Positions 1-49,130 of a DNA stretch of 49,130 nt are shown here, piece by piece. Numbering within the stretch: the stretch's first letter is position 1; every line of letters begins with the position of its first letter. The stretch lies in IMG/VR virus record IMGVR_UViG_3300047409_000236, positions 1 to 49,130 of that record. One strand, 5' to 3'. The DNA comes from a virus. Lineage: Duplodnaviria; Caudoviricetes. The notes below the pieces were generated by a model. The model saw nothing but the letters and a program-made list of their open reading frames with translations. It was not told where the DNA came from and searched no databases. Position numbers and translations under genes: made by a program.

Positions 1-90
1 CGACGCCCTCGCCCTCGCCCTCGCCCTCGCCCTCGCCGCCCTCGCCCTCGCCCTCGCCCTCGCCCTCGCCCTCGCCCTCGCTCTCGACGC
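1..90 (+). repeat. Terminal overlap with 49041-49130 (circular assembly junction)
   Basis: 1-90 equals 49041-49130 except at position 36/49076. The overlap lies within a GCCCTC microsatellite. Confidence 0.9.
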
Positions 91-289
91 CCTCGCCTTC
101 GACGCCCTCGCCCTCGCCCTCGCCCTCGCCCTCGCCCTCGCCCTCGCCCTCGCCCTCGCCCTCGACGCCCTCGCCCTCGCCCTCGCCCTCGCCCTCTTGC
201 GGCTGGGGCTGGGGCTGGGGCTGGGGCTGGGGCTGGGGCTGGGGCTGGGGCTGGGGCTGGGGCTGGGGCTGGGGCTGGGGCTGGGGCTG
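1..289. repeat. Coding microsatellites: (GCCCTC)n encoding Glu-Gly and (GGGGCT)n encoding Pro-Gln linker
   Basis: Hexamer tandem runs at about 1-196 and 201-289, read on the minus strand as EG and PQ repeats. Confidence 0.95.
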
Positions 290-967
290 CGAAGCCTTCA
301 AGCTGGCGATTTCGCCTTTGATCCAGCGAGCGATAGCCAGAACCTCGCCCGTGTCTCCCGCGACGTCGAGGCGCGCCATGGCGCCGTCGACAAGCGCCGC
401 AGTCCACGGGTTCAAGCTTTTCAGCATCCGCTCGCCCGCCGGGAGGCTGTAACCGCAAAGCTTCACACGGGACGCCACGGCGAGCACGAAGGGCAATTGG
501 CGAAGATCGTTCGCGTCAAACTTTTTGTTGGCCTCCGCCTTGGCCAGAACCCACGCCATGAGCGTAGTGAGCAAATCCTTGAAATTCGAGGCAAACGCAG
601 CCTGCAGCGCGCGGCGTTCGATCCGGCCATCTTCCATGCCGTTGACCAATTGGTGGAGCCCGGCGGTAACCGCGTCCCGCCACTGGTACTCATCCGTCCA
701 GAACGCATGGCAGAGTTCATGGAGAAGGTAGCCTGTCCAGCGGTCAAGCTCCTCCCGCGAAACACGTGTCGCGCCCGGCATGACCGGGAAATGCACAACC
801 GCGTCAATAGCGCCGTTCCAAGCGGTGTGATGCTTGATGCTCGCCGTTCCGGTCACGCTGTCGGCGACAGCATGGACGCTGCCAGCCTTGCGGCCGGCTA
901 GCTGGATGAACGCGACAAGATTGCTCTCAACCGCGTCAAGCGCGTCGGTTAGAAGGATCATTTGCAT
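1..967 (-). CDS. N-terminal part of a CobT-like HEXXH + vWA protein (continues at 49040-48016; about 663 aa in total)
   Basis: Hand translation from ATG 967 (RBS AGGAG): MQMILLTDALDAVESNL...GYLLHELCHAFWTD...VNGMEDGRIERR...SQPQPQ...EGEGEG. The frame is open to position 1 and in frame with the vWA ORF across the junction. Confidence 0.85.
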   Translation of the reverse strand, partial: MQMILLTDALDAVESNLVAFIQLAGRKAGSVHAVADSVTGTASIKHHTAWNGAIDAVVHFPVMPGATRVSREELDRWTGYLLHELCHAFWTDEYQWRDAVTAGLHQLVNGMEDGRIERRALQAAFASNFKDLLTTLMAWVLAKAEANKKFDANDLRQLPFVLAVASRVKLCGYSLPAGERMLKSLNPWTAALVDGAMARLDVAGDTGEVLAIARWIKGEIASLKASQPQPQPQPQPQPQPQPQPQPQPQPQPQPQPQEGEGEGEGEGVEGEGEGEGEGEGEGEGEGEGVEGEGVESEGEGEGEGEGEGEGGEGEGEGEGEGV

Positions 968-998
968 TTTTGTGTCTCCTGTTTGTGCGTCTTTGGTC

Positions 999-1050
999 AA
1001 GACGCTAGCGTCTTAAACGCGAAAAGCACGCCCGTCAAGGCGTGCTTTTC
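999..1050 (-). promoter_or_regulatory. Hairpin with embedded sigma70-like promoter and a 16-bp palindrome upstream of the HEXXH-vWA gene
   Basis: Hairpin GAAAAGCACGCC-cgtcaa-GGCGTGCTTTTC at 1021-1050. Minus strand reads TTGACG-17bp-TAAGAC. Perfect palindrome AAGACGCTAGCGTCTT at 999-1014. Confidence 0.6.
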
Positions 1051-1073
1051 ACTTGTCGCCTAGGGGCGGGCGA

Positions 1074-2558
1074 TCATTCCACGGGCGTGAACGTCCCGGC
1101 CGGAACGCTTTCGCCCGGCTTCACGCTCACGGGAACCGGCGCGCCAGACATCTCGGCATCGAAGGCCTTCGCGTCGAAATTGGCGCGGATGTGCTGGCGA
1201 AGCGCCTCGCGCTCGGCGTCCGGAAGGCGCGAAAGCATGGTCACGTCAAACGCGACATCCGGGCGGAAACCATCGTCCACGGCCCGCACGAACGCGACCA
1301 TGCGGCGAAGGCTCATGGGGCGGTTTTCGAAACCGACGAGCTTGCGCACGCCGCCAATGAACGCCACGACACGATCACAAGCCGGGCGCGGCGCGCCCGT
1401 GTGATTTGCCAACGCTTGCGCCTCAAGTTCCGCCGGTAGGTAATCGACGACAAGCATCCGCGCCATACGGTCGATGAGCGCCGCATTGCCTTGGACCGTG
1501 CCAACGTAGAGCCCGGTTTCGTCGCCGTAGCCTCTGGTGTTGTCCGCGCAAACGAAAATCACGCCGTCAGCGACGGAGACACGCTCGCCCGTGGCGTGGA
1601 TGGTCAGCACGCGGCTGGACAGGAGCGTTTGCAGGAGCGCCAGCATCCCGGCCGGCGCGAACATGATTTCGTCCAAGAGGATCACGTTGCCGGCGCGCCG
1701 GATGGCTTGCGTGAGCACGCCATCCGCCCAGACCATGCCGCCGGCGCCGTCAAGCACGTACTGGCCAATCAAGTCTGTCGCCTCGACGGCGCGGTTAAAC
1801 GATATCGCCGTGAACGGGCGTCCCGTCCGCGCGGCGTATTGCTCCGGCATGGACGACTTGCCGCCACCCGCCGGGCCAGCGAGCCAGACGTTTCCGCCGC
1901 GTTCCGTCGCGGTCACCAGAAGCGCCAGCGTTGCCGGATCGATCACGTACATGGGATCACGTACCGGCGCGTCCGCCGCATCCCAGAGCGCTACCGGAAA
2001 CGACGCTTGCGCATGGCGCGGCGCGCCAAACACTTTTCCGAACGTGCTCGCGCCGGCTCGCTTCGCCGCCGGCAGTCGCTTGGCCACGGGCCGGGAGACG
2101 GCGCTGCCGTTCGCCGCAACCGGTACTTCAATCTCGACAATCCGCTCAATTTCCACGGCCGGCTTAAGCGCCGCCTCGACAATCGGCGCCAGCGCGCTCT
2201 GCACGGCTGACAGAAGCTTGTCGCTCACAAACGGGCGCAACGGATCAAGCACGCTGTCGACCATGGTTGAGCCGGCCGGCGCCTCGCCTTCCGGAGCCTC
2301 TGCTTTCGCTTTCATTTCGGTGTCTCCCGTTTCGACCGCGTCGACCGTTCCGGCGCGGCGCGCCGCGTGGCGTTCCATGATGGCTTGGACGTCGCTTTCC
2401 ACGCCAAGCGCCGTAATCGCCCGGATGATTAGCTCGCTGGTCATGTCGCGGGAAGCAAAGCCGCCGTTCGCTTGCCGGAAAGCCTCGAAACCCGGATGCC
2501 TCCGCAGCATGGCCCGCACGTCCGCCCGTTCCTCGGCCGCAAAAGTGTAGGAAATCAT
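1074..2558 (-). CDS. MoxR/CobS-like AAA+ ATPase (AAA_5 type)
   Basis: Walker A GPAGGGKS, Walker B ILLDE, ALIDR arginine finger, SLRR sensor 2; adjacent to a vWA gene. Confidence 0.88.
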   Translation of the reverse strand: MISYTFAAEERADVRAMLRRHPGFEAFRQANGGFASRDMTSELIIRAITALGVESDVQAIMERHAARRAGTVDAVETGDTEMKAKAEAPEGEAPAGSTMVDSVLDPLRPFVSDKLLSAVQSALAPIVEAALKPAVEIERIVEIEVPVAANGSAVSRPVAKRLPAAKRAGASTFGKVFGAPRHAQASFPVALWDAADAPVRDPMYVIDPATLALLVTATERGGNVWLAGPAGGGKSSMPEQYAARTGRPFTAISFNRAVEATDLIGQYVLDGAGGMVWADGVLTQAIRRAGNVILLDEIMFAPAGMLALLQTLLSSRVLTIHATGERVSVADGVIFVCADNTRGYGDETGLYVGTVQGNAALIDRMARMLVVDYLPAELEAQALANHTGAPRPACDRVVAFIGGVRKLVGFENRPMSLRRMVAFVRAVDDGFRPDVAFDVTMLSRLPDAEREALRQHIRANFDAKAFDAEMSGAPVPVSVKPGESVPAGTFTPVE

Positions 2559-2627
2559 TGTTCTGCCTCATGTTTTTCGTGTTTGGGCGTTTGGTCCCGC
2601 CCGCCGGCCACCTCGGCCGGTATGTCT

Positions 2628-2656
2628 CCCTTAGGTGATTTTCGCGGACCATGCAA
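2628..2656 (-). promoter_or_regulatory. Putative sigma70 promoter for the AAA gene
   Basis: Minus strand TTGCAT-17bp-TAAGGG, about 70 bp upstream of ATG 2558. Confidence 0.4.
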
Positions 2657-2704
2657 GCGGATTTGTGTCTCGTCCCGACAGGAGACGAGACGAAAGCACG
2701 CGGC

Positions 2705-2898
2705 CGGGAGACACGGGAGACACGGGAGACACGGGAGACACGGGAGACACGGGAGACACGCGCCCGGCGCTCAAAGGCGCCGAAGCGCCGGAGCGCCGAA
2801 GCGCCGGAGCGCCGGAGCGCCGGAGCGCCGGAGCGCCGGAGCGCCGAAGCGCCGGAGCGCCGAAGCGCCGGGAGACCGGGAGACCGGGAGAGACCGGG
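2705..2898 (+). repeat. Composite tandem array: (CGGGAGACA)x6, (GCGCCGRA)x12, (AGACCGGG)x3
   Basis: 9-mer at 2705-2758, 8-mer at 2777-2872, imperfect 8-mer at 2873-2898; read directly. Confidence 0.95.
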
Positions 2899-2965
2899 CG
2901 CGGCACGCGCAGGCCGAAGGCCGGCGCGCGCCGCACACCGCGCGCGCGGCGTAGGGCACGTCAGG

Positions 2966-3108
2966 CGCGCATCACGTCTAAAATAAAGGCCATAATGGAA
3001 AAATCCGGACGCCCGAACGGTTTGAGCCCGGCTCGCCCGACGCGCGCGGGATAAGAGCACGCATGACGCGCGTCACGTCTAAAATAAGACCGATAATGGA
3101 AAAATCCG
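2966..3108 (+). repeat. Pair of 42-bp AT-rich direct repeats, 101-bp period
   Basis: 2966-3007 and 3067-3108, 37/42 identical; core TCACGTCTAAAATAA-N5-ATAATGGAAAAATCCG. Confidence 0.9.
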
Positions 3109-3109
3109 A

Positions 3110-3409
3110 TCAGCTGAACGGTGGAGCGGTCAAGGTCGCGAGCCTTCGCGCTGCCTTGGCTTCCGCCTCATGCTCTACATTGCGGAGCCTTACCATCTCT
3201 GTGAAGAGCGCATCCGCGATCTCAATAGCGTCCTTCGCCAGTTTCCCCGCGTCCCCCCGATAACCGGAATGCGCCAGCATCCCCTGCATCGCTGCCGTAG
3301 CCACCGGCAGAAGCGGCCCCCAGCTTCCATGGTCGAGGATCGTCGCGAGGCCATTCCCGTCCTCATCGAACAGCGCGCCCTCCAGAAGCTCCTGCAAGTC
3401 CTTGTCCAT
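3110..3409 (-). CDS. Hypothetical phage protein
   Basis: MDKDLQELLEG...ATAAMQGMLA...; start chosen at ATG 3409 after a purine-rich RBS. Confidence 0.6.
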   Translation of the reverse strand: MDKDLQELLEGALFDEDGNGLATILDHGSWGPLLPVATAAMQGMLAHSGYRGDAGKLAKDAIEIADALFTEMVRLRNVEHEAEAKAARRLATLTAPPFS

Positions 3410-3526
3410 CGAACTACCCCTTGTCTCTCCGACGCCCCACCCGGAACAGACCATCTGTCCCGCTGTCGGCACGGCGATGTCTCTAACTAGTGATTTTCAC
3501 TTATGTCTCTCACTTCCGACCCTTGG

Positions 3527-3613
3527 CACCAATGTCACCTCGTGCGGGTGATCGTACCAATGAAGAAGATATCTTTCTTTCTTACTGATCATGCCCCCGA
3601 GGTGACATTGGTG
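3527..3613. other. Long imperfect palindrome; candidate replication origin
   Basis: Perfect 16-bp arms CACCAATGTCACCTCG and CGAGGTGACATTGGTG around an AT-rich centre AAGATATCTT, abutting the primase stop codon. Confidence 0.5.
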
Positions 3614-6145
3614 TCAGAGCGGCCCTTTTTCCGCTTTCTTCGTGATTTCAGCTATGACATTTTCACACATGTGAGTGTATTCCACATATTCCGCACTGAA
3701 TTTTTGCGCCACCTCGGCATTCAGAAACCATGCCCGATTGGTGTGATCCTCGATCTCCGGCACGATCCAGCCGTTGGCTTGGAACACCAGCACTGCCGAT
3801 TGGAACGTCCGCATGTCCATTCCACGCGCCGCTTGGCAGGTCCGGTCAACATCGCGCTTGGTGATTTTCACCTTACCACCCTTCGCCAACCGAATAAACG
3901 CGGCAGCCAGCGCCTGCTGGTCCTCGGCCCAGCCCTTGTTGATGCTGGCGTAGAAGATGTAGGCGTGCTTCAGCACGAAGCCCTCCATCACCAGCAAGGC
4001 CCGGTCCATTGTACTTTCGGGGATGTCGGCAGCCCAGTTGCCCATGGCGATGTCCATCAGGTGCAGGATCAGGGCGACGGCATTGAGCGTCCGCTCCTGC
4101 TTGCCGAGGAAGCTGCCGAAGCTTTCCGACGGCTCCCTGATCCGGGCGGCGACCGTCATCTTGTCGGCGAATACCCTGCGGACCTGCGCCGCGCCGGGAG
4201 ACAGGCCATATGTCTCCACCGGCAGCCGGTCGATGGTCTCGATGAGCTGCTCGAACGGGGATGAGACGACCCTCACGTTGTCGTCGTCCGGCTTGGCCGG
4301 AGCCATCATCACCGGGATGAAGCGCTGCAGCAGGCCGTCGCTGTCCAGCCGGCCCATCTCGGCGAGCCGTCTTGGCTGCACGGCTCCGGAGATCGAGCAC
4401 GACAGGTTGCCGACGATGCGCGCCGCGCCCTTGGCGCGGTCCTGCCGGTACGGGCCGCCGTCGTGCGCCTTGATGAACACGGAGCGGTCCTGCGCGCTGC
4501 CCTTGCCGCCGCCGCCGTACTTGTCCATCGCCCCGATCCAGCCGGAAAGCTCATCCCTGAAAAGACCGGCACCGCAGTCCTGCCCGGCCAGCACCTCGCA
4601 CAGCGCCTCCGTCGTCACGTCGTTGACCACGCGGCGGCGAGCTGGCGGCACCGCAGCCTCGGCGTCCTTCTGCGTCATTCCACCGAGCACCAGCGTGTCG
4701 ACGTTGAACTTGCGCCGCGTCCAGTCGCGTTGGTCCAGCCGCCGCACGATGGCCTCGATCTCGCGGATCGGCACCGACTTGCGCGTCGCCGGGTCGCCCG
4801 TCAGCATCGCCCACAGCAGCGGAGACACCATGTAGGAGCCGTGCGGCTTGGGCTTCACCTTGGTGCGGTGGTCGGCGACCGTCGAGGTAGCCATCATCGC
4901 CATCATGGCGAAGGCCGAGACATCGCAGCCGGAAGACGCCGCGTTGGTCGTCACCCAGTCGTGCGCCGGCTTGGGCAGGACGACCACCGGGAAATTCGGG
5001 CCGCCCGACTGCTCCCACGGGTTCCATTCCGACATCTTGCTGTGCAGGCTTCCGGCCCCGGCCATGCCCGGCTCGTCGGGGATCACGCCCAACGGCGCTT
5101 GGTCGTTGGCGATCATCTGCTTGATCCTGCCGACGATGTCGCTGTCCTCGCCATGGATGCCGATGAGGATTTTGCGCAGCGAGCCGAGGTCGTTCTTGTG
5201 GTCCTCCGGCAGCGTGTCCCAGACCTTTTCGGCCTCGCCGTCGCGGATCGGCCCGTCGAAGGTCGCCGACCAGTCCAGCCAAGGTTCCTTGCCATCTTCG
5301 TCCAGCGTGTTCTTGACGGCGTGACAGACGCCGGTCCACTCGCCGCGCGGGAAGGCCTTCGCCGTGTTGGGGATGGCGTCGAGGATCGCCTTCATCGTCT
5401 CGACGCTGCATGTCTCCATCGACGCCTTGGCCTTGCCGGAGACATCGTCCGGGGCGTCGAGGTCGATGCCGAAGAGGGCAGCCAGCTTGTCGAGCGTGTA
5501 GACGACCGTCGGGTTGTAGTCCTCGAACACCATCTGGAAGCCGCCGCGCCCCGGCTTGGTGTTGATGCCGGAGGGGAGACGGAAGTAGTGGACGGCGTCG
5601 CCGCTGTCCTTGATCGTGTTCGCCAGCAGCGGATGCTTGCCGGCCAGCTTCAGGAAGCGCCGCCAGCGCGCATAGTCGAACACCGGGTGCAGGCGGAAGC
5701 CGTAGTGCCAGTTGCCCTTTGACGACTGGATGCGCCACGACCACGGCGGCGCGATGATCTCGAACAGGTCCTTGTCGGTTTTGGCCCCGGTCATCGACGC
5801 GGCGACGCCGCCGCCATGGATGATGCCGACGTCCTCGGCGACAAAGGCCAGCGCGCACAGGAAATTGCTGTTGCGGCGCAGGCTGCTCTCGCCCGGCTTG
5901 AGCATCGCGTCGGGCTTGATCGCCGCGCACGAGAAGTAATGCCCGGTGTCGGCGGCGAAGCCGTCGATGACGCCGGGCTTGTAGAACTGGCCTATCCACT
6001 GGCCGGGCTCATCGACGTTCCAGACCTGCACCACCCAAAGCGGATGACCGCGCGAAAGAGACAGTGCGAACTCTTCCGATGTGGGTAGGCGCGGCTTGTT
6101 GGTGGACCCTTGCGAAGTGCCTGAAGCTGATCTATTTTCTGACAT
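3614..6145 (-). CDS. Primase-helicase: RepB-type primase + PriCT-2 + DUF3987 P-loop domain
   Basis: FVAEDVG, IQSSKGNWHYGF and FRLPSGINTK (RepB primase); EWTGVCHAVK..WLDWS (PriCT-2); GDPATRKS, DVTTEAL, RDELSGW and DGLLQRF (DUF3987-like). Confidence 0.8.
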   Translation of the reverse strand: MSENRSASGTSQGSTNKPRLPTSEEFALSLSRGHPLWVVQVWNVDEPGQWIGQFYKPGVIDGFAADTGHYFSCAAIKPDAMLKPGESSLRRNSNFLCALAFVAEDVGIIHGGGVAASMTGAKTDKDLFEIIAPPWSWRIQSSKGNWHYGFRLHPVFDYARWRRFLKLAGKHPLLANTIKDSGDAVHYFRLPSGINTKPGRGGFQMVFEDYNPTVVYTLDKLAALFGIDLDAPDDVSGKAKASMETCSVETMKAILDAIPNTAKAFPRGEWTGVCHAVKNTLDEDGKEPWLDWSATFDGPIRDGEAEKVWDTLPEDHKNDLGSLRKILIGIHGEDSDIVGRIKQMIANDQAPLGVIPDEPGMAGAGSLHSKMSEWNPWEQSGGPNFPVVVLPKPAHDWVTTNAASSGCDVSAFAMMAMMATSTVADHRTKVKPKPHGSYMVSPLLWAMLTGDPATRKSVPIREIEAIVRRLDQRDWTRRKFNVDTLVLGGMTQKDAEAAVPPARRRVVNDVTTEALCEVLAGQDCGAGLFRDELSGWIGAMDKYGGGGKGSAQDRSVFIKAHDGGPYRQDRAKGAARIVGNLSCSISGAVQPRRLAEMGRLDSDGLLQRFIPVMMAPAKPDDDNVRVVSSPFEQLIETIDRLPVETYGLSPGAAQVRRVFADKMTVAARIREPSESFGSFLGKQERTLNAVALILHLMDIAMGNWAADIPESTMDRALLVMEGFVLKHAYIFYASINKGWAEDQQALAAAFIRLAKGGKVKITKRDVDRTCQAARGMDMRTFQSAVLVFQANGWIVPEIEDHTNRAWFLNAEVAQKFSAEYVEYTHMCENVIAEITKKAEKGPL

Positions 6146-6314
6146 AGGAACGGTTTCCTCGTGTTGGTTGCTGCCCCTTCGAGCTTTGCAAGAGCTGGTC
6201 GAAGGAAACTGCAGCGGGGCTCCTCGCCCATCGTGTAGCCGGCTACGATAAGCCTGTTCCGAGGTCGCGGGCAACGCCTTTGGTCGGGCGTCCGTGACCG
6301 CCCCCGGAAAACCC

Positions 6315-6353
6315 AAGGCCCCCAGCGAGATCGTGTCTCCCGCTGGGGGCCTT
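6315..6353 (-). terminator. GC-rich hairpin downstream of the DNA polymerase gene
   Basis: AAGGCCCCCAGCG...CGCTGGGGGCCTT, 13-bp stem; contains TGTCTCC; short T run follows on the minus strand. Confidence 0.55.
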
Positions 6354-6437
6354 TCCTTTTGCAGGGGCGTGGCCGGGCTTTTGTCAGCCAGACGTCGACC
6401 AAGAGCCACGCCAGCCGGAGCGCGTCCTCGCGCGCCA

Positions 6438-8444
6438 TCACTTCTTGCCGTAACGAAGCATCACTCCGCCCTCGCACGCCACCGGAAGCCCCCACGCCCA
6501 TGCCGGAAGCGTCTCGATGGCGGTCTTCATGCTGGTGACGTAGATGTCGGGGCCGGCTTCCCAGATCAGCTCGTCGTGGACCGACAGGATCAGCTCCGTG
6601 GCGAAGCCGCGCCTCTCGATCCGCCGCGCCGCCTCCGTCATCACGTCCCTCGCGACGGCTTGGGTGACGTTTTCCGCCAGCTTGGCGCCCCACGTCCGGA
6701 TCGGTGTCCATTTCTTGGTGGTCTGGTCGACGCCGTCGAAGACGATCTCGTCGCGGCCGGCCTGCGGGCTGGAGACCAGCCTTGGGTTCCGGTAGAACAG
6801 GTGCCGCCCCGACGGCAGCTGGATCGTCATCAGGGGGACGCCGTTCCCGCCGGTCTTGGCCAGCACCTTGATGCCTCGCCGGCAGGAGACAGTCACGCGA
6901 TACGTGATCGCGGTGTGCGCCGCCACGTCGAGTTCGCGCCAGAAGCCGGTGATGTGCATGTTGGCGTTGCGCCAGCTTTGCACGATGTGCTGGCTTTCGA
7001 GGGGAGAGACAGTGAGGCCGTAGCCCTTGGCGAGTTCGACGAACTTCTTCCAGCCTGTCCCGTAACCCAGACCCAAGACCACGACCTTTCCGGCGTCTCT
7101 GGTCGGAAGACCGAGCTTGTCCCGGGTGTAGGCGTAGACGTCGCGCCCCGACGCGAACTCGTCGAGGATGTCCTGCTGCCCGGCCAGCCACGCCAGCACC
7201 CGCGCCTCGATCTGGGCGAAGTCGAACACGACGAGCACCTTGCCGGCAGCCGGCACGATCGTCCCCCGCAGGCACCGGGCGATCACTTCGAGCGGTTCCC
7301 CCCACACCGTGCGGATCAGGTCCAGCGCATCTTCGGTGCTGTTCTTGGCGAAGGCGTGCTTGACGAAGTCGACCACCCGGTCGATGGGGATCGCCTTGGC
7401 CGGCCTCGGGAAGTTCTGCGGCTGGATCAGGCGTCCGCTCCAGCGGCCGGTGCGGCCGGCGCCATAATACTGGAGGACAAAGCGAACCCGTTCGTCGGCG
7501 TCGACCGAGGCCAGCATCGACTTGAGCTTCTTGACCGAGGACTTGGCCACGCGTTGACGTATGGACAGCACCTTGGAGACAGCGTCGGGCAGCTCCGCGT
7601 CGGCGGCTGTCTCCAGCGTCTCCGCGATGGTCTCCCTGCCGACGTCGTCCAAGGGGCAGCCATTGCCGGCCAGCCACTGGCGAAGCCTCTCGGTCTGGGT
7701 GCCGGGGGACGTGACCGCGCCAAGCGTGACGATCTCGCACTCGTTGTCGAGGCGCTTCGTCTCCATCTCGGCCAGCCGGATGAACCGCTCGACCAGATCG
7801 ATGTCGAGCCTGACGCCGCGCCGGTTGGCGTGCCAGTCCATTTCGGAGACGAGCTTCTCGTCGGGGAGAAGACGCGGGATGACCCTGCCGGTGGCGCGCT
7901 CGGCCGCCACGTCCCGCACGCAGTACAAGGCCAGCCTTTCCAGCATGTCGAGGCCGAGGACCGGGTCGAGGTGCCACCACGCGGCGGGGTTGGCGTAGCC
8001 GTCGGCCGCCGCCAGCGCCTTGTCGCGCGGCTTGCACATCTTCATCATCAGCCGGTGGCCGTCGGCGTCCTTGGTGGTCCGCAGGCCCATGGCGGGACCG
8101 GCGTCCGCCAGCGCGCCGGGATAGCCGGCGTGCAGCGACCTCTGCATCGTGCAGACGAACTGGCCGGGGTCGACCGGGATGCCGAACAGGTGTTCGAGGA
8201 TCGACATCTCGAAGGCGGTATTCCAAGCGTGGACCGTGCCGCCTCCAAGGATATGGTCGCGGATCGCCTGCGGCAGCTGGCGGTCGAACTTCTGCCAGCA
8301 GTGCCAGCGCACCGGCTCGTCGTCGAAGGCCCACGCCACGCAGAGCACCGTCGTCGAGGCGTGCCGGGCATAACGCGAGACGCCGGCCCGCTTCAGGTCG
8401 ACCGTGCTTGCGGTTTCAAAGTCCAAGTGGAGGGTCGGGCTCAT
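6438..8444 (-). CDS. polA: DNA polymerase family A with 3'-5' exonuclease domain
   Basis: ExoI LDFET; YYGAGRTGRWSG..QPQNFPR; motif A DFAQIEARV; motif B RDAGKVVVLGLGYG; motif C VHDE. Confidence 0.93.
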   Translation of the reverse strand: MSPTLHLDFETASTVDLKRAGVSRYARHASTTVLCVAWAFDDEPVRWHCWQKFDRQLPQAIRDHILGGGTVHAWNTAFEMSILEHLFGIPVDPGQFVCTMQRSLHAGYPGALADAGPAMGLRTTKDADGHRLMMKMCKPRDKALAAADGYANPAAWWHLDPVLGLDMLERLALYCVRDVAAERATGRVIPRLLPDEKLVSEMDWHANRRGVRLDIDLVERFIRLAEMETKRLDNECEIVTLGAVTSPGTQTERLRQWLAGNGCPLDDVGRETIAETLETAADAELPDAVSKVLSIRQRVAKSSVKKLKSMLASVDADERVRFVLQYYGAGRTGRWSGRLIQPQNFPRPAKAIPIDRVVDFVKHAFAKNSTEDALDLIRTVWGEPLEVIARCLRGTIVPAAGKVLVVFDFAQIEARVLAWLAGQQDILDEFASGRDVYAYTRDKLGLPTRDAGKVVVLGLGYGTGWKKFVELAKGYGLTVSPLESQHIVQSWRNANMHITGFWRELDVAAHTAITYRVTVSCRRGIKVLAKTGGNGVPLMTIQLPSGRHLFYRNPRLVSSPQAGRDEIVFDGVDQTTKKWTPIRTWGAKLAENVTQAVARDVMTEAARRIERRGFATELILSVHDELIWEAGPDIYVTSMKTAIETLPAWAWGLPVACEGGVMLRYGKK

Positions 8445-8950
8445 CGGAGGCAGGCTCCCAGCCCTTGAAGAGGGGACAGGTCGACGCCGAACCCGAACAG
8501 GGCGGACCCGTGGCTCGCGGCTTCCTGCCGGCGGTTCTCCCGCAGCACGCCAAAACGCAGCCGGGCTCGCACGAACAGCACCGAAGTACAGTGCGCAAGC
8601 GCTTCCTGAAAGGTGCGCGTCTCCGTGTGCGCCGGGATCAGCAGCACCACCTTGCGCCTCCAGCCCTCGGCGATGCAGCGGTCCACCCAGCGGCTCCGCG
8701 CCTCGCCGTAGGGTGGGTTGCAGAACACGGTCGGGAAGTCCCATGTCTCCCGGCAGCCGTCGGTCGGCAGCGCGTAGAAGTGCGCCGCCCGCGTCGGGTT
8801 GTCCGGCTCCGTGCAGGGGTCGAGGGCGATGCCGCCCAGCAGCTTCCTGACAGGCTCCAGCACGTAAGGCGGAGTGAGCATCGCCTGCCGGGCGTGGTGC
8901 TCAGGCCGTCGCCGCTTGGCGTTGTCGAAACGGTGGCTGGCATCCGTCAT
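8441..8950 (-). CDS. Phage Dam-like DNA N6-adenine methyltransferase
   Basis: TPP..LDPC, FCNPPY catalytic motif, LLIPAHTET, RLRF. Confidence 0.85.
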   Translation of the reverse strand: MTDASHRFDNAKRRRPEHHARQAMLTPPYVLEPVRKLLGGIALDPCTEPDNPTRAAHFYALPTDGCRETWDFPTVFCNPPYGEARSRWVDRCIAEGWRRKVVLLIPAHTETRTFQEALAHCTSVLFVRARLRFGVLRENRRQEAASHGSALFGFGVDLSPLQGLGACLR

Positions 8951-10134
8951 CCCTTCACGTCGTAGCCGTCCTTGATGACATAGCCCAGCGCCGCGTCGCC
9001 GCGCTCGTGGTGGTCGATCCACCTCAAGAGGTGCCCGCACTTGCCGCACAGGGCATAGAGCCCGTCCTCGTCGGCGGCGACGTGGGCGCACATCCAGTAG
9101 GGCGTGGAGGGAACCCCCTTGCGCCGGCTGTCGACGACGCGCCAGTGGCCGCGCACCTCGTGTCTCCGGTTGTGCCTCCCGGTCGCCTCGTGGAAGTGCT
9201 TGTCGTAGACCGCGACTTCGTGCCCCGGCTTGGCGTCGATGCTGACGTGGACGGTGGAGAGCTTCGGGATGGAGCGCAGCCGGTGCTGGAAGTGGCCGGA
9301 GGCCTCGCGCGGGGCACGCACGGTCGGCACCGTATTGAGGCTGGCGAGGATGGCGGTCCCCCAGCGCAGCGTGCCGGCGTTTTGCTGTGCCGTTGTCTTG
9401 CAGAAGCGCAGCACGGTGCCGGTGTTGGCGGGGTCCTTCAGCATCGCCCTCGTGATCGGCATGAAGAAGCGGTGTTCCGGCAGGGCGATGCCGCGCGCCA
9501 GCAGCTCTTCGTGGATGGCGAACTGGGTGGCGTTGTCTTCCCTGCCGACGTAGCCCCAGCCTGACGCCATCAGGTTCTCCATGGGACTGCCGGGAATGTC
9601 TATCCCGCGTGTCTTTTCATAGTAGGCTTCATCGCCGAAGACGGCGGCGTAGGGCCACACCGGCAGCGAGCCTTCGCTGTCGGAGACATGGGCGATGCTC
9701 CAGACCTTGGGATCGCCCGGCAGCAGCCTCTCGAACAGCAGGCCGGCGCGGCCATAGTCGGTGTCCGGGTCGTGGCCGTAATCGCCGCCGGCTGCCTTGG
9801 CGGCCTCGCAGACGGCACGGATGCGGACGTTGTCGTCCCACTCGACGAACATCTTCTCGAACGGCAGCAGGGCGAGGCCGGCCATCGCCAGCATCTCCGG
9901 CGGCTGGCCGATCGTCTTCTTGGCGATCTCGTGCATGAAGGCGTCGTCGAGCACGACGCGTTCGGCTTTCCGCATTGCCATCCGGAAGTCGAGCTTCTGG
10001 TGCGCCTGCCACTCGTGGCTCTTGGCGTCGTTGCCGTAGATGAGGCGGTGGCCGGGGAAGGCGTTCTCGTAGATGGGCCTTGTGTCGTAGGTCCAAGCGT
10101 GCAGCCAGTCGGCGAGGGTGTCGGTCTTCTTCAC
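8947..10134 (-). CDS. Hypothetical protein with C-terminal RRHEVRGHWR...WIDHHERG motif and Cys cluster
   Basis: 395-aa ORF with GTG start and RBS; overlaps the next gene by 4 bp. Confidence 0.75.
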   Translation of the reverse strand: MKKTDTLADWLHAWTYDTRPIYENAFPGHRLIYGNDAKSHEWQAHQKLDFRMAMRKAERVVLDDAFMHEIAKKTIGQPPEMLAMAGLALLPFEKMFVEWDDNVRIRAVCEAAKAAGGDYGHDPDTDYGRAGLLFERLLPGDPKVWSIAHVSDSEGSLPVWPYAAVFGDEAYYEKTRGIDIPGSPMENLMASGWGYVGREDNATQFAIHEELLARGIALPEHRFFMPITRAMLKDPANTGTVLRFCKTTAQQNAGTLRWGTAILASLNTVPTVRAPREASGHFQHRLRSIPKLSTVHVSIDAKPGHEVAVYDKHFHEATGRHNRRHEVRGHWRVVDSRRKGVPSTPYWMCAHVAADEDGLYALCGKCGHLLRWIDHHERGDAALGYVIKDGYDVKG

Positions 10135-10160
10135 GGGGAAAGCTCCTTTGGTCGGGAAGT

Positions 10161-10252
10161 CTTGTATCCCAAGGGATAGGTGCTTTTGTCAACTTAAAAA
10201 TGCGAAATTTTTTGTCGGGGTGGTTGCGTTGGCGCAAAAGCACAAGTATAGA
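10161..10252. promoter_or_regulatory. Divergent promoter/operator region
   Basis: AT-rich strand switch. Plus strand TTGCGT-17-TATAGA at 10224-10252; minus strand TTGACA at 10192-10187; palindrome TATCCC-AA-GGGATA at 10165-10178. Confidence 0.65.
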
Positions 10253-10276
10253 GAATGCGGAAATCACGGAGCACCT

Positions 10277-10474
10277 ATGACCATTCTCGATCCCAACTCC
10301 CGCCTCGGCCGTAGCATCCGCAGCGGCAAGCTCAGGGCCGTCCGCGTCCAGAAGAAAGCCGGCGAGGACATCGCTGGCGCTTTCGTCCGGGGCATGTACG
10401 AACGCGATCCCGCCGGCATGAAAGCTTTCGAGGATCGCATCGACGCGATCATCAACGGCAAGGGGAGGCGCTGA
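10277..10474 (+). CDS. Small basic hypothetical protein
   Basis: ATG 10277 with GGAG RBS; first gene of the rightward arm. Confidence 0.65.
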   Translation: MTILDPNSRLGRSIRSGKLRAVRVQKKAGEDIAGAFVRGMYERDPAGMKAFEDRIDAIINGKGRR

Positions 10475-10475
10475 C

Positions 10476-10745
10476 ATGCCGGGCCGCTACACCCACGTCA
10501 AACCCCGCAACGAGCGGCATTATCCCGTCTACAAGTACCGGGAGATGCTCGCGGCGATAGGCTCCAACGCCACCATTCAGGACGTCATCAGGAGCTACGG
10601 CTACGAACAACCCACGCTGGGGGTCATCCAAGGCTGGCGCCGGCGCAACTCCATCCCGTCGACGTGGCTGCCGATCCTGATGCACTGGCTCGGCAAGCGC
10701 GGGCTTCTCGACACGCCGGACCAGCTGCTCAAAGAGCCATTCTAG
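10476..10745 (+). CDS. Cro/CI-like HTH DNA-binding protein
   Basis: VIQGWRRRNSIPSTW resembles the Cro-like 'WxxRxSIP' signature; located next to the divergent promoter. Confidence 0.55.
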   Translation: MPGRYTHVKPRNERHYPVYKYREMLAAIGSNATIQDVIRSYGYEQPTLGVIQGWRRRNSIPSTWLPILMHWLGKRGLLDTPDQLLKEPF

Positions 10746-10755
10746 GAGACACCAA

Positions 10756-10950
10756 ATGGGCATGACCATGAAGCTTAAAGACCTGCGTGGCGCGCACGAC
10801 CAGACCATGCGCTGCGGCATCGTCACGGCGCTCTTCGGCACCGAGTATCGCGACGGCAAGTCGCCGACCGAGCAGTTCCTTGAATGGATGATCACCGAGG
10901 TGGAGATGCGCGAGCGCAGCAACCTCATGGACATGCTGACCGGGGACTGA
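10756..10950 (+). CDS. Hypothetical protein
   Basis: RBS AGGAG; operon packing. Confidence 0.65.
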   Translation: MGMTMKLKDLRGAHDQTMRCGIVTALFGTEYRDGKSPTEQFLEWMITEVEMRERSNLMDMLTGD

Positions 10951-10955
10951 GGACC

Positions 10956-11153
10956 ATGATCATCGCCGTCCTCGCCGTCTTCCTCTGCGTCTTTTGTATC
11001 TTCGCCGGAGCCTTCGGCGCGGGAGCGGTACTGAGCTTCCTGTTTTACGTCACCGTCTTCGTCGTCGTCTCCGTCATCTGGTGGCCGTGGCCCCCGGCAA
11101 TCTTCGTTGCGGCGGGGATGCTGTGGCTCGGCTGGGAAAAGGTGCGTCAGTGA
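10956..11153 (+). CDS. Small multi-pass membrane protein
   Basis: 65 aa, almost entirely hydrophobic. Confidence 0.65.
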   Translation: MIIAVLAVFLCVFCIFAGAFGAGAVLSFLFYVTVFVVVSVIWWPWPPAIFVAAGMLWLGWEKVRQ

Positions 11154-11605
11154 TGTCAGTGATCGGCATAGACCCCGGCTCCGTCTCGGCTGCCTATGGC
11201 GTGCTCGACATCGCCGGCAGGGTGGTTGACGTGGGCGATGTCCCTGTCGTCGACAGGATGGTCGACGCCGCCGCGTTCTCCCGCCTGCTGGAGGGGTTCG
11301 GTCACCTCGATGACGCCGTCATCGAGCAGGTCTCTGCCATGCCGAAGCAGGGGGTCTCCTCCTCGTTCCGGTTTGGCATGGGCTGCGGGATGCTGCGTGG
11401 CGTGCTTGCGGCCCGTGGCATCCCGCTGGTGCAGGTGACGCCCACCCAGTGGAAGAAGCATTTCGCCCTCAACAACGACGGCGAGAAGTCGCGGGCTCTG
11501 GCGCTCAGGCGCTGGCCCTCGTGCAGGGCGCTCTCAAGGAAGAAGGACCACGGGCGGGCGGAGGCACTGCTGCTGGCGCTGTGGCATCTGGAGACACGCA
11601 AATGA
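11153..11605 (+). CDS. RuvC-like Holliday junction resolvase
   Basis: VIGIDPG, VIEQV, SSFRFG, VTPTQWKK, DHGRAEALLLA. Confidence 0.88.
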   Translation: MSVIGIDPGSVSAAYGVLDIAGRVVDVGDVPVVDRMVDAAAFSRLLEGFGHLDDAVIEQVSAMPKQGVSSSFRFGMGCGMLRGVLAARGIPLVQVTPTQWKKHFALNNDGEKSRALALRRWPSCRALSRKKDHGRAEALLLALWHLETRK

Positions 11606-11919
11606 CGATGATGAAGAAGCGCAAGGCCCATCTGGAGCCTGACGAGGTCCTGCGGGTGGCGGTCGCCGCCATTCTCAACGGTGTCGACCACGCGACGATT
11701 GCCGAGGTCCTTGGCATCGCCAACCCCGGCCGCATCACTGAGGCGGTGCTGGTGATGGAGTGGGCGGCCGAAAACCACAAGATGCTCTACCGCTACCTCA
11801 AGGCGCGTCGCCGCAAGCAGCGGCAGGAGCGGAACGGCGAGGCAAAGCCGGAGCCGGAGCCGGAGCCCGCCAACCCGCTGCTCGACCAAGAGATGAAGCT
11901 GCTGGGGACGTCGCACTGA
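11602..11919 (+). CDS. Putative HTH protein
   Basis: GVDHATIAEVLGIANPGRITEAV; ATGA overlap with ruvC. Confidence 0.55.
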   Translation: MTMMKKRKAHLEPDEVLRVAVAAILNGVDHATIAEVLGIANPGRITEAVLVMEWAAENHKMLYRYLKARRRKQRQERNGEAKPEPEPEPANPLLDQEMKLLGTSH

Positions 11920-12158
11920 TGAAACGCTGGGACTGGAGCATCGACTACCGCCCGCTAAACCGCGAGCCCAACGAGGACCCGGCCGACTGGGAGTGCAGCC
12001 TGCGGCTCATGGACGACGAGAAGATCGTGAAGGTCGTCTACGTCGTCTTCACCGGCACCATCGACGATGCCGATATCGTCACCCCGGACCCTGAGTTGGA
12101 GGTCATAACCCGCATGAAGGCGATGGCGAACGGACTGAACCAGATGGAAAACGACTGA
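11919..12158 (+). CDS. Hypothetical acidic protein
   Basis: MKRWDWSIDY...; TGATG coupling at both ends. Confidence 0.65.
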   Translation: MKRWDWSIDYRPLNREPNEDPADWECSLRLMDDEKIVKVVYVVFTGTIDDADIVTPDPELEVITRMKAMANGLNQMEND

Positions 12159-13504
12159 TGGACTTGTTCCCTTATCAGAGAGACACCGTCGCTGCCGTGG
12201 TGGCGCGGGCCAAGGTCGGTGAGCCGACCTACATCGGCCACGAGATGGGCTTGGGCAAGACCCCCATCGCGATCGCCGTGGCGAAGGAGCGGAAGGCCAA
12301 GCGCGTCGGCGTCTTCTGCCCGCCGGTCGCCAAGCTGACATGGGAAAAAGAACTTCGCCGCTGGTGGCCGGGCGTGCCGGTCGTCACCGTCGAGAAGTGG
12401 AGCGACATCCTCAAGCTCAAGGACGACGGCGTCTTCATCGTCGCCTACAGCCTGCTGTCGGGCTCGAAGTCCGGCGGCTACGACTACACCACCAGCCTGC
12501 AGAACACGCTCAAGGCGCTGCCGTTTGACATGAGCGTGCTCGACGAGGCGCACGCGCTCAAGAACTCTTCCGCGATCCGCACCAAGGCGGTCCTGAAGAC
12601 GCTCAGGCCCTATCTCGGCCTGTGTCTCCCGATGAGCGGCACGCCGGCTCCCAACCATCAGGGCGAGCTGTTCCCGATCCTGCACGCGATCTTCCCCAAG
12701 GCGATCGAGGGCGCCTTCGGCAAGACGATGAAGCAGTACGAGTTCGAGAACGTCTACTGCCGCGTCGTCAACAAGCGCTTCAACGGGCGCATGGTCCGCG
12801 TCATCGAGGGCTCGCAGAACATCGAGACGCTGCGCGGCAAGCTCGCCGGCTTCATGGTCCGCAAGACCAAGCGCGCCGTGCTTCCGGACCTGCCGGACAT
12901 GGCGTTCGACATCTACCCTGTCTCCGCCCCGAATGCGCCGCCGTGGCGTGGCGCCCACGACTGGCAGGACATGAACGAAGACGAGTTCGTCGATGCGTTC
13001 GAGGACATGCACGTCGCCACGATGCGGCAGCAGCTTGGGGTATCCAAAGTCCCCGGCGCGGTCGAGGCGATCAGCGAGTACCTCGAAGGGTGCCGGCGCA
13101 AGGTGGTTGTGTTCGCGCATCACACCGAGGTGATCAGGGGACTGGTGGACGGGCTGGTCCACTACGGTCCGGTGCTGATCGACGGCTCTGTCTCCAAGGC
13201 CGGCCGCGAGATCGCTGTCTCCCGCTTCCTCGACGACCCGAAGTGCCGGGTGTTCATCGGCCAGACCGTCGCCGCCGGCACGTCGATCACGCTGGTGGGA
13301 CCCAACAACGACGTCTCCGACGTCTTCTTCGTGGAGAGCGACTTCAACCCCGGCAACAACGTGCAGGCTGCCTCGCGCATCCATCGCATCGGCCAGAAGA
13401 ACGCCGTCCAAGTGTGGTTCCTGACCGCGCACGGTACCTACGACGAGAGAATACAGGACATCACCAGCCGCAAGGCGCATGACTTCCGAGAGTTGTTCGG
13501 ATGA
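12158..13504 (+). CDS. SNF2-family (DEAH) helicase
   Basis: EMGLGKT, LDEAH, SGTP, QAASRIHRIGQ. Confidence 0.92.
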   Translation: MDLFPYQRDTVAAVVARAKVGEPTYIGHEMGLGKTPIAIAVAKERKAKRVGVFCPPVAKLTWEKELRRWWPGVPVVTVEKWSDILKLKDDGVFIVAYSLLSGSKSGGYDYTTSLQNTLKALPFDMSVLDEAHALKNSSAIRTKAVLKTLRPYLGLCLPMSGTPAPNHQGELFPILHAIFPKAIEGAFGKTMKQYEFENVYCRVVNKRFNGRMVRVIEGSQNIETLRGKLAGFMVRKTKRAVLPDLPDMAFDIYPVSAPNAPPWRGAHDWQDMNEDEFVDAFEDMHVATMRQQLGVSKVPGAVEAISEYLEGCRRKVVVFAHHTEVIRGLVDGLVHYGPVLIDGSVSKAGREIAVSRFLDDPKCRVFIGQTVAAGTSITLVGPNNDVSDVFFVESDFNPGNNVQAASRIHRIGQKNAVQVWFLTAHGTYDERIQDITSRKAHDFRELFG

Positions 13505-14055
13505 CCCGGCCGGAACCGCTCATGTTGCCTCGAACCATAGTCGCTGATCCGCCGTGGTGGCCCTCGCTGCACAAGAACACGGTAGGGCGTAGCGCGGGAC
13601 CGTATCGAGCCGGGCCGCAACGCTATTACTCGTTAATGGAGACGACTGAGATTTGCGCTATCAAGCCTGCCAGCGCGCCAAAGGCCCATTTGTGGCTATG
13701 GGTGATCAATCAGCACGTTGATTGGGGCTATCAGGTCGCCCGTGCGTGGGGCTTTGAGCCTCAGCAGATGGTTACTTGGTGCAAGCCCGGATTTGGCACC
13801 GGGCAGTTTCAATCTAACTCAGAGGCCGTTCTGGTCTGTCGCAAGGGTGGCCCGGTCAAGAATGCCTTTGGCAAAACTTCGGGCACTTGGTTTGAATGGC
13901 CTCGCGGCCGTCACTCGCAAAAGCCGTCTGAATTTTTCGACCTAGTAGAGCGCGTTAGCCCCGGCCCTTATCTTGAGCTGTTCGCGCGCGAAACGCGGAT
14001 CGGGTGGTCAAGCTGGGGAAATGAAGTCCCTCAATTCGCAATGGCAGCCGAATGA
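13501..14055 (+). CDS. MT-A70 family N6-adenine methyltransferase
   Basis: IVADPPW, HLWLW, WGF..TWCK, HSQKP, YLELFAR..WGNE. Confidence 0.9.
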   Translation: MTRPEPLMLPRTIVADPPWWPSLHKNTVGRSAGPYRAGPQRYYSLMETTEICAIKPASAPKAHLWLWVINQHVDWGYQVARAWGFEPQQMVTWCKPGFGTGQFQSNSEAVLVCRKGGPVKNAFGKTSGTWFEWPRGRHSQKPSEFFDLVERVSPGPYLELFARETRIGWSSWGNEVPQFAMAAE

Positions 14056-14297
14056 ACCGGCCGGAACCGCTCGTGATGATGACCAACCCGCAGTTCTTCC
14101 TGCTCAAATGGCTCTCGCAGCATGACGGCGCCATGGTCACCGAGATGCGCGGCAAGATGCTGGACGCGCTGGTGCTGATGCACCTCGCCCGCGTCGACGG
14201 CAGCAAGGTGTTCATCACCGAGGCAGGCCGCAAGGTGCTGAAGGACGAAACCGACCAACCATCAAGCAAGGAGAAGAACCATGGGCATCAGGATTGA
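14052..14297 (+). CDS. Small winged-helix-like hypothetical protein
   Basis: Ends in a ...VFITEAGRKVL pattern; ATGA overlap. Confidence 0.55.
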   Translation: MNRPEPLVMMTNPQFFLLKWLSQHDGAMVTEMRGKMLDALVLMHLARVDGSKVFITEAGRKVLKDETDQPSSKEKNHGHQD

Positions 14298-14838
14298 AAT
14301 CGAGGGCGCGGACGCCAGCGCCATCCACAAGACGATGCAGGACATGCTGCCGGCGTCCGCCGGCAACAGGTCGCTCGACGACTACACCCTGCAGGAGCTG
14401 ATCGCGCTCGTCGAGAAGCGCGCGGCGAGCGAGGGCTACGACCTCGCCGTCACCCTGCCGGACGAACGCAAGAGCCCGGCCGAGAAGCGCAAGGCCGAGG
14501 CCCGCGCCAAGCTCAGGGGCGACCTTGAGGAGAGCCTCAAGGAGACAGCCGCCAAGGCCAAGGAGCCGGAGCCGGAGCCGGAGCCCGAGCCGGAGAAGCC
14601 GGCCAAGGCCAAGAAGGGGAAGACCGCTGCCCCCGTCAATGGCAACGGCAAGGCCGAGGACCCGGAGGAGCGCAAGCAGCGCGTCATCGACAAGCTCGTC
14701 GGGCTCTTCAACAACGGCCACAAGGCGGAGGTCAACCAGATACTGGCCGACCACGGCAACGGCGCCAAGACCTTCTCGGTCATCCCCGCCGACCAGTTCG
14801 GCCCCATCGAGGAGGCGGTTTCCGCCATCGGAGGCTGA
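14281..14838 (+). CDS. Hypothetical protein of the DUF2800/DUF2815 replication cluster, with PEPEPE linker
   Basis: Strong RBS; charged low-complexity centre; position upstream of DUF2800. Confidence 0.7.
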   Translation: MGIRIEIEGADASAIHKTMQDMLPASAGNRSLDDYTLQELIALVEKRAASEGYDLAVTLPDERKSPAEKRKAEARAKLRGDLEESLKETAAKAKEPEPEPEPEPEKPAKAKKGKTAAPVNGNGKAEDPEERKQRVIDKLVGLFNNGHKAEVNQILADHGNGAKTFSVIPADQFGPIEEAVSAIGG

Positions 14839-14840
14839 AG

Positions 14841-15098
14841 ATGGAAGGCAATGGCTTCAGCAGGTTCTTCTTCAGGCCGGAGGACTTGGCGCTGCCCAAG
14901 GACATGGACCTGACCGTGCCCTCGCTCGACGAGCTGCCGCCGCCGCCGGCATTCCCCGACCCGCTGGCGTCGGACTGGACCGGCGGCTCGTCGGTCGTCG
15001 CCCTCAATACGCGCGTCGAGCAGGCCAAGGCGGCGGCCGACGCGTGGAACGCGGCGAACCCGCTGCCGGTGGACCCGGTGCCGGAGATACCGGAGTGA
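14841..15098 (+). CDS. Hypothetical Pro-rich protein
   Basis: RBS GGAGG; operon packing. Confidence 0.55.
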   Translation: MEGNGFSRFFFRPEDLALPKDMDLTVPSLDELPPPPAFPDPLASDWTGGSSVVALNTRVEQAKAAADAWNAANPLPVDPVPEIPE

Positions 15099-15304
15099 TC
15101 AAGGCTCCTTGGACGGATGAGCAGGTAGCAGCGCTGAACCGCTGGCAGTCGCGCGGCGACGTTCACCCCTTCACCTGCCCGGGTGACGGTCCCGGCTGCG
15201 GCGATCACCGCGAGCTGACCGCTACGGCCAACGGCTGGGTATGCGCCTGCGGGCGCTACCGTCAGGACTGGGCGCACGAGATGATGGTGGAGACAGCAGC
15301 ATGA
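15095..15304 (+). CDS. Small Cys/His (putative Zn-binding) protein
   Basis: GTG start; APWTDEQV..HPFTC..C..GWVCAC..QDWAH. Confidence 0.6.
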   Translation: MIKAPWTDEQVAALNRWQSRGDVHPFTCPGDGPGCGDHRELTATANGWVCACGRYRQDWAHEMMVETAA

Positions 15305-16467
15305 ACGTCACGGGCGCACTTGTGAACAAAAGCCATGCCGACTGCTCACCATCAGCTTCATCGATATGGTTGGCGTGCCCGGCCTCGGTGACCAAGGCCC
15401 GTGGCCGTTCCCGAAAAGCCACCGTCTACACCCGCGAGGGGACCGCCGCGCACAGCGTCGCCGAGATGGTCCTCAAGGGGCAGGCCGGCGCGCTGCCGGA
15501 GACCGTCAGGGTCGACGACGAGGTCATCCCCGTCACCGAGGAGATGCTCGACGGCGTCGAGACCTACGCGGACATCATCAGGGAAGCCGGACGCTTTGGT
15601 GACCTCTCCATCGAGAAGCGTGTCTCCGTCGACGTCGGCGGCGAACCCCTGTGGGGCACCAGCGACGCTTTTGTCGTCTTCCCGCAGGTCGGCCACGTTG
15701 ATGTCTTCGACCTGAAGTACGGTGCCGGCGTCGCCGTCGAGGCCGCCTCCAGCCAGATGAAAATCTATGGCCTCGGCGTGATGGAGGCCGTCGCGCCGTT
15801 CCACGAGATCGGCACCATCGGTCTCAACGTCATCCAGCCACGAATGCCGGACCCGGTGCGAAGGGTGGTGCTCCCGGCCGGGGAGCTGCTTCGCTGGAAG
15901 GAGGGGACCCTTGTCCCGGCGGTCCGCAGGATCGAGGACGGAGACACGACGGAGACAGCCGGAGACCATTGCCGCTGGTGCGTCAGGGCAGCCGAATGCA
16001 AGGGCCTTGCCGCGTTCGTCCAAGACAAGGCCAAGGTCACCTTCGGCGGCGGGCCGCCGGAAGCAACCGCGCTTACCGATGGCGAGCTTGGCTTCATCCT
16101 CGACAACGCCGAGGTGATCGCCGCGTGGATCGCCAAGGTCAGGGCCGAGGCCTCCGACCGCGTCGACAAGGGCGGCACGATCCCCGGCTGGAAGCTGGTG
16201 CCGAGGCGGGCGCAGCGCAAATGGGCCGACGCGGGGGCCGCGCGCGACGCCATCACCGACCTCGTCGGCAGGGGCGTGCCGGTGCTCGACATCGTCCGCA
16301 TCGAGACCATCACGACGGTCGAGAAGGTGCTCAAGCGCCTGAGGCTGAAGGTCACCCTCGACCCTTTTACGGTCAAGGAAAGCTCTGGCAACACGCTCGT
16401 CAGCGAAAAAGACGGGCGCGAGGCCATTGACACGTCAGCGCGGGGCGTGTTTAGTAACCCTATGTGA
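15301..16467 (+). CDS. DUF2800 Cas4-like PD-(D/E)XK exonuclease
   Basis: SPSASSIWLACPAS, EGTAAH, WGTSD, DLKYG, HCRWC..C, GWKLV. Confidence 0.87.
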   Translation: MNVTGALVNKSHADCSPSASSIWLACPASVTKARGRSRKATVYTREGTAAHSVAEMVLKGQAGALPETVRVDDEVIPVTEEMLDGVETYADIIREAGRFGDLSIEKRVSVDVGGEPLWGTSDAFVVFPQVGHVDVFDLKYGAGVAVEAASSQMKIYGLGVMEAVAPFHEIGTIGLNVIQPRMPDPVRRVVLPAGELLRWKEGTLVPAVRRIEDGDTTETAGDHCRWCVRAAECKGLAAFVQDKAKVTFGGGPPEATALTDGELGFILDNAEVIAAWIAKVRAEASDRVDKGGTIPGWKLVPRRAQRKWADAGAARDAITDLVGRGVPVLDIVRIETITTVEKVLKRLRLKVTLDPFTVKESSGNTLVSEKDGREAIDTSARGVFSNPM

Positions 16468-16545
16468 TTTTGTCACAGGGTAAAAAAAGCCCTGTGTGCA
16501 AAAGGCATACGGCAACGTCAGCAACGTCAGAATGGAGAAACGCAC

Positions 16546-17091
16546 ATGCCTGCTTTGATCACCCCTTACGCCACCCTTTCCTTCCCGACCCTGTTCGTCC
16601 CGAAGCCGCGCGCCGAGGGCGGCGAGGCGGTTTACTCGGCGGCATTGTTGTTCGATGTGCCCGCCCAAAAGACCAAGGAATACAAGGCGATGCAAAACGC
16701 CTGCATCGATGCCGCCCGCGAGAAGTGGGGCGCCAACGTCAATCTTTCACAAGTGCATATGCCGTTCCGCGACGCGTCGGAGAAGTCCGACAAGTATCAA
16801 GGCTACGAAGACGGCATGACCTTCATCAATCCGTGGTCGAAGAACAAGCCGGGCATCGTCGACGCCCGCCTGCAGGACGTGCTCCTGCCGGAGCAGGTCT
16901 TTGCCGGCCAGATCGTGCGCGCCCAGATCGCGCCGTTCGCTTGGACGAACTCCGGCAAGAAGGGTGTGTCGTTCGGGCTCAACCACATCCAGATCGTCAA
17001 GCACGACGCGCCCCGCATCGACGGCCGCGTTTCCGCCAACAAGGCCTTCAACGCCATCGAGGTCGAGGAAGACGAGACAATCCCGTTTTAG
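16546..17091 (+). CDS. DUF2815 (T7 gp2.5-like) ssDNA-binding protein
   Basis: LSFPTLF..YS, PFRD, GKKGVSFGLNHIQ; acidic tail EEDETIPF. Confidence 0.88.
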   Translation: MPALITPYATLSFPTLFVPKPRAEGGEAVYSAALLFDVPAQKTKEYKAMQNACIDAAREKWGANVNLSQVHMPFRDASEKSDKYQGYEDGMTFINPWSKNKPGIVDARLQDVLLPEQVFAGQIVRAQIAPFAWTNSGKKGVSFGLNHIQIVKHDAPRIDGRVSANKAFNAIEVEEDETIPF

Positions 17092-17190
17092 GGCTTCCCC
17101 TCCAAGGCCCTCCAAAGAGGGGGAGGGACCGGCCGGGGGGCTCAGGTGACTGCGTACTTCCCGGTCGGCACCCGCTTTCAGGAGACACAC

Positions 17191-17454
17191 ATGAGCGTGC
17201 TGGATGAAGCCATCCTGATGAAGAGATCGCCGGCAAGGCGCTGCCTGACCGTCGACACACCGATCCCCACAGAACGCCGCCCGTACATTCGAGCATTCCT
17301 CAAACGGCAGGTCCAGTTCCACGACTGGCACATGGGCCTGCTGGAGCCGCGCAATGTCCATAACCGCGAGTTGCTGCGCTTCGCCATCGAGAAGGGCTTT
17401 GTCGCGCAGGTTGAGGACCTGCTGACCTGCCCTCTCGACGAACTCAAACGCTAA
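17191..17454 (+). CDS. Hypothetical protein
   Basis: RBS AGGAGACAC before ATG 17191. Confidence 0.6.
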   Translation: MSVLDEAILMKRSPARRCLTVDTPIPTERRPYIRAFLKRQVQFHDWHMGLLEPRNVHNRELLRFAIEKGFVAQVEDLLTCPLDELKR

Positions 17455-17476
17455 CCACGTCAAGGAGACACACCCG

Positions 17477-17818
17477 ATGACCGAAAATTCCGACGACGCG
17501 GTCGACAAGATGATCGCCGAGCTGCGCACCCCTCTTGCCCCCTCCCGTTCGTCCCCGTCGCTGCTCAAGCCGCTGCGCACGTCGCTGGCGGAGAAGCCGG
17601 CGGAGGAGACCTCGCTGCCGGAACAGCTTGCCCGGCTGGAGCAGGCGAGCGCCAACTTCCGCGAGGCCGTGCATCGCAAGGCCGTCGAGATCAGGAACGG
17701 GCACGAGCAGCGTCTTGTCGAGCTGCGCATCGCCCACGAGCGCGCCGTCGCCGAGGCCGGGCGCGAGACGCGCGACAAGCTCGCCGTGCTTGAGCACATG
17801 CTGACGGGGAAGGTGTGA
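17477..17818 (+). CDS. Hypothetical coiled-coil protein
   Basis: RBS AAGGAG; helical charged C-terminal half. Confidence 0.65.
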   Translation: MTENSDDAVDKMIAELRTPLAPSRSSPSLLKPLRTSLAEKPAEETSLPEQLARLEQASANFREAVHRKAVEIRNGHEQRLVELRIAHERAVAEAGRETRDKLAVLEHMLTGKV

Positions 17819-18009
17819 TGGCTTTCACCAACGAAGAGCGGTTCGACATCCTCATGGCGGGCATGGACTACCTCAAGGTGCGCTACGGCACTGAAGGCCC
17901 GTGGCAAACACCGGAGCCAACCGACGATGCGAAGCGGATATCGCGGCTGTTCGAGGTGATCGAGCTGCAGCAGCGTTGGCTGTCCGCCATGAACGAGGAC
18001 CAGCCATGA
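17818..18009 (+). CDS. Hypothetical protein
   Basis: Translationally coupled small ORF. Confidence 0.55.
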   Translation: MAFTNEERFDILMAGMDYLKVRYGTEGPWQTPEPTDDAKRISRLFEVIELQQRWLSAMNEDQP

Positions 18010-18170
18010 CGGTCCGCTACAAGGGGCTTCTCATCGCCCGCGTCAACGCCCGCGTCGCCGTGTTCAGGGACGACGGCGACCTGCTGGGGACGTTCCCCGG
18101 CTGGACCAAGGCGATCGCCTTCATCGACCGCCTCCGCAAGGGACCAGCCCCGGCTGCGCTAGTGCGATGA
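18006..18170 (+). CDS. Hypothetical protein
   Basis: MTVRYKGLLIARV...; ATGA overlaps at both ends. Confidence 0.5.
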   Translation: MTVRYKGLLIARVNARVAVFRDDGDLLGTFPGWTKAIAFIDRLRKGPAPAALVR

Positions 18171-18454
18171 TCGAGCGCTTCGAGATGACGAACACGATCC
18201 TGCCGGAGGACCCCGGCGCGGGCCTCAGCGATGAGCAGAAGACGTGGCTCGACACCGTCATCAACAGCGCGCTGCAACGGATCGTCGACACCGACCCCCG
18301 GCATCGGCAAGTCCACTTCGCGCTGCTGGTGCTGACGCTGGAGCGCGTCGAGGAGGACGGCACCCACGTCGTCACCTCCGACACGGTGACCAGCCTGAAG
18401 CGGGAGCACCTGCACGAGACACTCAGGGACTGGCTGCACAAGGAGACACAGTGA
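18167..18454 (+). CDS. Hypothetical protein
   Basis: Coupled ORF. Confidence 0.55.
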   Translation: MIERFEMTNTILPEDPGAGLSDEQKTWLDTVINSALQRIVDTDPRHRQVHFALLVLTLERVEEDGTHVVTSDTVTSLKREHLHETLRDWLHKETQ

Positions 18455-18711
18455 TGGTCGAGCCCATTCGCTTCCTGCCCGGCACGCGTTCGCTTGCCAT
18501 GCTGGCTGACAGCCTCGCCGCGATCAGGCTTCTCCAAGAGGAACTGCTGCGCGCGAAGCGCACCTACACCGACATCGCCAAGGCTGCCGGCGTCGCCAAC
18601 TCGACGGTCTCCAATATCGCCACCGGCTCGACCAAGTGGCCCCGGCTGGAGACGATCATCCGTATCCTCGGCGCCCTCGACTGGGTGATCGTGGCGCAGA
18701 GGCGAACTTAA
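18454..18711 (+). CDS. XRE-family HTH transcriptional regulator
   Basis: TYTDIAKAAGVANSTVSNIATG..PRLETIIRILGAL. Confidence 0.85.
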   Translation: MVEPIRFLPGTRSLAMLADSLAAIRLLQEELLRAKRTYTDIAKAAGVANSTVSNIATGSTKWPRLETIIRILGALDWVIVAQRRT

Positions 18712-18741
18712 AAATCGGAAAATTTTTACCGGAGCTTTTCG

Positions 18742-19134
18742 ATGCCCAAAGCCAAGGACACCGAGACCGCCCGTCTTGGGCACCACCTGTTCACCGTTGA
18801 CCGGAGGTTCTGCTCGATCCACTACCGGGGCATCATCGGCAAGGAGACGGACAAGACCTTCCTGCTCAACCTGCGCAAGGGCTTTCACAACTACGACAAG
18901 GTGCTCAAGACCAGCCGCTGGCTGGCGGTGCCGGGCGGCGTCGATCCGGCTGACGTGATGGTCACCTTCGAGCGGGTGATGAAACTCCACGAGGACGCCG
19001 TGAAGACCAAGCGCGAGCAGCTGCGCGTGGCGGAAGACATCCGCTTCAACGAGGCGCTCGCCGCGTTGGACAGGTTCCATCCATCGACGGCGGAGACAGA
19101 GACAAAGACAGAGATCGGCGCGACCGCCGGGTAA
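18742..19134 (+). CDS. Hypothetical protein
   Basis: 130-aa ORF with GGAG RBS after an AT-rich spacer. Confidence 0.65.
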   Translation: MPKAKDTETARLGHHLFTVDRRFCSIHYRGIIGKETDKTFLLNLRKGFHNYDKVLKTSRWLAVPGGVDPADVMVTFERVMKLHEDAVKTKREQLRVAEDIRFNEALAALDRFHPSTAETETKTEIGATAG

Positions 19135-19244
19135 AGCCAAGACCGGGGGCTTGCCCCCCGGCGGCGCGTTGGTGGGAGGGGGGTCGGCATCGGGAGAAGG
19201 CCGGCCCCCTTTCTCGTCTATTCATCTCTCGGGGGCAAACCAAA

Positions 19245-19451
19245 ATGCAGATGTTCGTGAAGTGCCCGCTCTGCGGGGAAATCTATGACGCGCTGGAGAA
19301 GCCGTCGCTGAAGGTCAGCATCGACGGGGTTCAACGCACGGCGCACATCGCTTGCGTCGAGCAGCGACTGCCGCTGCCGATGCCTGCTGGCGGCAAGCCG
19401 AACGGCGAAGCCAAGGGCAACGGGATGGAAAGGCAAGGCCCGCCGGGGTGA
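19245..19451 (+). CDS. Small Zn-ribbon-like protein
   Basis: CPLC...HIAC; last gene of the rightward arm. Confidence 0.5.
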   Translation: MQMFVKCPLCGEIYDALEKPSLKVSIDGVQRTAHIACVEQRLPLPMPAGGKPNGEAKGNGMERQGPPG

Positions 19452-19538
19452 ACCTCGCGAAGTTCTCAGGCAACAAGACCTTCGCGCCCGGCGGGTCCTC
19501 GTACCAGCTCCTAGGGGGACAAAGGGGTTTAAGACCGC

Positions 19539-19991
19539 CTAGGAGCGACCTGCCTGCGCTGGCTCGGTGAACGTGAACTGCAGCGCCGGGGTGGGAGCCA
19601 AGCCCGTCCTGACGGCGACGTCAACACTCACCGCGCCCCAGCCCAGCGACGGCTTCACGATGGTGGAGACATCGGTGTCGGAGTTGAAGGTGGTGGGTTC
19701 GTCATAGCCGGCGAAGACGATGACGCTGGCCTCGGTGAAGCCGGTGCCGACGCAGTGCATCTCGACGTCGGGATCGCCGAGCACCGCCGTGTCCGGGCTG
19801 AGGCTGTCGAGGGTCGCCGGCGGCGCTGGCGGCACCTGCTCGTCGATCCACGCGAGGGCGTTGGTGACGTTGTTGTGAAGGGTCGTGCTGCCGTCCGGAT
19901 GCCCCAGCTGGACGCGGTCGTCGCCCTTGATGCGGTAGTTGTAGCCTTGGTAGTCGCCTTCCAGATCGATGAAGGGCGTGAAATGGACCAT
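19539..19991 (-). CDS. Protein with C-terminal IPT/TIG (Ig-like) domain
   Basis: TLDSLSPDTA..VGTGFT..SVIVF..TFNSDT..FTF; RBS AAGGAG. Confidence 0.65.
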   Translation of the reverse strand: MVHFTPFIDLEGDYQGYNYRIKGDDRVQLGHPDGSTTLHNNVTNALAWIDEQVPPAPPATLDSLSPDTAVLGDPDVEMHCVGTGFTEASVIVFAGYDEPTTFNSDTDVSTIVKPSLGWGAVSVDVAVRTGLAPTPALQFTFTEPAQAGRS

Positions 19992-20005
19992 CGTTGTCTC
20001 CTTTG

Positions 20006-20122
20006 TCACCAGAGCCGGATCACTGTGACAGTGACCAGCACCATACCGGCCATGATCAGCACCGCCCAGCCCATGCCGATCCAGAAGCCCCGCTCGGGTG
20101 CCGGCGTCTTCTCTAGCGGCAT
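20006..20122 (-). CDS. 38-aa single-pass membrane peptide (not in ORF track)
   Basis: MPLEKTPAPERGFWIGMGWAVLIMAGMVLVTVTVIRLW; fills the gap between flanking genes. Confidence 0.5.
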   Translation of the reverse strand: MPLEKTPAPERGFWIGMGWAVLIMAGMVLVTVTVIRLW

Positions 20123-20126
20123 CAGT

Positions 20127-20447
20127 CTATTCCGTGTTGGCCTGCATGATGATGTCCCGCGCCTGCTCCGGGCTGGTGTTCGCTATGGTCCATGACGGGA
20201 AGCCAAGCTCGGCGAGGCGCTGCTTCTGGGCTGGCGTCAGGAAGTAGGAGACGCCCTGCCGCGACGGCTGCTCCGGCGTGAACATCTCCTCGTTGGTGTT
20301 GGCCGGGGTCAATTTTACAGCTCTGGACAGCACTCTCGGCAGCGACGGACCCCCAACGGGAAGACCTCCTGTTGGGTCGGCGAGGCCGATCTCGGCCTGC
20401 GGCCGGATGCGGCGGATGTAGCGGAGGATGTCGTCTTCGCCAGCCAT
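20127..20447 (-). CDS. Hypothetical protein
   Basis: Operon packing; C-terminal LTPAQKQRLAELGF..TSPEQARDII. Confidence 0.6.
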   Translation of the reverse strand: MAGEDDILRYIRRIRPQAEIGLADPTGGLPVGGPSLPRVLSRAVKLTPANTNEEMFTPEQPSRQGVSYFLTPAQKQRLAELGFPSWTIANTSPEQARDIIMQANTE

Positions 20448-20450
20448 GTC

Positions 20451-21179
20451 TCAGAACCCCCTGAACGGTGCCGCCTGCTGGATGGCCGGTGCCTGCCCGA
20501 TGTTCTTCAGCTGGAAGAGCTGCGCCAGCGGCGACAGGTCGGGGGCGGCGGCAGCGGGTGCCGCCTGCGGCTTCGCCGAGGCGTAGTCGAGGGTCGGCAG
20601 GGCGCCGCCGGTGTCGTCGCCGACCAGCCCGCCGGTCTGGGAAAGGTCTTGGCCGCCACCGCCACCGCCGCCCCGTCCGGAGACGGTGCTGGCGAACATG
20701 TCGGCGAGCGAGGCGTCGCGCGTCGGCGGCACCGGGAACATCGCCGGGCCGCTGTTGTCGAGCGAGCTGTCGGCAGCCAGTGCAGGCGTGTCTGCGAAAT
20801 AGCCGGGGCCGGAGCCGGCGCCGCCGACGTGACGCCGGCCGGGACTGCTGACGCCGCTATTGGCGAAGCTCTCGCCGCTCATGGCGAGGTTCTCGCCGAG
20901 CGTGCGGTTGGGGTCGACGGGCCTGCCGGTTGCCCGCATCAGCGCGACAGTGCTCGGGTCCCAGCGCTTGAGCGGGATGCGCGAGGCGACCTCCGCCTGC
21001 TGCTCGTAGGTCGCGTGCAGCGGATCGGGGGCGTACCTGTTGCCGCCGAACTCGTTCCACGTCCCCGTGGTGATCTGGAAGTAGCCCTGCGCCTGCCCCG
21101 ACGAGGTGCCTTGGTGGACGTTGGGGATGTTCCTGCCACCGCTCTCGTTCCTGAGCAGGGCCTGCAGAAGCGTGGTCAT
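20451..21179 (-). CDS. Virion-associated transglycosylase (lysozyme-like fold)
   Basis: RNESGG..AQGYFQITTGTW..ATYEQQ resembles Rpf/SLT motifs. Confidence 0.65.
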   Translation of the reverse strand: MTTLLQALLRNESGGRNIPNVHQGTSSGQAQGYFQITTGTWNEFGGNRYAPDPLHATYEQQAEVASRIPLKRWDPSTVALMRATGRPVDPNRTLGENLAMSGESFANSGVSSPGRRHVGGAGSGPGYFADTPALAADSSLDNSGPAMFPVPPTRDASLADMFASTVSGRGGGGGGGQDLSQTGGLVGDDTGGALPTLDYASAKPQAAPAAAAPDLSPLAQLFQLKNIGQAPAIQQAAPFRGF

Positions 21180-23318
21180 CTATTCGAGCCCCATGTCTCT
21201 GCGGAACTGGCGGTCCCTCTCGTCGCGCTGCTGCACGTCCAGCGGGGTGTCCCGGCCGCCGAGGGAGCCACCCGTGCTGCCGGTGGCGCGGGCCAGTATC
21301 TGGGCCAGACCCGGCCCGCCACCCTTGACGAGGGTCCGAACGGTCTGCGGGTTGGTCAGCGCGTCAGCAACGAGCTTGGGAGTGATGGCTGCCCCGGCGG
21401 TGATCGCTGCCGGCACGAGGCCGAAATGCCCGGCGGCGGCGCCGGCAAGGGCTGGAAGGGCATAGTTGAGTGTCGCGCCCATCGTCGACCCGGTGATGCC
21501 CGGCCGCGTGCGCCGGCCGCCCCTGATCTCTTCCCACTTGCCGACCTTGGCGAGGTCGTCCATGCGGCGGACGACGTCGGGCCGGTTGCGCGAAAGGATC
21601 GCCTTGCGCTCGGGAGACAGGCTGCGCCAGTGCTGGAAGTTCTTTGGGTTGAACAGCTCCGGGTCGGCCTCCAGACCGGCGGAGCCTTCGCGCAGCCGCA
21701 GCTCGACGTCGTCGGCCAGCAGGGCCACCAGTTCGTCCGGCGAGTGCTCGTGCATCGGCGACAAATGGCGCGTGCCGACCTTGCCGACGGTCTTGTTGTA
21801 GGTCTCGCCCTGCGTCGAGCCGGTCAGTTTCTCGTTGATCCCGCCCTGCTTCATCAGGCGAGTTGTCTCTGCCTGCGCGGCGTCGAACTCGGCCGGGCTC
21901 ACGCCCTGCGCCTGCGCTGTCGCCTTCATGTCCTCGGTCATGCCGGCGTAGGTCTGCCGCTGCAGGCCCTTCTTGAGCGACCGGCCCTCGCGATCCAGCT
22001 TCTGGCCGAGGTCGGTGCGTTCGTCCTTGATTGCGCCATAGCCGGCAGGCGTGGAGACACGGGTCCTCTTGCCGCCCTGTCTCACCGTCTTGGAACCGAG
22101 GTTGGCACGCAGGCTGTCGAGCAGGTCGGCGGCTTGGTTGCGGGTGCCGGCACCGACGCCCAGCCGGTTCCTGATGATGTTGCCCAGCACGCTGAACGTG
22201 TTGGCGAGGCTGGTCGGTGACGTCTCGCCGATGCGCTGCTCAAGCGGGTCCTGTATCCCCTGCACCTTCTGCTTGATCTTGCCTTGGGTGCTGGCAAGCG
22301 CCACTTCGGCATCTCCGCCGATGCCTTCCTTCGTGATCTGGCCAGCGGCCGGTCCACCGCGCGCGTCGGCGAGCGCCTGCCGCGCGCCCTCCTCCATGCC
22401 TGTGAACTGCTGTCTCCGCGCCTCGGCCGCCCCTTGGCTGACAATCGTGCGGCCGGTGATGTCCTCCAGCGTGCCGGCGGACTTGGAGCCGACGAGGCCC
22501 ATGGTCGGCGGTATCTGGGCCTCCGGCGGCGCGCCTGCGTTGTAGTCGTCGATGGTCTTCAGCCTGCCAAGGCTCTCCGGCGTCGTCAGCATCTTGGACA
22601 CGCCGATGCGGGCGAGCGTCGGAGCCCCGACCGACAGTGCCGCGCCGCCCAGCAGGCTGCCGAGGTCGCGATATTTCTCGCCGCCGATGTTGGCGGCGGC
22701 CATGCCGCCAAGCTCGCCGCCGCCATAGCCGAGGCCGACGTCGCGGGTGGCTCGGGCGGCAGTCCTGACCACCCCCGCCGGTATGCCTCCCCATGACGGG
22801 TTCCGGAGGAAGGAGCGGCCCTCGGTGAGCAGGCCCTCGATGATCGCCGGGCCAGCGATCTCGCCGGCTGTCTCCGTACCCTCGAAACCCTTCGTCACCG
22901 CCGGCACGTTCTCCCCGTAAGCTTGGCTCACCGGGTAGGTGGGGTCGGAGTAGTTGGTGGCACCGGCCGGCGCGCCTGTGGAGCCTTGCCCGGTCAGCTC
23001 CAGATAGTCGTTGACCCCCATCTTCAGCCCGTTCCACAGGGTGTCCCCGGCATAGGCTGCAAGCTTGCCGGTGCCGCGCCCGAGGGCGTAGGCCTCGTTA
23101 CCGGCCCACTCGCCCCAGCCCATGTCCCGCGCCGGGTCGTAGTTGTGGTAGTCGAACTCCCCGCTGTCGCTGCCCGGCACGCCCGACGTGCCGCTGTCCA
23201 AGTGCTGCGGATACCACTGACGGAAACGCGCCTTCGCCGCTTCGATGGCCGGCTCGTCGTACGTGTCGGGGACATCGAACTCGACGCCCATGTCGGGCAT
23301 GGAGACGGTCTTGGTCAT
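21180..23318 (-). CDS. Internal virion / DNA ejection protein
   Basis: 712 aa, Gly/Ala-rich and helical; position in the core-protein cluster. Confidence 0.6.
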   Translation of the reverse strand: MTKTVSMPDMGVEFDVPDTYDEPAIEAAKARFRQWYPQHLDSGTSGVPGSDSGEFDYHNYDPARDMGWGEWAGNEAYALGRGTGKLAAYAGDTLWNGLKMGVNDYLELTGQGSTGAPAGATNYSDPTYPVSQAYGENVPAVTKGFEGTETAGEIAGPAIIEGLLTEGRSFLRNPSWGGIPAGVVRTAARATRDVGLGYGGGELGGMAAANIGGEKYRDLGSLLGGAALSVGAPTLARIGVSKMLTTPESLGRLKTIDDYNAGAPPEAQIPPTMGLVGSKSAGTLEDITGRTIVSQGAAEARRQQFTGMEEGARQALADARGGPAAGQITKEGIGGDAEVALASTQGKIKQKVQGIQDPLEQRIGETSPTSLANTFSVLGNIIRNRLGVGAGTRNQAADLLDSLRANLGSKTVRQGGKRTRVSTPAGYGAIKDERTDLGQKLDREGRSLKKGLQRQTYAGMTEDMKATAQAQGVSPAEFDAAQAETTRLMKQGGINEKLTGSTQGETYNKTVGKVGTRHLSPMHEHSPDELVALLADDVELRLREGSAGLEADPELFNPKNFQHWRSLSPERKAILSRNRPDVVRRMDDLAKVGKWEEIRGGRRTRPGITGSTMGATLNYALPALAGAAAGHFGLVPAAITAGAAITPKLVADALTNPQTVRTLVKGGGPGLAQILARATGSTGGSLGGRDTPLDVQQRDERDRQFRRDMGLE

Positions 23319-26300
23319 GGCCTTGCCTCGAAGCCGGAGCCGGACACGCGGTATTTCTTGGGCGGCTCCCATTCGAGGTCGATGCCCTGCCGCTGCATCT
23401 CGATGTCCAGATCGCGCAGCGCCTTGGCTGGTATCTGGCCATTGAGGGCGTAGCGTTGCGCCCGCATCGCGTCGAGGCGCGCCAGCCGGGTCTTGACGTA
23501 GCTGGTCGGGCCTTCGCCCGGCTTGATCGAGAAACGGTCGCGGTAGTTGTTGAACTCGAACGGCGCGATGGCCGCGCCGCTATCAGGCCGCAGCTGGCTG
23601 TTGATGAAGGCGAAGATGTCACGAGCGTAGTTCTTGGCTTGGTCGTCGGTCAGCTGATCGAGCACGGAGGCCAGCGTGATCGCTGACGGGTTCCTGTCGG
23701 ACATCGCCGAAATGGTATTCATCGCCATCTGCCACGCCGCCGGCACGCGGTCGGGGGTGACCTGATCGAGACTGCGCGACGACCGCAGCGCCCCCATCAG
23801 CATCTTGTAATCCTTGTTCGATGTCTCATCTCCCGCCTTGGTGCGCTCCTGCGGGTGCTCGACGCGGCTGGTCTTGCCCCCGCCGGGCAGCGTGGTCTCG
23901 GTGACGACGTCGTCCATCTTCTCGCCTTCGCCCAGCCAGCCGCCGTAGTTCTTGACGCTCGCGCCTCCGGGGACCTTCGATTGTTTCGCCCTTGGCAGGG
24001 CGGGCTGCGCCTCCGTTGTGGGGCTCGCTGGCGCGTTTGGGGCTGCCGGGGCTGTCTCGGCAGGGGCCGCTGCCGGTGCCGCTGCAGGAGCCGCTGCCGG
24101 TGCCGCTGCAGGAGCCGCCGCAGGAGCCGCTGCAGAAGCCGCAGGCGCTCCAGCGATATCGTCGGGGGTGAAGGTGCCGGATGGCGGTGCCGGGGTGATG
24201 GTGAGGTCCACCGGGCCTCCCTCCGTCGCCTGCGACGTCGTCTTCGAACCGTAGCGCTGGTTCCACGCCGAGGCGTAAGCGGCGGCGATAGCCGGCGAGA
24301 TCGGCATCCCCCGGCGCTTCATCTCGCCGACGTCGGCGATGAGGTTATCGTAGGCGATCTCGGTGCTGGTGCCGGGTATGTCTCCCACGAGGTCGGGGAT
24401 GGTGATGACCTGACTGGTGGCGTCGGCGGGACCGCCCGTCGAGATCGGCGTCATCGTGACGTTGCCCTGCGCGTCGCGGCCCAGCTGGAAGGGCTTGTCC
24501 TTCACGACGAGGACGTTCTCCTTGAGCTTGGTCGGGTCGGTTGCGTTGGCAGCAGCCGTGGACCTCGTCTTGCCCGCCTCGAACACGTTCGGCGCGGTGT
24601 CGGCCGAGGTGATCATGGTGTTGGTGTCGGGCTGCGTGCCCGTGTACTCCATGGCGGAGACACGTTGTTGATCCGGCGTCTGGTTCCCGGCTTGGAGCCC
24701 GATCAGCCCGGTCATCTTGCCAAACCCCGTGGCGAGGTCGCCAGCCCCGGAGCTGCCGCCGACGAGGCCCTTGGCGATCGCCGTCGCCTCTTCCATCGAC
24801 AGCCTGAGCGAGCCGCCCTGCGGGGTCTGCACCACGACGGTGTTGGTCTCCGGCTCGACGAGCAGGTCTCCCGTCGCCGTCACCGGGTAGGCGTTCGGAG
24901 ACACGGGTGCCTGCGGAGACACGGGCGGCGGCCGGTCGGACATGGGCGCCGAGCGGCCCGGCACGACGGTGGCCGGGCCGCCCGCCTGCGCGGGAGGGGC
25001 GGCAGGCTGCGGGCGTCCCGGCACGTTGATCGGCGTGCCGAGGCCCGAAGGCGTGAGTTCGGGAGGCGTCTGCCCGAGCGACGGGTACTCCCCCGTCGGG
25101 TCCGGCACGCTGACCGGAGCCGGCTGCAGCTCCGCCGGCAGGCCGGGGAGGCCGGCGAACGGCGCCTGCCGGTTGAGCTGCACGCCCAAGTCCTGCAGCT
25201 CCGGGGGCACTTCCCCCAACTGGCCGTTGGGCTGGAACGGCGGGAAGTTCTGTGGCCGCCGGCCTGTGTCCTGCGGTGGCAGGGGAGACAGGGCCGGTGG
25301 CTGGCCAGCCTGTTGCGGAACAGGCAGGTTCGGCCGCGCCGGGAACGGACCGGGGGCGGTGTAGGGACCGAGGGGAGCCGGCGGCTCGACCACCGCAGGG
25401 GGCACGTTGGAGCCGGCGTGCGGGAACAGGTTGGCCAGCACGTCCTGCCCGATGAAATTGTCGGCTGTCGCCGGCATACCCCTTGAGGGGAACGCGGCGG
25501 CGTTGCCGGGCTGCAGCGGAGACAGAGGCGGCGGCGGCGCGGCTTCCCCGACATTGGCCGGCTGGTTGCCGGTCAGCCAGTCCCAGAGGCCGCCGGGGCT
25601 GATGTACTGGTCGGCGGCAGCCGACGCCTCCGGGCGTGCCGGGAAGGTCGACATCGTCCCCTGCTGGCCGCCCGGCTGGGCGAACAGCGGGCCGCCCGGC
25701 CGTGCCGGGAAGGTCGAGAAGATGTCGGCGACGCCGGGCGTGGTCTGGCCGGTCGGCGCCAGCGCGACGGGTGCCGGCGCTGGTCGCGCCGGGAAGGTCG
25801 AATAGACCGGGTCGGTGATGATGTTGGGCCGCAGCTCGCCCGGTGTCTCCGGCCTGACGGTGTTGACCGGCGCTGCCTGCGAGCCGGGTTGCAGCTCCAG
25901 CGGCACACTCGGCAGGCCCTTGAGGTAGTCGGGCAGGTCGGGGATGTCGCCCGGGCGGCGGACCGGCACGGGAGCGTCCTGCGGCAGCGCCGGTTGCGCG
26001 TTCATGCGCATGAACCGCGTGTCCGGCTCCGGACCGTAGGTGTACATGTCGGCTTCGGACCGGAGAGGATAATTGGCCGGCGACACCTGCACGTCGGGCT
26101 CCGGCGTGGTGCCCTGTATGCGGCCGGTGAGGTCGGAGGACCCGGAGACGTCCACGGGACGCGCCAGCGGGATCGGCGCGTTCGCATCGGGGCCGGAAAG
26201 GTCGACGGGGACCGGGGCGGCAGGCTCCGGCCCCTGCGCGCCGTAGAGGACTTTGCCCAGCGGATCGACCATGCCCTGCCGACCTTCGAGGTTCCACTGT

Positions 26301-26503
26301 TCTGTCGCCGTGCGGGCGTTGTTGTAGTCGATCACCGACTGCAGCTGCTGCCGGTTGTAGGCGTCGGTGGCCAGCTTGCTGCGCATCTCGGCCAGCGCGA
26401 TGTCGGTCTTCGGGTCACCGAACAGGGCTTCGGCCAGCGTGCTGGCCAGCCCGGTGCCGCCGAACTGGGTCGGCATGTTTATCCTCGCCGACATAAATGC
26501 CAC
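23315..26503 (-). CDS. Large Pro-rich putative internal virion / ejection protein
   Basis: 1062 aa with a long Pro/Ala/Gln-rich centre; cluster position. Confidence 0.6.
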   Translation of the reverse strand: MAFMSARINMPTQFGGTGLASTLAEALFGDPKTDIALAEMRSKLATDAYNRQQLQSVIDYNNARTATEQWNLEGRQGMVDPLGKVLYGAQGPEPAAPVPVDLSGPDANAPIPLARPVDVSGSSDLTGRIQGTTPEPDVQVSPANYPLRSEADMYTYGPEPDTRFMRMNAQPALPQDAPVPVRRPGDIPDLPDYLKGLPSVPLELQPGSQAAPVNTVRPETPGELRPNIITDPVYSTFPARPAPAPVALAPTGQTTPGVADIFSTFPARPGGPLFAQPGGQQGTMSTFPARPEASAAADQYISPGGLWDWLTGNQPANVGEAAPPPPLSPLQPGNAAAFPSRGMPATADNFIGQDVLANLFPHAGSNVPPAVVEPPAPLGPYTAPGPFPARPNLPVPQQAGQPPALSPLPPQDTGRRPQNFPPFQPNGQLGEVPPELQDLGVQLNRQAPFAGLPGLPAELQPAPVSVPDPTGEYPSLGQTPPELTPSGLGTPINVPGRPQPAAPPAQAGGPATVVPGRSAPMSDRPPPVSPQAPVSPNAYPVTATGDLLVEPETNTVVVQTPQGGSLRLSMEEATAIAKGLVGGSSGAGDLATGFGKMTGLIGLQAGNQTPDQQRVSAMEYTGTQPDTNTMITSADTAPNVFEAGKTRSTAAANATDPTKLKENVLVVKDKPFQLGRDAQGNVTMTPISTGGPADATSQVITIPDLVGDIPGTSTEIAYDNLIADVGEMKRRGMPISPAIAAAYASAWNQRYGSKTTSQATEGGPVDLTITPAPPSGTFTPDDIAGAPAASAAAPAAAPAAAPAAAPAAAPAAAPAETAPAAPNAPASPTTEAQPALPRAKQSKVPGGASVKNYGGWLGEGEKMDDVVTETTLPGGGKTSRVEHPQERTKAGDETSNKDYKMLMGALRSSRSLDQVTPDRVPAAWQMAMNTISAMSDRNPSAITLASVLDQLTDDQAKNYARDIFAFINSQLRPDSGAAIAPFEFNNYRDRFSIKPGEGPTSYVKTRLARLDAMRAQRYALNGQIPAKALRDLDIEMQRQGIDLEWEPPKKYRVSGSGFEARP

Positions 26504-26515
26504 GGCGTGTCTCCC

Positions 26516-27307
26516 CTAGAACAGATGCCCGTAATCCGGGTTGAGGTAGGCCGGTATTGGTCTTGCCGGGCCGATGAACGGCTTGGTAGGCGCCGCTGTC
26601 GGAAACGTGCCGAACGCGGATTTCCCGGCGGCGCTGCCGATGCCCTGCGCGCCGAGGCTGGCGAAGTCCGAGAACATCTGCGCCAGCGGGCTCCCGGTGT
26701 AGGAGACCTGCACCGGGTCGACGGCGCGCTCGGTGCTGTAGGCGGCCAATGAACCACGCCGGAAGTCGTTGGCCGTGTCGATGCCGGAGCCGGAGCGGGC
26801 GAAGGCCTGCGGCACGATCGTGCCGAGGCCGCCTTCCGAACCGCCGTAGCTGGAGACATTGGCGAGAGCGGCGATACGCTGCTTGGCCGAGGTGGTGGCC
26901 TCGTTGATCTTCTTGGCGAGGTCGGTCTTCTGCGGGTCGCCGCTGGTCGCGCCGGCGGCGATCGCCTGATCCGAGGCCGAGATCGCCGCTGCTTCCGGGG
27001 TCTGGGACTGGGGGTCGCCCTCGCCCTGCATGTACTGGGCGAGGCGGGCGGCTTCGTCCGTCTGCGCCGCCTTCTGGGCATCGGCGGACGTCTGCTGCAG
27101 CCCCTGCTGCTGGGCCGCCTCGGCCTGCTGGCGAAGAGTATCCTGACGCCCTTTTTCGGCGGCGCGCATGGCGTCCTGCCGCTGCGCCCACTGGTCGACC
27201 GCCTGCTTCTGCTTCTTCTGGGCGTTCATCGCCCCGAAGGCGTTCATGGCACTGCCGGCAGTGCCGACGACGGTACTGATGAGACCGAGAGTGGCTACAT
27301 CGCACAT
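26516..27307 (-). CDS. Internal virion protein (T7 gp14-like, Met-Cys start)
   Basis: MCDVATLGLISTVVGTAGSAM followed by a Gln/Ala coiled coil. Confidence 0.65.
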   Translation of the reverse strand: MCDVATLGLISTVVGTAGSAMNAFGAMNAQKKQKQAVDQWAQRQDAMRAAEKGRQDTLRQQAEAAQQQGLQQTSADAQKAAQTDEAARLAQYMQGEGDPQSQTPEAAAISASDQAIAAGATSGDPQKTDLAKKINEATTSAKQRIAALANVSSYGGSEGGLGTIVPQAFARSGSGIDTANDFRRGSLAAYSTERAVDPVQVSYTGSPLAQMFSDFASLGAQGIGSAAGKSAFGTFPTAAPTKPFIGPARPIPAYLNPDYGHLF

Positions 27308-27320
27308 GCTCGTGTCTCCC

Positions 27321-28250
27321 TCAGACGATGCGGGTGGCGCCGGGGGAATTATAGCCCGGCACCTGCGCCCGGTAGCGCTGGTTCTGGTACTGCTGCAGAG
27401 CCCCGGCGGTGCCGACCTCGGCGAGGTTGAACACCGACGCCAGCGGCGACAGGTCGGTCGGCGCCGCCGAGATGTTCCTGACCGCCGCCAGCGCCTGATT
27501 GGCGCCGGGGTCCGGGTTCTCGGCCGCCGACAGCTGGTTTTCGGCCGTCGCCCGCTGGTTGGTGATGCTGGTCTTGAGATCGCCGGTGGCCTTGCTCGCC
27601 TTGTCGCGGACGGCGGCCTCGTTGAGCGCGTTCTGCCTGATGAGGTCGGCATACTCGGTGTTGCCGGCGGAGCTTTCGCCGAGGCCGGCGCGGGCGAGGC
27701 GGTAGGTCAGCTCGTCGCGGGCGTCGCCGAACTGCTGGGCGACCTGCGGCATGTAGTAGCCGGTGATGGCGTTCTTGAACTTGTCGAAGAAGGTGGCGTC
27801 GAAGCCGCCGGAATGGCCGGTCCTGGTTTTCGTCGTCGGCGTGATGGTGTCTCCGGCGTTGTAGAGCTTGCCGTCGGGTCCCTTGACCATCAGCGTGCCG
27901 GGCTGGCCGGGGACCGTTTCGTAGCCCACGGTGTTCGCCATGCTATGCGCGTCTTTCACGGAAACCGACCTTGAGGTGGCCGGCGTCGCCCCCTGCAGCG
28001 AGTAGGTATATCCGGCCGGCAGGCCGGCGACGGCGGCTCCGGCGGCAGCCCCGGCGGGCGCGGCACCGATCTTGATCGGCGTGCCGGCCGTCGTCCTGAA
28101 GGTGTCGGTGCCCTCGTAAGCGGCCTTGATCCTCGCCAGCCCGGCCTTGATGCGCGCCTGCCGCTCGTCTTCCTTGCGGCGGGCGTCGTCGGCCTCCTTC
28201 TGCTGCTGGGCGATCATCTGCGAATTGTCGGAACCACCACCCCAGCACAT
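27321..28250 (-). CDS. Putative internal virion protein (Met-Cys start)
   Basis: MCWGGGSDNSQMIAQQQ...; follows the GNAT genes. Confidence 0.6.
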   Translation of the reverse strand: MCWGGGSDNSQMIAQQQKEADDARRKEDERQARIKAGLARIKAAYEGTDTFRTTAGTPIKIGAAPAGAAAGAAVAGLPAGYTYSLQGATPATSRSVSVKDAHSMANTVGYETVPGQPGTLMVKGPDGKLYNAGDTITPTTKTRTGHSGGFDATFFDKFKNAITGYYMPQVAQQFGDARDELTYRLARAGLGESSAGNTEYADLIRQNALNEAAVRDKASKATGDLKTSITNQRATAENQLSAAENPDPGANQALAAVRNISAAPTDLSPLASVFNLAEVGTAGALQQYQNQRYRAQVPGYNSPGATRIV

Positions 28251-28251
28251 G

Positions 28252-28734
28252 TCAGAGCCTCTTTGCCAGAAGGGTCGAGCCGGCGATCTCGCTGTAGCCG
28301 TTCTCGATGAATAGCTGCTTGCCGGTGCCGATGCCCGAAGACAGGCCGGCGCGGAAGGCGATGCAGCCCTCGGACTTGGCGAAGTCCTCCGCCAGCCTGA
28401 GCAGCGTCGAGCCGATCTGCTTGATGCGCCAGCCGCGCCGCACGTAGAACTTGTCGAGGAAAGCGTAAGGCTGCACGAACGCGGTGTCGTCGACGCAGTA
28501 GCCGAGAGCCCCGACCAAGAGGTCTGTCTCCCTGTCGAAGGCGAGGACGTGCTCCGGGCGATGTACCTCGATGGCGCGCGCCAGCCATCGCCGGGCTTTT
28601 TCCGGGTCGACCTCCAGCCCCAGTTCCGGCAGCTGGCTCTCCTCGAAGAAGGTATTGAACAGGTCGAACAGCTGATCGACGTGCTCGTGCTCGGCGATGG
28701 CGTAGTCGATGTCGACGGTCGAGGCTTCAGGCAT
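28252..28734 (-). CDS. GNAT acetyltransferase
   Basis: FYVRRGWRIKQIGSTLL..AKSEGC..LFIENGY (motifs A and B). Confidence 0.75.
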   Translation of the reverse strand: MPEASTVDIDYAIAEHEHVDQLFDLFNTFFEESQLPELGLEVDPEKARRWLARAIEVHRPEHVLAFDRETDLLVGALGYCVDDTAFVQPYAFLDKFYVRRGWRIKQIGSTLLRLAEDFAKSEGCIAFRAGLSSGIGTGKQLFIENGYSEIAGSTLLAKRL

Positions 28735-29200
28735 CGTCCCTCATGTACAGGATCAGGTCCCGATGGGGGGTGCCAAAGCCCGGCAGCGTGGCCTTGGGCG
28801 TGAAGCCCAAGTGCGCCAGCCAGCGGCAGGAAAGGCCGTTCTCCCTGTGGACGAAGCAGGCTGCCCTGTCGATGCCGTCGGCGCGCAGGGCCGGGATCAT
28901 AATGCGGCGGATGTGTTTCGTCACCGTGCGGGCGGCGCGCCAGCCGAGATCGGTCTTGAACGCCCAGACGAAGGCGATGCCGGGATCGAGCAGGGCCGGG
29001 AAACGCTTGGCGCCAAACGCCATCACCGGGCGGCCATGGTCGAGCGCCACCTTGCAATAGTGGCTGTCGGCGGCGTCACGCGCCAGCCGGGGGAAGTCCG
29101 ATGTGTCTCTGGTGCAGGAGAGTTCCCTGAGATCGTCATCGCACAACAGCGCGCCAATCAACGCGATGTCTGTCTCCCTGCCTTCGACGATCTCGATCAT
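28727..29200 (-). CDS. T7 gp13-like GNAT-fold protein
   Basis: DDLREL..PVMAFG..VWAF..ENGLSCRWLAHLGF. Confidence 0.65.
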   Translation of the reverse strand: MIEIVEGRETDIALIGALLCDDDLRELSCTRDTSDFPRLARDAADSHYCKVALDHGRPVMAFGAKRFPALLDPGIAFVWAFKTDLGWRAARTVTKHIRRIMIPALRADGIDRAACFVHRENGLSCRWLAHLGFTPKATLPGFGTPHRDLILYMRDDA

Positions 29201-30705
29201 GCCTCGTCATCCGCCATTTCGTAGTGGACCGCACAGTTGCTGATCGTCGCCGGCAGGGCGTCGTTGTTGTAGAACCTCAGCGAGAAATGACTGTCCTCGC
29301 CGACCTGCTCGGCACGCCCGGCGTTCCACGTCGGCCGGTCGATGGTGGCGATGGTCTCCTCGGCGTCGGGGTTGTTGAAGTCGTAGGAGACAGCGACGGT
29401 CCACGCCCCGGTGAGCTGCAGGGTGCCGGTCGGGTTGTCGTAGGAGACAGTGGCGTCGAAGCCGAGGAACTGCTTCCTGTGGCCGGGCTTCTTGCCGTCG
29501 AGGTAGGGCAACCGCACCTCGACGCCGCAATTGTCGTAGACCTGCCCGTTGCTGCCGCCATAGACCCACAGCTGGTTGGCGGTGTCGCGCATGAAGATGC
29601 GACCGCCGCAGACGACGGCGTATTGCATGGTGAACGGCAGCGTGAAGTGCGACCACGCCGTGATCTTGGGGCCGGGGAAGTACGACAGCACGTAGACGCG
29701 GTCCGGCAGCACCAGCCAGAAGCGGCCGACATAGGGCTCCAGCAGCGACACGGCCTTGCCCATGAAGCTCTGGCCCAGCGTGATCTCCAGCGTCGAGATG
29801 ATGCTGTCGATGGGCGAGCCGATGTCGGAGACGGAGGCCGAGTTGGAGCTGTCGCGCGCCTTCATCGAGCGGACGCCCGAGTGGTCGAGGAACAGCACGT
29901 CGCCATTGCCGTACTGCAGCGGCGAATAGGAAGCGTAGGTGCCGGAGCCGCGCAGCAGCTGGTCGTAGTGGTTCTGCAGCGGGTCGGGGTCGACGGACCA
30001 CACCTGTATCGCCTCGGTCGAGAACACGGCGAGCTTGTTGTAGTAGATTTCCAGCCCACTCAGCCTCTCGCTGTCGGCGTCGGTCAGCGCGAGGTTGACG
30101 AAGCCCATGCCGGTGGTCGGCTTGCCGCTGGGATCGAGGATCGGCGAGCCCTTGTTCCATGCCATCGGCTGCTTGACGGCAGAAAAATACAAGTACTTGC
30201 CGGCGATGGCGTACATCTTCGTCTGCACGGTCCTGACGTAGTAGCCCTTGCCGTTGCCTTCGATCACCTCGCTCACGCTGGCGGCGTTGTTCGGGTCGTC
30301 ATAGTAATGCGGATTGTAGTGGGGGTAGCCGGAAGTGCCGGCCGGGTTGTAGCAGGCGATATAGAGGTTGCCGTCGAAGACGTCGAAATCCGTCTGCACG
30401 AGGTTGGGCGCGGAATTGGGGATGTCCTTGCTCACCAGCGTGACGCCGCTGATAGGGGGATTGATCGGGTATACCGGCAGAGTGGTGTTGCGGCCGAATG
30501 TGGCGATCGTGTCTTCGGTCGCCGCCAGCCCGAAACTGGACGGATGCAGGTCGGCGACCTTGACGAAGGCGCGCCGCTTGGCGATCTCGCCGCCCGGCGT
30601 GATGACGGCGTTCTTCAGCCTGAGCAGCGTCCCCGCCGGAGCCGTCAGCGGCGACTTGCGGGTGTCGAGGCCGGCAGCGAAATTTTCAATCAACTGGTAA
30701 GTGAT
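29197..30705 (-). CDS. Tail tubular protein B / nozzle (beta-propeller); start ATC 30705 or TTG 30693
   Basis: About 500 aa, beta-rich; ENFAAGLD, YLYFSAV, ITAWSHF; follows the adaptor gene. Confidence 0.7.
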   Translation of the reverse strand: MTYQLIENFAAGLDTRKSPLTAPAGTLLRLKNAVITPGGEIAKRRAFVKVADLHPSSFGLAATEDTIATFGRNTTLPVYPINPPISGVTLVSKDIPNSAPNLVQTDFDVFDGNLYIACYNPAGTSGYPHYNPHYYDDPNNAASVSEVIEGNGKGYYVRTVQTKMYAIAGKYLYFSAVKQPMAWNKGSPILDPSGKPTTGMGFVNLALTDADSERLSGLEIYYNKLAVFSTEAIQVWSVDPDPLQNHYDQLLRGSGTYASYSPLQYGNGDVLFLDHSGVRSMKARDSSNSASVSDIGSPIDSIISTLEITLGQSFMGKAVSLLEPYVGRFWLVLPDRVYVLSYFPGPKITAWSHFTLPFTMQYAVVCGGRIFMRDTANQLWVYGGSNGQVYDNCGVEVRLPYLDGKKPGHRKQFLGFDATVSYDNPTGTLQLTGAWTVAVSYDFNNPDAEETIATIDRPTWNAGRAEQVGEDSHFSLRFYNNDALPATISNCAVHYEMADDEA

Positions 30706-30708
30706 GGC

Positions 30709-31431
30709 TTACCCTCCAGCACCCACCCGGATGACGTTGTTCAGGGAACGGCGGTCGGGAGAGCCGCTGCCGATGGTGGAGACCTTGTTCTTCCCCGAAA
30801 TCTTGTTGCCCAGCAGCTTCAGGAGGTGCCTCTGGGCCTTCTGCGCCTTGCCCGGCGCGTCCTCGGCCTTGGCCCGAGCGAGCAGTTCAGCCGCCGCGAA
30901 CAGCACGATCAGGGTGGCGTCGAGGGTGCAATAGTCGTCGTCGGCGATGAACGGGTCGAGCGATTTGTTGCCCTTGAAGCGCACCGCATAGGTGTTGTTG
31001 ACAGTGGGCGTCGGCCAGACGCGGAACTTGGCCGGCCGCCCCTCCACGCCTGTCGCGTCAGCCTCGACATCCCACACCTGCACCGGGTCGCCCTTCGCGC
31101 TGTTGCCTTCGTCCCAGTGGATCATGTCTTCGGAGATGCCGTAGTCGATGGGTATCCAGTCGCCGAGGGAGACACTGCCCACCCACGCCGACCGGATGGC
31201 GTCGAACGGCATCTGCGGCAGGAAATCGTAGAGGTACAGGTTAGCCGACATCAGCTTGTTGTAACGGATGGTGAGGTCAGGCCACTGGAAGGCGGTCCAC
31301 AGTTCTTCCTGCGTGCGCGCCAGCAGGTATTTCAATGTCTCCAGCTGGTTGACGCCCTGCGCGGTCGACAGGGAGTGCCCTGCCTCGGCGCGCAGGTTCT
31401 TGACCATCACACTGAGCTGCTGGGTCGGCAT
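30709..31431 (-). CDS. Tail tubular protein A / head-tail adaptor
   Basis: 240 aa; ..QWP, RVWPTP, TLIVLFAAAELL; position after the capsid gene. Confidence 0.65.
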   Translation of the reverse strand: MPTQQLSVMVKNLRAEAGHSLSTAQGVNQLETLKYLLARTQEELWTAFQWPDLTIRYNKLMSANLYLYDFLPQMPFDAIRSAWVGSVSLGDWIPIDYGISEDMIHWDEGNSAKGDPVQVWDVEADATGVEGRPAKFRVWPTPTVNNTYAVRFKGNKSLDPFIADDDYCTLDATLIVLFAAAELLARAKAEDAPGKAQKAQRHLLKLLGNKISGKNKVSTIGSGSPDRRSLNNVIRVGAGG

Positions 31432-31434
31432 CGG

Positions 31435-31968
31435 TCAGCGCCTCTTGGCGAGCTTCCTGTCGGGTATGGCGCCATCCTCCTCGAAAGGGTCTGGCTCGTC
31501 GCCCTGCGGTGCCGGGCGCGGGTCACCGAACGTCGTCGGCGTCGCCACCGGCAATGGCCCGGCGGCGAGCGGCCCGGCGGCGTCCATCGGCTGCCATGAT
31601 GGCAGCTGCGTCGGATCGGCCGGCTCGGAGCCGTCCTCGGTGGTGATCTCGACCACCCCGCTCAGGGGGTTTCGCCAGACCGTGCCGGCCTTCGGCCTGA
31701 TCTCCGGCGCCTCCATCTCGTCGGGGGCGTTCCTGCCGCCCCACACGCCGGCCAGCGGCCCTTCGCCGTAGATGAAGGAAAGCCGCTGCCGCTCGTAGCG
31801 CGGCTGCTGCGGCACCGTGGCGAAAGGCACCACGTCGAGGACGCTGGGGTCGCCGTGGATGAGCCGCAGCACCGAAATCTCGGGCCACGACAGCGGGCTG
31901 TAGACGTCGCGGTGCATGACGTTGTTGCTGTCGCCGCCGAGCATGATCTTGGCCGTGCAGAAATGCAT
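31435..31968 (-). CDS. Hypothetical structural-module protein
   Basis: RBS AAGGAG; lies between capsid and adaptor genes. Confidence 0.65.
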   Translation of the reverse strand: MHFCTAKIMLGGDSNNVMHRDVYSPLSWPEISVLRLIHGDPSVLDVVPFATVPQQPRYERQRLSFIYGEGPLAGVWGGRNAPDEMEAPEIRPKAGTVWRNPLSGVVEITTEDGSEPADPTQLPSWQPMDAAGPLAAGPLPVATPTTFGDPRPAPQGDEPDPFEEDGAIPDRKLAKRR

Positions 31969-31984
31969 CAGGGGTCTCCTTCGT

Positions 31985-32009
31985 GGCGGGCGGCCCCATG
32001 CCGCCCGCC
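31985..32009 (-). terminator. Hairpin after the major capsid gene
   Basis: GGCGGGCGGC-cccat-GCCGCCCGCC; no U-tract. Confidence 0.4.
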
Positions 32010-32028
32010 CTCAGTCTGACAGCCTAAA

Positions 32029-33144
32029 TCATGCGATGTCGATCACGGCCGACGAATTGAACTGCTTGCCGACCATCTGGCAGGTCGAGGTGATCGAACG
32101 GAAGATCAGGAACTTGTCGTAGGGCCGCGACGGGGTGTGGCGATGCATCCATTCGTCCTCCATGCACATCAGGCCGATGCGCTTGGTGTCGATCCAGTAG
32201 GACCGCTTGGAGAGACCGAGGTCGTCCAGCGTCGGGTCGTAATTGATCTGGATGCCGTTGAAGTACATGTCTCCCATCGAGCCGTCTTGGTTCTTGTTGA
32301 AGCCGGTCATCGAGTAGTTGCCGTTGGCGCGGATTTCCATCTCCATCGCGCCAATGAAAGCACTGCCGGCGACAACAAGGTCAGGCTTGCTGCCGTAGCG
32401 GGTCAGCTGCCGCTGCTCGGCCTGCAGCACCTGCAGCAGCGCGCCGCCATTGGCCGCGTTGGCGGCGATCGGGCCGCCGCCCCACTGCGATAGCGCCGGG
32501 GTGCCGGTCACCTTGGCACCGAAGGCCGTCGTGTAGGCGCGGTTGCGCCACCACGTATTGCCCGCCAGCGACCTGTCGATGCCGCCGACGGTGCCGACCG
32601 ACGGGTCGTCGGCGATCAAGAGCTTGAGGCCGGCCAGCGCTTTGACGTCGGCGACGCCGTCGCCGTAGAGCAGGATGTTGAAGTCGCGGGCGTATTTCTC
32701 GCCCAGATCGAAGAGCTTGTCCTCCAGAAGACCGACGAGGACGTGCAACTCGCGCCGGCTGTGCTCTGACGTGCGTTCGCCGTTGGAGCCGGGGTCGACG
32801 ACGCTGATGCCGTCGATCTTCAGCTCGGTGTGGGTAATCTGCAGACCGATGTGGTGCTCGCGCCACGGGTAGTTGGCGCGCTTGATGTTGGAGGGCGTGT
32901 AGAACACGACCTGATCGTCGTGGGTGTAGCCCTTGAGGCTGTCGTTGACGCCGCCGGCGCCGAAAGCCCCGGAGACAGCGACCGAGATCGAGCCCTTGCC
33001 GCCGGAGAAATACTTCTTGCGGGCCACCATCTTGTCCATGAGTGGCCGTTCTTGGAGGGTCTGCCTCCACTGCTCGCCCTTGTCGAGATAGAAATCGAGC
33101 GACGCATTCGCGATATTGGTGACTTCGTTTGCCGTGAAGGCCAT
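32029..33144 (-). CDS. Major capsid protein
   Basis: 371 aa after the scaffold gene; LLYGDG..LAGL..GTVGGIDRS..WWRN pattern of podovirus HK97-fold capsids. Confidence 0.85.
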   Translation of the reverse strand: MAFTANEVTNIANASLDFYLDKGEQWRQTLQERPLMDKMVARKKYFSGGKGSISVAVSGAFGAGGVNDSLKGYTHDDQVVFYTPSNIKRANYPWREHHIGLQITHTELKIDGISVVDPGSNGERTSEHSRRELHVLVGLLEDKLFDLGEKYARDFNILLYGDGVADVKALAGLKLLIADDPSVGTVGGIDRSLAGNTWWRNRAYTTAFGAKVTGTPALSQWGGGPIAANAANGGALLQVLQAEQRQLTRYGSKPDLVVAGSAFIGAMEMEIRANGNYSMTGFNKNQDGSMGDMYFNGIQINYDPTLDDLGLSKRSYWIDTKRIGLMCMEDEWMHRHTPSRPYDKFLIFRSITSTCQMVGKQFNSSAVIDIA

Positions 33145-33165
33145 CGGGGTTTGCCCAGATCGGCC

Positions 33166-34251
33166 TTACGCCCTGCGGGAGTTCTCCAGTCCTTGGATGG
33201 CCGCTTCCATGAGTGTCTTGGGCGCGGCGCGGGCGGAAGGCGTTTGCGCGGAGCCGTTCGGCATGGACCCGGTGGCGCGAGGTTTCGGCAGCAGCGAGCG
33301 GGTGTGCTTGTTCACCTCCTCGTAGGCGGCCTTGGTGATCTCCAAGGCGTCCTCGACGGAGGCGATCCGCCCACCACGTTCGAGCAACATGGCCTGCGCC
33401 ACCCTGCGAACGGAGGGTGCCTTCGCCTTGTAGTCGGGATCGCTCGCGGCAAGCCGTGTCTCGTAGCTGCTGACGGCGCGCTGGACATTGCCCTGCACGT
33501 TGACGAGGGCCTGCTGCTGGCTGGCAGCCTGCGCCTCCTGTGCAGTGATCGTGGCCCGCTGGTGGTCGAAGCGCTGGCGCGCGAACTCGCGCGCCGCCGC
33601 TTCGGTCATCTGGCCCTGCCGAACGCGCCCGGCGAGGTCGGTCGGCAGCACGATGCCCAGATACTCTTGGGCCGTCCTGACGAACGGCGCGACCATCTGG
33701 TAGAAGGCCGCGTAGTCCCCGGAACGCAACGCCGCCGCGATCTTCAGCGTGTTGGCGACGTCGTCGCCGGAGAGATTGGCAGTCCTCGCGAACTGCTCAA
33801 GCTCACCGCCGACGCTGGCGGCACCGCGCAGACCCTCGACCTCGGTGCGGAGATTTTCCGCCTCGGCGCGAAGCTCGCGGCGCTGCTTCAGCAGCTTGTT
33901 GATCTTCTTGCGGATGGCGGGCGAGGCCTCGGCGGCCTGCTCGTCATCCGGCACGTCCTCGCCGTCGGCTTCGGGGGCCTGCGCCTGATCCTGACCGTCT
34001 GGCGTCTGCGGATCGGGAGCATCCGCGTCTGCTGCCTCTGTCTCCGCTAGGACGTCCGTCTCGGTCGTGGCCGGGACCACCTTGAGAACGGCATCCAGCA
34101 GGGTGGACTTGGCGTCCCTTCCTGTGTCGGCATCGTGCGACGGGCTCGCGTCGCTTGGTGCCGATGGCGCTGGGGATGGCGTAGACGGCGCAGCCGGGCT
34201 TGGCGCGCTCTGTTCGCTTGGTCCGGGCGTGACGTCGGGATCGTCAGCCAA
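33166..34251 (-). CDS. Scaffolding protein
   Basis: Acidic/Pro N-terminus and coiled coil; between portal and capsid genes. Confidence 0.7.
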   Translation of the reverse strand: MADDPDVTPGPSEQSAPSPAAPSTPSPAPSAPSDASPSHDADTGRDAKSTLLDAVLKVVPATTETDVLAETEAADADAPDPQTPDGQDQAQAPEADGEDVPDDEQAAEASPAIRKKINKLLKQRRELRAEAENLRTEVEGLRGAASVGGELEQFARTANLSGDDVANTLKIAAALRSGDYAAFYQMVAPFVRTAQEYLGIVLPTDLAGRVRQGQMTEAAAREFARQRFDHQRATITAQEAQAASQQQALVNVQGNVQRAVSSYETRLAASDPDYKAKAPSVRRVAQAMLLERGGRIASVEDALEITKAAYEEVNKHTRSLLPKPRATGSMPNGSAQTPSARAAPKTLMEAAIQGLENSRRA

Positions 34252-34293
34252 GAAGTTCCCCTGATCTATGAGTTGCCGCCCTTATAGGCGTGC

Positions 34294-34644
34294 TTACGTG
34301 CCGGCGGCAAGCTTCTCGCGCAGCGCGTAACCCTCCAGAGCCCAAAGCTGGCGGATGCAGTCCTCGCGGGCGAACTTGATGCCGAGGTCGGCGTCGAAGT
34401 TTCCGGCGTCGGCCGGCGCGGATTTTCCGACGACGGCATAGCCGTTCTGCATGACCATCACGCAGATCGTCATGTGCGGGATCAGCGACGGGTTCAGGTA
34501 CTGCTCGTCGTCGATCTTGGCGAGCATACTGTCGAGGGTGACGCGGTTGGGCGTCTTCTGCACGGCCTTGCTCTCGTCGTCGGTCATCCGCACGGACGAC
34601 AGGCCGGCACGATCCTTGCGCTGCTGGTCGGTTTCTTGGGCCAT
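34294..34644 (-). CDS. Phage gp49/gp66-family protein
   Basis: RVT..TICVMVMQNGYAVVGKSA..NFDADLG..LWALEGY. Confidence 0.85.
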   Translation of the reverse strand: MAQETDQQRKDRAGLSSVRMTDDESKAVQKTPNRVTLDSMLAKIDDEQYLNPSLIPHMTICVMVMQNGYAVVGKSAPADAGNFDADLGIKFAREDCIRQLWALEGYALREKLAAGT

Positions 34645-34672
34645 CTCAGGTCTCCCTTCGAGGTTGAGGGTT

Positions 34673-34828
34673 TCACTTCTTGCTCTTGCGCGCCGGGATT
34701 TTGGCTCCCGACTTGCGCGCCTGATCGAGGCTGGCGGCGACCGCCTGCGCCTGCGGATGGCCGGCAGCCTTCATCTCGCGGATGTTGGAGCTGATGGTCT
34801 TTTTACTTGAGCCTTTTTTCAGGGGCAT
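34673..34828 (-). CDS. Small basic protein, DUF6496-like (not in ORF track)
   Basis: MPLKKGSSKKTISSNIREMKAAGHPQAQAVAASLDQARKSG...; RBS GGAGGAG. Confidence 0.7.
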   Translation of the reverse strand: MPLKKGSSKKTISSNIREMKAAGHPQAQAVAASLDQARKSGAKIPARKSKK

Positions 34829-34851
34829 GTCTCTGTCTCCTCCTCTGCAAC

Positions 34852-37320
34852 CTACTGCAGCAATTGCCCACCGGGCGGTGGAGCCGGCTGGCGTTGGTCG
34901 GCCGGCTTCGGCGTCGGCGCGGCCGGGTTGGGGCTCGGCGGCGCCGGATTGTTGTTGGCCCCTTGTGGTCCCTGCGCGTTGGGATCGGCCTGCCCCGGCA
35001 TCCCCGGTATCTTGCCGGCGTTCATCGAGGTGACGCTGGGAAGCCCGTCGGCGACGGCTTCATCGACGTCGACATTGTCGTCGAGGCGCTGGATCGCCTG
35101 TTTTGCCAAGAAAGTGGGCTTGATGCCGGGCAATTGCATGAGGATCGGCGCAAGTCTTTCAAACTTCTGGATTTCCTGCGCCTGATTGGGCCGCCCGGAG
35201 CTGCCGGCGACGATTTCGAGATAGATGTCCTTGGACACCTCGGCCTTGGTCAGGGTCGGCCACGTCGCGCCGGGGCCGACGATGGACTTGACGACCTGCT
35301 CGGAGACATTGAGCAGGAGTATCTGCCCGCCGGCCCTCGCCAGCGCGGTGAGGGTTTCATCGATGTCGTCGATGGCGGACCCGGTGGCCGACGCCTTCGC
35401 CGAGGCTGCGATGTTGCTTTCGGTCGCCGTGTCTCCGGAGGTGCCGCCGAGGTCGGCCTCTTGGTCGCCGATGGTCCTCAGCATGTCCTGAAAGACCGGG
35501 TTCACCTCGTAGAGGTTGGGATCGACCGGCACACCCTTGAAGCCCTGCACGACAGTGTTGATGTCGACACCCGGCTGCAGCCCGGCGACCGCGATCAGCG
35601 CGTTGACCGGGTGGTTCCTGAAGGCGTCGATGTCGTCTTCCGACAGGACGCCCTCCGCGTAGACGGTTTTCGGCCGGTTGGCGACGCGGTGCTCGCGAAG
35701 ACCTTGCCTCGCCCTGTTCAGCTCGCGCTGCATGGGCCGGATCAGGGCGACGTCGCTGGGCGGGAAGACGAAGCCGTCCGTCTCGTTGAACATGACGGCG
35801 TACCACGGCCAGAAGCGATCGGTGTAGACGTCCGGCGCCGCCGGCTCACGCAGGAAGTCCGGCCAGCCGTCGCAGATGACATAGACCAGCCCGTCCTTCC
35901 GGTTGAACAGCTCCCACACCAAGCACTGATCGACATCACCTGAGGAGACACGGGTGCCGTCGTCGCTGCCGCTGGAGCCCTGCCACTGGGCGCGCGCCCT
36001 TTCATAGTCTGTCCCGGTGTCGATGCTCTCGTAGGAATTGTGCGCCTTGGAGACATCGACGCCGTAAATCTCCTGAATGTCGTTGACGGTCAGCAGGAAC
36101 TCCTCGGCGACCCACTCGCAACCGAGGAACTCCCTGAGCTGAATGCAACGCGGATCGGGGATGATCGCGGTCGACTTCGGCCACGAGAACACCAGACCCT
36201 CGCGCACGACGACGTCCTGCTCGGTCGACAATTCCTGCAGCGCCAGCCGCATCTGTTCTGCTTCGGGACTGTCGATATCGGTCTCGTCGTCGGCCAGATC
36301 GGCGGAGACACGCTCGATCATCGCCAGCTGCGTCCGGATATCGGCAATCCTGCTGTCCAGATCGGGGGACTTGCCCATGACGCGCTGGAAGCCCTGCCTG
36401 ACCCAGCCGACGCCGGCCGTCGAGGCGCGCCGCACCGTCATCTTCATCATCGACTTGAACGACTGCTGCTGCTCGGAGACCTCGTAGTCGTAGAGCAGCT
36501 CCAGCGTGCGCGCGACCTTGTTCAGGACAGTGAGCTGCGCCTTGACGCTCTCGGCATCCGCCATCACCGCCATGGCATTCTGGACTTCTTCCGGTGGCGG
36601 CATCATCGGCGGCGGCGCGCCCGGCATTCCGGGGCCGGCGGGAGGCCCCATCGGGCCGGCGTCAGGCCCCGGCGCGCCCGGAGACATGCCGGCCGGCTGC
36701 GGCGCGCCGTTGGGTCCGGCGGGGCCGGCGGTCGGCGACGGCGGCGTCATCCCGGCGATGCCGGGGTTTCCGGACAACTGGGCAGCCATGCCCAGCATCG
36801 CCTGCTGGCCCTGCTGCACGGTCTGCTGGGCCTGCGCGAGGCTCTCCATGGTGCCGTCCCACACGGTCGACAGGATACGGGGCCGCCTGCGGCAGCTCGC
36901 CTTGGGATTTTTCGCGTAGGTCGAGGCGACGCGCTTCTGGATGTGCTGGAGCGTGATGTTGGCGACGTAGAGATCGTCGTCGACGACGTCGTTGTAGATC
37001 GAGATTTTCGGGTCCTCGTTCCACTGCAGGCCGGCGGCGAACTTCTGGTCCGCGACCATCCGCCTGAACGGCTTGTCCCAGAAGCTCTTGGCCTGCTTGA
37101 CCATGTCGGTCATGGCATTGACGAGGTTCTTGCGGCGCTCGCTCGGCTCGGGTTTGTCACGCGAGACCATCGGCTGGCCGGGCGGCGTCAGCGGCGGCGC
37201 CAGCGGGTCTTCGGGCGGCGGTCCGAGGCCGGCAGGGTCAAGGGGGTCGGGCGGTGCGAGAGGGCCAAGGCCGGCGGGATTGAGAGGCGGTCCGAGAGGA
37301 CCGACAGGCGGGAGGGCCAT
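34852..37320 (-). CDS. Portal protein
   Basis: 822 aa directly after terL; FAAGLQW, TATES, IVAGSS; Pro-rich termini. Confidence 0.82.
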   Translation of the reverse strand: MALPPVGPLGPPLNPAGLGPLAPPDPLDPAGLGPPPEDPLAPPLTPPGQPMVSRDKPEPSERRKNLVNAMTDMVKQAKSFWDKPFRRMVADQKFAAGLQWNEDPKISIYNDVVDDDLYVANITLQHIQKRVASTYAKNPKASCRRRPRILSTVWDGTMESLAQAQQTVQQGQQAMLGMAAQLSGNPGIAGMTPPSPTAGPAGPNGAPQPAGMSPGAPGPDAGPMGPPAGPGMPGAPPPMMPPPEEVQNAMAVMADAESVKAQLTVLNKVARTLELLYDYEVSEQQQSFKSMMKMTVRRASTAGVGWVRQGFQRVMGKSPDLDSRIADIRTQLAMIERVSADLADDETDIDSPEAEQMRLALQELSTEQDVVVREGLVFSWPKSTAIIPDPRCIQLREFLGCEWVAEEFLLTVNDIQEIYGVDVSKAHNSYESIDTGTDYERARAQWQGSSGSDDGTRVSSGDVDQCLVWELFNRKDGLVYVICDGWPDFLREPAAPDVYTDRFWPWYAVMFNETDGFVFPPSDVALIRPMQRELNRARQGLREHRVANRPKTVYAEGVLSEDDIDAFRNHPVNALIAVAGLQPGVDINTVVQGFKGVPVDPNLYEVNPVFQDMLRTIGDQEADLGGTSGDTATESNIAASAKASATGSAIDDIDETLTALARAGGQILLLNVSEQVVKSIVGPGATWPTLTKAEVSKDIYLEIVAGSSGRPNQAQEIQKFERLAPILMQLPGIKPTFLAKQAIQRLDDNVDVDEAVADGLPSVTSMNAGKIPGMPGQADPNAQGPQGANNNPAPPSPNPAAPTPKPADQRQPAPPPGGQLLQ

Positions 37321-37324
37321 CAGA

Positions 37325-38893
37325 TCACCAACCCTGTTTAGACGCGGAGCGGCGCTCCTTGCGCTCACGCTCCTGCGAGGCCTTGATCCACCCCAGCGTT
37401 CCCGTGGCCGGCGGGGGTGTCTCCTTGCGCCTGACCTTGGGCGGAGCGTGCATGACCAGACCTACGCCGACCCATGCCAAGGCGTCAACGAAGTCGTCGT
37501 GGGTGCCGAACGGGAACTGCAGGATTTCCTGCCGCGCCTCCATCCACCACGTCGCATAGGACGGGAAATACACCATGCCCATGGCCATGCGCGCCTTGAT
37601 CGACTGGGCGCGCGCCTGCTTGTCGTGGACCGGCGTCACCTCGAACACCGAGGAGAAGGTGTTCCGCTCCAGCATCCGCTTGCGCAGGAAAGGGCCGATC
37701 GAGCCGGTGATATGGCCCCTTTCGGCCCACCACATCAGCGGCTTGTACTTGACCATCAGGTCGATCATGCGCTCGACCACGACGTTGGAGGCATAACGGC
37801 CCCACATCGGGTCATCCATGACCCAGATGTTCTGGTCCTCGTCGATGCCGATGACGAGGAGACACGTCCTGTCTCTGTCCTGCTTGGTGGAGACGGCATG
37901 GTCGCTGGCTGCGTAAAAACGAAGTTTTTCGTTGGGCGGGCGCTCGCTGCGGGAATAGGTGCGGATGCCGTCGGCGAGGAAAAAATTCCCTTTCTCGGGG
38001 GTCGGGCTGCCTTGGTAGAGCGCCTGAAAGCCGCGCGGGTCGGCCTCGCGAAGCCCTTCGAGATAGGGCACCGGGAACTTCGCCGGCCATAAGGCTTCCC
38101 CGTACTTGCGGCCGAGCGGGTCCTTGTCCTTGGCCAGCGCGGGAAGATCGATGATCTTCCAGCGCTTGCCCTCGACGGGCGAGTAATCCGGATTGGTCGG
38201 ATCGGTGAGCCTGCCGACGAGGTCGTCCTCGTGCCAGCGCGTCTGGATGATGACGATCCAGCCGACGGCGTCGTTGAGGCGCGTCTTCGCCACCTGATTG
38301 TACCATTCCCAGAGCTTCTTCCGGGTGACGACGCTGTCGGCCTCGACCCGGTCCTTGATCGGGTCGTCGATAAGAAGCCCGATGGCGCCACGCCCGGAGA
38401 TCGCGGAGCCCCTTCCGACGAAGAACAGTTTTCCACCCTTGACGCCCTCGATGCGGTCGACCGACGCGGATAAGAGTTCCCGGTGCGGAAAGACCTGCGC
38501 GTAGAGCGGGTCCTCGATCAGCTCGCGCACCTCGCGGCCGAAATCCCAAGAAAGCTTGTCTGCATAAGTGGCGAGGATGATGGACTGCTCCGGGTGTCTC
38601 CCGTGGAACCACGCCGGGAACAGCCGGCTGGAAAGCTCGGATTTGCCGTGTCTCGGAGGGACGTTGATGATCAGCCGGGGGATGAGCCCAAGCTCGACCT
38701 GCTCAAGCGCTGCAGCAATCGCCCGGTGATGCTTCTGGACGCTGTACTGCGAGAAAGAGACGTCGTCCGCCCGTCGCGGGTCGGGGCGCATGAAGCGGGC
38801 GAAATCGAGGAGGTCGAGGCTGCTCTCAAGCGCCGCCTTGCGGCGCTTGAGAGCCAGCAGGTAGCGCTCCTCCTGCGGAGTGAGCGCGGTCAT
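37325..38893 (-). CDS. terL: Terminase large subunit
   Basis: INVPPRHGKS, LLIDDPIK, IQTRWHEDD, ALYQG.P, FPFGTHDDFVDA. Confidence 0.95.
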   Translation of the reverse strand: MTALTPQEERYLLALKRRKAALESSLDLLDFARFMRPDPRRADDVSFSQYSVQKHHRAIAAALEQVELGLIPRLIINVPPRHGKSELSSRLFPAWFHGRHPEQSIILATYADKLSWDFGREVRELIEDPLYAQVFPHRELLSASVDRIEGVKGGKLFFVGRGSAISGRGAIGLLIDDPIKDRVEADSVVTRKKLWEWYNQVAKTRLNDAVGWIVIIQTRWHEDDLVGRLTDPTNPDYSPVEGKRWKIIDLPALAKDKDPLGRKYGEALWPAKFPVPYLEGLREADPRGFQALYQGSPTPEKGNFFLADGIRTYSRSERPPNEKLRFYAASDHAVSTKQDRDRTCLLVIGIDEDQNIWVMDDPMWGRYASNVVVERMIDLMVKYKPLMWWAERGHITGSIGPFLRKRMLERNTFSSVFEVTPVHDKQARAQSIKARMAMGMVYFPSYATWWMEARQEILQFPFGTHDDFVDALAWVGVGLVMHAPPKVRRKETPPPATGTLGWIKASQERERKERRSASKQGW

Positions 38894-39141
38894 GCGGCGG
38901 TCGGCGTGTCTCCGTCGGTCTCCTCGGGCTCGTTGGCCGGGCCGGGCTCTGTCCAGCCGTCGTCGGCCTCGACGAGAGCGGCCTGCTCGACAAGGGCCTC
39001 GTGGATTTTGGCCCTCGGCGCCCGGTGGCGGTACATGGCGATGAGTTCGCTGACGGCCAGTTCGAAGTCCTTCACGGGTCTCTCCTCCTCGACCCTCACC
39101 GAAGAGGATCGCAGTTCCCCGTAGGTCATGCCGCTCATCAC
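38890..39141 (-). CDS. Hypothetical protein
   Basis: Coupled to terL. Confidence 0.6.
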   Translation of the reverse strand: MMSGMTYGELRSSSVRVEEERPVKDFELAVSELIAMYRHRAPRAKIHEALVEQAALVEADDGWTEPGPANEPEETDGDTPTAA

Positions 39142-39143
39142 GT

Positions 39144-39794
39144 CTAGCGCCTCTTCTTCGGGTCGTCCTTGTGCTCGGCGCGGGCCAGCGGCGTCCCGCC
39201 TGCGGTGCCGTACTCGGCAGCCGCTTTCTCGGCGCCGCGCTTGGCGGCGACCGCGTCGCGGTCGGACGGCGGCACGTCGGCGTCGTCGATCTCCTCCACG
39301 CTCAGGCCGGACTTGGCCGCAAGGCGATCGGCGATGTTGCCCCGGCTGTCCGGCTCCGGCGCTGTCTCCTCGTCGGCGCGCGTGGCTCCGGGCGGCGACG
39401 GGCGCACGCCCAGCGGATTGGCGCGCGGATCGTCGAGGTCGTCGGGGTCGTAGTCGAGCGTCGACGGGTCCCTGACCCAGTCGCCGCTGCGGAACACGAG
39501 TTCGGCCTGCGCGCGCAGCACGTTGACGACGCTGTCCTTGCTGGCCCGCCCGCGCCAGCCTTCGATGACGCCTTCAATGGCCTCGCGGATTTCATCCTCG
39601 GTGACGTCCGGCACGCTCTTGGCCCGGTGCTGGTTCCTGCCTTCCGGTCCCTTGCTCTGGTCGTAGCCGCCGGTCTGCTGGCGGTTGTAGGCCTCGGCGT
39701 CGGCTGCGGCCTGCGCCTCGGCGGGGGTCATCGTCTTGTTGGCCGGCTTGCCGCCAGCCCTCTGGTCGGGGGTCTTGGTAGGCTCTTTGGTCAT
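39144..39794 (-). CDS. Hypothetical hydrophilic protein
   Basis: MTKEPTKTPDQ...; RBS AAGGAG. Confidence 0.65.
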   Translation of the reverse strand: MTKEPTKTPDQRAGGKPANKTMTPAEAQAAADAEAYNRQQTGGYDQSKGPEGRNQHRAKSVPDVTEDEIREAIEGVIEGWRGRASKDSVVNVLRAQAELVFRSGDWVRDPSTLDYDPDDLDDPRANPLGVRPSPPGATRADEETAPEPDSRGNIADRLAAKSGLSVEEIDDADVPPSDRDAVAAKRGAEKAAAEYGTAGGTPLARAEHKDDPKKRR

Positions 39795-39811
39795 GGACGC
39801 TGCTCCTTTGA

Positions 39812-40477
39812 TCAGGGTTCGACCACCAGTCCGTTGACGACAACGCGCTGCCCGGCCGGAACAGTCAACACAATCTCGCCGGACGGCGAGACCGGCGCGC
39901 CTGTCTCCGCCTCCAGCAGCGCCCACAGGAACTGCTCGTGGTAGGCGGCGATCTCGGTGTCCTTGTCGTTGCCGTTGATAATTTGTCTGGCGTTTACCGG
40001 GTCGTCCTTAGGGTCTTCGGGGTCGTCGTTGAAATACTGGCCGAGCTTCCTGCCCGTGAACCATCCCTCGGCCATTCCCCGGAACATGACCCTTGCGCCG
40101 ATGAGGCTGTCGAGCGCCAGTTCAGGGTGTTCAACCAGATCGCGATCGTCGATGAGGCCGAGGGCCGCGCTCGCATTGCGGTAGTTCTCCTCGTGGGTCA
40201 GCTGGACGTAGCCGCGACCGATGTAGGGCCAATAAGACTTGCCCTGCAGATACGCGTCCGATCCCTGTTCGGTGATCGGCCACATACGATAGCCGGTCTC
40301 CCAATAGGTCGTTGCCAGCATATAGGCGAGCCAGCGCGCGTCGCTCATCGGGGTGCCGGTCTGGTCGCCTTCCCACAGCGCGAGAATGACGTTCTGCCCA
40401 TCAACTTGTTGTTGACTGAGCGCGCCCTCGAACAGCACGTCGCGGACATACGAGAAGTATTTGTCGCGGTCGATCAT
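39812..40477 (-). CDS. Glycoside hydrolase family 19 endolysin
   Basis: LAYMLATTYWETG, YIGRGYVQLTHEENY, ARQIING. Confidence 0.88.
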   Translation of the reverse strand: MIDRDKYFSYVRDVLFEGALSQQQVDGQNVILALWEGDQTGTPMSDARWLAYMLATTYWETGYRMWPITEQGSDAYLQGKSYWPYIGRGYVQLTHEENYRNASAALGLIDDRDLVEHPELALDSLIGARVMFRGMAEGWFTGRKLGQYFNDDPEDPKDDPVNARQIINGNDKDTEIAAYHEQFLWALLEAETGAPVSPSGEIVLTVPAGQRVVVNGLVVEP

Positions 40478-40779
40478 CAGTCGCCCTCCTGACCGAAGAC
40501 GGCTTCGCCGCGCCGTTCGAGCGCCGCCTCCAGATCGGCAATGCGCGCCTCGGCCTGTTGTGTGCGATCTTCTGACGTATGGAGGGCTGTCTTGCAGATG
40601 GAATAGGCCCGCTGCGCCTCGGCGATGCGCGCCTCGGCCTTCTCTGCGCGCTTGCATGTGTCGATCACCTGCCACTTGTACTTGTCGGCCAATTCCTCGG
40701 CACGCTCGGCACGTTTGCGCTGCTCGTCGCAATCGGCGCAGCGCTCTGGCGGACGTTCAACGGCGTGCGTGTCGATCAT
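40477..40779 (-). CDS. Small coiled-coil protein
   Basis: Repeated AEARIA heptads; CxxC motif. Confidence 0.55.
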   Translation of the reverse strand: MIDTHAVERPPERCADCDEQRKRAERAEELADKYKWQVIDTCKRAEKAEARIAEAQRAYSICKTALHTSEDRTQQAEARIADLEAALERRGEAVFGQEGD

Positions 40780-40792
40780 GTCAGGTCTCTTA

Positions 40793-40972
40793 TCATATCC
40801 GGCCGAGCAGCAGCAGGATCAGCAGCACGACGAGGACGACGCCGATGATGCCGCCGCCGCCCCAGCCATAGCCGTAGTACGGACCCCTTCCGCCCCACGA
40901 GCCGAGGCCGCCGACGACAAGCAGCACGACGAGCACGACGAGGATCACGTAGATGAGGGTCGATGCCGGCAT
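40793..40972 (-). CDS. DUF3309-like two-TM small membrane protein (not in ORF track)
   Basis: MPASTLIYVILVVLVVLLVVGGLGSWGGRGPYYGYGWGGGGIIGVVLVVLLILLLLGRI; RBS AGGAGG. Confidence 0.75.
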   Translation of the reverse strand: MPASTLIYVILVVLVVLLVVGGLGSWGGRGPYYGYGWGGGGIIGVVLVVLLILLLLGRI

Positions 40973-40982
40973 GGCCAGCCTC

Positions 40983-41333
40983 CTATTGCGATTTGCCTTT
41001 TGGCAGCGGTATGTCGGGCGGCGGCAGGGGCGAAGGCGGCGGTTCCCTTGCCGCCTCGTAGGCCTTGGCGACCATCGCCATCAGCGTGTCGAACTCCCGA
41101 TCGTGCGTGTGCAGGACCTGCGTGATCTGGGCCTGTTGCACGTTCAAAAGGTTCTCCAGATGCTGCTGCTGGCCGACGATCAGCACGTTCAAAAAGTAGA
41201 CCGCAGCGCCGATACCGACCAGATTAAGCAAGAGGACACCGAGCGCGACCGGCGTCAGCCGATTGGTGATGGCCTCGACACCATGGCCGACCAGCTGCGT
41301 TGCCGTCATCGGCAGCTGCGTATCATGCACCAT
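40983..41333 (-). CDS. Single-TM protein, holin candidate
   Basis: VALGVLLLNLVGIGAAVYFL plus coiled coil; upstream of the endolysin. Confidence 0.45.
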   Translation of the reverse strand: MVHDTQLPMTATQLVGHGVEAITNRLTPVALGVLLLNLVGIGAAVYFLNVLIVGQQQHLENLLNVQQAQITQVLHTHDREFDTLMAMVAKAYEAAREPPPSPLPPPDIPLPKGKSQ

Positions 41334-41523
41334 CTGCCGGTTCTTTGATCGCCTTCAGGCCGTGCTTCTCAAGGAACTGCGGCCAAGGCGGAACATCACT
41401 GTCGGCGGCCTGCACCCACCAGATCGAGCCGTCGTCGCCGGTCGCCTTGATGACGCGGCTGCCGTCAAGTTCGTCGACCACCCATTCCGCGCTGACAAAT
41501 TCCATCACATCCTCGCGTTGCAA
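41323..41523 (-). CDS. Small tail-fibre-associated protein
   Basis: Follows a fibre gene; acidic, about 60 aa. Confidence 0.45.
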   Translation of the reverse strand: MQREDVMEFVSAEWVVDELDGSRVIKATGDDGSIWWVQAADSDVPPWPQFLEKHGLKAIKEPADGA

Positions 41524-42626
41524 GTGATGGTCGAAGAGAAATTACCCGCCGCGCTCGCGTTCGCCACACGACCCTCGCGCACGATGTTCGGAGCATACCC
41601 CTGAACCAGAGTTCCGACCGCTGCCGGGAAGCTAGTGCCGCTCAGGTTAGCGCCACTCAACGTGGCGGATTGAGTGCGCGGCACGACCGGCAGGTAGCCG
41701 AGCACATAATACGCCACAGCGTTAGTGACGGTAGCGTTGTAGAAAACACCTGTCTGCTGCCAGTAGCGCTGGCACGCGATCAACTCAGCCGCCTCGTCGG
41801 GCATCTGCCACGGCGGCGGCAGGCCGGTGTTGTTGCGGTCGAGATAGAGGCCGACATCGAACAATTCGAAGACATTGCCGGCGGTCGCCATGCCGTTGCT
41901 GTTGGACGGCGTGCCGAAGGACAAGCCGGCCTGCCAGCCTGCTACGCCTTGGTAGGTGGAGCCGGTCGCCAGCACGATGTTCAGATAGATGCCGACGCCA
42001 GTATCGGTCAGCCATGCCCCGGTCGTGTCGCCGGGAATGACGAGCGTCTGTGTCGTGTCGGTGTTGGCCTGCCCGGCAGCGATGGTGAAGTTGGCGAGAT
42101 AGGTGCGGTTGAGCGCGGAATTGAACAGGCTGGCCGAATAGGTGCCGGCCGGTCCCTTGAAGCCGAAGCGCAGGATGACCTGCTTTGCACCTGCAGCGCC
42201 CCAGCCGAAATCGGCGACGCGAATGCCCTCCAGCGGTTGCCGGAAGACCAGATAATCGCCGGCTGCCAACGCTGCCTTGGCTACCGCCACAACGATCCGA
42301 GAGCGGTTCAGCGAGCCGTTTGGCGTCGCGCCCTGCACGCGCTGCGCGTTCACCGTGCCGGGGGAAACTGCGGAAAGCGAACGCCACTGATCCGCCGAGT
42401 GGAAGTCCAACGAAGACATGGACGCCGACCCGGTGTTGCCGTTCTCCTGACTGATCTGCATCGCAGGATTGACGATGCGGTTGCGGCTCTCGGCAGTCAG
42501 CGGAACCGGCGGGCTGGTGCTGCCGGTGACCTGTATCCACTTCGCGCCGTCCCACTGCCACGACGGGCCGCCGGCAGGCGAGTAGATCGCGCCGACAGTC
42601 GGGGAGGCGGGGAAGTCAAACGCCAT
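41505..42626 (-). CDS. Tail fibre / receptor-binding protein
   Basis: MAFDFPASPTVG..WQWDGAKW anchor, RNRIVNPAMQISQ, ELIACQRYWQ. Confidence 0.75.
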   Translation of the reverse strand: MAFDFPASPTVGAIYSPAGGPSWQWDGAKWIQVTGSTSPPVPLTAESRNRIVNPAMQISQENGNTGSASMSSLDFHSADQWRSLSAVSPGTVNAQRVQGATPNGSLNRSRIVVAVAKAALAAGDYLVFRQPLEGIRVADFGWGAAGAKQVILRFGFKGPAGTYSASLFNSALNRTYLANFTIAAGQANTDTTQTLVIPGDTTGAWLTDTGVGIYLNIVLATGSTYQGVAGWQAGLSFGTPSNSNGMATAGNVFELFDVGLYLDRNNTGLPPPWQMPDEAAELIACQRYWQQTGVFYNATVTNAVAYYVLGYLPVVPRTQSATLSGANLSGTSFPAAVGTLVQGYAPNIVREGRVANASAAGNFSSTITCNARM

Positions 42627-42819
42627 GGAACACCTTCCCGTCGTAGCGGTAACCGACCACCGCCTGACCCGTTTCCCCGGTGATCTCGACGTTGAGCCAC
42701 GTCACGATGTCAGGCACCGTCCAGACGATGTTCCACATCTCCTCGGCCTCGGCGATCTCGACGACCGTGTTGTCGTCGGGCTGGTCGGGATTGCTGAGAA
42801 CGCGCGCCCACTCGCTCAT
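42616..42819 (-). CDS. Putative tail fibre assembly chaperone
   Basis: MSEWARV..VVEI..VGYRYDGKVF; follows a fibre gene. Confidence 0.55.
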   Translation of the reverse strand: MSEWARVLSNPDQPDDNTVVEIAEAEEMWNIVWTVPDIVTWLNVEITGETGQAVVGYRYDGKVFHGV

Positions 42820-44264
42820 CCGAAGATGGTTACCTCCGTCCATGCGTTCAGCCACGTCCCGGTGCCGGCAGCCACCCATCCGAGCGGCGATATGTAGTGG
42901 CCGCCCTCGGGAAAAGCGTCGGAGCCGCCGAGCCATTGCGGCATCTGCAATGCGCTGCCGCTGGCGGTGAAACGCGCCGCTCGATAGTTGGGCATTATCC
43001 CGACTGCATTGGAGCGACCGAAGTTCGCGTAGCAATCACCGGCGGCAGACTGGTACGGGGACGACGAGCAAGCATACTGCGTATAACGCCCTCCGATCTG
43101 GGCAAAGAACACCCGCAACGTCGAACTCAACTCAATCGGGGTCGTTGAGGTGGTAGTCGGACCGACAGCCGCCGTGCGGAAGCTCTTCGGCTTCGGGTTG
43201 AACCAGCTGGCCGTCGTCACGACGTTCGTCGTCGGCCACGCCCCGGCGTTCAGCACGTTGACCATGCCGACAAAAGTGCGCGTCGGGTCGCCCGACTTGA
43301 CGTACCAGCCGCTGGCGTCGACGACGTAGGCGGTCGCCGAGAACTCCAGCGTCATCGTCGCGCCCGCCATGTAGGCGTAGATGTACACTGCACCGGTTGG
43401 CAGTCCTGTCGGCGCAAGCGTGACGCCCCCGGCAGGGATCGGCTGGTTGACGCCGTTGATCCACAGCAGGTTGCCCTGATACGGCAGCAGCGTCAGGTTG
43501 GTGTACATGTCGAGGTAGCACTGGCCGAGACGCACCCCGCCGGCTGACGCCGAGTTGATCTGCACCCACTGCTGCGTGTTGCCGTCGTCGTACCAGATGT
43601 ACAGATTGCCGGTGCTCGACTGCCACCACAGCTGGCCCGGCTGCGGCGACGACGGCGCATTGTCGGAGATCGTCGTGCCGGGGGGCACCGACACCGGGCT
43701 CCAGACAAGGTTCTTCCTGACGTACTGGGTGCCGTCGTTGGGCGCGTCGGGGCTGATGTAGCCCTGCGCCTTGACGAACGCCGTCGTGGCGATCGACTGG
43801 TCGTTGTCGGTCGTGGCCGGCGTCTGCGCGCGGGCGTCGCCGGTGAACGTCGGGCTGTTGATCGGCGCCAGCCCCGCGACCACCGAATTGAACCCGGCCT
43901 GCGAGACGAAATAGGTGCTGTCGTTGCCGTCGAGGAGGTCGGCGTCGAGGCCCGAACCGGCGCCGTCGTTGGCGAAGGTCAGCACCGCGTCCCAGCTGGC
44001 CGGGGCGAAGGCTCCGGCGGAGACAGGGACACGAGCCCGGTAAAGCTGGCCGCCCTGCACGACGAAGTCGCCGGCGACGTAGTCGGCAGCGGTGGAGAAG
44101 AACCTGACGCCGACGAGGTCGACAGGATTTTTCGCGGCGTCGATGACACCGAGCTGCCGGTCGGGGAACGAGGTGTAGAGTTCGCCTGCCTCGCGCGCCC
44201 CGGCGACCGGGCGCTGGCCCTTCACCGAGGACCGCAGGACCTGCATACGATTGGGTGCCGGCAT
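42816..44264 (-). CDS. Tail fibre protein
   Basis: GSGLDADLLDG, APINSPTFTG..IATTAFV, foldon-like DAPNDG motif, GQLWW..LYIWY. Confidence 0.82.
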   Translation of the reverse strand: MPAPNRMQVLRSSVKGQRPVAGAREAGELYTSFPDRQLGVIDAAKNPVDLVGVRFFSTAADYVAGDFVVQGGQLYRARVPVSAGAFAPASWDAVLTFANDGAGSGLDADLLDGNDSTYFVSQAGFNSVVAGLAPINSPTFTGDARAQTPATTDNDQSIATTAFVKAQGYISPDAPNDGTQYVRKNLVWSPVSVPPGTTISDNAPSSPQPGQLWWQSSTGNLYIWYDDGNTQQWVQINSASAGGVRLGQCYLDMYTNLTLLPYQGNLLWINGVNQPIPAGGVTLAPTGLPTGAVYIYAYMAGATMTLEFSATAYVVDASGWYVKSGDPTRTFVGMVNVLNAGAWPTTNVVTTASWFNPKPKSFRTAAVGPTTTSTTPIELSSTLRVFFAQIGGRYTQYACSSSPYQSAAGDCYANFGRSNAVGIMPNYRAARFTASGSALQMPQWLGGSDAFPEGGHYISPLGWVAAGTGTWLNAWTEVTIFG

Positions 44265-44310
44265 CTGCCGTCTCGTCTCCTCTATCTAGAGGCCATGGAA
44301 CCAGTACGCG

Positions 44311-46203
44311 TCAGAACGTCCCTGCGTCAATGACGTTGGACCAAGCCCCGTTGTTGCGGCCGTAGGTGACGCCGTCGGAAGGCGCGTCGGCGAGGCCGCC
44401 ATGGCTGTCGACGTACTGCTTGGTGGCGATCCCCAGCGGCGCCGTCGGATCGGCCCTGACGGTCAGCAATCCGGTCGTGCGGGTCGCCCTGAGCACGTCC
44501 CAGAGGTCGGCACCGGCATCGTCGTAGGCGTGCAGGGCAAAGTCGGAGCCGCCGTTGGAGCCGAACTCGCCGGTGCTGTCCCCCAGCGCCAGCCGCCAGC
44601 GGGAGACGCCGTTGCGCGAGCCCAGCACGTAGGAAAAATTATTGTTGTTGAAGATGCTCTTGTCGAGCACCACGGCGGCGTGGTTGGCGGTGGCCTGCAG
44701 GGTGAGCACCGAATACCCGGATCGGATGCCCAAGGGGCCGCTGAGTTCACCGCCGGTCAGCGGGAGCTTGCCCGCCAAGTCGGAGACGAGATTGACGATC
44801 TCGCTCTCGGGATGGGTGTGGGCCGAGGGCGGGAACGTGGATGGTTTCCCTGCTATGTCGTCCCAGTCGGCAGCCCCTGTCTCCGGCGTCGCCGGCTGGA
44901 ACCAAGTGATGAAATTATCGGCGCTGGCCTCGGGGAAGAAGGAGAAGTTGATCGAGGCGCCGGTCGCGGTGTAGGCGACGCCCGGCTCCTGAATGACGCC
45001 GTCCAGAGACACCACGAGTTCTTCGGACCGGCCGACGCTGACGATCGTCGAGGTGACTTTGGCCAGCAGGCTGAAAGACCTCGTGACGCCGTCGAAGACC
45101 AAGGGCTGCAAGGCCCACGCGGCAGGCGCGGTCGCCACGAGGGTGGAGACGGAAGCGATGATATCGATGGCGACGATCTTCCCCGCCGCCGGAGCCGCTT
45201 CCAGCGTGATCTTCGACGCGGCGTTGTCGACCACGTACTCGCCCGGCGCGGCCCCCCTGTCGATGACCTTCCTGACGCCGTCGACGTGGACGTCGACGCC
45301 GTCGGCAGGCGCCATGCGATAGGTCGAGCCGTAGATGTCGGGCGTCGTCGTCTGGAAAACCGTCTGGCCGGCAGTGGCCTGATACCACAGCGTCGCCGTC
45401 AGCGAACGCTGCGGGCTCCAGAACGGCTGCCACGACGAGCCGTCCCAGACGTAGGGCTGCTGGTCGTCGAGGTCGTAGTAGATCGAGCCGACCTCGATCG
45501 GGCCGCCTTCGAGGTTGGTGAGGGGCGGATCGCTCCAAGCCCCGAGATAGAGATCGGTCAAGCGCCCGAAGGCGTTGTCGGCACGGTTCGCCCACCAGCG
45601 GGATGACCAGTGATCGCCCGAAATGTCCTGCCAGACCAAGGAATTGCGCGGCAGCACGTCGGGCATGTGCTCGGCCCACAGCATGGAGGCCTGCGCCCAC
45701 GCCTGCGCGTCCCCCTCGTAGTCCTGTGGGCTGGGCAAGGCGTCCCTGACGGCCTTGGCGCCGGCGAGAAGGGCGTTTGCCTCGGCCAGAAGGGCTTCGG
45801 CACGGGCAATCGCGTCCCCTTTGGCGTCGTCGACGCGCGTAGCGGCCTGAGCTGCCCTGTCGGCAGCCGCTTCGATCACCACGAGCAGCTCTTCGGTCAG
45901 TATCTTGGCCGAAAGGGCGTCGCTGCGGGCGTTTTCGACCTGCGCAAGGCGGTCTTCGATGATCCTGAGGACATCGGTGGCGACTTTCTCGACGAAAAGC
46001 GGCTGGATGGCGTCGATGGTGACGATTTCCGGCTTCAGCGAGCCGTCGCTGCGCCGGATGTCCAGCAGTTTCTGCTCAAGGTCGCCCAAACCCCGGAAAA
46101 GCGCGTCGAAGGTCGCGTCGAGGTCGCCGCCGTCGGGCGGCTGCGAGGGGTGGTTGCGACCCCAGTCGGCGAAAGAGACCAGCCTGCGCAAGGTCTGGAG
46201 CAT
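44311..46203 (-). CDS. Tail fibre / adaptor fibre protein
   Basis: N-terminal coiled coil, ATAGQTVF, WDDIAGKPSTFPPSAHTH, IATKQYVD, DAPSDG. Confidence 0.8.
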   Translation of the reverse strand: MLQTLRRLVSFADWGRNHPSQPPDGGDLDATFDALFRGLGDLEQKLLDIRRSDGSLKPEIVTIDAIQPLFVEKVATDVLRIIEDRLAQVENARSDALSAKILTEELLVVIEAAADRAAQAATRVDDAKGDAIARAEALLAEANALLAGAKAVRDALPSPQDYEGDAQAWAQASMLWAEHMPDVLPRNSLVWQDISGDHWSSRWWANRADNAFGRLTDLYLGAWSDPPLTNLEGGPIEVGSIYYDLDDQQPYVWDGSSWQPFWSPQRSLTATLWYQATAGQTVFQTTTPDIYGSTYRMAPADGVDVHVDGVRKVIDRGAAPGEYVVDNAASKITLEAAPAAGKIVAIDIIASVSTLVATAPAAWALQPLVFDGVTRSFSLLAKVTSTIVSVGRSEELVVSLDGVIQEPGVAYTATGASINFSFFPEASADNFITWFQPATPETGAADWDDIAGKPSTFPPSAHTHPESEIVNLVSDLAGKLPLTGGELSGPLGIRSGYSVLTLQATANHAAVVLDKSIFNNNNFSYVLGSRNGVSRWRLALGDSTGEFGSNGGSDFALHAYDDAGADLWDVLRATRTTGLLTVRADPTAPLGIATKQYVDSHGGLADAPSDGVTYGRNNGAWSNVIDAGTF

Positions 46204-46259
46204 TCGGGAGTTGTGCTCCGTGGATTTGGCCGGAGGGTACTTTCGGCAGCCCCTGAAGT

Positions 46260-46538
46260 CTACGCCTCTTGGTCGGGCAGCTCGTCTTCCTTGGACCTGA
46301 GCCTGCCAAGCTCCTGCTCAAGCTCGGTCGAGGTCATCTCGACCAGCGGTTTCTCGCTTTGGCGCTGGGGGGACTGGAGGCGTCCGATGTCGCCGATGCT
46401 CTCCAAGAGGGTTCTCGCTGCGGCAGCCCTTGCGGCAGGAGGAGCGTTGGCGTCCTCGGAGACATCGATCAGCGCATTGGTGGCGATGACCCGGATGCGA
46501 TCCTTCGGTGGGGTTTCCTTGACGGGTTTCTTGGTCAT
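46260..46538 (-). CDS. Putative terminase small subunit
   Basis: 92 aa; ARAAAARTLLE..EMTSTELEQEL; first gene of the late arm. Confidence 0.5.
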   Translation of the reverse strand: MTKKPVKETPPKDRIRVIATNALIDVSEDANAPPAARAAAARTLLESIGDIGRLQSPQRQSEKPLVEMTSTELEQELGRLRSKEDELPDQEA

Positions 46539-46546
46539 TCGCGGCT

Positions 46547-46618
46547 AACCACTTAAAATCCCACAAATTTTAGAACTCAGGCAACCACTTAAAATCCCAC
46601 AAATTTTAGAACTCAGGC
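46547..46618 (+). repeat. Perfect 36-bp tandem duplication
   Basis: AACCACTTAAAATCCCACAAATTTTAGAACTCAGGC x2. Confidence 0.95.
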
Positions 46619-46703
46619 AACGCTCCCGTTCGCGCCGTCGCGCGGGGTCGGGCCGGGGGCCGGGTCGCGGAACCGGGGCACAACCGGTTGGAAACCCTAA
46701 TGA

Positions 46704-46716
46704 AATCAAAGACTTA
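46704..46716 (+). promoter_or_regulatory. IHF consensus site
   Basis: AATCAA-AGAC-TTA matches WATCAANNNNTTR exactly. Confidence 0.55.
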
Positions 46717-46827
46717 GCCTGTCTCCTGCCTCTTGGGGCAACAACGGGGCAACGAGACACAGAGACAGAGGCTTTGTGTCTCCTTTGCGACATAGGCTAA
46801 TGTCCATGTCTCCGCCACGTATTCCCG

Positions 46828-47286
46828 CTAACCCTTTGTTTTTGCTCGTGTTCTAGCCGTCAGTGCTACCCTTAGCGCATCCGGCGCCAGCGCCCGGTTA
46901 CGCCACGCTTCCACAAGCTTGCCGCGATCAATCGGAGACAGCGGAGGCACGGGAGACACGGGAGGCAACGGTTCGCTGGCGCCGATCTTGGCAAGGCCTT
47001 GGCGCACCGCGTGTCTCCCGGCAATAGCGCTAACCGAACCTTCCGGCGCTCGCGCCATCGCCGCTCTGTGGCCACCATGCAATCGGCAATGATCGCTCCC
47101 GCGCAAGGCCGCGTTGCCGCAACGCTCGCCCGTCGCCTTGGCCACGGCCACGCATTGCCGCCGTCCGCTTTCGGGCGTGAACGTTCCGAACGGCGTGCGC
47201 TTGGCCAGCATGGCGCTTGCGTCCGGCGCCTTTGGCCCATGGCCACGCGGCAGGAGCCAATTCGGCCGGTTTTTGTTCGCGCCCAT
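46828..47286 (-). CDS. HGGxSTG-like Cys/His (zinc-binding) protein
   Basis: QCVAVAKATGERCGNAALRGSDHCRLHGG. Confidence 0.7.
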   Translation of the reverse strand: MGANKNRPNWLLPRGHGPKAPDASAMLAKRTPFGTFTPESGRRQCVAVAKATGERCGNAALRGSDHCRLHGGHRAAMARAPEGSVSAIAGRHAVRQGLAKIGASEPLPPVSPVPPLSPIDRGKLVEAWRNRALAPDALRVALTARTRAKTKG

Positions 47287-47332
47287 GGCCGGACGGTTTA
47301 ACGCGCCAGCGCTCCGGCGCCAAGGCCGGGAC

Positions 47333-47365
47333 GCGGGAGACACGCGGGAGACACGCGGGAGACAC
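47333..47365 (+). repeat. (GCGGGAGACAC)x3 tandem array
   Basis: Read directly. Confidence 0.9.
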
Positions 47366-47699
47366 TACAGAAAAACCACGCATGAAGTATTCAAAGCAAC
47401 GTCAAACTAATACTTAAATCCTGTTTCGCGGCTTTCGCCCGGCGCTCGCCCGCGCGGGACAATACCCAAAGCTTTGCCCTAGTGTTTCCTGCCCCATACA
47501 ACCAAATCATTACTGTCTTTCAACCTGTAGCTTAACGCCTCACAGCGCCACGCGGAGGCACCCTAGGGCGCGTCGAAGGGGTGCCATGGTGGATTTCACC
47601 TCGGAACCCTAGTGCTTTTGTACGGTGCCTCTACGTGGCAGGAAATGGCATACACCAATAACGCGAGTGCTTCTGTTTTCCGCAACTAGTGATAAGCAC

Positions 47700-47844
47700 G
47701 CGCCCATGGTCGAGGCAGGCTCGCGCCCATGGTCGAGGCGGGCTCGCGCCCGGCAGGCTCGCGCCCATGGTCGAGGCCGGCTCGCGCCCGGCAGGCTCGC
47801 GCCCATGGTCGAGGCGGGCTCGCGCCCATGGTCGAGGCAGGCTC
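47700..47844 (+). repeat. Array of five 23-bp and two 15-bp related units
   Basis: GCGCCCATGGTCGAGGCVGGCTC x5 interleaved with GCGCCCGGCAGGCTC x2. Confidence 0.92.
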
Positions 47845-47954
47845 ATGCCCATATCGCCACGGGAAGGCATCCTAGACGCGCGCCAGCATGAAACCGCTAT
47901 GGGGATAGCGGCCTCCCCCTGTTCGCGCGCTGGCGAGGCTGCCAGACGCCTAGA

Positions 47955-47988
47955 AACGAAAAAGCCGGGCGATTGCTCGCCCGGCTTT
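47955..47988 (-). terminator. Rho-independent terminator of the AAA-vWA unit
   Basis: Minus strand AAAGCCGGGCGA-GCAA-TCGCCCGGCTTT-TTCGTTT; GNRA loop. Confidence 0.8.
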
Positions 47989-48015
47989 CGTCCGGATGGC
48001 CCGGCGCGCCCCGCC

Positions 48016-49130
48016 CTAGTCGCGGGAAAGCGCCAGAACCAAGGCGCCTAGCCCGGCTTCCGCCACGTTGGCGCTCGTACACGAGGCGACCATGTCGAAA
48101 CCTTTTTGGACGTCGGCCGGAACGTCGATCACGAGACCAACCGTCTCGATGTCCAAGCGCCGGGCATAGGCCGCAGCCTTGGCCACGCCGTCGCGCCCCA
48201 TGTCGCAATCGCCGTCCGAAACCACAAACATGAGTTTTCGCTTGCCCGGCGCCCGTGCGGCGAGGCGGGACGCGGCCTTGATCATCGAGCCCGTGAGCGG
48301 CGTTGTGTTGCCGTCAACGACGGCAAGCACGCCGAACGCGCCGGCATCGCCTATCGTCGCGCCCGGCGCCTTCACCTGCCGGATGCCGGATGAGCTGTCG
48401 AAAGCCAGCACTTCCGCCTTCACCCCGACTTGCTGCGCGGCTTGCGCTATGACCAAGGCAAGCACGGCGGCAGCACGCATCTTGTCGCCGGCCATGGAGC
48501 CCGACGCGTCGACAAGGACCGTGATTTCAGTCTCGTAACCGCCGGTCACGATGCGCTTGGAATAGACGCTGTCGACTTGGCCGGCGGCAATGCGGGACAG
48601 CGCGAACCGGTCAAGCCTCCCGGCGCTGCGGCCATGGTCCCAATGCTCTGCCTCTTCCGCGCGAAGCACCTTGGCGATCTGCGCGCGCAGCCTGCCGCAA
48701 GCGACCGCCCTCGCCTTGATCTGCAGCGCTATCGCCGCATAAACGTCATGCTTGCCGTCGCCTATCGTCTGCAACGGGCGGGAAGCGTTCCGGCGCGCGT
48801 CCCGTATGGCGTCCATGACCGTGACTTCCTTGTAGACGCCCATCCTGCCCTCTTTCCGGGCAAAGGCCTTGCTTTCCTTCGCAAGCTTGTCGGAGACCGG
48901 ATTGAGGTCGACATCGTCAAACGCGTCGACAGGCTGCGGCCTATCAGTCGGGACGACATCAGCCTCGCCGCCGCGCGGCGCCTTGGGACCATCGCCCGCC
49001 TCGCCCTCGCCTTCGCCGGTAGCCTCGCCGGCCGGCGCCTCGACGCCCTCGCCCTCGCCCTCGCCCTCGCCCTCGACGCCCTCGCCCTCGCCCTCGCCCT
49101 CGCCCTCGCCCTCGCCCTCGCTCTCGACGC
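48016..49130 (-). CDS. C-terminal part (vWA/MIDAS domain) of the CobT-like protein starting at 967
   Basis: GRLD, LVDASGSM (DxSxS), NTTP, VVSDG; no stop codon in this frame from 49130 to 48843. Confidence 0.88.
   Translation of the reverse strand, partial: VESEGEGEGEGEGEGEGVEGEGEGEGEGVEAPAGEATGEGEGEAGDGPKAPRGGEADVVPTDRPQPVDAFDDVDLNPVSDKLAKESKAFARKEGRMGVYKEVTVMDAIRDARRNASRPLQTIGDGKHDVYAAIALQIKARAVACGRLRAQIAKVLRAEEAEHWDHGRSAGRLDRFALSRIAAGQVDSVYSKRIVTGGYETEITVLVDASGSMAGDKMRAAAVLALVIAQAAQQVGVKAEVLAFDSSSGIRQVKAPGATIGDAGAFGVLAVVDGNTTPLTGSMIKAASRLAARAPGKRKLMFVVSDGDCDMGRDGVAKAAAYARRLDIETVGLVIDVPADVQKGFDMVASCTSANVAEAGLGALVLALSRD

Follow-up and report, generated by a model that had tools for sequence, protein, structure and literature searches.

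The stretch of DNA analysed here (the window, 49,130 nt) is that of a podovirus related to Mae-Yong1326-1, and it keeps the heptamer GGAGACA for density, not position, at the level of double-stranded DNA. Among relatives, genome-wide words of this kind are almost confined to phages that carry a CobS/CobT-like gene pair, which is a correlation; we propose that GGAGACA is a likely self-tag that would be read by the phage's own CobS-like ATPase.

GGAGACA is the top-ranked 7-mer of the window, with 89 copies counted (49 on the + strand and 40 on the − strand) against 5.0 expected from an order-2 and 9.2 from an order-3 Markov model, in line with the genome-wide enrichment that a first-pass annotation had put at about 85 copies by eye. 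Several positions given there are shifted by one nucleotide, the sites lying at 1575, 2321, 5438, 12623 and 46720. Extended forms of the word are GGAGACAC (43 copies) and GGAGACAG (29 copies), and the position after it is A in just 1 of the 89. Called coding sequences hold 64 copies, compared with 3.9 ± 1.9 in 300 synonymous-codon shuffles (maximum 10) and 4.7 ± 2.0 in 200 shuffles that keep context, so that the enrichment survives a null preserving amino acids and codon usage, and an origin of the word in codon bias is refuted. GGAGACA occupies 64 of the 181 places where the protein permits it, as against 0–20 of 92–204 for ten one-letter neighbour words. The uncommon codons remarked on earlier are evident for threonine, which after GGAG is encoded by ACA in 20 of 33 cases versus 38 of 831 elsewhere.

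Relative to their genes, 31 coding copies are sense and 33 antisense, and along the genome the two orientations are mixed, near equal and without a strand switch, as first described, indicating no polarity. The mean spacing is ~550 bp counting both strands; the earlier description of this spacing as Okazaki-like applies to the mean only, because the coefficient of variation with clusters collapsed (0.85) is close to that of random placement (0.84). About ten copies had been placed before start codons, and we find seven at 3–11 nt ahead of called starts and about three more, by eye, before ATG. The two reported tandem arrays were located upstream of cobS (6.2 × 9 bp) and between cobT and the late genes (3.2 × 11 bp), and the reported hairpin does contain the word (Table 1). 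The tandem array has no exact match among the viral contigs searched, and scanning for promoters close to cobS and the late genes yielded no match better than 9 of 12. By its likeness to Mae-Yong1326-1, the non-coding cluster between cobT and the late genes is a candidate genome-end region.

A nucleotide search with the first 25 kb of the window matched no annotated phage. Related phages have dispersed words of their own (CGGACAC, TGACAC, GGGACCA, AGGACA and AGACAG) or none; GGAGACA itself is the word of four phages, namely the window, G038, G039 and G040, the last with 108 copies. Just 2–9 of about 40 sites in orthologous genes are shared, copy counts being equal, indicating that sites turn over while density is held. 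In a Brucella anthropi prophage, AGACAG occurs at ~2.1 per kb inside the element versus 50 copies in 223 kb of host DNA (0.22 per kb), which makes the word about 10-fold rarer in the host in this one case, and its enrichment ends at the prophage edges. The prophage also has cobS-cobT, the word having been detected first and the pair afterwards. Own words in relatives, the stop at prophage edges and the turnover of sites support the earlier notion of a phage-specific cis-acting system and, among the alternatives then listed, a self mark.

Of 27 near-complete genomes, 13 have both pair and motif, 13 have neither, one has the motif only and none has the pair only (Fisher p = 7e-7, uncorrected for kinship); six-frame HMMs confirmed the absence of the pair. 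On the tree the states of pair and motif are interspersed, with 7 and 6 changes, and the motif-less G041, G002 and G004 are placed among the GGAGACA phages. The sole motif-only genome, G034, has a weaker motif (42/15.4 versus 64/15.4 and 76/17.1) and retains a truncated cobS, whose N-terminal domain matches that found in GGGACCA phages. In 13 genomes the word density is 6.0 per kb upstream of cobS, 1.9 in other coding sequences and 0.5 in cobT, non-coding DNA upstream of cobS being the densest class. Further CobS clades come with further words, ACAGCTG and GTTTAAA/ATTTAAA, the latter in two separate AAA clades that have one N-terminal type in common. Seven 40-kb samples from T4-like, SSU5-like and Gordonia cobST examples contained no strong word. 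A literature search for a link between the word and CobST, with most subscription journals and all supplements outside its scope, returned nothing relevant.

The window's CobS matches Pfam AAA_5 (E 1.6e-18) and phrog_249 (E 1.9e-46), and Foldseek aligned its structure model (pLDDT 88) to NorQ/CbbQ with TM 0.85–0.90 by target; with Walker A and B motifs and this fold it belongs to the AAA_5/MoxR ATPases. Adjoining cobS is the gene for a VWA partner with an N-terminal HExxH, the 3′ part of which matches Pfam CobT_C (E 1.3e-8), phrog_1576 and phrog_17276. This CobT-like gene spans the window ends. The pair, which the first-pass annotation did not consider, has a direct homolog in Mae-Yong1326-1 (40% over the AAA part), and a scan of 50 ORFs in the window found neither cobN nor other cob genes. 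The N-terminal domain of CobS gave weak SAP/Rho_N matches and no clear match in fold searches; a FASR loop in it is common to all four GGAGACA phages. The N-termini of other phage CobS proteins match HTH or ROS/MucR weakly, and in P0156 the N-terminal domain is fused to an HTH_17-like region (E 6e-5, under the cutoff).

Table 1. Features of the window discussed in the text
Feature	Position	Strand	Remarks
CobT-like gene, 5′ part	1..961	−	HExxH zincin-like domain (HELCH) followed by Pro-Gln and Glu-Gly repeats
Dispersed GGAGACA(B) sites	352..47364	both orientations	n = 89, 64 in coding DNA
CobS-like MoxR AAA+ ATPase, 494 aa	1074..2558	−	AAA_5; NorQ/CbbQ-type fold
CobS N-terminal domain, about 65–70 aa, four helices	2349..2558	−	on disordered linker; putative motif reader
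Cluster upstream of cobS	2623..2760		copy at 2623 (−); 6-copy CGGGAGACA array 2705–2760 (+)
Perfect 16-bp inverted repeat, AT-rich core	3527–3542 / 3598–3613		directly after primase gene
Primase-helicase, PriCT-2 + DUF3987	3614..6145	−	843 aa in protein database; reader role not supported
Hairpin between polA and primase	6315..6353	−	one motif copy; z −4.9
Dam-like methylase	8441..8881	−	rejected as cause
Cro-like small protein	10476..10745	+	label by eye, no PHROG match; minor rival reader
MT-A70 methylase	13501..14055	+	distribution unlike that of the motif
Cluster between cobT and late genes, non-coding	46720..47365		6 copies 46720–47018 and 3-copy array 47331–47365
CobT-like gene, 3′ part	48016..49130	−	acidic repeat and CobT_C/VWA domain

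We regard it as evenly balanced whether CobS binds the word through its N-terminal domain and thereby stations the remodeller on phage DNA, probably against host defence proteins. The mechanism would start from words maintained by density in double-stranded DNA, accompanying cobS-cobT beside the genome-end region and densest upstream of cobS. The ~65-aa domain on its flexible linker may bind the word, with six copies per CobS hexamer providing avidity, and the arrays would nucleate CobS loading or autoregulate cobS. In the most speculative step, the ATPase would power its HExxH-VWA partner to act on proteins sitting on tagged DNA; judging from IncC Vcrx089/090, restriction or silencing proteins are the most plausible targets, and the remodeller-protease would clear or cut host defence proteins on phage DNA. 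Proteolysis by CobT is suggested because the HExxH is conserved. More tentatively, this could be a new self/non-self system, in which a MoxR ATPase carries an exchangeable reader domain that targets an ATP-driven protease-remodeller only to word-tagged DNA, with no base modification and with clade-specific word-reader pairs (GGAGACA, GGGACCA, AGACAG, ACAGCTG and GTTTAAA).

It is unlikely that another protein binds the word, be it the Cro-like protein as a stoperator-type repressor, CobT or a host factor, with cobST co-occurring through a shared lifestyle. Motif identity tracks relatedness as well as or better than it tracks the CobS N-terminal domain, a Cro-like gene is present in 13 of 21 motif-positive contigs, and Cro-like recognition helices are similar in the GGAGACA phages. 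However, Cro-like genes are also found in the motif-less G035, G045 and G046, the helix in G045 even resembling that of the window, and none clustered in G018, G029 and G031; the sites are not palindromes and show no orientation with transcription, and in the single testable case the word is not enriched in host DNA. Two further candidates were rejected: the HTH gene at 18454, a phage HTH protein having been listed earlier as a possible binder, has a 56% homolog in motif-less G041 and no match in G038 or G039, and the TerS-like gene has 62% homologs in motif-less G041 and G047.

Somewhat less probable still is a CobST-linked word with a physical job and no part in anti-defence, in which multivalent CobS would compact or ratchet the incoming genome or the sites would act as an autoregulatory titration sink. 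This reading draws on the same co-occurrence of pair and motif, on the greatest word density lying upstream of cobS, on the long acidic linker in CobT, and on Mae-Yong1326-1, where the pair is terminal in the genome, 870 bp from its left end, and the 366-bp terminal repeat holds five copies of that phage's own word, AGGACA. Against it, the pair is missing from close relatives whose virion genes are similar (the G041 MCP is 82% identical), the sites show no polarity, and the conserved HExxH points to proteolysis.

A priming or origin-binding site of the primase-helicase, the preferred reading of the first-pass annotation, is now very unlikely. One primase-helicase cluster does take in all four GGAGACA phages, the sites are present on both strands, GGAGACA is found in the iterons after the primase gene of G004, and iterons with a similar GAC core occur in other motif-less phages (GGGTGACA, CCTGACAC and CTCGACA). 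The reading is nevertheless not supported, because GGAGACA is shared by phages with two unrelated primase domains and with differing iterons: the priming domain of G040 is of a different class from that of the window, G038 and G039, both classes are found in motif-less phages, and each of the four GGAGACA phages has an iteron of its own. Of 13 motif-positive genomes checked, 10 show iterons behind the primase gene, all unlike the dispersed word, and the remaining 3 have no iteron cluster there. Word spacing is random, and the C-terminal 130 aa of the window's primase match G034 (GGGACC), not G038–G040. The N-terminal domain and C-terminus of the primase and the origin iterons were rejected in the search for a reader of the word. 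The inverted repeat after the primase gene is a likely replication origin; positions 3400–3760 contain other iterons and no copy of GGAGACA. Iteron origins of the P4/SaPI type are located after the primase-helicase gene, and the window (3527–3613) and most relatives have such an element, which is local and has repeats other than the dispersed word.

An orphan-methylase target or a side effect of codon or Shine-Dalgarno bias is the least probable account of the word: the window holds two methylase genes, and GGAG, its core, looks like a ribosome-binding site, with seven copies of the word ahead of starts, but the Dam-like gene has no homolog in 38 related contigs, MT-A70 is missing in the near-complete same-motif G039 and G040 yet carried by motif-less G035, G005 and G041, and the excess is 16-fold under codon-aware nulls with half of the coding copies antisense.

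CobS/CobT-like pairs are widespread in tailed viruses and carry annotations as vitamin-B12 genes or assembly chaperones, roles that the passages concerned put forward as proposals (PMC8651126, PMC7824862, PMC9503304). With a genome-wide word whose presence and absence go together with those of the pair, the CobST module gains a concrete substrate and simple tests, which can use one 70-aa domain, one 7-mer, natural swaps in relatives and a cultured phage, Mae-Yong1326-1. If CobS does read the word, a phage gene pair that is common yet lacks an explanation would gain one, phages would have a means of marking their own DNA that needs no methylation, and a small family of short-word DNA readers would be added.

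Chi, KOPS, DUS, matS, mycobacteriophage stoperators and the NrS-1 priming site are short, over-represented, non-palindromic words in coding DNA with a dedicated reader. The word of the window differs in having no polarity to replication or transcription and in changing between close relatives, and its candidate reader, a MoxR remodeller, is unlike theirs. Chi and KOPS show strand skew with a switch, whereas the 49 and 40 copies here are mixed; stoperators are transcription-oriented and mostly intergenic, whereas here sense and antisense copies balance and 64 of 89 lie in coding sequences. HIP1 and DUS are enriched at the host level; the one comparison of this kind is the B. anthropi prophage, whose host DNA is poor in the prophage's word. 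The clients of NorQ/NorD and CbbQ/CbbO are enzymes, and no DNA-targeting extension or peptidase domain is known in these systems. Their AAA fold matches the window's CobS, and the VWA adaptor logic is common to both (PDB 9qh4, 9qh9, 6l1q). Vcrx089/090 of IncC/SXT elements protect against type I R-M (PMC7498323, PMC11602122) and likewise include an AAA_5 ATPase, carried on mobile DNA and active as that DNA enters a new host. The AAA part of the window's CobS shares 30% identity with an IncC ATPase adjoining bet/exo, from its position probably the Vcrx089 ortholog, but at 322 aa this ATPase lacks the N-terminal domain, its neighbour is without HExxH (an HExxH-VWA gene lies four genes further), and a 41-kb IncC stretch contained no strong word. 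Unlike the hde context of Vcrx089/090 (ssb, bet, exo), the window has an HExxH-VWA partner and a pair that is not beside bet/exo. For viral cobST, or MoxR AAA+ metallopeptidase-vWA pairs, the published proposals are a role in cobalamin synthesis or in the assembly of virions, and the passages concerned make no mention of a DNA motif (PMC8651126, PMC7824862, PMC9503304). These are the same two genes as in the window, an AAA_5 ATPase and an HExxH-linker-VWA partner; the window differs from these descriptions in a CobS that has its own N-terminal domain and in a pair that accompanies genome-wide words.

GGAGACA is the top 7-mer of the window, with 89 copies (49 on the plus and 40 on the minus strand) against 5.0 expected under an order-2 Markov model, which bears out the genome-wide enrichment and the nearly equal use of both orientations noted in the first-pass annotation. 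The enrichment also survives a codon-preserving null: the called coding DNA holds 64 copies (31 sense, 33 antisense), compared with 3.9 ± 1.9 and a maximum of 10 in 300 synonymous shuffles, and 64 of 181 synonymous opportunities are used. Of the 33 threonine codons that follow GGAG, 20 are ACA, versus 38 of 831 in other contexts, and the base 3' of the motif is A in a single copy. The tandem arrays and the motif hairpin are present as described; the regular spacing is not, as a CV of 0.85 versus 0.84 for random indicates random placement. The largest motif-free gap (4.1 kb) spans lysis and tail-fibre genes. Tail-fibre genes are poor in motif across genomes (0.88/kb), as expected if these genes were recently swapped.

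Relatives, gathered as capsid- and terminase-anchored contigs, carry the same word (G038, G039 and G040), words of their own (GAGACAC, GGAGACC, CGGACAC, CGGGCAC, TGACAC, AGACAC, GGACAA, GGGACCA, CCGGGAC or AGGACA) or, in some cases, no such dispersed word; the words are retained under codon-aware nulls. Among GGAGACA phages, few of ~40 sites are common to ortholog pairs (window/G039 9, window/G040 2, G039/G040 8), yet counts in those genes are nearly equal (41, 39 and 43), so density is conserved and site position is not. The concern that a host might show the same enrichment did not hold for a B. anthropi prophage, divided over two contigs that we infer to be joined, in which AGACAG occurs 45 times versus 6.7 expected: its density is ~2.1/kb within the prophage, drops sharply at the prophage edges and is 0.22/kb over the 223 kb of host sequence covered. 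The GGAGACA motif is real and phage-specific.

The distribution of the word follows that of a cobS-cobT pair. With contigs labelled by eye ahead of protein clustering (21 motif-positive, 16 negative), the CobS-like cluster was found in 12/21 positive and 0/16 negative contigs and the CobT-like cluster in 13/21 and 0/16; six-frame HMMs agree. The near-complete set comprised 27 genomes: the Brucella prophage and 26 others with no less than 38 kb of sequence, with 12 shorter ones excluded. Pair and motif occur together in 13 of them, the pair only in none, the motif only in one and neither in 13; G010, where cobT lies at a contig end, was scored pair-positive on that gene alone. The exception, G034, has a weaker word and a truncated cobS, in which the N-terminal domain runs into unrelated sequence. 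Full-length cobS and cobT were found in the B. anthropi prophage by a search made after AGACAG had been seen. On the MCP+TerL tree (26 rows, without G044), genomes with and without motif or pair are intermingled, with 7 and 6 changes; independent pairs gave 4 same, 0 opposite and 1 tie (p 0.125). One motif score does not cleanly divide the labels, as G017 and G019 match some positives through CGCCGGC and CTCGAGC. In 13 genomes compared by region, word density peaks in the non-coding stretch upstream of cobS (67 copies in 11.1 kb, 6.0/kb), compared with 2.9/kb in other intergenic DNA, 1.9/kb in other CDS and 0.5/kb in cobT. As a correlation, the link between word and pair has good support, and the CobS/CobT-like pair is probably functionally involved.

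We also screened 53 CobS-anchored loci with a codon null. Clear words were ACAGCTG (four near-identical loci), GTTTAAA or ATTTAAA (five clear, four weaker), AGACAG (2), GGGACCA (2-3), CCGGGAC (1) and GGAGCCC or AGGGCCC (2). The TTTAAA loci belong to two AAA clades with one N-terminal type common to both, by eye. The same null gave no word at L206, L221, L224, L249, L250, L253 and most of the distant CobS loci, nor in seven named phages.

A recognition site for the primase, the reading favoured earlier, is not supported by the priming domains of 24 genomes, which form two classes (100% support): G040, with 108 copies of GGAGACA, falls in one, the window, G038 and G039 in the other, and motif-less phages in both. 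Iterons directly 3' of the primase-helicase gene are unlike the dispersed word in 10 of 13 motif-positive genomes, with no cluster in three (G017, G020 and part of G045 left out); in the window this place holds an inverted repeat without GGAGACA. Methylases, the HTH protein at 18454 and the TerS-like gene were rejected as readers, since their distributions do not match the motif. Separately, the primase-helicase genes of G040 and the window are related but bear priming domains of two unrelated classes, so this domain has been swapped. In most family members the primase-helicase stop is directly followed by an iteron element, with a repeat that differs by phage; such varied elements are good material for origin-reader co-evolution.

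CobS is a MoxR ATPase of the NorQ/CbbQ type. Its residues 1-70 form a separate four-helix domain, followed by a disordered linker, with an invariant Arg and, in 4/4 GGAGACA phages, an FASR loop. Fold searches with this domain gave no clear match, and SAP and Rho_N matches were weak. Its profile matches 191 proteins; of 146 new ones examined, 48 extend to the AAA part. Another 90 are short, many of them apparent fragments, and the remaining 8, mostly repeats, are long but have no AAA part. One domain protein bears an HTH_17-like region. Motif distance correlates more with the AAA part (0.40) than with the N-terminal domain (0.29; partial 0.06, p 0.23), and capsid plus terminase distance explains it better than the domain does (12 genomes). 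These outcomes, like the lack of a clear fold match, speak against the N-terminal domain as reader of the word. In so short a domain, specificity could hypothetically depend on few residues. G004, a phage without cobST, encodes a stand-alone 82-aa homolog of the domain; it has nine GGGAGACA iterons at an origin-like element, and the word is not dispersed. In the L298, L300, L303 and L304 set, CobS of SSU5-like phages has a weak ROS/MucR-like zinc finger at the N-terminus and that of one cyanophage a weak HTH, which suggests that N-terminal modules are exchanged among phage CobS proteins. A putative word-reading CobS that targets host defence proteins is the likeliest mechanism, held at roughly even confidence: CobS would recognise the word and then act on those proteins.

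In CobT, an acidic linker joins a HExxH domain to a VWA domain. The podovirus genome of the window is circularly permuted, and its break falls within the Glu-Gly repeat of the CobT-like gene; a number of related contigs end at this spot too, so the apparent linker length may not be the true one. Among the repeats near the pair are 38-bp and 8-bp tandem arrays and a direct repeat of ~42 bp whose core resembles TATAAT. The nearest annotated relatives are Mae-Yong1326-1 (MCP 60%) and RHph_N65 (47%). Mae-Yong1326-1 has a 366-bp terminal repeat and a cobS-cobT pair close to the left end (PMC9503304). This phage (L083) has 72% GC and a related prophage is known in an alphaproteobacterium, which would make its reported Microcystis host doubtful.

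Features of the window and of related loci
Sequence	Position	Strand	Feature
Window	2705-2760		motif tandem array
Window	47331-47365		motif tandem array
Window	6315-6353		motif hairpin
Window	39902-44019		largest motif-free gap
Window	3614-6145	-	primase-helicase gene
Window	3527-3613		16-bp inverted repeat
Window	1-300, 48999-49130		long CGCCCT and GGCTGG repeats encoding the acidic linker
Window	46547-46621		36-bp AT-rich direct repeat near the pair, 5' of TerS-like gene
Window	2966-3110, 47699-47852, 2777-2898		repeats near the pair
L185 (G040)	3718-6045		primase-helicase gene
L089 (G004)	5900-6127		stand-alone domain homolog
L089 (G004)	12063-12262		iteron element
L305 (IncC)	25713-27509		HExxH-VWA gene four genes downstream of AAA ATPase, past bet and exo

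CCAGG/CCTGG is nearly missing from the window (1-49130; 1 versus 183 expected). G008, G038, G040 and G048 share this depletion and G039 and G041 do not, which makes CCWGG avoidance independent of the GGAGACA motif; it points to a CCWGG-cutting host system. Six-bp palindromes are rarer in pair-bearing phages than in others (p 0.006, uncorrected; 12 versus 13 genomes), consistent with heavy restriction pressure but not with a full shield.

Named systems for comparison are Chi, KOPS, DUS, matS, stoperators, NrS-1 and the P4/SaPI origins. No paper in the literature searched ties a cobS-cobT pair to a DNA word; published proposals for viral cobST are B12 synthesis (PMC8651126) and virion assembly (PMC7824862). 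The IncC ATPase at the Vcrx089 position is 30% identical to the AAA part of the window CobS but lacks the N-terminal domain, and the IncC stretch around it has no strong word. Vcrx089/090 is the nearest tested relative, and PMC7498323 and PMC11602122 describe it as protecting against type I R-M on entry.
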